A stretch of DNA of 32,000 bases from Candidatus Absconditicoccus praedator (GTDB lineage: Bacteria; Patescibacteriota; Gracilibacteria; Absconditabacterales; Absconditicoccaceae): positions 540,001-572,000 of the forward strand of contig NZ_CP054059.1 in NCBI RefSeq assembly GCF_021057185.1. Direction: 5' to 3'. A program made the position numbers and the translations under genes. Positions 1 through 32,000 of this stretch are shown here, piece after piece. Under the pieces are notes generated by a model. That model did no database searches. It was not told the origin of the DNA and saw nothing but the letters and a program-made list of their open reading frames with translations. Within the stretch, counting starts at the first letter, position 1, and every line of letters begins with the position of its first letter.

Positions 1-1086
1 ATCAGAAACTACTTCTCAAATATTTTCATAATCTACATTTATTCTTAAATGTTTTGGTAAAGAACTTTTTGATCTCAACTGCTTTAGTTTGGATTTCAAT
101 TTTTCTTCCTTATCTTTGTACTCAGCAGCCTTAAAGTAATCTTGACATGAAATACTACTTTCTATATTTTTTTGTACTTCAGATAACTGTTTTTCTACTT
201 TTTGATATTCTTCATTATTTTTAAGTTTTTGAGTAAGAGTAGATTGTCTTGCACATGCCTCGTCCAAAATGTCAATTGCTTTATCTGGAAGATGTTTATT
301 TAGCATATATCTTGAACTAAGGTCAACACTTCATTTCAAAGCATCATTAGTGATATTTACTCAATGATATTCTTCAAATCTTTCCCTTATTCAAGTAAGT
401 ATACCAATAGCATCATCTCTTTTGGGTTCTTCTACATTTACTTCTTGAAATCTTCTTTTAAGTGCAGCATCTTTTTCTATATGCTTTTGATACTCGTCAT
501 AGGTAGTTGCTCAAATCAATTGAAGTTTTCATCTTGCCAAAAATGGTTTAAGCATATTGGAAGCATCTGCTCATCATTCTGTATTTCAAGCTCATATTAT
601 AGTATGTATTTCGTCAATAAATAAGATTACATTATTGGTTGGATCTATAGCTTCTTCAAGCACTGCTTTAAATCTTGCTTCAAATTCTCACCTATACTTA
701 GTTCAAGCCACAATACTTCAAATATCAAGCATAAAAACTCTTTTATTTTGAAGCTTTTCTGGTACATCATTATCCACTATTCTTTTTGCTAATCATTCTA
801 TAATCGCTGTTTTTCCAACACCAGCTTCTCAAATCAATAAAGGATTGTTTTTTGTCTTTCTCAAAAGAGTATATATACACTGTTGAATTTCTTGATCTCT
901 TCATATTACTGGATCAAGTTCTCAATTTTTAGCTTCTCTTGTTAGATCTGTACCAAAACTTTCAAGAGTAAGTGTTTGTTCTTCTTGTTTAGTAGCAGAA
1001 GAACCTATTTTACTATCTTCTCAATCCTCTGCTAACTCTTGATTTGAGTTATAAATTTTATAATTTTTTAATAGATCTTGTCTCAT
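1..1086 (-). CDS. clpC: ClpC/ClpB-type AAA+ chaperone ATPase, N-terminal part (gene runs off the window at position 1); lacks the usual Clp_N domain
   Basis: Table-25 translation from ATG at 1086 gives [30 protein letters not shown] (Walker A), [53 protein letters not shown] and a UVR-like linker [16 protein letters not shown]. Many in-frame TGA fall on invariant Gly. An in-frame TAA lies 4 codons upstream of the ATG. Confidence 0.9.
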
Positions 1087-1169
1087 TTGGTGGTTTTATA
1101 GTTAAATTTATTTTTTGACAGAACGCTTAATTGATGCTATTATAATAAATATTAAAACATAAAATTCAA

Positions 1170-1373
1170 TTATTTTTTCTTTTTAAAAATTTTTTTCATT
1201 TCTATAACTCCCCCTCAAAAAAAGCTTAAAAAAGAAGTTATTTTATCTTTTAGTTTCTTAAAAAATCATCTTCATTTTGGGGACATTCAAAATCATCATA
1301 GTCACAAAATTGCAGTTCATATCACTCATCAAACTAAAAATTTATTTAATTTTTTCTCAAACAAGTTTTTCAT
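1170..1373 (-). CDS. Small Gly-rich membrane protein, YtxH-like (67 aa)
   Basis: MKNLFEKKLNKFLVGGVIGTAILGLGGFGMSPKGRGFFKKLKDK... resembles the YtxH pattern (hydrophobic Gly-rich helix, then SPKSG-like motif and a basic helix). It contains 13 UGA-Gly codons, so it is invisible in the standard-code track. Confidence 0.5.
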
Positions 1374-1436
1374 AATATCACCTACTTATTAAATGTGCTA
1401 TATTTATAATTATAATATATTTTTTTTCAAGTAATT

Positions 1437-3044
1437 TTAATCACATCTTACCCAGTAAACTTCATCTTCCTGAACTTCATACTCTCATATTTGATCTGCT
1501 AAATTATCTTCATCTATTCATTCAGAATAATCATATCCAAGCTGTCTTGGTGACACCTCAGCCACACTACAGTTATCTTCTATCACAGAAGACAAGATTT
1601 GTCCAGACTCAAATCACCTAATATTCCACATACTTTCAAAATCATTTTGTTTTTTTGTATCATCCTGTACCTTTACTTCTACTACTTGATCAGTAGATCC
1701 ATCATTTGTAAATCTATAAACATTACTTGTTCAATCATCCATTGATACAAATTCTTGTGAAGAATTATCCCAATTTTCAATAGTTATATAGTCTTCATAG
1801 TCAAATTCTTCTGGATATTCTTCAATATAAGCATAATGCCATTCTTCAGCAGGAATTTGAATATAATAAACTCAATCCATCACACAAACAGCATATCAGT
1901 CCTCTCAACATGGTTGATCTTCTCATTCTCAGCCTATTTCCTCTCATTCATCTTCTTCATCCTCTTCTTTTCAGTCTCCAAATCAGTCATTATATCATCT
2001 TTCATATCATTCCTCATAATTTTCTGGCTTATCATCTGGCACATAGTATGATTCTCTTTCCTCATTTCATTCTTCTTTATCATATTCACCATCTTCTTTA
2101 CCTGCCTTGTATCAATCATAATATTCCCATCAATCACTATATCACTCTTCGTATCACTCTCAATACTCATCCGATTTATTATCTGGTACATAGTACGATT
2201 CTCTTTCCTCATTTCATTCTTTTTTGTCTCATAGTCAGTCTGAAAATCAATCTTCATATCACTCTTCATTTGTTCATTCTCAGCCTATTTCCTCTCATTC
2301 ATCTTCTTCATCCTCTTCTTTTCAGTCTCCAAATCAGTCACTATATCATTTTTCATATCATTCCTCATAATTTTCTGACTTATCATCTGGCACATAGTAT
2401 GATTCTCTTTCCTCATTTCATTCTTCTTTATCATATTCACCATCTTCTTTACCTGCCTTGTATCAATCATAATATTCCCATCAATCACTATATCACTCTT
2501 CATATCACTCTCAATACTCATCCGATTTATTATCTGGTACATAGTACGATTCTCTTTCCTCATTTCAGTCTTTTTTGTCTCATAGTCAGTCTGAAAATCA
2601 ATCCTCATATCACTCTTCATTTGTTCATTCTCAGTCTCAACTATCAACTCAGTTAGAAGATTCATTAAACTTATACTTTCATAGTATTTTTTGTATTTCT
2701 AGAATTTTTTCTATTATATACTCAGCACGATTTTTTTCTATTCAAATTTTTCTCGACACTTCTGCAGAAGCATGTCATATTTCTTTATTTCTTTGCTTAT
2801 AATAATCCCTTATATTCAATAAATTTTCTATTTCTCTATCATATGCAGAAAAATCAAACATATTATTCTTCACCATAACATACAAACGATCTTTTATAAC
2901 TTCTTTTTCTTCTGAAGTTACCTGTCAAATATTAGGATTCAAGTCCAAATCTGAGTATGAAGAATAATCACTAAAATTAAATCAGTGCACTAATCAAAAT
3001 GACAATATCAACACTGAAAAGAAAAAAAATTTTTTTAAGTTCAT
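1437..3044 (-). CDS. Secreted hyper-acidic tandem-repeat protein (535 aa): signal peptide, helical N-region, 2 x 117-aa D/E/G/Y repeats, C-terminal Cys-containing domain
   Basis: ATG at 3044, signal peptide MNLKKFFFFSVLILSFGLVHG, open to TAA at 1437-1439 only with UGA=Gly. Length is divisible by 3, and the frame was checked from both ends through the repeats. The repeat unit reads EGTNEEGYEDGFSDGLGDKKEGNEERESYYVPDNKSDEYGEGYEEGYSDGWEYYDGYKAGKEDGEYDKEEGNEERESYYVPDDKPENYEEGYERGYNDGFGDGKEEDEEDEGEEIGG. Confidence 0.8.
1921..2634. repeat. Two near-identical tandem copies of a 351-bp unit (in-frame 117 codons), each with an internal sub-duplication
   Basis: agcctatttcctctcattcatc occurs at 1931 and again at 2282 (period 351). 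I saw only a handful of substitutions between the copies. The sub-motif attctctttcctcatttca occurs twice per unit. Confidence 0.95.
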
Positions 3045-3106
3045 AACTTTTATTTTTTAAATATAAATACTTAGAAAGTATATTATTTTTTATTGAAAAT
3101 TCAACA

Positions 3107-3661
3107 CTATCACAACCTATAAAAATATCTAACATAAATTATCAATGCCAACATAGTAGTAATCAAAATAAAATAAAGTGCTGGTCAACTTTCTGGCTCT
3201 CACATAGATCTAGAATCTATTCCTTCATTGATTATACTAGTTTCATAAACCACCACATATTCTCAATCAATTCTAGCTTGAGCCCTCACAAGATATTCTC
3301 AAGGTGCATCCAAATGTACATCTTCTCACAAAGGCTTTGAACGGTATGTACTTCAATCCCTATTAACCATTATCAATGGACTATATTCATTATAATCTAT
3401 ATCCCAATCTACTCAGATATATTTTTCTCATCAATCTTCTTTTTTATGTATATTGGGGTTTGGCAAATCGTCTGCTGCATGATGCACATCATCAGATGAA
3501 TCTTCATCAGAATCTATAACATCCTGATCAAATTCAGATTGATCTTGCTGTTGCTCTTCTATATCTATATCTTGAAAAAGATCTTCAAATGCTGACTCAT
3601 CATCTGCGAAAACAAAATTAAAAATAACTGACAACAACAGTATAAACGTTAGTTTTTTCAT
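3107..3661 (-). CDS. Exported protein with acidic N-terminal linker and C-terminal TM anchor (184 aa)
   Basis: The track ORF 3431-3661 (MKKLTFILLLSVIFNFVFA signal peptide, then a D/E/Q-rich stretch) continues through UGA codons: ...GGEKYIGVDWDIDYNEYSPLIMVNRDGSTYRSKPLGEDVHLDAPGEYLVRAQARIDGEYVVVYETSIINEG... It ends with the hydrophobic ALYFILITTMLALIIYVRYF and TAG at 3107-3109. Confidence 0.7.
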
Positions 3662-3718
3662 TTTTAAATTTTACTTTTTAAATTTTTATAAAAATAATCA
3701 AAAAACATCAAAAATCAA

Positions 3719-4882
3719 TTATAGTTTTTCTATTTTTTGATTAAACTTGTCTCTAGTAGATGGTCAAAAGTATCATTTTATAGAAATATCTGCATCTTCT
3801 GATAGTATTCAATTATCCAACTGAAATCTATAAATAGAAACTATTGTATTCATATCATATTTAGAGTTTTTATTTGATTCGTCTAAATATCAAAATTTTA
3901 CAAGATAACTTTCTATCTTTGCCACCTCTTCAGATTCTTCTCATTTAGGAATTCACCTTTCAAAGCTTACTCAACTTGCAGACTCATCATCATTTTCATC
4001 CATATCGGATGAATCGGTTGACTCATCAGGTTCTTCTTGGGATTCTATTCATGCCAATGGTGTATCATCTTCTTCTTTGGTAGTAGTTATTATATAATTT
4101 TTATACATATCATTGTTAAAAAATCCTTTTGATTCAGCCAAATCTTTGAGTACACTCCTAGTTCTAGGTCAGAAATATCAACAATAATTATCTGATGAGT
4201 CTGTTATTCAATGTACTTGCTGAAATTTACAAACAGCTTGTCTAGTTATTGGACCATAATATCAAGTAACAGATGAATCATCTATATATCCAAGTTTATA
4301 CATATATTCTTGTAATGTTTCTACGAATGGATCTTGCCTTCAAGGAGTCAAATAAACTCACCACAAAGAAACCCTAAAAAAATCATTATGTATTGGGAAT
4401 TGATCCATATCAAATCAACTTTCTCATCCTGGACATACATATCAAGCAATTGTTCTTTTACCAAATGATAATGCCCTCTTAAGTCATTCCTCTCAATATC
4501 ACATCCATATATCTATTCTATCATGTGAGTATCATCTTTGCCCTGCATTTACTATAGCCTGTCACCTATCATGGACTTCTCACATCCCATATCAAGGGAA
4601 ATATATATTTGTTCAAAATTCATAATTTCTTGGAGCTGCTATCATTCCATTGAATACAGCCCTTCAGGAAGCTCAATGTGTACCCCTTCAATTCAATCTT
4701 ATTTCCCTATAAAAATCTGATCTATAATAAAAATCTTGTCATTCAAGAGGTGAATAATATCAAGAAACAATAAAATATCTTTTTTCACAGTTTGATGTAT
4801 CTACATTATTTGCAAAACTAAAGCTAGAGAACAAGAAAAACGATAGAATTAGAATTATCTTTGTTGTTTTTTGAATTTTCAT
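3719..4882 (-). CDS. Secreted cell-wall protein: 3D (MltA/RlpA-like double-psi barrel) domain plus two PG_binding_1-type repeats separated by an acidic linker (387 aa)
   Basis: Signal peptide MKIQKTTKIILILSFFLFSSFSFA. 3D-domain pattern YYSPLEGQ...THGASGRAVFNGMIAAP...PGYGMGEVHDRGQAI...RIDIWMG. PG-binding pattern LQEYMYKLGYIDDSSVTGYYGPITRQAVCKFQQVHGI and IESYLVKFGYLDES...IYRFQLDNGI...GYFGPSTRDKF. Confidence 0.8.
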
Positions 4883-4991
4883 TTTTATTTTTATTTATAA
4901 AATAACACAATAATTATTTTAATAATTAAAAAATATAAAGCAAAAAAACAAAAATAATTAAAAAAAACAGTATTGACATATACTTATTTAA

Positions 4992-5447
4992 CTATTTTGA
5001 CTTAATAGAAAGTTTTAGGTTGTATTTTTTTCACTCAAAAGTAACAAACACATCATAATCCCCCACCTGCTCTATTTTTTTCGGCATCTCAATGCATTTT
5101 GCAGTTAGTTTTACTCAGTAAGTTTTTAGCACAATATTTAGTATATCATTAACACCAATCTTATCATATAGCTTTCCTCAAGGAGATACAGATTTTTGAA
5201 TAACAAGTCAGTTTGATCTCACATCTTCCAAAAAATTATCAAATCTCTCCTTTTGTTTTTTTCTTGTGTTTTCTTCTTGCTGTTTTTGTTGATTTATCTT
5301 GTTGATATCATCGTTTTCTGCTAATTTTGCAATATTTTTTTTGATTAATACATTTTTTGCATAAGGAGCAGATACTTCAGCCAATGTACCTTTATTACCT
5401 ATTCAAGCAACATTTTCTAACAATACCACTTTAACTTTTTTTCACAT
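4992..5447 (-). CDS. rplI: 50S ribosomal protein L9
   Basis: MGKKVKVVLLENVAGIGNKGTLAEVSAPYAKNVLIKKNIAKLA... matches the L9 N-domain consensus (VILLEDVxGLGKKGDxVEVxxGYARNFL). 151 aa, TAG stop at 4992-4994. Confidence 0.85.
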
Positions 5448-5468
5448 ACAGTTCTTTTATATATTAAA

Positions 5469-5798
5469 TTATTTGTCAACCTCATATTTACTCATAAGAT
5501 GCAAGTGTATATGAAACACTTCCTGTCAGTGATCCGAACCAGAATTAATCAAAAGATTGCATCATTTAAGATTTTTTAGTTGTATAATATGCCAAGCTAT
5601 ATCATACATTCATTTGATCAAGTTTTTATCTTCTTCATTATCTACTGAATGAAACATTTTTATATGTTTTTTTGGAATTATAAGTATATGTACAGGTGTC
5701 TTTGGATTTATGTCATTAAAAGCAATATAACTGTCATCTTCATAAACTTTTTCAGCAGGAATTTCTCAATTTACTATTTTACAAAATATACACTCCAT
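5469..5798 (-). CDS. HIT-family (histidine triad) nucleotide hydrolase
   Basis: [45 protein letters not shown]... and the triad [12 protein letters not shown]. 109 aa. Confidence 0.9.
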
Positions 5799-5935
5799 TA
5801 GATAAACTTATTTGGTAAACTTAATTAATAAAATATATACATTTTTTTTCTTTTTCAATAAAATATATCTTAAACTTCTCTATTAAAACGATTCTAAATC
5901 AATCCATAACAATAACATTTTTACAATTTTAAAAA

Positions 5936-6694
5936 TTATATTTTTTTTAAATATTTAGCATAAGGATTTCATTTATTGTCAAAATACACATCATAAAGAG
6001 GCTTACCTTTTGCAAGCTTACTTGCAGTTTGATTAAGATGTTTTTGAGTCATTGAGTAAATATCTTTTTTAACTCTCTCGTAATTATAGTTTTTGGGAAT
6101 CAATCATTTTTGAAATAATTTTTTTATAATTAACAAATGTCTTGCCTTGATTGTATTTGGAGTAAATACAAAAAATTGTCTTCTTGCTTTATTATCATCC
6201 AAAAAAGTATGATAAATAGAGTATTTTTCTGAGTTTACTATTAATACTGCTTCTTCTTCATGAGCTCAGTACAAGATTTCATTATTAGCTCATTCTTTTT
6301 CCAAACTTTCCAAGGTTTTTATCAAAAAACTTATATCTTTCTTTGTTAGATTGTATTCTGATGGTTTTTTTAGTTCACAAAGTATATGTCAACATCAAAT
6401 ACATTCATCATAAGAATAATTTTCATAATCTTTATTTGAATGATGTTCATCTGTATGAAAAGAAAAGTTTTTTAATCATCATACTACCTCTAGCATAACA
6501 TCCAAAATATCATCATTTTTTATATCAATATCTTGATTGTTGAAAAATGCAATCATACCAGCCAAATCACCTAGGTCTGCTCAAGGAATACTAACACCCA
6601 CCTCATAATTTGTTGATGGATATCTTCAGTCTATACAAACACTTTTATAAGGAAACTTTATTTTAAATGTTCAATTTAGAAGTTCTATGTTCAT
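5936..6694 (-). CDS. Hypothetical protein (252 aa) with Cys/His motifs CIDGR, HTDEHH and CIGCGH
   Basis: Open only in table 25. ATG at 6694 overlaps the stop of the upstream gene by 10 nt. No family recognised with confidence. Confidence 0.6.
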
Positions 6695-7086
6695 ATTAAT
6701 GGTTTTAGGAAATGAAATATTGAATATATAGGATTTTGATAGTTGTTTGCTTCGTATTTAGCTTGAAACAAAAGTCTCTGTTTTTTCTCAAAAGACAATT
6801 TTCATATCAAGTTTGAAATAAGAAATATTATTCAAATCAGCACTTTATCTTCTTCAATCTGCTCTATAGTTTTGTTATAATGTACAACATAATCTATAAA
6901 ATCTTGATGATCTTCAATAGATAACTGTACACAAATCTTATCAAGCTCTTGATATACTTTATCTTTTAAACTTTCTTCTAAAAAAAGATTCTGTATTACT
7001 TCTCAAATTTGTTTTGTCATAACTATTGTTTGATTTATTTTTCAGGTTATTCCTGCCTCAGCCAACAAGACTTCATTTTGCAACAT
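6685..7086 (-). CDS. Hypothetical small protein (133 aa from ATG 7086; alternative ATG at 7020 gives 111 aa)
   Basis: Continuous table-25 frame MLQNEVLLAEAGITGKINQTIVMTKQIGEVIQNLFLEESLKD... ending in TAG at 6685-6687 inside the start region of the next gene (ATGAACATAG overlap). Start choice is uncertain. Confidence 0.5.
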
Positions 7087-7256
7087 TTTTCTCAATAAAC
7101 TACTAAAACAAAAATTAGAATAAACAAACAACAACACATGTCAAGTAAATAATAACAAAAAATTGTTTTATAAAGATATTTAGCTAACTCTTTAAGTTTA
7201 AGGTTAAATAAAACATTTTTATAATACGTAACTTAAACTATCGGTAAGAATAAAAC

Positions 7257-7284
7257 TTGAATTTAAAAAAAACATCAATATAAA
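7257..7284 (+). promoter_or_regulatory. Candidate sigma70-type promoter for the thioredoxin/CcdA operon
   Basis: TTGAAT (7257-7262), 16-nt spacer, TATAAA (7279-7284), 32 nt upstream of ATG 7316. Such matches are frequent in AT-rich DNA. Confidence 0.3.
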
Positions 7285-7315
7285 TTTATCATTTATTTGT
7301 ATAAAATATCATTAT

Positions 7316-7588
7316 ATGAAAATTGTGTTTGTAGGTGCTATTTGGTGTAATTCATGTCTTGTTGCAAAACCAATTGTAAATAAAATTATACAAGAATATT
7401 CTGATATTATATATGAAGAATACGATTTTGATACTCACAAAGATATAGTAGAAAAGTACAATCTTGATGATGCCCTACCTGCAATAATATTTGAATCAAC
7501 AAACTGACAAGTTCTTAAAAAGCATATTTGAGAAATATCAGAAAAACAACTAAAAAACAACCTAAAGGAGCTATTTAACATAGACTAA
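7316..7588 (+). CDS. Small thioredoxin-fold protein with WCNSC active site (90 aa)
   Basis: The track ORF ends at TGA 7505, but the sequence continues ...FESTNGQVLKKHIGEISEKQLKNNLKELFNID. Both UGA sit where thioredoxin-fold proteins carry Gly (xxxGxxxxxxxGxxxxxxL). Confidence 0.8.
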
Positions 7589-7644
7589 AAATTTGAAAAA
7601 TTATTGTTCAAAATAATAAATTTAATTCGAAACTAAAAATAATA

Positions 7645-8115
7645 ATGAAAAAGATTTTTTTAATAGCAATACTATCATTTTCAATCATAATCTATTGATG
7701 TGATTGAAATTGAGAAGGAACAAATAACAACAACCAGTCAAACTGAAATTCACAAGAATCAGCTTATGAAATACAACCCCAAGAATGAGTAACACAAATA
7801 TATTATTTTTGGTGAGATGGTTGCCCTGCTTGCGATACTCAAAATCAAATATGGGAAGATCTAGAAAACAATGAAGATTACAAAGACAAAATCAACATAA
7901 ATAAATTTGAAACATGGTGAGATAGACAAAACTCTAGACTTATGTGAGAGATTTGAAGTCAACTTTGAGTTCGTACAACTTGAGTTCCTCTAACTATAAT
8001 CTGAGAAGAATCTTTTGTATGAGTAGATAAAAACAATATGATTGAAAAAATTGATTATTGCATAGAATATGAATGTAATGATGAAGTAATTGATATAATC
8101 AATAATTTTGAATAA
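7645..8115 (+). CDS. Thioredoxin-fold lipoprotein with CPAC motif (156 aa)
   Basis: MKKIFLIAILSFSIIIYGC lipobox (the -1 Gly is UGA), a low-complexity N/G/Q linker, then IYYFWGDGCPACDTQ and VPLTIIGEESFVG (cis-Pro region typical of the thioredoxin/DsbA fold). Confidence 0.75.
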
Positions 8116-8116
8116 T

Positions 8117-8968
8117 ATGAAATATATAACAATACTCATAACAACAGTACTATTGTTTTTGGTTGGATTTTGATTTGGTGAAAATATAGATAACACCTGA
8201 GATAATACTACAGGACAACAACATATAGTAGAACTTCCTTTTCTTTGAGATATCAATCTTTATGCGTTATCTATACCAGTGTTAACAATAATTGCATGAC
8301 TTTTGGATTGATTCAATCCATGTGCATTGTTTATATTATTGTTTTTATTGAGTATCCTACTTGGTAGCTGAGACAAAAAGAAAGTCATAATACTTTGAAG
8401 TACATTTATAATAGCTTCATGAATTGCATATCTTGGAATACTTTCATTCCTATTATTCACAGTACAAAGCATTCCTCAACACCTAAGAGGCACATTCCAA
8501 ATCATGGTATGAGTTTTGTGAATAATATTTGGTATATCAAGCCTTATAAAAGCATTCACTGAAAAAACTTGATGTTCGGTAATGTGAGAAAAAAGAAGAA
8601 AATTTTTCTTTGATAAAATACAAAAAGTAATACAACAAAAAAGTATGATTTTATCGATTATATGAATAAGTTTGATAGCATTCATAGTAAACTTTTTGGA
8701 AATGTTTTGTACAGTTTGAATACCTATCACATATGTAACAATATTAGAAGCCCAATGATTTTGATTAATTACAAATATACTTTTTTTGCTTGGTTATGTT
8801 TTCTTTTTTCTGCTTGATCATTTCATAATATTCTGATTTGCTGTTGCCACTTTTAGCCTAATATGAATAAGCAATAAACACAAAATCTGGATAAATATTC
8901 TTTGATGATTGTTAATGTTATGACTAGGTATAACAATTATTATTAAACCAGAATTATTAATGTTCTAA
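8117..8968 (+). CDS. ccdA: CcdA/DsbD-family transmembrane thiol:disulfide electron transporter (283 aa)
   Basis: Multi-pass hydrophobic protein with LLDGFNPCALFILL in the first helix region and a second Cys in FLEMFCTVGIP. Starts 2 nt after the stop of the lipoprotein gene. Confidence 0.8.
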
Positions 8969-9175
8969 TTAAAATATGTATTTATCATACAAAAAACAAC
9001 AGTATAGATATACCTTTAAAAAAAGAAACAAAAACATCTATGGAAAGCAATCTCCCAAAAAACAAGAATACATAAAACAACTAACTTTTAAAATAATGAA
9101 CTTTTTATTTTAATTTAATACAAGAGTAAATTTGATAATTTTTAGAGTGTTATCTAAATTAATACCTTTCTGGAA

Positions 9176-9370
9176 TTAATCTTTGTATATTTTATATCAA
9201 GCAATACGAACTCAGTCTCATCTTTTTTTTCATTTTTTAATAAAAAATATTCACAACAAAATATTTACTCACAAAAGTATGAAAAACCCACCCACAAGAT
9301 ATGCTAAAAACTCCGGAAATATTATAATCAACAATCAAAATACTATAAAAAACAAAGGTATTATAAACAT
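9176..9370 (-). CDS. Small two-helix membrane protein, DUF3096-like (64 aa)
   Basis: MFIIPLFFIVFGLLIIIFPEFLAYLVGGFFILLGVNILLGIFFIKKGKKRGDG... resembles the DUF3096 pattern (LIAGILILIFPxLLxxIVGIYLIxIGxLGL). Confidence 0.45.
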
Positions 9371-9469
9371 TATTTTTTTTATCTAATAAAACTTGCTTTT
9401 ATTTTTTATATAATTATACATTAGAATATAAAAATCAAGTAAAAAATTTTAAATTGATTATAGTATTTA

Positions 9470-10390
9470 ATGATTCACCTACATTGACATAGCCATTATA
9501 GCCTTCTTGAAGCCACTTGAAATCCATGAAAAATAGTAGAAAAAGCAAAAGAGCTAGGGATGTCAGCAATAGCAGTTACTGACTATCATGGAATGTACTG
9601 ATCTATAGAATTTTATGAAAATGCAGAAAAAAACTGAATAAAACCAATTTTATGAACAGAATTGTTTCTAAGTCTAGACCTACAAAACAAACATGAAAAA
9701 ACCACACCACAAAACATAGTACTAATTGCTAAAAATATTGATTGATACCAAAATTTATTGAAACTTGTATCATTTGCTCATACTACCTGATACAATCAAA
9801 AGCCAAGGATTGATTTTGAGACATTACAAACATTTAGCAAATGACTTATCTGAATAGTTTGATGAGAGAACAGCTTTTTAGGAAGTATGATACTTTCATG
9901 AGAAGAAGACAAAAAAATTGAAGATATTACAAAAAAACTAAATGAGATTTTTGAATGAGAAGTTTATTATGAAATAATGGCACAAGATGAGACAAAACTT
10001 AAAGAAACAAAAAAAATAAATCAAAAATTAATTGAGATTGCTTCATCTAATTGAACTCAACTGATTATATGAAATGATTATTCATACCCAGAAAAAACAG
10101 ATAAAAAAGCTTATGAAGTTTTATTATGCATTAAAGAAAACCAAAAATACACCAAATCATTTATACAATGAGATTATCACATAAAATCAGAAGAGGAAAT
10201 CAGAAAAATCATGAAAAAAAACAATTATGATGAAGAGAGCATAAATAAGATGATAGAAAACAATCACAAAGTAAGTGAAAAGATCGATTTGCAATTACCA
10301 TTATGACAAATATTATTTCCCAAATATCAGTCAGATGAAGATATTAAAAAATTATACGAAATACATAAAAATGATCTAATCACAAATTAA
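9470..10390 (+). CDS. dnaE: DNA polymerase III alpha (DnaE)-type PHP domain only, 306 aa, ends at TAA where the palm domain should begin
   Basis: MIHLHGHSHYSLLEATGNPGKIVEKAKELGMSAIAVTDYHGMYGSIEFYENAEKNGIKPILGTELFL...IVLIAKNIDGYQNLLKLVS...YYEIMAQDE...LIIGNDYSYPEKTDKKAYEVLLCIKEN...LPLGQILFPKY. This is the canonical DnaE N-terminus. TAA at 10388-10390 is followed by 18 nt and an unrelated GT2 gene. Confidence 0.8.
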
Positions 10391-10408
10391 TTCTTTAAAA
10401 ATACTAAG

Positions 10409-11332
10409 ATGAAATTCGAAGTAGTAATCCCATCTAGAGGAAGCATATGAACACTTCAAAAAATAGTAGAAAGTATAGTTAATTCAAATGTATTACCTAG
10501 CAAAGTACATATTATAATTGATAAATTTATATGAAAAGACGAATATGATATAATACTTTATTTTATTTTTAAAAAAATAGAAGAAGAAAAAAAACAAATA
10601 TTCAACATAATAACAAATCTAAATAGCAATTTATGTCCTTGAGTTTGAGTTAGTTATATAAGAAATTTTGGTATAAATCTATGCAAAAGTGAATATATGT
10701 ATATCATTGATGATGATAATATTTTTTGAGAAAATTTTTTCAAGGAAACAATAGAAAGCTACTCAAAATATCAAAACAATTTTGAAAAGGAGATTTTCCT
10801 ATCCCCTACGATAATGTACAGACAAACAAATAAAATACAGTCTCAATGATTCAAAAAAATCTCTCCTTTTTTGGCAAAGGTGGTACCCACCAAATCAACT
10901 TGAGATTACTCAACACCAAAACTAATCTGATGAAATAGTATTTTTTGAAAAACTAATAATTTCAAAAAGATTATGTTTGATGAGTATTTTGAGTTTATTT
11001 ATGAGGATCTTGATTTTTCTTGGAGAGCAACAAATCTTGGATACAAAATCGTGGTAGACAATAACTTGAAAACTAATCATATGGAGAAAGAAAAATCAGC
11101 CACAGAAAAATCTTTTATCTGAACTCCCAAAACAGCATATCAAAAATCCAGAAACAGAATCATACTTATAAAAAATAATGCTAAATGGTGGGAAAAATAC
11201 ATATTTTATATTTCTTGATTATGGATACAAACTGGATGGTTTATATTTTTAGTTTTATTTTTAGGTAAACACAGTAAATTTGAAACATTCAAATCTATAC
11301 TAAAATGAACTTATGAATGAATAAAATTTTAG
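10409..11332 (+). CDS. Family-2 glycosyltransferase (307 aa) with C-terminal hydrophobic segment
   Basis: MKFEVVIPSRGS..., acidic motif YMYIIDDDNIF, later EDLDFSWRATNLGYKIVV, and a C-terminal TM segment (YIFYISGLWIQTGWFIFLVLFL). Confidence 0.75.
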
Positions 11333-11446
11333 TAAGATATAAAAATAGTGAATTTTTCAGTTCTCAATTATACAAACTGTTTACAATCAGTTTTATTTCA
11401 TTATATTAATTTTTATTATATAAATTTATTGAATAATAAAATTGCA

Positions 11447-12490
11447 ATGACCAATATAGTAGTTATTTGAGGTTGAACAGGAAGTTTCAATATGCTTTCA
11501 GCCCTTAAAGATATACCATGAACTCAAATATCTTCAATAGTAACAATGTCTGATGATTGATGAAGCACCTGAAAACTTAGAGATGAATACTGAGCTCTAC
11601 CTCCTTGAGACCTTAGAAGAGCCATAGTTGCTTTGTCAAACAAGGAAAAAACACAAATACTAAGAGATATTTTTAATTATAGATTTGAAGGCTGAGCATT
11701 TTATTGACACAATCTTTGAAATATTATAATGATGGCCTTACACGACATAACACACGATTTTTGAAAGTCTATAAATCTTTTAGAAGAACTTTTTGATGTA
11801 AAATGAAAAGTATATCCTACAACTTTTGAAAGAGTAAGAATTTTAGCTCAACTTGAAAACCTTGATTATGTAATATGAGAAACTAATATTGATATACCAA
11901 AACACGATCCTCAGCTACAAATAAAAGACTTGTTTGTTCTTAAAGATGATTATATAAATGCTATCAAAAATATACTAAATGAACAACAAATACCCTATAA
12001 TATGAAATTCAATATACTAGAAAAATTTATTCAGGATAAACCAAAAGAAAATCCTCATATACCTGAGGTGATAAATAATGCAGATTATATAATAATAGCT
12101 CCCTGAGATTTATATACTTCTATTTTACCAAACATACTTATTGGAAATATTGCCAACTTACTAAAAGAATCAAAAGCACAAAAAATGCTATTTTTAAACC
12201 TTTTCACAAAATACTGAGAAACAAATAATTACCATTTATCTGACTTTTTGAATGTTTTCAAATACTTTTTGTGAGAGGATATATTTGATTATATTTTAAT
12301 GCAAGACTGGGAAAAACATCCTGTGAAAGAACACATCTTAAAACATTATGAAAAAGAAAATAAATCTATCATAAAAGAAGATATTACAGATAGTAGAGTA
12401 ATGAAATACGACTTTATAAAACAAGAAGATATGATTAGACACGATAGCAATAAAATTAAAAATGTAATTGAACATATTGTTTGTAGTTAG
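11447..12490 (+). CDS. yvcK: YvcK/CofD-family (UPF0052, gluconeogenesis factor-like) protein (347 aa)
   Basis: MTNIVVIGGGTGSFNMLSALKDIPGTQISSIVTMSDDGGSTGKLRDEYGALPPGDLRRAIVAL and APGDLYTSILPNIL match the family consensus. The GGGTG motif is written ATT TGA GGT TGA ACA GGA. Confidence 0.85.
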
Positions 12491-12521
12491 TACAGGTTAT
12501 TTAAATTAAATAAAATATTTA

Positions 12522-13442
12522 ATGAAAAAAGTTTTTTGAATAAGTTTTTTGTCGATTTTTATATTAGCAGTTATCAGTGCTTTTGTTTTGTTATACTTTT
12601 TCACATGATTTCTAAACTGAGAAAAAATAGACAACAGAGATTTGGAACACTGGGAATACACATCAGACTGAAAAATTAAATGAGCAGAAGAGATAAAACT
12701 TGAATGAGAAAACCAAACATGCTGGTTGATGATCCATGGATATACTTCTGTACCCGATGAGTTCAAAAATTATGCAAAGGAAATAAATAAAACTTTTTGA
12801 GATTATGTTTATGTGCCAAGATTAGAATGACACGGCACAAAACCAAGTGACATGATAGATATTGATGTAAAAGACTGGTACAACCAAGTAGATGATATTT
12901 ACAAAAAACTTGAAAATAAGTGTAACAATATAAATATTGTATGATTCTCACTTTGAGGATTTCTTTCTATTGCTATTGCACAAAATCAATACGAAAGTAC
13001 AAATAATTTATACTTGCTTGCTCCTTTTATAAAGTTAAGTTATATTGAATACGATAACTTTTCTTTGGCTGAATATGCAGAAGTTGTATGACAGCATTTA
13101 GTATATTGAAGCAAAATAAATATAGCACAAATCAACAAACCTTGATGAGAAAAAGAACATATAGCATATTTAAATTTTCCTTTTGAACCAATTACAAACT
13201 CGTTTGATTATTTTGAACAGATAAGATGAAGTTTGTGAGAAGTAAACATTCCAACTTTAATACAACATTCAAAAAAAGATCGTACCAATAATATACAATG
13301 ATCAAAACTTATTTATGATAATATAGCATCTGAATATAAAAAATTAATCAAACTTGAAAAATCAAATCACGTATTAATGAGAGATTATGAAAAAAATAAG
13401 GTACTAGAAAACATTATAAAATTTGAAAAGGATAATAGGTAG
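12522..13442 (+). CDS. Membrane-anchored alpha/beta hydrolase (carboxylesterase/lipase-like, 306 aa)
   Basis: N-terminal TM helix, then CWLMIHGYTSVPDEF...PRLEGHGT and the nucleophile elbow VGFSLGG. A late SNHVLM is consistent with the catalytic His region. Confidence 0.75.
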
Positions 13443-13476
13443 AAAACTTGTATTTAAACTTAAAAAATTTTTTATT

Positions 13477-14484
13477 ATGGAAAAAATATGAGGTTGACGA
13501 AGATGAAATATTGAAATATACAATCAAAAAAACAAAAAAATTGCCAGAAAAACCGCACTAAAATGAAAGGAATCTATAATTCAAAAAGAAATATTTATAA
13601 TCAAAAAATTAAATCAATACTGAATAAACTTTGTACCTCAAATACAATATACTTGAGAAAATTTTTTTGAGTATGAATTTATAGAGTGAATTCATTTTTC
13701 TGAAGCTTATGAAAATCAAAACAAAAACAAAAATTTGATGCTTGATTTATTGTATAAAGCTTATTGTCTTGATAGATGCTGAATAATACACTGAGAACTA
13801 ATGAGACCCTACAAAAATATAATTGTAGGGGAACAAAACAAAATCTATATAATAGATTTTGAAAGATGAAAATATGGTGACTTTTCTTGAAAGAATCTTA
13901 AATTACTTTCTCAGTGGATAAAAAATGAATGATTTTTGAGTATCAAAGATTTAAAAACAATTTGACAACTCAAAAATCCTGATGAAATTTATCAGTATAT
14001 CAAAAGAAAAATTAAAAAACCAAAATTATATTCACTATTGAGTATAATATTATGATTTGTAAGTTTGGATTTACTTACTAAATGGATTTTTTATAATAAA
14101 TCTATTGGCGAACAATTTATTTTCTTGAATCCAGCATTCAATGAATGAATTGCTCGATGAGTTCAGATTGATATGACAATTATTATGCTAATTAGTTTTA
14201 TTAGTTTTTTCGTTTTTTGGTTTGTATACAATAAGAACTGGATAAGCTGAACTGTTTTAATACTATTTGTAGCAGGAGCTTTATGAAACTTAATTGATAG
14301 ACTATTTCTATGATGAGTAAGAGATTTCATAATGATATGAGATTTTCCTATATTTAATATAGCAGATATTTATCTAAGTATAGCTATAAGTATCTTGATT
14401 TGGGAAGAAATAATTTTTCCAATAACTCACTATCTTTTGTACAGAAAGTGACATACTTGAAAGGACAAAACAAATAAATACTAA
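13477..14484 (+). CDS. lspA: Fusion protein: N-terminal small Bud32/RIO/LPS-kinase-like domain plus C-terminal lipoprotein signal peptidase II (335 aa)
   Basis: N-part: IGGGRRGNIEIY (G-loop-like), KIARK, GIIHGELMRPYKNIIVGEQNKIYIIDFERG (HGDL..N and DF-like motifs). C-part: four hydrophobic helices with GALGNLIDRLFLGGVRDFIMIGDFPIFNIADIYL (LspA signature). Single uninterrupted table-25 frame. Confidence 0.75.
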
Positions 14485-14494
14485 AAATAAAAAA

Positions 14495-15094
14495 CTATAT
14501 TTTTATAAGATAAGTTTCTTTACTACTTTTCCTGGTAGAAGATGGTTTGTAAGTTTTTATATTTTTTCATCAATATATTTTCTTTAGTTTTCATAAAAAC
14601 TCTTCAAATCATGGTCACATAAAAACCTTCATTACAAATTTTCCATCTTGTTTCAGATAGCTTTGATAAACATAAAAACTTTCTTCAAGCAAATCTACGG
14701 ATTTCATACTATCTATATCTTTCATTCATATAGTATTTGGAGCCATATCTGAAACTATAACATCAAGTTCTCATAATCCTAAATTTTCAAGTATTCATGA
14801 TACACCTTCTTTATCTTTTATATCCTGCTGGTATAAAAAAACTCATTCCATGTTCATCTCAGCTTGCATCAAATCAAATCAAACTATCTTATAGTTTTGA
14901 ACATTTAATTTATTTAGTTTACCATATATATATTGAATCCAACTTCATGGATAACATCATATATCAAGAATGTTTTTTGTGTTTTTATTAAAAATATGAA
15001 ATTTATTATCTATTTCTTCCAATTTAAAAGCACTTCTTGCTTTATATCATGTTTTTTTAGCTTTTTTAAAATAATAATCATATGGATTGTACAT
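14495..15094 (-). CDS. rlmE: 23S rRNA 2'-O-ribose methyltransferase RlmE/FtsJ (199 aa)
   Basis: YYFKKAKKTGYKARSAFKLEEIDNKFHIF...ILDIGCYPGSWIQY...VIVSDMAPNTIG...FVMKVFMGPGFEEF matches FtsJ motifs. Confidence 0.85.
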
Positions 15095-15118
15095 TTATTA
15101 CAAAAAAAATTATAAAAT

Positions 15119-15856
15119 TTATTTCCTATTTTTTATTTTATGAATCTGATATTTTCATGGCTTAATATCTCAAAGCTCATATTTTCAAAACTTCACTCTT
15201 TTAAGATCAAAAACCTTATAATCCAAAGCTTCAAGCATTCTTCTTATATGACGGTTTTTTCATTCAGTTAACAAAACTCTAAGATAATGTTTTCAAAACT
15301 TATCTTTAAAAGGTTTTACATCATAAAAACTAAGAAAATCTTTTTTGGAGCTGTCTTGAGAGTCTTGTACATCAAATCATTTCTTACATTTTAATAAATG
15401 ATTTGTTTTGAACGGCTTATTTATTTTTACTTCATATATTTTAAGTATTTTGCTTTTGGGAGATTCATAATAATCTACCAAAGATGGTTCATTTGTCAGC
15501 AACAATAATCATCTAGAATACTTATCAAGTCTTCAAATATAATAAAAGTCTTTTTTCCAACTTTTTGGTAAGTAAGTATATATAGTTTTGTTATGTTTAT
15601 CAGCTTTTGATACAACACATCCTTTGGGTTTATTGAAAGCCACAATAATAGGTTTAAAAGACGGAAAGCTTGTAACTTCTTCTTCATAAACTTCTCAACT
15701 TGGTAGGTTTACTTCAATAATATCATTTTTTTTAAGTTCAAAGTTTATGTTTTCTACGTAGTTTCAATTTACTAATAATGCTTTTTCATTAATCATTTCC
15801 AACATATCTCTTCTTGATACTCATTTTGTTTTTTGAAGGTACTCTAATATCCTCAT
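15119..15856 (-). CDS. RsuA/RluB-family rRNA pseudouridine synthase with N-terminal S4-like domain (245 aa)
   Basis: IVAFNKPKGCVVS...YYIGRLDKYSRGLLLLTNE (catalytic Asp motif) and LRVLLTEGKNRHIRRMLEAL. The track ORF at 15496-15687 is in a different frame and was ignored. Confidence 0.85.
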
Positions 15857-16293
15857 TTATTTTCAATAATTTTTTTAAAATCTTCAAGGTTTTCAAATTT
15901 TTTATAAACAGAAGCAAATCTAATATATGCAACCATATCTATTTCTTTTAATAAATTCAAAATATCATCTCATATTTCTATTGAATCAACTTCTTTTCAT
16001 TTACTAAGCCAGTTTACTTCAAGTTGACTTATTATCTCTTCTATTTGATCTACACTAAAGTCTCTTTTGGCAAAAGCCAGCATAAGAGCTTTTTTTATTT
16101 TCATTCTATCATAGATTTCTTTATTTCAATTTCTTTTTATAACTAACAAATCTGTTATTCAGGTTTTTTCAAAAGTTGTAAATTTTTTTCAGCAATATTC
16201 ACAATTTCTTCTTCTCCTCACAGATCTTCAATCCTCTACTATCCTAGAATCTACGACTCTTGTTTCCATATTCCCACATTTTGGACATTTCAT
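15844..16293 (-). CDS. nrdR: Transcriptional repressor NrdR (zinc ribbon plus ATP-cone, 149 aa)
   Basis: [43 protein letters not shown]... then an ATP-cone region ending AYIRFASVYKKF. Overlaps the next gene start by 13 nt. Confidence 0.9.
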
Positions 16294-16318
16294 TATTTAT
16301 ATATTATTAAGATAAATT

Positions 16319-18517
16319 TTACTCTCTAGGAATCAAATATCTACTATTATAAAATGTTATATTTTTCAAAAATCCTCTAAACCATATAACATCTTCTCAA
16401 CTTACCTCTCACATGATAGAATCATAATTCTTAGAACCAGAAAACTCTGACCAGTTTCTATATCAAAAATCCATATAAGATGAATTATCGTCTATACTAA
16501 TCCACTTATTAAGCATATCATCATAATCATATACAAGCTGATTTATTATATACTCTACAAGATAATAATAATCCTGAGATATTCAAACTATATCATATAT
16601 ATATATTTTTTTTAGAGTATCAAGATGTAAATCTACTCAATTTATCTTTTCTTGGATACTAAGGTATTTATAATAAAGAAGAAATCAAAACAAAGTTTCT
16701 CTCAAAAATGCACAAATTCATATTATACTTTCTTTATTGTATCTTTTTTGAATATCAATCTTTTCATTATTTAATATATTTATAAAATCTTTCCAAACCC
16801 ATATATCAAAAGTATATATATTTTCTTTAATATTAGAAACATCTTTTTTATAAAAATGCTTGTACAAATGATTTTGATTTGTTTCTCAAATAAGTTCAAA
16901 AAAATCTTTATATAAACAATTTAATATTCATGTCTTTGAATACTTCACCATAGAAGAAATTTTTGAACCAAATTTTTCTTTGAAAAGATTAATAATATCT
17001 TTATTTTGCACAAATATTTTTATATCTTTTTGGTTTATGTCTTGAAATATTACTGTTAAAAAATTTTCATCAAATAATTTTAACAAAAATGGATTTGAAT
17101 AAGTTTGTTTGAATGTAGATCTATATGGCAAAGAGAATTTTTCTTTACCAGCTTTTACATTCTCAAATGCATATTTATAATAAAAAACATTTTTACTATA
17201 ATTATACAAAACACCTCCATAGAAAAACAATGAATCTTGATGCATTCAACTCAAAGATCTGTTTGTATTAAGTACACTTAAAAGGTTTCTTCTAAAAAGC
17301 TTTAAGAAAAAACTATCTCCTCTTCACACCCAAAATCATCACACAAAAGTTAGATAAAAATTTATAAGTTTTTCTGTTGCTACAGATTCTTTTTTTAACC
17401 TATCTGGTATTTTAACATTATCTGGATCATCTCATTCTCAAATACTTGACATAAGTTCATCAAGCTCATCATCTATTCCAGAACCTCAAGCTTTATTAAA
17501 CTTCCAAGAAATAAATCTTTTTATTCACTTAAAATAATTTTTCTTGAAAAGTCTATAATCCAAAAGATACACTAGAAAATCTTCTAAAACATCTTTATTT
17601 TTAAGGAAACTTGACATATAATTATCCAAAACATCTTTATCATAAATATTTTCAACCACAAGCTCTGAGATCTTATAAACATCCTCTCACTCAAAAAGAT
17701 ATCTAATCAAAATATCAGCGGGCAAAATAAATGGTATTATTTTCTTTTCGGTAGTTGATATCCTTGAAGATCTTGTATAAATATGATAATTTTTAATAAA
17801 ATCTAATGTTACTGCTTTTTTATTGCTTTTTCTTTGTTCATCATAAAATATCCGTTCATAATAATATTTTTCATCAATAAAATCATCTTCAAAAAATTTA
17901 TTAAGAGTTTTTGACAGGTTAAAAAGCATAAAAAATACTTGGATATTTTTTAGAACTTTTAATTTTATTTGTTGAATTGTATTTTCATCATATTTAAAAC
18001 CTGAATTTTTACAAACAAATAAGTAAGTTTGAAAAAACAGATCTATAAACCAAGAATAATTTTCTTTATCATCCGAATAAGGAAAAACTTTAATTCTTGC
18101 AAAAAAGATAAATACTATATAGTAAACAGTCAAAATAAAGTTAATAAAATACCTATGATCATATCATTTGAAAAAATTTCTTGTATAAATACTTACAACT
18201 AGAGAAACTACACTTCATATATTTGATGGAGAAAAAAACCTATATCAATTGAAGTTGGATACAACTCAATATGAATAATAATTATCTATTTCTTTAGGCT
18301 TCATAGAAGATCACTTTCCAAAACCAACTTTTACTTCAAAACTATCTAAGGACACATCAAAAAGATTTAACTTGAAGTTTTCTACTATTTTTCTATTTAC
18401 TACAGAAAAAAACTGTTTTGCAGAAACAAAACTTATAAAAACACTTGCTGGATTTATAGGCTGATTTATTACCTCATCAGGGAAAAGAGATATAAGAATT
18501 CTTTTAAAAAGCTTCAT
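16319..18517 (-). CDS. Large hypothetical protein (732 aa), Tyr/Phe/Lys/Asn-rich, at least one hydrophobic segment
   Basis: The three track fragments (18311-18517, 17687-18133, 16928-17245) are in one frame, joined by UGA-Gly codons into a single ORF ending in TAA at 16319-16321. No recognised motif. Confidence 0.7.
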
Positions 18518-18694
18518 AAATAATTACCCAACTTAAATTTAAATAAAAAATTATAATAAAATAAAAAACAATTTCAATAATTATGCTATCTTAAACTTTT
18601 TGAAATAATTTAAAAAAAACTAACTGAATCAAGATATTTTTAAGAACACACTATTATTTATACAAAAAAACAATAAAAACTCAATAAAAAATAC

Positions 18695-18720
18695 TAAAAA
18701 AGCCCCTTTAGGGCTTTTTT
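18695..18720 (-). terminator. Intrinsic terminator downstream of the FKBP gene (symmetrical A/T arms, could act in both directions)
   Basis: aaaaaAGCCCctttaGGGCTttttt: GC-rich 5-bp core stem extended by A:T pairs, with T-runs on both strands, 21 nt after the stop at 18741. Confidence 0.7.
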
Positions 18721-18740
18721 AAAAAATAGTTTGTTAGTTT

Positions 18741-19541
18741 TTAAGGCTGTTGCATTGGATCTATGTCTTGCTCATCTTGATCCTTTATTTCATGAATTTC
18801 TACTTCAAAATACATATTTTCTCAAGCCATTGGAGGATTGAAATCTACTATTACAATTCATTCATCGTCTCTAATTTCTGTTATCTCTCCAAACATTTGA
18901 CCAAAGTTTACAAACTCATCTTCTACTGGCTCCAAACCTGCTTGCTCAAAATATTCCATTGGAATTTCCTCTACAAGCTCTTCTTGATAATCTCAATATC
19001 ATTCATCTGGAGTAACTTCAAATTCTTTAACTTCTCATTCTTCCATTCAAAGAATTGCATCTTCAAAACCAGGAATCATTTGTCATGCACCAACTATAAA
19101 TTCCAATGGTTGATAAGGTCTATTTTCATCATATATACCAGCATCTTCAGCAACACTTTGTTCACTAGTATCAAAAACCTCACCATCTTCATCAGTACCA
19201 GTATAATCCAAAGACACAAGATGTCCTTCTTCTACATAATCATGATGATCAGGAGAAGACGGCATTTCCTGTTGCATTGCATCCTGCATTGCTTCTTCAT
19301 CCATCATATCTTCATCATCTATCATATCCTCTACATCTTCTTCCATCGCTTCTTCATCAGTCATATCCTCTTGCATCGCCTCCTCTTCTTCATAATCTTG
19401 TCATTCTTCATTATTTTGATTTTGTTGCTCAGTCTGATCTGAAGCATCTTGAGTTCAATTCATATCTTCTATATCTTCCATGCATCAATACAAACTAAAA
19501 CTTCAAAAAATTACTAAAGCTATTATCAATTGTTTTTTCAT
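18741..19541 (-). CDS. FKBP-type (SlyD-like) peptidyl-prolyl isomerase lipoprotein with long acidic/Met-rich linker (266 aa)
   Basis: MKKQLIIALVIFGSFSLYGC lipobox. Linker EEEAMQEDMTDEEAMEEDVEDMIDDEDMMDEEAMQDAMQQEM. FKBP core GHLVSLDYTGTDEDGEVFDTS...PLEFIVGAGQMIPGFEDAILGMEEGEVKEFEVTPDEGYG. Confidence 0.85.
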
Positions 19542-19683
19542 TATTTTATATTTTATGCAACTAAATTACTCTGATTGAGATTAATACAACCAAAGAATAC
19601 TCAAAGGTTAAATATTTAAAGTATATTTTCAAGTTTTTTTATGTATTTAACATTTACTTTCTATCATAAATATTCATAAAAAT

Positions 19684-19974
19684 TTAGGGGTCTATTTTGT
19701 ATCAACCTCATTTTACTGTTTTTATGATTGTTTTGTCTATTTTTTTTCTAAGATTTGAAACATATACATCCAATTTTTTTTCATTTTCATATCAATCAAA
19801 TCACCAAGTATAGTTTATCAAATCTTCTCTAGACACCACTGCTCATACATTTTTCATCAACTTTTCAAGTATCAGAACCTCTTTATTAGTACATTTTTTA
19901 TTGTTTCAACTTCTTCATATATTCTTTTTTGATAAAAATTTTAGAATTTTTTCCATATTTTCTTTTTTTCTCAT
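19684..19974 (-). CDS. Stand-alone OmpR/PhoB-type winged-helix DNA-binding domain protein (96 aa, no receiver domain)
   Basis: CTNKEVLILEKLMKNVGAVVSREDLINYTWGFDGYENEKKLDVYVSNLRKKIDKTIIKTVKGGGYKIDP aligns along its length with the C-terminus of the response regulator at 21394-22041 (FTNKEISLIECLLDHFGTAVSRTDIIDYIWGGDIFDNDNKLDVYISNIRRKLGKGIIKTVKGFGYKIEK). Confidence 0.8.
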
Positions 19975-20027
19975 TTGTATTATTTTATATATTTAAATAT
20001 GCCCACAATTGAGCATAAATAAAATAT

Positions 20028-20053
20028 AAACAAAAACCTTAAATAAATATTAA
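20028..20053 (-). promoter_or_regulatory. Copy 2 of a shared 26-nt motif (candidate OmpR-family operator), upstream of the orphan wHTH gene
   Basis: Plus strand aaacaaaaaccttaaataaatattaa versus aaaacaaaaccttaaataaacattaa at 21362-21387 (23/26 identical by hand alignment). The minus-strand reading contains direct GTTT(A/T) repeats about 11 nt apart. Confidence 0.35.
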
Positions 20054-20058
20054 TTAAT

Positions 20059-20088
20059 AAAAAACATCCCTTCATTTTAGAAGGGATG
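20059..20088 (-). terminator. Intrinsic terminator after the acidic repeat gene
   Basis: Minus strand: CATCCCTTctaaaatgAAGGGATG followed by TTTTTT. 8-bp stem, located 26 nt after the stop at 20114. Confidence 0.7.
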
Positions 20089-20113
20089 CAAAATGATAAA
20101 ATATTTTCAAAAA

Positions 20114-21289
20114 TTATTCTAGAAGGTCTTCTAACATTCAATCAAGTCATCAGTCCATATCAGCTTCTTCTGCTGTAGAAACATCTCATCACAATTCTTC
20201 TATTCTAGACTCAAAAGAGTTTTGAAGATAAATAAACACAGATGTATACAAATATTGATTTTGAACTGACAAGTTAAGATCATCTATTTTATTAATAACA
20301 TCTTCCAAATCTTCATATCTTTCTTCAAGCAAATCAAGATTATCAGTATTATTCACAAAATTATCTATTTTTGATTGAATTGTATTAAACTCTTCATAGT
20401 TTTCTCATACAAGATTGTCTATATTTTCATCAACAATATTTTCTCTTTCTTCTATTGATTTAGAAAACTTTTCCGATAGGTTAACTCATTGATCAAGACT
20501 CACATCTTCTACTTGATAATCTTCTTCTGCTCATTCTACATCCATTTCAACTTGTTCTCATTCATCCTCATAACCTTCTTCTACTCATTCTGCTTCTACA
20601 TCCATATCATATTCTTCTTCGTTATAATCTTCCTCTGCTCATTCTACAGATTCATATCACTCAAACTGTACTTCTCAGTTCCACCAACCAAGTTCTATAT
20701 CTCAAACATACTGATTATCTCCATCATAATATTCAACTCTAGCAGTATTAGACCCTATCCAGTCAATATTACCAACTTCAAACTGTTCAGTATAATTAGG
20801 TTGATTTTCTGATAAATCATTTATATATGAGTTTATATGATCATTATATATTTCAGTAAAGTTTAATTCTTCAATATATTCATCTGTATATATGTCTTCA
20901 GGCGACTCTCATTCATCTTCATAATCTTCTTCTACTCATTCTACTTCTACATCCATATCATATTCTTCTTCGTTATAATCTTCCTCTACTCATTCTACGT
21001 CCATTTCAACTTGTTCTCATTCATCTTCATAATCTTCTTCTACTCATTCTACTTCTACATCCATATCATATTCTTCTTCGTTATAATCTTCCTCTGCTCA
21101 CTCTACGTCCATTTCAACTTGTTCTCATTCATCTTCATAATCTTCTTCTACTCATTCTGCTTCTACATCCATTTCTTGATCAAACATTTGTATTTCTTCT
21201 TCATAATCAGAATAATCTTCTTCTGCATTAACATAACTTAATGCACTTATCAACGCAATTATAGATAAAAAGGAAATAAATTTTTTCAT
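20114..21289 (-). CDS. Secreted hyper-acidic repeat protein (391 aa): signal peptide, 36-aa E/D/V/M/Y repeats on both sides of a Trp/Tyr-rich core, helical C-terminal region
   Basis: MKKFISFLSIIALISALSYVNA signal peptide. Repeats EGVEEDYEDEGEQVEMDVEGAEEDYNEEEYDMDVEV. Core NFTEIYNDHINSYINDLSENQPNYTEQFEVGNIDWIGSNTARVEYYDGDNQYVGDIELGWWNGEVQFEGY. Open only with UGA=Gly; TAA at 20114-20116. Confidence 0.8.
20509..20653. repeat. Distal block (about 1.3 copies) of the 108-bp acidic coding repeat
   Basis: Encodes VEGAEEDYNEEEYDMDVEAEGVEEGYEDEGEQVEMDVEGAEEDYQVED, nearly the same DNA as 20905-21175. Confidence 0.85.
20905..21175. repeat. About 2.5 tandem copies of a 108-bp (36-codon) coding repeat
   Basis: tcatcttcataatcttcttctactcattctacttctacatccatatcatattcttcttcgttataatcttcctct... 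recurs with period 108. Confidence 0.9.
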
Positions 21290-21361
21290 AGCAAACTTGG
21301 TTATCATCTAAAATAGTTTAAGTTTCATAGTCCTTTTAATTAAGGACTAATTATTAAGTGT

Positions 21362-21387
21362 AAAACAAAACCTTAAATAAACATTAA
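21362..21387 (-). promoter_or_regulatory. Copy 1 of the shared 26-nt motif, between the response-regulator stop and the acidic repeat gene
   Basis: aaaacaaaaccttaaataaacattaa lies 7 nt downstream of the RR stop and about 75 nt upstream of ATG 21289. See 20028-20053. Confidence 0.35.
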
Positions 21388-21393
21388 ACATAT

Positions 21394-22041
21394 TTATTTT
21401 TCAATTTTATATCAAAATCATTTCACTGTTTTTATAATCCCTTTACCAAGTTTTCTTCTAATATTGGATATATAAACATCAAGTTTATTATCATTATCAA
21501 AAATATCTCATCACCAAATATAATCAATTATATCTGTCCTTGAAACAGCAGTTCAAAAATGATCTAACAAACACTCAATCAAAGAAATTTCTTTGTTAGT
21601 GAATTCTACTTTTTCTCAATTTTTATACACCTTTTTTTGATTTAAATATATCACTACATCTTCAAATTCAAATTTATCAACCTGATTTGTTCTTTCAAGT
21701 AGCCTTTTTACTCTTGCTAATAGTTCTTCAAAATCAAATGGTTTCACAAGATAATCATCCGCTCACAAGTCAAATCATTCTAATTTATCTTCAAGCTGAT
21801 GCTTGGATGTTGTTATAATGATTGGAATATTAGTTTTTTCTCTTGTATACTCACAAAAATCCATTCAATCTCATCAAGGCAACATCAAATCCAACAAAAC
21901 AAGATTATATTTATTTTTTTTGAAAAGCTTTTTAGCAACTTCAAGATCATCTGCTATATCAGAATCATATCAATTTGCTTGTAGCATTTCTTGTATAGCA
22001 TTAGCAATTGTTTTATTATCTTCAACTATTAGTATTTTCAT
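21394..22041 (-). CDS. OmpR-family response regulator (receiver plus winged helix, 215 aa)
   Basis: MKILIVEDNKTIANAI...YNLVLLDLMLPGGDGMDFC...IPIIITTSK...GADDYLVKPFDFEELLARV, then the wHTH ending TVKGFGYKIEK. Confidence 0.9.
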
Positions 22042-23287
22042 TTTTATTAAATTTTATAGTAAATTTAGTTCAGTTTCAAACTTCCGAACTTACATCAACA
22101 TCATAATCCAACAAATCAATTATTTGCTTCACAATATAAAGTCACATTCAAAAACTTTTTATATCAGTTTTTGCTGAGTCTTCTTGATAAAAACTATGCC
22201 ATATTTTTTGTAAGTTTTCCGATCTTATTCATATACCATCATCTTCAATTTCAAAAAAGTTGTTATCAAAATAGATTTTTATATTTCAATTGTTTTTTGT
22301 ATATTTAAAAGCATTTTCTACAAGATTTTTTACAAGAACTTCAAAAAGTTGATAATTCGAACTCAAATATATATCATCATGTATTTTTTTCTCTATATTT
22401 ATTTTTTTATTAGTATAAAAAGATTCAATTTTTTGTATACAACTGTTAACCAAATTGGAAGCATTAAACTTTTCTATAGAAAAATCAGTTGATGATGACT
22501 GTATCTTGGTAAGAAACAATAAGTTTTCTATTAGAGAATTCATATTTTTAATGGTTGACTTTATCTGTGAAATTTCCTGCTTTGCACCATATTTCATAGA
22601 AATCAAATCCAGTTGAGAACTTATTTCCATAAGTGGAGTCTTTATTTCATGAGATGCATTTGATATAAAATTTTTCAATGATTTTGCCTGAACATATATC
22701 TTATTCATTGACTTATTTATTGTATCAGAAAGTATTTTTATCTCATCGTCATAAGGTCAATCCATACTTATAGGATTATTAAGATTTTCTATATCTAAAC
22801 TTTTTGTTTGTGAAACAAGTGACCTAAGTCTTTTTAGAGATGTTCTCACAAAATAGTGAGAAACAAAATAAGCCAACACTATAAAAAATATTATCATATA
22901 AAAATTTATAAGCAAAAGGTTCAACTGCGAAAATATATGGTAAGTGACAACTGAATATGACAAATTTTCTCAAGAAATAGAATATAATACATAATCATTA
23001 TCAATTCTTGATATGTTAAATAAAACATCATTTTCTAATATCTCCTTAGCCAAAACGTTATCCAGACTTATTGTATCTCAAGGTCAAGAATGACGAAGAT
23101 GTTTGGGAACCATAGGATCAAAACCAAATAGCTGAAACACAGTAGACCTTTCTTCAAGAAAAGCTTTTTCTTGACTATACCATTGAGAAAAATAAAAAAA
23201 GTTTACTATTATACCAAACAAAAATAGTAATATCGTTGTAAACAAAGTGAATTTTAAACTTATTTTTGTAGATGTTGTTAGATTCAT
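22016..23287 (-). CDS. Sensor histidine kinase (2 TM, HisKA, HATPase_c; 423 aa)
   Basis: The three track fragments are in one frame joined by UGA-Gly. TM helices near the N-terminus and at LLLINFYMIIFFIVLAYFV. H-box FISNASHEIKTPL, N-box LVENAFKYT, G-boxes EIEDDGIGI and GMGLYIVKQI. The 3' end overlaps the RR start by 26 nt. Confidence 0.9.
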
Positions 23288-23406
23288 GATAAATTTATAA
23301 TAACATTTAATCTTAATTCAATCTTAATTTTTTTCTTAAAAGTATGTATTGCATTTGCCTAAAAATAAATTATAGGTATGAAAGTATTTAACGATAAAAA
23401 TTCATT

Positions 23407-23949
23407 ATGAATATACCAAAGCTGGCTGAAGCAAAAAATAATACTGAAAAGGATGCTTATTCTGAACAAACACACTCTATAGAAAGTTTTTTAGAAAAAT
23501 ATTTGCAAAATGAAAGTATTCACACTCTAAGTAATTTCCAAGTACCTAAAAAAATATTATCCAGCCAAGATATAACAGCATTAAAATCGTATTGTATAAG
23601 ATTTTTAAAAAAACCAAACTGAGAAATATGAGAAGCTGATGAACATTTTTTAAGATTATTAAAAAAGTCTATCAATAAACCTTATAATAAAGATTGACCT
23701 AAAGAAGAAGATAAAATAATTATACAAACTCTAATAAAATTAATTGAAGAATGATTTAAAACAATATATTGAGAAAACACTTTAAATAAAGTTTTTAATA
23801 TTTTGGAATGAAAAGATATTCTTGATATACAAAATATCTTAAAAAACAAATTCCAACAAAAATCCAAGTCTGAAGAAGCTTTTCAAACATTAATGAATAA
23901 ACCACAAAAAGACCCAAAAAACAACATGAAAGTAACAAAGGAAGTTTAA
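23407..23949 (+). CDS. Hypothetical protein (180 aa), Lys/Glu-rich, no signal peptide
   Basis: The track ORF 23407-23622 continues through five UGA-Gly codons to TAA at 23947-23949. No recognised motif. Confidence 0.55.
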
Positions 23950-24010
23950 TAAACATTATTGAAAAAGATGAAAACAACAATACAAAATACAAAATTAGAT
24001 ATATCAATAA

Positions 24011-24030
24011 AAATACTTTTGCAAGTATTT
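24011..24030. terminator. Weak AT-rich hairpin between convergent genes
   Basis: aaatacttTTGCaagtattt, an 8-bp mostly A:T stem followed by gttgtttt. Low predicted stability. Confidence 0.2.
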
Positions 24031-24046
24031 GTTGTTTTAAATAATA

Positions 24047-25138
24047 CTAAGAAGATTTTTTAGAAAACTTTTTTGTTTTTAATATTTTTTGCACAACTTC
24101 TCTAAGAATACCAACTTCTATAGGTGACAATCAACAAACATTAAACCTTTTTTGCTTTTCTTTAATATATCATTGTATTAGTATAGCTGTAGGCTTATCA
24201 ATAAAATAAACAACACTTCCTACTTGTACATAATGTGTATTGTTTTTTTTATCAGTTCACAAAGAAAATTTCATATTTTGCTTCTGAGTTGTTTTTGGAA
24301 AAGATCTAGAGACTATATCAATTAATTGAGATTTTAATCACTCAAAATCAGAGTCTAAATCTATTTTGTTCAAAATTTTATTGGTTTTTTCTAGTTGATT
24401 TTGCAAAAAAGCCAAAACATAATCATTATTTAAATATTCTGGATTTAATTCTGGATATCTCTTTCTAAGCCTATCCAATCATCTCTTTTTTATAGTTTCT
24501 AAATGTTGAACATTAGATGAAGACAGCTCTCAAGTATGAAAATTAGGAGTTTTATTTTTCTCCAATTCCATTATCTCTAAAGCAGTTTCTTCATCTACAT
24601 AATGAAAAAGTCATCAAATTTTATAAAGCTTACAATCGGGATACCTTGGGAAACTCAATCATTGCTGCTTAATTATATTCTCAGAATACTTTTCATTCAA
24701 ACTTTTTCTTCAATCTTCTCACTTTTTTTCTGCAGATTTTTTTAGATTATAAACCTCCTTTTTAGCATCCCATCTTCCTGGTAAAATATTTGGATATTGT
24801 TGCTTTAGCCTAGAAAGTCATGCTTCTTTTATTTTTTTTAATTCAACTAAACTCAATCAAAAAGACCTACTTATAGTAAGATCTCTTCATTTATTTTTTT
24901 CCCTATATTTTTCTAATATGTCTTTAGCAGTTTGATCATCTACATAATGCCAAAGTCATGCTATTTTATGAAATTTTACTCACGGATAGTTTGGAAACTC
25001 TATTCATTGACAAAGATGATAATATTCTTCATTGGCAGCCTTTTTACTTAAAGCATTTTTTAATCTTTGCTTCAAACTATTGTCTTTTTTAACTCTTTGA
25101 TTATAAAACTCATCTAATCTTGATTTAATAGCTTCCAT
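24047..25138 (-). CDS. Hypothetical protein (363 aa) with an internal duplication of about 80 aa
   Basis: Table-25 ORF from ATG 25138 to TAG 24047-24049. QGIEFPNYPGVKFHKIAGLWHYVDDQTAKDILEKY...LKKIKEAGLSRLKQQYPNILPG is repeated as QGLSFPRYPDCKLYKIGGLFHYVDEETALEIMEL...LETIKKRGLDRLRKRYPELNPE. Confidence 0.65.
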
Positions 25139-25283
25139 TTGATGTAATTTTATTTAAAGTTAAATCAGAAATTCTTATAAAGTTTTATTTGTTTATTTCA
25201 AGTTAACTATTGAATTAATTGTAATAAATAAATTTTCTAAACACTTTATTTTATTATAACATACTACTTTTTCAAAATAAATA

Positions 25284-25311
25284 TTGAAAATTTTTATATT
25301 CTTATTATAAT
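25284..25311 (+). promoter_or_regulatory. Near-consensus sigma70-type promoter upstream of the small acidic ORF and map
   Basis: TTGAAA (25284-25289), 16-nt spacer, TATAAT (25306-25311), 30 nt upstream of ATG 25341. Confidence 0.4.
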
Positions 25312-25340
25312 GGCTTTTTATTTGTTAATAAATTATAAAA

Positions 25341-25565
25341 ATGGAAGAAGAAATAACAATTAATGCAAAAGTTGCTGAACCTACCAAAAAAATTATAGAA
25401 GATATTAGAGGAATATATAAAGAAAACTATCCAGATCTGTCAGAGGAATATATAAATTGATATATGCTTGAAGACATGCTTGAAGCTTTCCTAGAATGAT
25501 GAGAAGAAGACGATGAGTGACCAGAAGAAGACGATTCTGACAATAATACAGAAGAAGAAAAATAA
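25341..25565 (+). CDS. Small acidic protein (74 aa)
   Basis: MEEEITINAKVAEPTKKIIEDIRGIYKENYPDLSEEYINGYMLEDMLEAFLEGGEEDDEGPEEDDSDNNTEEEK. Four UGA-Gly codons, TAA stop. No family recognised. Confidence 0.5.
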
Positions 25566-25595
25566 TTGTTTTAAACTTTTTTAAAAGTTATATAA

Positions 25596-26354
25596 ATGCT
25601 TTCTAAATCTGAATCAAAAATTAAAAACATTAAAGAATCTTGAAAGTACCTAACAGAACTTTTACATTTAGTTAAAGATGCTGTATGAGTGTGAGTCAGA
25701 TTATCATATCTTGAATCTATAGCACAAGATTATATTAATAGAAAATGACTAAAATGAGCATTTAAATGATATATGTGATTCCCCGCAAATCTTTGTCTAT
25801 CTGTAAACGATTGTATAGTTCACTGAATACCAGATGAGTACCAACTAAAAGAATGAGATGTTTTGAAAATAGATGCATGAATTGTATATAATTGATGAAT
25901 TTCTGATAGTGCTATAACTGTCATTGTATGATGAGACAATTCAAATCAATTATGAAAGGAATTATACAAAACAACAAAACATGCACTTGATACAGCCATG
26001 GAAAAAATAGCTCCTTGAGTACCTCTTTTTGAATATTCAAAAACAATATACTCAACAATGATGAGTAATGATTTTAGTGTAATAAAAAATCTTACCTGAC
26101 ATTGAGTTTGAGACAAGGTACATGAAAAACCTCATATATACAACTGGCCCCACCCAGAAACAAAAAAAATAAAATTTGAAAAAAATATGGTCTTAGCATT
26201 AGAACCAATAACATCAATATTGTCTGAAGACATAAAAACCAAGCCCTGAAATGACTGGAATTTGTATACAGAAAATGAAGATTTATGAGCACAATGGGAG
26301 TATACTGTTTTAGTTACTGACAACTGAATACAAATAATATCAGGTATTCAATAA
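25596..26354 (+). CDS. map: Type I methionine aminopeptidase (252 aa)
   Basis: ...NDCIVHGIPDEYQLKEGDVLKIDAGIVYNGGISDSAITVIVG...NLTGHGVGDKVHEKPHIYN...MVLALEPI...AQWEYTVLVTDNG matches the MetAP metal-ligand motifs. HGIP, GHGVG and D-x-G-Gly residues are UGA-encoded. Confidence 0.9.
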
Positions 26355-26377
26355 TATAAACTTCATTTTTTTACAAA

Positions 26378-26407
26378 TAAAAAACAGGAATTAAATTCCT
26401 GTTTTTT
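26378..26407. terminator. Bidirectional intrinsic terminator between convergent map and csp
   Basis: aaaaaaCAGGAATtaaATTCCTGtttttt: 7-bp stem with an A-run upstream and a T-run downstream, so it reads as a terminator on both strands. Confidence 0.75.
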
Positions 26408-26428
26408 ATTTAAACTTTCTAAGAATAA

Positions 26429-26647
26429 CTAATCAACTTTAACATTAGTAGCTTTTGGTTTACCATTTTCTCCTTCAATTATATTAAATGTTAGTTTATC
26501 TCATTCTTCTAATTCATTAAATGCTTCATATCAATCTTGACCTTCTCATAACGCACTTGCATGAAAGAAAACACTTTCTCAACTATCAGTTAAAATAAAT
26601 CCAAATCACTTATCTGTCAACTTGTCTATTGTACCTGTATTACTCAT
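26429..26647 (-). CDS. Cold-shock domain protein (CspA family, 72 aa)
   Basis: MSNTGTIDKLTDKGFGFILTDSGESVFFHASAL...GDKLTFNIIEGENGKPKATNVKVD contains the RNP1-like KGFGFI and RNP2-like VFFH motifs. Confidence 0.9.
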
Positions 26648-26667
26648 ATTTTGTAAGATAATTTTAT

Positions 26668-26695
26668 AAAAAAACGGGCATCACCCTAGTTGCCC
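26668..26695 (-). terminator. Intrinsic-terminator-like hairpin only about 20 nt upstream of the csp start codon (terminator of the upstream gene and/or csp leader attenuator)
   Basis: Minus strand GGGCAactagggtgaTGCCCgTTTTTTT (stem 26691-26695 / 26676-26680, T-run 26668-26674). ATG of csp is at 26647. Confidence 0.55.
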
Positions 26696-26732
26696 AAAAA
26701 TTCAAAAGCAGATTTTTGTTACAACTAAGTAT

Positions 26733-26760
26733 AGTATAATTAGATCAAATAAAAAATCAA
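26733..26760 (-). promoter_or_regulatory. Candidate csp promoter upstream of the leader hairpin
   Basis: Minus strand TTGATT (26760-26755), 16-nt spacer, TATACT (26738-26733). It would give a leader of roughly 80 nt containing the hairpin at 26668-26695. Confidence 0.3.
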
Positions 26761-26811
26761 ATGATTTTTCTCTAAATTTGAAATAATCAAACAGAACTGG
26801 AAAATACTCTA

Positions 26812-29385
26812 CTATTTTCTAGGCTTTCTTCTCTCTCGTGTAGTAGATTTTGTTTCAAGCCTTTTTTTATCGTGACTTCTATTTATTTGATTAATCTTTC
26901 ATTCAAGCTTAGTTTTTATTTCATTTATTTTTCTGGAAGTTTCTGGATTGGGATAATAAAAATTTCCTCACACAATAATATGTCAATTCTTTTCTACAAT
27001 CCTCCTCACATACACATCCACCAATAATTCTTCTCATAATATATTTAAATCTAATCTTACCAAATCATTTTCTATAATATCAGAATCAACTCACTCTTTT
27101 TTTTCTAATCAAAATCAAATTCAAGCTGAACTTAAATCTAAAATTACTCACTTCCAATTACCATTTATTCAAACTGGCATTAATAAGGAATAACCTAAAG
27201 GAACCTTTTCTACTTCAACTCAATCCAAACTAGAAACATCAATAAATTTCTTATCTCTAATTTGTTCTATATTACTTAAAGCATCTTTTATATAACCTAT
27301 CCTATTTTCTAAACTAAGTTCTTTTCATCATCTATATAAAAACTCAACTCTATGATACTGTCTTTCTGTTCAAAAATCCTCCTTATCTTCTATAACCAAA
27401 GTTTCTAGCTCTTCTCTAAGATTTTTTATTTCATATCTAAAACTAGAGCTTAGTGTTTTAGAAATTTTTTTAGGAAAGTATGGAGTTCATCTTCTAACTG
27501 CATTTAAATAGGATCCATAATTATCTAAACCAACTCTTCAAGACGTATAATTTCATAATAAATAATAAATAAAATTAATATCACTACTATTGTTTTTAAT
27601 GTTTATATATCCATCTGATTTAACTCTATTTTCTGCATCTTCAATTTTTTTGTTTATTTCTTCTCTTCTATTTTTTAAATTACTCAATTTTTTTTGTTTA
27701 TCAAATACTGATGTTTGTAATTTTTTAAATAAACCCAATATTAATTGTCTTTTTGAGTGTGGAAGATCTCTAAGATTTACTTCTCATTTTTTATATTTTT
27801 CAAAAAAACTAATTGCATTTTGAACTTCTTTAGAAGATTTTATTTTTTCTAAATCGGCATTTATTTCTGATATTTCTCTATTTATCTCTTCTAATTCTAG
27901 TTGCATTGAATTGAGTTCTTCTTGCGACATAAGTCTAACCTTATCTACAGAAAGCATTATATTTGTGGTTAATCATTCAGTCATGTTTCATCCACTTAAC
28001 ATTCAATTATTATCCATATGTAAAGATCCTGAACAATGAATATTATTTCAATAGCTGCTTCAAATAGATATATTATCTCAAATTATTATACAATTTACAG
28101 CTTTCCTTACTTCAACATCAGTTCAAATTATTATAGAATTCTCAGCATACTCAACTTTTGTTTTTCAATAAACACATCTAACTTCAGAATTTATTAACTT
28201 TCATTTAACCATTAAAGACCCTCCAATATTTTCAATGTCTCATCAAACAGAATCCTCAAACAAAATAATCTTTCATCAATTTGACTTCAAAAATCAATTT
28301 AACTTTCCTCACTTTAACACTATATTTTTTCATTCTATTCAATATCAATTTTCTACAGTTCAAAATTGATGAAAATTTTCTGCATCTATTTGAAGTATTC
28401 AGGTTTTGGGTCATATATTTGTGTTATTTATACATTCTGAAGTTATACTTATTTTTCATTTTGAATCTTTTGATATAAATCAAGCAGTCTTAGCAACAAG
28501 ATACTCAACTCAATCAACTACTTCTATATTAGTTCATTTTCAAGAAAATCTTCTCAAGTTGTGATCCTTTCAATGGACCTGCCTAAGTTCCGTTCAAAAA
28601 ACAGTCATTCAAGGATATCAAATTGTTGGTGGAACCTTTCTAATTAATCTTGGATCAGACAGATCTGTTATTTGAGGAATAGGATTCTTAGCCCTTTTCA
28701 TGTCAACTTTTCAATCTTCTCTATCTAAGGGAGAAAAGTCTTTTTCTATGTCTATTAAATGTTCAAAGTATGCATCTTCTCAATTTTTAGGCTGAATTCA
28801 TTCAGCTATAATATCAACAAATTGATTATTTTTTCATGTCTGTACTTGCTCTTCAATCTCTTGAACTGATTTATCTATTTTTTCAAAATCTAAACCAAAA
28901 ACTACTCAATACTCCAAAAGTATTGAAAATAATTTATCTTTTTCTATTGGACTTTCAATATCCTTGCGCTTCATTCATCAGTCTTTTACTATTTTTCAAA
29001 AATTAAACAATATTTTTCAGCTTTTTTCTTTTAATCTTTTTTGGTATGACTGCTTTTCTTCTAAATCAAATTTTTTAAAACTTTTTCACAATTTAATACT
29101 GTCTTCTGAGACATTTTTATTAACTATTATATCTAGTATACTTTCAAAATTCTCATCTATTCACTCTATAAAAAATCATTCTTCAAAAATTTTTTTAAGA
29201 TAATTCAACAAGGACTTTTTTGATAAATCTGAAGAAAATTCAAAAAAAACACCTTCATTACTAAAAGTAATTGGCAATCAAAGTTCATCTTTTAGCATAT
29301 CAGAAATGCTGTTACTATTATCAGAAACTTTAGAAGAAAGCGTTTCTTCACCACTTCTTATTGTATTTTTAGCATTATCAGTCAT
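26812..29385 (-). CDS. Large FapA/DUF342-like protein A (857 aa): N-domain, Gly-rich beta-helix region, coiled coil, C-terminal PilZ-like barrel, basic tail
   Basis: Single table-25 ORF (more than 70 UGA-Gly). FapA_N-like LFSILLEYGVVFGLDFEKI. PPTIGYPGMTVFGTELRQVHGKDHNL...GKGTNIEVVDGVEYLVAKTAGFISKDSKGKISI, then repetitive G-x-hydrophobic turns (GYGIEGKNIVLKGGKLNGFLKSNGGKIILFEDSVGGDIENIGGSLMVKGKLINSEV...). Coiled coil MSQEELNSMQLELEEINREISEINADLEKIK. C-terminus ERQYHRVEF ... GVILDLSSAGIGFGL ... VRRIVEKNGHIIVGGNF. Confidence 0.6.
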
Positions 29386-29449
29386 CAGTTCAAAATAAAT
29401 ATAAATTACAAGACAATATATATACAAAAAAACAAATGTCAATCATATT

Positions 29450-31675
29450 TTATTTCGTTTTTTGAGTTTTTATTTGTCTTATTTTTTGATCTAGTAATCA
29501 CTTTTTTTCTTTTATTCTATCTCTTGAAAGTTGACTTAATTCAAAAAAATTTCATCCTACAAACATACATCAGTTTTTTATATCGGTCCACCTCACATAT
29601 ATATCTAACATAAAATCTTCTCATAAGATTGAAAAATCAACCATAATATTATCGTGTTTTATAATTTCCTTTTCCAAACCTTCTTCATACAAAAGACAAC
29701 ATCATATTCAAGTAATACTAATATTGAAAACCAGTCATCTCCACTGTCAATTTATTACTATTGGTATTAAAATTTTAGGAGACTCTATTGTTCTTCAAGT
29801 CAAAGATGAAAAAGCTCAACTTAATCAAACAGGTATATCATCCTCTTGAAACTCCTCACTATAAAACCTATCTAATAAAGGCTTTATAGCTTTTGATTTA
29901 TCCTCTAAAGTTGTATCTTTAGTAACATTCATTAAAAATTCAGATCTTGGAGAGTATTTATCATCTCTTACAACTCAAAAAATTTCTCTATTTTCTACAG
30001 ATTTTTGCATTAATGCTTCTCTTAGTGTAGAATGGTTGACATCAACTTTACTTGTATATTTATCTTTTTTTCTGGTAGGCATTGGAGGTATCAGCATTCT
30101 AGTACTTTTTAACAACCTCTCATAATTATTAATAGTAACTCTATAAGGAAAAACATTATTTTTAATTAAATATGATATTAATGCTATATTATTAGAATAT
30201 ATTCATTCCACAAAAATTTTAGGGTCTCATAAATTTTCAATATTTCTTTGTGACTCACTTAGTCTTTCAACTAAAGAATCATAATACCTTCTATATTTTT
30301 TATAATCCTCTTCTAATGGTAAATATTCCTTTTGTATTCTTGCAATAAGAAATCTTGCTTGCTCTTTTCATGATGAAGATAGGCTCTTTAAATAGTTTTG
30401 ATCTTTTCTAAAAAGTTCAAATATTTTTTTTCATTTTTGTATTTCTTCATCATTTTCTAACTCTTCTAATTTTCTTTTTTTTAATACCAATTTTTTTCTG
30501 ACTAAGTTGAGTATTTCTTCTGTTTTTATGGCATCTGCAGATTGATTATCAGATATTGATAAAACAGGAACTAATATGTTTGTTGAATCATCAAGAATTA
30601 TTCTTTCTTCAGAGTTAATAGATCTTCATTTTGGTTTATCAGTATTTATAGATTGAATTATAATTTCTATTCAATGTATTTTAGACTCAGAACAATTAAC
30701 TAAAGTTATCTTATCTCCAACTATAACACAATTTATTGCATTTTTTATGGTAATATTAGATCACACAATAGTTGAATTTTCTGCATAGTTTACAACTATC
30801 TGTCAATCAATACTTCTCAAAAATGAGTTTGAAATCCTTCATCTTGTTATTATAGCTCAAGAATCACTTACAATCTCTCACATACAAACACTTCAAGATT
30901 CTATTCTTCAAGAATTAGATTGAATACTTCAGTAAACAATTCATTTTTTTACTGTTAAATTTGTACAGTAAACTTTTTGATTTGATTCTATATTTCAACT
31001 AACACACAAATCATCACTATCAATTATAATTTCTCAGTATCTATCTTTTATATCTCACTCGTAATAAGGTTCATCTATTACATGCACTACTCAATTACCA
31101 TCCTCGAACAAATAACCAATTTTCTCTGCAACTAATAAAACTTCTCAGTTATTTTCTATAATTTTTGTTCAATTTCAACACTTAGATTCCAATTCCAATT
31201 TTGTATCTTTTACATCTAACTCTGAGATAAGTTCTCAAAAAATATTATACACTTTTCAAGAATTCTCTGGTAACCTAATTATAACAGGATCATTCAAGTC
31301 CGAAATTTGTCAAACCTTTAATATTGACTTAGTTGGTAATCCACTAGTAGCATACTCAGTTCATTGTATTTTTGGAGATGTGTTTTTTTCATATACAAAA
31401 TGAAAAGAAGTTTGTTCACTAAAATTTTGAGGTGAGGCTATAATGATACTTCAATCCTTCATTTCTGATATATAACTTATATTTTCATACTCAAATCAAC
31501 ATACAATTCACTTATCTATCATTACAAGGAATAATATGTCCTTAGAAAAAACATAGCCTGATTTATTAAATTGCTCCACATCAAAGTATGCAAACTCAGT
31601 ATCTGAGTATATTAAATTCTCATAAAAGCTTATTTCTTCTGGATCATAAGATAATATATTATCTCATATTTTCAT
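29450..31675 (-). CDS. Large FapA/DUF342-like protein B (741 aa), paralog of protein A, with C-terminal PilZ-like barrel
   Basis: ATG at 31675 (TAA 2 codons upstream in frame) to TAA at 29450-29452. ILFLVMIDKGIVCGFEYENI (FapA_N-like), a beta-helix-like region (GIVYGSIQSNSGRIESGSVCMGEIVSDSGAIITRGRISNSFLRSIDGQIVVNYAENSTIVGSNITIKNAINCVIVGDKITL), the coiled coil LVLKKRKLEELENDEEIQKGKKIFELF, and C-terminal GLVFNISITGIGCCL...VRWTDIKNGCMFVGGNFFEL. Confidence 0.6.
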
Positions 31676-31729
31676 TTCTGAAACAACTTTTATTCAATCC
31701 ATAATATTTACAAGCAATCTTTTATTTAT

Positions 31730-31960
31730 ATTATGTATATATACTCATTTTCTAAAAAGTTCTGACAAAAAAGTTAAAACATCAAATTTTGAAGAATTAT
31801 TTTGAGAACATATAAATATTCCTTCTTCATTTATATAAAAATCTAATGACAAAACCCCCAAAAGATCATTTAGACTATCAGAAATTTTTTCATTATCTAA
31901 TTTTGATTCAGCAAATTCCTCCTCTCTTTTATCAAGTGAGGTCATGTATTTGTAATTCAA
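31730..31960 (-). CDS. Small ORF (about 76 aa) resembling the extreme N-terminus of protein A; possibly a detached N-terminal module of protein B
   Basis: TTG at 31960 (preceded by AAGAGGG 9 nt upstream) or ATG at 31945. ...SDSLNDLLGVLSLDFYINEEGIFICSQNNSSKFDVLTFLSELFRKG compares with A residues ...SDMLKDELGLPITFSNEGVFFEFSSDLSKKSLLNYLKKIFEEG. The 3' end (in-frame TAA near 31730) was read by eye and is uncertain. Confidence 0.35.
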
Positions 31961-32000
31961 AGTAAATTGCCCTCTTATATTTTTTTAGTCTTAAAAATCA

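Follow-up and report, generated by a model that had tools for sequence, protein, structure and literature searches.

Glycine at UGA and probable tryptophan at CGA/CGG in a 32-kb chromosomal stretch of Candidatus Absconditicoccus praedator

The stretch of DNA analysed in this work (the window, 32 kb in its full length) is almost certainly chromosomal DNA of Candidatus Absconditicoccus praedator, in which UGA is a normal codon for glycine, with UAA and UAG as the sole stops. Contigs of the sequencing run SRR15691272 match the window with 100% identity, and in sequence comparison its glycine-translated genes were, in ten cases out of ten, letter for letter the same as NCBI proteins of this organism. 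The lineage call of an earlier note made from the DNA letters, a Gracilibacteria/Absconditabacteria-type genome, was thus correct. Ca. A. praedator (taxid 2735562) belongs to the order Absconditabacterales (SR1) and has a genome of 1.13 Mb with 26% GC; protein identity and taxonomy place the window in Absconditabacterales/BD1-5, GTDB class JAEDAM01. When genome contigs were scanned with ClpC, the nearest other genome among the matches listed was an SR1 MAG, and the best match among those listed in a ClpC protein search was 68% identical; neither listing contained Ca. A. praedator itself, whose own protein did come up with gene 16 as the query. A 40-mer taken from the right end of the window had no exact match among metagenome or viral contigs. 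Because the glycine translations are identical to the NCBI proteins in all ten comparisons, the recoding must be regarded as already known and annotated: NCBI uses table 25 for this genome, and the reassignment, established since 2013, is no discovery of ours. In that year UGA was reportedly found to mean glycine in SR1/Absconditabacteria by Campbell et al. and in Gracilibacteria/BD1-5 by Rinke et al.

That UGA is glycine throughout the window, as the earlier note had claimed, is backed by coding density, amino acid composition, Pfam scores and alignments in which TGA was masked. Under the standard code, ORFs of 150 aa or more occupy 8% of the window, vs. 88% with TGA as a sense codon, and the 31 genes defined in this way (many of them listed in Table 1) give a coding density of 89%. 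Their 9,550 codons include 534 in-frame TGA, which occur in practically every gene and are distributed evenly along the genes with no enrichment near the gene ends; comparison of the bases flanking TGA and GGN codons revealed no striking preference. The stop codon of the 30 complete genes is TAA in 19 and TAG in 11, in agreement with the earlier claim that no other stop is used. The gene ends reproduce the annotated NCBI proteins exactly, and the Pfam matches extend to the C-termini. The warning that a standard-code ORF track would split the genes and promote antisense artefacts was also borne out: of the 44 ORFs that table 11 gives at a length of 60 aa or more, 26 are antisense, three are in the wrong frame, one could be assigned to neither class, and the in-frame fragments of genes number only 14. 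The two longest are both antisense, the longest one to the gene of the 535-aa acidic repeat protein, which contains a 351-bp tandem repeat in two copies (98% identical).

The possibility that the standard code applies, and that the TGA codons are real stops (in pseudogenes or due to assembly errors) or else mark programmed readthrough or selenocysteine insertion, draws on nothing beyond TGA normally being a stop codon, and we regard it as next to impossible. It is refuted by the number and even spread of the TGA codons (534 over 31 genes), by their location on invariant catalytic glycines (Walker A, MetAP and YvcK motifs) and by the 8% coding density that it would imply. Selenocysteine sites are expected to align with cysteine columns, and none were seen in the PDB and ClpC alignments; a search of the window with Rfam at gathering thresholds identified no SECIS and no other element.

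The identity of the amino acid was assessed from alignments to standard-code homologues in which TGA was masked as X. The in-frame TGA codons fall on glycine positions far beyond chance. In the comparison of MetAP and YvcK with PDB chains the masked codons were opposite glycine in 81 of 117 cases and opposite tryptophan in none (binomial P ~1e-60 for a glycine background of 8%); in the individual chains, three for each protein, the glycine counts were 12-15 out of 22 for MetAP and 13-14 out of 17 for YvcK. The scan of genome contigs with ClpC found at least 80 loci, of which the 78 without in-frame TGA were aligned. The 1,332 alignment cells facing a ClpC TGA in these 78 listed loci contained 973 glycines, 160 alanines, 74 serines and no tryptophan. 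Among the 76 standard-code genomes in the matches listed, glycine was the majority residue at 14 of the 18 TGA positions of ClpC, vs. 3 of the 319 codons other than TGA or GGN, and the column of the first glycine of the Walker A motif (position 86, a TGA) was 100% glycine. About a quarter of the TGA positions are opposite alanine, serine, asparagine or other residues, i.e. the columns are not all glycine, as is usual for what appear to be variable glycine sites.

The earlier note had also named short motifs from several unrelated families (Clp, YvcK, LspA, MetAP, receiver, CspA and two lipoproteins) in which TGA stands for a conserved glycine; all of them were present with the codons it had quoted (Table 1).

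Table 1. Genes, glycine motifs and CGA codons of the window (bit scores are from Pfam; Gly and Trp denote translation of TGA; "=" denotes an identical protein)
Feature	Position	Strand	Remarks
ClpC-type AAA+ ATPase, N-terminal 362 codons	1..1086	(-)	18 TGA; runs past window start; AAA 52.9 bits Gly vs. 33.6 Trp
Clp motif IIGAGNTEGG	571-600	(-)	four TGA
Walker A motif LIGEAGVGKT	808-837	(-)	TTG ATT TGA GAA GCT GGT GTT GGA AAA ACA
Secreted acidic repeat protein, 535 aa	1437..3044	(-)	53 TGA (10% of codons)
Hypothetical secreted protein, 184 aa	3107..3661	(-)	10 TGA; Gly translation = UFX83008.1
Peptidoglycan-binding-domain protein, 387 aa	3719..4882	(-)	30 TGA; PG_binding_1 72 bits
Ribosomal protein L9	4992..5447	(-)	6 TGA; Gly higher than Trp; = UFX83010.1
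HIT-family protein	5469..5798	(-)	4 TGA; HIT 98.5 bits Gly vs. 91.2 Trp; = UFX83011.1
Thioredoxin, thioredoxin-like lipoprotein, multi-pass membrane protein	7316..8968	(+)	
Lipobox YGC of thioredoxin-like lipoprotein	7687-7704	(+)	Gly is TGA 7696-7698
Stand-alone PHP-domain protein, 306 aa	9470..10390	(+)	18 TGA; PHP 144 bits; = UFX83018.1
YvcK/CofD-family protein	11447..12490	(+)	17 TGA; CofD 244.4 bits Gly vs. 180.9 Trp; = UFX83020.1
YvcK motif V-I-G-G-G-T-G	11462-11482	(+)	GTT ATT TGA GGT TGA ACA GGA
Gene 16, kinase-like domain fused to signal peptidase II (LspA)	13477..14484	(+)	23 TGA, 2 CGA; Peptidase_A8 72.6 bits Gly vs. 51.0 Trp; = P0121, annotated signal peptidase II of Ca. A. praedator
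CGA at residue 8 of gene 16	13498..13500	(+)	directly 5' of AGA (Arg)
CGA in LspA motif N-E-G-I-A-[CGA]-G	14155..14157	(+)	
LspA motif GALGNLIDR	14275-14301	(+)	
RlmE methyltransferase, pseudouridine synthase, NrdR	14495..16293	(-)	13, 11 and 7 TGA; each family Gly higher than Trp; FtsJ 144.1 bits Gly vs. 118.4 Trp; RlmE = UFX83023.1, NrdR = UFX83025.1
Gene 20, 732-aa protein	16319..18517	(-)	23 TGA; one CGG, 17852-17854
FKBP-type isomerase lipoprotein	18741..19541	(-)	FKBP_C
Lipobox YGC of FKBP-type isomerase lipoprotein	19479-19496	(-)	Gly is TGA 19485-19487
OmpR-type DNA-binding protein (stand-alone), acidic repeat protein, OmpR-type response regulator, histidine kinase	19684..23287	(-)	response regulator = UFX83030.1
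Receiver motif LPGGDG	21865-21882	(-)	TGA TGA GAT TGA
Type I methionine aminopeptidase (MetAP)	25596..26354	(+)	22 of 23 Gly codons are TGA; M24 139.6 bits Gly vs. 90.1 Trp; = UFX83035.1
MetAP motif HGIP	25818-25832	(+)	
MetAP motif GHGVG	26094-26114	(+)	three TGA
Cold-shock protein (CspA)	26429..26647	(-)	CSD; = UFX83036.1
CspA motif KGFGFI	26594-26611	(-)	AAG TGA TTT GGA TTT ATT
Two tandem paralogues, 857 and 831 aa, FapA_N region	26812..31945	(-)	61 and 44 TGA; one CGA, 26836-26838; FapA_N 93.5 bits (gene 30) and 17.3 bits (gene 31, below cut-off); PilZ 20.4 bits vs. cut-off 22.5

Table 4, with tryptophan at UGA (Mycoplasma, several insect symbionts), is what one would assume first for a genome of 26% GC with in-frame TGA. 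The low GC content, the many in-frame TGA and the absence of in-frame TAA and TAG are all compatible with it, and a public pipeline did translate the same DNA with tryptophan (P0196, P0208). It would, however, raise tryptophan to 6.2% of the residues and leave glycine with only 1.5%, whereas glycine makes up 7.1% of the codons when TGA is counted, and tryptophan was never found opposite the masked codons either in the PDB set (0/117) or in the ClpC cells of the matches listed (0/1,332). The comparison of profile scores, which the earlier note had proposed as a check, gave the same answer: in ten genes the glycine translation outscored the tryptophan translation in all 16 Pfam families matched by both, the score dropping with tryptophan from 244 to 181 bits for CofD and from 140 to 90 bits for M24. 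Composition, masked alignments and Pfam scores refute UGA = Trp, which we consider extremely improbable. TGG keeps its meaning, as claimed before. In the tblastn set tryptophan was opposite it 7 times out of 12 and the other residues were mostly aromatic; in the PDB set, where the numbers are likewise small, it was opposite tryptophan in 3 of 12 and tyrosine or phenylalanine in 5 of 12.

With UGA assigned to glycine, it must be asked whether table 25 describes the code of Ca. A. praedator completely. In the 9,550 codons CGA occurs three times and CGG once, compared with 216 AGA and 50 AGG, the two codons that account for arginine. The CGA in the LspA motif probably encodes tryptophan rather than arginine. 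The alignments of LspA with PDB chains do not include this motif, and Pfam score differences and the codons of relatives were used instead: the A8 score was 75.8 bits with arginine at this position, 76.1 with X and 79.3 with tryptophan or phenylalanine, an advantage of 3.5 bits over arginine, and the matching codon is TGG in three relatives and CGA in one. The other CGA of gene 16 is the same codon in four relatives (38-54% identity), which keep it beside AGA, and other members of the family have W, Y or H in this column. The third informative codon is outside the window, a CGG about 2.8 kb past its right end in the endonuclease IV gene, opposite a tryptophan of E. coli Nfo (ILET..PD.W.EEI). 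Moreover, in Absconditabacterales-type relatives CGA or CGG was found paired with a TGG of the window four times. For gene 20 (CGG) and gene 30 (CGA) there was no homologue among the sequences of relatives that were examined.

These observations point to a second, unannotated reassignment alongside UGA = Gly, and we think it likely, judging from sequence comparison, that CGA and CGG are read as tryptophan in Ca. A. praedator; the same meaning was predicted by Codetta for Absconditabacteria (PMC8629427). That nothing needs adding to table 25 and CGA/CGG still mean arginine seems unlikely to us, although several observations speak for it. The NCBI proteins have arginine at these codons (P0121), a CGA is found within a basic tail at a C-terminus (TT[CGA]ERRKPRK) where arginine looks natural, CGA pairs with a conserved arginine in ClpC of the BD1-5-like relatives L028, L047 and L042, and CGA and CGG together occur only four times in the window. 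On the other side, all three informative codons fit tryptophan or an aromatic residue, but it must be noted that they are three codons only, and that one comes from beyond the window. Since CGA and CGG resemble tryptophan codons, table 25 by itself probably does not describe the whole code in this case.

Release factor 2 otherwise stops translation at UGA, and the glycine identity elements of tRNA are G1:C72, C2:G71, G3:C70 and U73. By analogy with published relatives, UGA would be decoded in Ca. [quoted passage not shown] AT pressure (the genome has 26% GC) appears to have shifted about four-fifths of the glycine codons from GGN to UGA. No tRNA genes were found in the window, in another 4.6 kb of this genome (two contigs) or in the loci of 8-10 relatives. 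For Ca. A. praedator itself the support for UGA = Gly is comparative. The same assignment was proven by proteomics in a BD1-5 bacterium (Hanke et al. 2014, PMC4032931) and was inferred by Codetta in six of six Absconditabacteria (Shulgina and Eddy 2021, PMC8629427). The prfB gene is reported to be absent from BD1-5 genomes (PMC6851277), and in SR1 tRNA-Gly(UCA) is charged by GlyRS, as summarised in PMC13293708.

The main import of these results is correct handling of the sequence, for readings of the contig with table 11 and table 4 are both wrong. The earlier note had warned against such annotation, and tryptophan versions of the window proteins (P0196 and P0208, Logan assembly) do stand beside the correct ones in a public protein collection; the Logan copy of the cold-shock protein (P0208) has tryptophan at each TGA. 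If CGA and CGG are indeed tryptophan codons, the NCBI table 25 proteome contains arginine where the cell inserts tryptophan, and the window provides thin but independent support, from a co-cultured organism, for the predicted change. The passage of UGA from a stop to the majority glycine codon in Ca. A. praedator may be of interest to specialists.

It is useful to compare this code with those described for other organisms. As in code 4 (Mycoplasmatales/Entomoplasmatales and insect symbionts), a reduced, AT-rich genome has taken a stop codon into use as a sense codon and table 11 breaks down as a basis for gene calling, but the captured UGA means glycine here and not tryptophan. The window resembles the code predicted by Codetta for Absconditabacteria in that CGA and CGG are very rare, AGA and AGG carry arginine, and, as far as three codons can show, CGA/CGG fall on tryptophan or aromatic positions; it differs in that the NCBI table 25 annotation does not include the CGA/CGG reassignment and in that only three codons are informative. 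The likeness is closest to code 25 of SR1/Absconditabacteria and Gracilibacteria/BD1-5, with UGA on conserved glycines, UAA and UAG as the sole stops and UGG as tryptophan; the small low-GC genome is a further point in common, and Ca. A. praedator is one of the named organisms within Absconditabacterales. However, UGA is not used here as a supplementary codon: it is the main glycine codon, with a 79% share of the glycine codons measured in this window vs. 16-28% in the four relatives with which it was compared.

The window has a GC content of 26% and, when read with table 11, no more than 11 ORFs that reach 90 aa. Coverage by ORFs of 150 aa or longer is 8% under table 11 as compared with 88% when TGA is taken as a sense codon. 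Freeing TAG instead of TGA gave 10% coverage, and freeing TAA gave 38%, the latter being the usual artefact of AT-rich DNA. Gene calling with only TAA and TAG as stops yielded 31 genes at a coding density of 89%, and TGA was distributed evenly along the genes, with no accumulation close to their ends. The earlier note had described the ORF track as misleading, and this was correct, because, of the 44 table 11 ORFs that reach 60 aa, 26, including the two longest, were antisense and 3 were in the wrong frame (14 were in-frame fragments, 1 fell in neither class). The longest spurious antisense ORFs come from the regions of two near-perfect tandem repeats (one 351 bp x 2, the other 108 bp x 2.5, each 98% identical), which lie within two secreted, very acidic proteins rich in Glu, Asp, Gly and Tyr. 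The motifs that had been quoted as containing in-frame TGA were all found with the codons as stated, for example GTT ATT TGA GGT TGA ACA GGA at 11462-11482.

The 31 genes comprise 9,550 codons, among them 534 TGA, 143 GGN and 55 TGG. Glycine makes up 7.1% of the residues if TGA encodes Gly and 1.5% otherwise; were TGA read as Trp, the share of Trp would reach 6.2%. The choice between the two amino acids was approached by three tests selected so that they did not presuppose the answer. For ten conserved genes, translations with Gly and with Trp at TGA were scored against Pfam, and in each of the 16 families matched by both, the higher score went to the Gly translation (e.g. CofD, 244.4 vs. 180.9 bits; Peptidase_M24, 139.6 vs. 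90.1 bits; FtsJ, 144.1 vs. 118.4 bits). MetAP and YvcK were also aligned, after replacing TGA by X, to PDB structures (T. maritima, S. aureus, E. coli and three Firmicutes); Gly stood opposite 81 of the 117 masked positions (binomial P ~1e-60 at a Gly background of 8%) and Trp opposite none. The masked ClpC fragment was compared with loci of other genomes among the matches listed: in the 78 listed loci without in-frame TGA, Trp was absent from the 1,332 residues at masked positions, which included 973 Gly, 160 Ala, 74 Ser and 44 Asn. Among the 76 standard-code genomes in the matches listed, Gly was the majority residue at 14 of the 18 TGA positions (100% at nine), and in the same 76 genomes at 3 of 319 control positions occupied by codons other than TGA or GGN. 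The residues opposite TGG were mostly Trp or aromatic, in agreement with the claim that TGG still encodes Trp.

The observation reported in the earlier note is real, and its interpretation was right, for the amino acid as well as for the lineage. Ten further Gly translations all had an exact NCBI match (within UFX83008 to UFX83036, Candidatus Absconditicoccus praedator, order Absconditabacterales, 1,129,696-bp contig), therefore the NCBI annotation of this sequence already uses UGA = Gly. A search with the protein of the fused LspA gene returned the 335-aa signal peptidase II of the same organism, differing only at two masked residues. Two contigs of SRR15691272 were 100% identical to the window, and for ClpC the nearest species representative of the genome collection, among the matches listed, was an SR1 MAG (59% identity). 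The warning against table 4 has a concrete case in the public protein collection, where two Logan-derived copies, P0196 and P0208 (products of the L9 and CspA genes), carry Trp at every TGA and are clustered with the correct NCBI Gly versions.

The data from the window give the outcome of decoding, not the machinery. No tRNA genes were found in the window, in 4.6 kb of the adjoining genome or in the relatives' loci, and no Rfam families were detected across the 32 kb. The mechanism accepted in the literature on the clade is a tRNA-Gly(UCA) charged by GlyRS (as PMC13293708 summarises it), with prfB reported as absent from BD1-5 genomes (PMC6851277). Gly at UGA was confirmed by proteomics in a BD1-5 bacterium (PMC4032931), and Codetta inferred UGA = Gly for 6 of 6 Absconditabacteria (PMC8629427). 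On account of clade membership, it is most likely that in this organism, too, UGA would be read by a GlyRS-charged tRNA-Gly(UCA) after loss of prfB.

Some other genes deserve mention. LspA carries a kinase-like domain fused to its N-terminus; more than 40 homologues from code-25 lineages share this architecture and length, and one of these homologues bears the JGI annotation lipoprotein signal peptidase/predicted Ser/Thr protein kinase. A FapA_N region is present in both members of a tandem pair of paralogous proteins, scoring 93.5 bits in the 857-aa protein and, below the cut-off, 17.3 bits in the 831-aa protein; a C-terminal stretch of the 857-aa protein scores 20.4 bits with PilZ, slightly below the cut-off of 22.5. 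A stand-alone PHP-domain protein resembles the N-terminal part of DNA polymerase III alpha; its gene ends in TAA and is directly followed by a glycosyltransferase gene. An OmpR-type winged-helix protein, stand-alone and without receiver domain, lies near a two-component pair, and histidine kinase, response regulator and this protein are arranged in the same way on a relative's contig.

Positions of CGA and CGG codons and of other features
Feature	Position	Strand	Remark
CGA	14155-14157	+	LspA motif N-E-G-I-A-[CGA]-G
CGA	13498-13500	+	directly before AGA
CGG	L089:1818-1820		endonuclease IV; same genome, ~2.8 kb past right end of window
CGG	17852-17854	-	window
CGA	26836-26838	-	basic tail, Arg natural-looking
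LspA fusion	13477-14484	+	kinase-like domain, ~180 aa
Tandem paralogue	26812-29385	-	857 aa
Tandem paralogue	29450-31945	-	831 aa
PHP-domain protein	9470-10390	+	306 aa
Tandem repeat	1923-2634
Tandem repeat	20907-21172
Winged-helix protein	19684-19974	-	96 aa
Winged-helix protein, relative	L084:6148-6438
L9	4992-5447	-
CspA	26429-26647	-

Since the UGA = Gly recoding is already known and this genome is annotated accordingly, what remains of interest is that UGA dominates the glycine codons and that CGA and CGG have probably undergone a reassignment as well, which is unannotated. CGN codons are almost missing (12 of 9,550; 3 CGA and 1 CGG), arginine being carried by AGA (216) and AGG (50). The NCBI proteins have Arg at the CGA/CGG sites, and in BD1-5-like relatives a conserved Arg stands opposite CGA. 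At the CGA of the LspA motif, Peptidase_A8 scores 79.3 bits with Trp or Phe, 76.1 with X and 75.8 with Arg; the equivalent codon is TGG in three relatives, among them the two nearest ones, whose flanking residues are identical, and CGA in a fourth. The CGA preceding AGA is kept in four relatives (38-54% identity), in a column where other members of the family have W, Y or H. The CGG of endonuclease IV falls opposite a Trp of E. coli Nfo (motif ILET..PD.W.EEI), and in four cases Absconditabacterales-type relatives have CGA or CGG opposite a TGG of the window. All three informative codons, one of them outside the window, thus occupy Trp or aromatic positions, two further codons of the window being uninformative. 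As far as aligned residues can tell, this fits the Codetta prediction of Shulgina and Eddy (2021) that CGA and CGG encode Trp in Absconditabacteria (PMC8629427), and we consider it quite probable that they do so in Candidatus Absconditicoccus praedator.

In the 31 genes TGA accounts for 79% of the glycine codons (534/677), and GGC and GGG are almost lost (7 and 10 codons). In ribosomal protein L9 and the cold-shock protein CspA taken together, TGA makes up 11 of 21 glycine codons, as compared with 80% in the remaining genes (Fisher P = 0.005; a post hoc comparison with small numbers), so that GGN may still be favoured in highly expressed genes. In four relatives (L001, L081, L028 and L047; GC 33-43%) the TGA share, from a crude gene call on their loci, was 16-28%. 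The UGA/GGN ratio of the window is 3.7; ratios above 1 appear to be uncommon, to judge from the gTranslate preprint, in which log(UGA/GGN) is clamped at 0 so that extreme outliers drop out. This genome may not be the extreme case, since the clade is reported to include genomes with a GC content down to 21% (PMC8629427).

Follow-up and report, generated by a model that had tools for sequence, protein, structure and literature searches.

The DNA analyzed here is a 32-kb window from the genome of the predatory CPR bacterium Candidatus Absconditicoccus praedator (1.13 Mb, 26% GC), which is read with translation table 25, where UGA encodes glycine. Under table 11, the window has four open reading frames (ORFs) of at least 150 aa; with UGA read through, it has 38 and its coding is dense, in agreement with the initial annotation's statement that the ORFs at this locus are hidden without table 25. 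Two of them, genes A and B, are co-oriented and separated by a 64-nt spacer of the length first claimed (Table 1). In the alignment of their products, UGA is paired with GGN-encoded glycine 12 times, with UGA 48 times and with tryptophan zero times, ruling out UGA as a tryptophan codon; it supplies 61 of the 77 glycine codons in A and 44 of the 53 in B. Gene A had been delimited exactly, and its 857-aa product is identical to P0001, which NCBI names 'flagellar assembly protein A'. Gene B had been given as 741 aa ending at position 31675, an internal Met having been taken as its start. The corrected product has 831 aa, its 90 added N-terminal residues align with the N-terminus of A, and an independent gene call in another assembly also yields 831 aa (L004, 7441..9936). 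The word 'giant' was an overstatement for proteins of ~850 aa. The region's best sigma-70-like match, TTGACA-16-TATATT at 29442..29415, is a consensus match only and lies in the spacer, and gene A may therefore have its own promoter; counted over the whole region, such matches are no more numerous than expected from shuffled sequence.

Table 1. Genes, domains and motifs of the A/B locus, in window coordinates.
Feature	Position	Strand	Description or basis
Gene A	26812..29385	-	857 aa, table 25; FapA-family with C-terminal PilZ-type domain; ORF and translation
Gene B	29450..31945	-	831 aa, table 25; paralog diverged from A, domains in the same order
B-A spacer	29386..29449	-	64 nt
A residues 1-140, N-terminal region	28966..29385	-	Local phmmer domain scan
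A residues 145-306, FapA_N domain	28468..28953	-	PF20250, E 1.2e-26, 93.5 bits
A residues ~307-480, predicted beta-solenoid with G/N-punctuated turns	27946..28467	-	BLASTP to P0003
A residues ~481-591, two heptad-rich helices	27613..27945	-	Heptad scan
A residues 592-670, linker or cap between hairpin and PilZ module	27376..27612	-	Family alignment
A residues 671-857, PilZ-type module	26815..27375	-	AF2 model, Foldseek, Pfam
A R675-Q-Y-H-R679, RxxxR motif	27349..27363	-	Motif and profile alignment
A residues 684-733, insert between RxxxR arm and first barrel strand	27187..27336	-	Family alignments
A D750-L-S-S-A-G755, [D/N]xSxxG motif	27121..27138	-	Aligned to DFSDGG in the PilZ domain of E. 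coli BcsA
B residues ~657-831, PilZ-type module	29453..29977	-	A/B and family alignments
B R660-DDKYSP-R667 in place of RxxxR	29945..29968	-	Alignment
B NISITG, residues 741-746, intact	29708..29725	-	Motif

A and B align end to end, with 27.7% identity over 867 columns (E = 2e-69), which is far beyond chance and bears out the proposal of tandem paralogs sharing their order of elements. In both proteins, an N-terminal region is followed by FapA_N, a predicted beta-solenoid, a probable helical hairpin and a divergent PilZ domain. Neither has a transmembrane segment (maximum hydropathy 1.25 in A and 1.44 in B) and, as judged from their sequences, these FapA/DUF342-family paralogs are soluble and cytoplasmic. 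The N-terminal region of A has no Pfam match, and phmmer finds it also in B, in the other long forms and in a few 650-aa relatives.

The homology to FapA, guessed at from motifs, is well supported. With a gathering cutoff of 27 bits, FapA_N reaches 93.5 bits in A and 54 to 92 bits in all seven long homologs, and a BLASTP alignment to a canonical FapA_N+FapA protein of 471 aa (P0003, E = 5e-14) covers residues 147-439 of A, extending through the predicted solenoid. In B, the region homologous to that of A scores 17.3 bits, below the cutoff. The Pfam model of the FapA beta-solenoid (PF03961) matches neither A nor B, and exceeds its cutoff of 31 in three full-length homologs (P0007, 38.3 bits; P0009, 38.0 bits; P0016, 35.4 bits). 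Conservation across the family is highest in a block of the predicted solenoid of A, YAENS...A.NC.IIG, in which E415, A429 and N431 are family-invariant; the strings quoted in the initial annotation, VEYAENSIIIGTDVEVRKAVNCIIIGDNISI and VNYAENSTIVGSNITIKNAINCVIVGDKITL, are this block. After the solenoid, each protein has two heptad-rich helices free of proline and glycine (residues 474-525 and 552-591 in A, 469-499 and 544-572 in B), in agreement with the coiled coil suggested earlier. PDB sequence matches to this part of A are only weak ones to coiled coils, such as keratin and occludin, and the PF03961 alignments of the homologs extend through the post-solenoid helical region; it is probably a helical hairpin or coiled coil. 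The linker or cap that follows is poorly conserved in the family alignment, and has neither a Pfam match nor a confident structure model.

PilZ is the fold classically associated with receptors of the second messenger c-di-GMP. In the C-terminal module of A, an RxxxR arm and an insert of ~50 aa precede a six-strand beta-barrel, which is followed by a long C-terminal helix and a basic tail. In an AF2 model built from a shallow alignment (14 rows, some of them mistranslated with table 4), the barrel and C-terminal helix have pLDDT values of 80-95, and the arm and insert fall below 50, so that the geometry of the ligand site is modeled at low confidence. When this C-terminus was compared with the PDB using Foldseek, the best 36 matches were all PilZ domains (Alg44, BcsA, PP4397, MrkH, YcgR, MotI, PlzD, PlzA and MapZ), with E-values down to 1.1e-4, probabilities of 1.00 (0.99 for MapZ) and target-normalized TM-scores of 0.57-0.68 for stand-alone PilZ-domain chains. 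A family profile searched against the PDB found the BcsA PilZ domain as its three best matches, aligned on DxSxxG. The fold was modeled for A only, and we extend it to B from their 37% identity in the PilZ module.

The Pfam PilZ profile (gathering threshold 22.5 bits) matches 8 of 11 family C-termini, with a best E-value of 2.2e-5, and the C-terminus of P0004 is natively above threshold at 25.2 bits. The full native A protein scores 16.1 bits and its C-terminal fragment alone 20.1 bits, both below threshold because the insert parts RxxxR from the barrel. Deleting the insert in silico raises A to 25.1 bits, above threshold, with RQYHR in register. Native B has no match, and insert-deleted B matches only profile positions 20-95, the barrel core, at 14.2 bits. 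Profile matches and fold thus both uphold the PilZ-like barrel suggested from motifs, and on the evidence of the model the C-terminal module of A is a divergent PilZ domain, overlooked by routine annotation.

The C-terminal motifs noticed at the outset were found in both proteins: DLSSAG and VGGNF in A, NISITG and VGGNF in B. Once the insert is deleted, R675 of A lies at PilZ profile position 3 and the RxxxR motif occupies positions 3-7; all 11 family C-termini have R679. Position 750 is D or N in all family members, and S752 and G755 are conserved in at least 90%. Overall identity within the module is only 15-37% across the family, and R679, S752, G755 and the D/N at 750 are among its most conserved positions. 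Canonical PilZ domains have ~20-30 residues between RxxxR and [D/N]xSxxG. This spacing is ~70 residues in A, 73 in B, ~40 in P0005, P0006 and P0009, and ~25 in the P0016 clade. The long spacing in A and B is caused by the lineage-specific insert, which family alignments place in A, B and P0004, and which has ~50 aa in A, 15 aa in other subfamily members and none in the P0016 clade. The first arginine is off its canonical spacing in P0004, P0007, the P0016 clade and B. RxxxR itself is absent from B, and therefore no more than one of the pair resembles a competent receptor.

The FapA-PilZ architecture defines a small subfamily, monophyletic in our phylogeny (bootstrap support 100%), and the PilZ-type domain is missing from ~140 of the best 150 relatives. 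Besides Absconditicoccus, the carriers of the architecture are other Gracilibacteria-type MAGs with recoded UGA and 'Deltaproteobacteria' MAGs with the standard code and 58-59% GC; the architecture is not CPR-specific. Every other carrier has a single copy, and the tandem pair is found in Absconditicoccus alone. As a new domain combination, a FapA body with a previously unannotated PilZ-type end is modestly interesting. The homologs examined have no conserved gene neighborhood that would hint at the output. The window and the next 7 kb (~39 kb of the 1.13-Mb genome) contain no GGDEF, EAL or HD-GYP genes and no flagellar or pilus genes. The initial annotation had called a second-messenger-responsive scaffold unexpected in reduced CPR genomes, a claim made weaker by the diguanylate cyclases reported from ultra-small CPR MAGs (PMC9938205).

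Starting from the domain architecture, PilZ fold, motif content and phylogenetic distribution demonstrated above, the best explanation of the whole, to which we assign a probability of about one half, is that A and B are FapA-PilZ paralogs of which A is a predicted c-di-GMP receptor and B is ligand-blind, with a non-flagellar output. The prediction for A comes from its canonical RQYHR and DLSSAG motifs and their conservation in the family. Its RxxxR arm would be tethered to the barrel via the ~50-aa insert and, by analogy to multidomain PilZ receptors, bound c-di-GMP would hold the arm tightly against the barrel and turn the PilZ module relative to the FapA body. Such a reorientation would alter the oligomerization, localization or partner binding of A. 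B has lost RxxxR and seems to have evolved more quickly than A across all its domains, and we infer that it would most likely be a ligand-blind partner or competitor of A, probably acting through the solenoid or hairpin. Since the lineage has no flagellum, the output would not be flagellar assembly; more likely, it would be the placing or assembling of another envelope or cell-pole structure, such as an attachment site, type IV pili or the division apparatus.

The PilZ-fold domain of A and B may instead be a ligand-independent protein-protein adaptor, as is the non-binding PilZ of Xanthomonas, making both proteins constitutive scaffolds without second-messenger input, which we consider possible though on the unlikely side. 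This reading is consistent with the missing RxxxR in B, the irregular spacing of the first arginine in several family members, the canonical motif spacing broken by the insert, zero c-di-GMP turnover genes within ~39 kb, a strongly reduced genome of 1.13 Mb, and non-binding PilZ structures, such as 3ph1, among the weaker Foldseek matches. However, the c-di-GMP-contacting residues are among the most conserved of a fast-evolving domain, the RxxxR of A is textbook and in register with the PilZ profile, and the closest fold matches include many receptors with c-di-GMP bound. The same conserved residues, being canonical c-di-GMP contacts, argue against a pocket that takes another nucleotide or ligand, with its specificity retuned by the insert and the variable arginine spacing. 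To our knowledge, ligand-binding PilZ domains bind c-di-GMP, and we judge a change of ligand very improbable, even with an unusual split between arm and barrel, a R...R spacing that varies in the family, and no diguanylate cyclase seen in the ~39 kb covered.

B might also be a decaying duplicate without a function of its own, so that A alone matters. B is the most divergent family member, with 16-26% identity to all others and the longest branch; its FapA_N signal is weak (17.3 bits), its RxxxR is lost, and no ortholog of B was found in other genomes. Yet its 831-codon ORF is unbroken at 26% GC, where TAA and TAG stops accumulate fast, it is found in two independent assemblies, and every domain is kept in order, with the barrel, NxSxxG and GGNF conserved. 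The intact ORF and its presence in two assemblies speak for selection on B, and we judge decay very improbable. That A and B are genuine flagellar assembly factors, as Vibrio FapA is at the flagellated pole, would fit their FapA_N homology and the NCBI product name. According to references listed in PMC6877527, Vibrio FapA acts in flagellar assembly and has dephosphorylated EIIA-Glc as an interaction partner; from the title of a paper cited there, it is recruited by the landmark protein HubP; a Gracilibacteria study also lists 'pilus and flagella assembly' annotations (PMC11452946). However, Vampirococcus, an absconditabacterium of the sister genus, has neither flagellar genes nor flagella (PMC8080830), neither the ~39 kb covered (window plus 7 kb) nor the surroundings of the homologs examined include a flagellar gene, and the product name was carried over from a domain model, not from experiment. 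The 'flagellar assembly' label is misleading for A and B, and a flagellar role is barely credible.

Building further on the predicted receptor A and its ligand-blind paralog, a bolder version, which we hold to be a long shot, is that FapA-PilZ is a new type of c-di-GMP switch, with its RxxxR arm parted from the barrel by an inserted element, that drives a non-flagellar landmark scaffold. A could then read c-di-GMP taken from the cytoplasm of the prey as a signal for feeding or attachment that sets polarity, division or attachment, with B as its ligand-blind partner. If so, an epibiotic 'vampire', possibly without diguanylate cyclases of its own, would sense the c-di-GMP of its prey through A.

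Compared with FapA/DUF342 proteins (PF20250 + PF03961; for example, those of Vibrio vulnificus and V. cholerae, FapA VCA1085), A is alike in its FapA_N domain (93.5 bits) and in being alignable over residues 147-439 with the canonical 471-aa FapA, and both proteins are alike in having a predicted beta-solenoid followed by a probable helical hairpin and in being cytoplasmic, without a transmembrane segment. In contrast, A and B are ~200-400 aa longer, carry an extra 140-aa N-terminal region and a C-terminal PilZ-type domain, and have PF03961 below threshold. Unlike that of Vibrio FapA, their lineage is non-flagellated (sister genus, PMC8080830), and they are not known to have an EIIA-Glc or HubP context. 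A flagellar brake of the YcgR/MotI type was rejected: neither A nor B has a PilZN or YcgR Pfam match, the N-terminal body is FapA, and the lineage is without a flagellum (PMC8080830).

As in canonical PilZ receptors (PF07238: Alg44 4rt0, BcsA, PP4397, YcgR, MotI/DgrA, PlzA, MrkH), the module has a beta-barrel and a C-terminal helix, with RxxxR and [D/N]xSxxG in A and only the latter in B. YcgR and PlzD share its placement: PilZ closes a multidomain protein at the C-terminus, and the linker between domains contains the RxxxR arm. Unlike canonical PilZ domains, that of A has a ~50-aa insert, a motif spacing of ~70 aa instead of 20-30 and a native score below the Pfam threshold, B is without RxxxR, and a FapA body takes the N-terminal place of PilZN/YcgR-N, a glycosyltransferase or HlyD. 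Like Xanthomonas PilZ, a non-binding (type II) PilZ adaptor, B keeps the fold without the full set of ligand motifs, and a protein-protein adaptor role is possible; unlike Xanthomonas PilZ, B still has NxSxxG and carries a large FapA body, and A retains both motifs.

Candidatus Absconditicoccus praedator carries two adjacent paralogs, A and B, that join a FapA-like body to a C-terminal PilZ-type module. For A, the coordinates and length reported in the initial annotation agree with the ORF. For B, it had taken an internal methionine as the start and arrived at 741 aa; the N-terminal stretch omitted in this way aligns with A, and a gene called independently on a Logan assembly is likewise 831 aa long. 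The two proteins align end to end (27.7% identity, 867 columns, E = 2e-69), and the strings and motifs quoted from them earlier are all present. Neither A nor B has a transmembrane segment, and two heptad-rich helices follow the repeat region in both. The 64-nt spacer between the genes carries the region's best sigma-70-like match (TTGACA-16-TATATT), which is a consensus match only, and no intrinsic terminators were found around the pair.

Coordinates of the paralogs and of the other features discussed (window positions unless a contig is named)
Feature	Position	Strand	Length (aa)
Gene A	26812..29385	-	857
Gene B	29450..31945	-	831
Kinase-like/signal peptidase II protein	13477..14484	+	335
PHP domain protein	9470..10390	+	306
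Winged-helix protein	19684..19974	-	96
Response regulator	21394..22041		
Histidine kinase	22016..23287		
Acidic repeat protein	1437..3044	-	
Acidic repeat protein	20114..21307	-	
Acidic repeat protein	18741..19541	-	
Large ORF	16319..18517	-	732
Large ORF with internal duplication	24047..25138	-	363
TPR and FapA-PilZ (P0016) genes, contig L007	5475..9749		601 (TPR)

Under table 11 the window (26% GC) contains four ORFs of 150 aa or more, versus 38 when UGA is read through. UGA encodes glycine: the A/B alignment pairs UGA with GGN-encoded glycine 12 times, with UGA 48 times and with tryptophan 0 times, and about 80% of the glycine codons in each gene are UGA. Many database relatives are the same type of protein mistranslated with table 4, containing 5–7% tryptophan and 0.4–1.9% glycine. 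Such mistranslation lowers profile scores and conceals domains such as PilZ. The affected entries in public collections include P0002, P0004–P0006, P0009 and P0010, and A and its table-4 twin are placed in separate 90% clusters. We corrected tryptophan to glycine in these relatives for our own analyses; the AF2 alignment kept the raw table-4 mistranslations.

The FapA homology proposed from motifs holds for A, which scores 93.5 bits against Pfam FapA_N (cutoff 27); B scores 17.3 bits. The FapA beta-solenoid model (PF03961) has no direct match in A or B. Residues 147 to 439 of A align with a canonical 471-aa FapA_N+FapA protein (E = 5e-14), and PF03961 scores above its cutoff in three full-length homologs. 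Among 1.84 billion representatives, an exhaustive HMMER search returned 782 relatives, mostly FapA-type proteins of ~650 aa; an NCBIfam search gave no meaningful match.

Against Pfam PilZ, the native C-terminal module of A scores 16–20 bits, under the 22.5-bit cutoff, and that of B gives no match. Of the 11 family C-termini, 8 match (best E-value 2.2e-5), and one natural homolog, P0004, exceeds the cutoff (25.2 bits). When the family profile was compared with PDB sequences, the BcsA PilZ domain occupied the top three places, aligned on DxSxxG, at an E-value of only 0.2. A phmmer search of the PDB with the C-terminus of the compact member P0016 found nothing meaningful, and profile searches of a word-indexed protein database recovered one clade's fragments or the query only, linking no annotated PilZ proteins. 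The AlphaFold model of A residues 734–857, which rests on a 14-row alignment, is a confident barrel with a C-terminal helix (pLDDT 80–95). The segment bearing the ligand motif RxxxR (the arm) and the insert that follows it fall below pLDDT 50, so that their geometry is not modelled, and a single-sequence model of residues 590–857 was unusable (pLDDT 37). The PilZ assignment, at first a guess, was borne out by a Foldseek comparison of the A model with the PDB: the top 36 matches are all PilZ domains, including Alg44, BcsA, PP4397, MrkH, YcgR, MotI, PlzD, PlzA and MapZ, with a probability of 1.00 (0.99 for MapZ) and target-normalised TM-scores of 0.57–0.68 for stand-alone PilZ-domain chains. Because the Pfam signal, the modelled barrel and the PilZ-only top matches coincide, we consider the predicted PilZ fold of A settled, and by sequence homology it carries over to B.

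Both PilZ c-di-GMP ligand motifs, RxxxR and [D/N]xSxxG, occur in A (RQYHR at 675–679; DLSSAG at 750–755). Within the PilZ-type domain, where family members share only 15–37% identity, R679 never varies, at least 90% of members keep S752 and G755, and position 750 holds D or N throughout. The motifs of A lie ~70 residues apart, and an insert of ~50 aa, common to A, B and P0004, separates the arm from the first barrel strand; the insert is ~15 aa long in other members and absent from the P0016 clade. With its insert deleted in silico, A scores 25.1 bits against Pfam PilZ, over the cutoff, in an alignment that begins with R675 at profile position 3; therefore, RxxxR is in the canonical register. 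B has R660-DDKYSP-R667 in place of RxxxR, and its insert-deleted form matches the barrel core only. Judged by these motifs, A resembles a competent c-di-GMP receptor, though one whose arm is unusually split, whereas B does not.

We give a probability of about 0.5 to a mechanism in which ligand binding at the interdomain arm would reorient the PilZ module against the FapA scaffold, B would be a partner blind to the ligand, and the outcome would be non-flagellar. The main competing explanation, a ligand-independent adaptor role, we rate as less likely. Should c-di-GMP turnover be encoded in the genome, the two proteins would join a short list of candidate effectors in a cultivated CPR predator. 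To our knowledge, there is almost no biochemistry of FapA proteins, and a subfamily that carried its own second-messenger sensor would help to reveal the function of the FapA body.

The window's 32 genes encode housekeeping functions, secreted proteins with acidic repeats and a single histidine kinase/OmpR pair; none is a GGDEF, EAL, HD-GYP, flagellar or pilus gene. Outside the window, upstream of B, are Sua5/TsaC and resolvase-like genes in divergent orientation, followed by more housekeeping genes. No gene neighbourhood is conserved between the window and homologous loci L001–L003, and the contexts of four further homologs all differ; one of these homologs has HDOD-HD and PAS-kinase genes close by. 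On contig L007, the TPR gene ends 4 nt before the standard-code P0016 gene and, because of this short gap, the two genes probably share a transcript. Some ~1.5 kb further upstream of the TPR gene lie genes for a PilS-like kinase and a sigma-54 activator (a PilS/PilR-like pair). They are the sole sign of a regulatory setting linked to type IV pili, and other loci do not conserve it.

Several other window genes deserve mention. One encodes an unusual fusion of a C-terminal signal peptidase II domain (Peptidase_A8, residues 190–310, 72.6 bits) to ~190 N-terminal residues with protein-kinase-like motifs (HGELMRPYKNIIV...IIDFERG) and no Pfam match. The stand-alone PHP domain protein (144 bits) is similar to the N-terminal part of DNA polymerase III alpha, and an unrelated glycosyltransferase gene follows it; its gene may represent a dnaE-like gene that has been split or truncated. 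The OmpR-type winged-helix protein (Trans_reg_C, 72.9 bits) lacks a receiver domain and is paralogous to the C-terminus of the full response regulator, which adjoins the histidine kinase. Three proteins with signal-peptide-like N-termini bear extremely acidic tandem repeats (for example, GNEERESYYVPD...EGYSDG and EEDYEDEGEQVEMDVEG); one is fused to FKBP and the two others have no Pfam matches. Both large ORFs have zero Pfam matches, and the shorter shows by eye an internal duplication (YPGVKFHKIAGLWHYVDDQTA and YPDCKLYKIGGLFHYVDEETA).

Among the best 150 of the 782 relatives, the PilZ module is present in only nine 50%-identity clusters, plus two further loci. Its carriers include UGA-recoded MAGs (L001 and L002, 27% GC, labelled 'Candidatus Peribacteria', and L008) and standard-code MAGs of 58–59% GC (L003, labelled Deltaproteobacteria, and L009). 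PilZ-bearing forms are monophyletic (NJ bootstrap 100%), as are the recoded ones (98.5%). The tandem pair is found only in Absconditicoccus (two assemblies), with a single copy at all other loci. B has a long branch that emerges basally in the recoded clade, apart from A, and a sister relationship of the two was not recovered (bootstrap 1%); the insert common to A, B and P0004 suggests that this placement is long-branch attraction. A metagenome scan with the A+B profile gave no matches, and a further scan yielded a single short standard-code contig.

The NCBI protein 100% identical to A (Candidatus Absconditicoccus praedator, 1.13-Mb contig) is named 'flagellar assembly protein A', a label that is spreading into flagellum-less CPR genomes and is not to be taken literally. 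The sister genus Vampirococcus has neither flagellar genes nor flagella (PMC8080830), and its supplements contain no GGDEF, PilZ or FapA terms. The family name derives from Vibrio FapA, a flagellar assembly protein with dephosphorylated EIIA-Glc as a binding partner (PMC6877527); by the title of a paper cited there, it is recruited by the landmark protein HubP. A metaproteogenomic study of Gracilibacteria includes annotations for 'pilus and flagella assembly' and speculates on flagella-mediated adhesion (PMC11452946). These flagella annotations may stem from this family's name, and the label could lead astray metabolic reconstructions in which Gracilibacteria are credited with 'flagella assembly'. 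Some ultra-small CPR MAGs are reported to encode diguanylate cyclases (PMC9938205). In Saccharibacteria papers, 'PilZ' is a pilin name and does not denote the domain.

In the precomputed Pfam annotations, all subfamily members carry FapA domains only, and database annotation gives no sign of the architecture that joins a FapA/DUF342 scaffold to a PilZ receptor. A literature search found no joint mention of DUF342 and PilZ and, at the level of titles and abstracts, no such fusion in the seven papers that name both FapA and PilZ. The FapA and PilZ modules themselves are well known; what is new is the hidden PilZ domain and its split arm.
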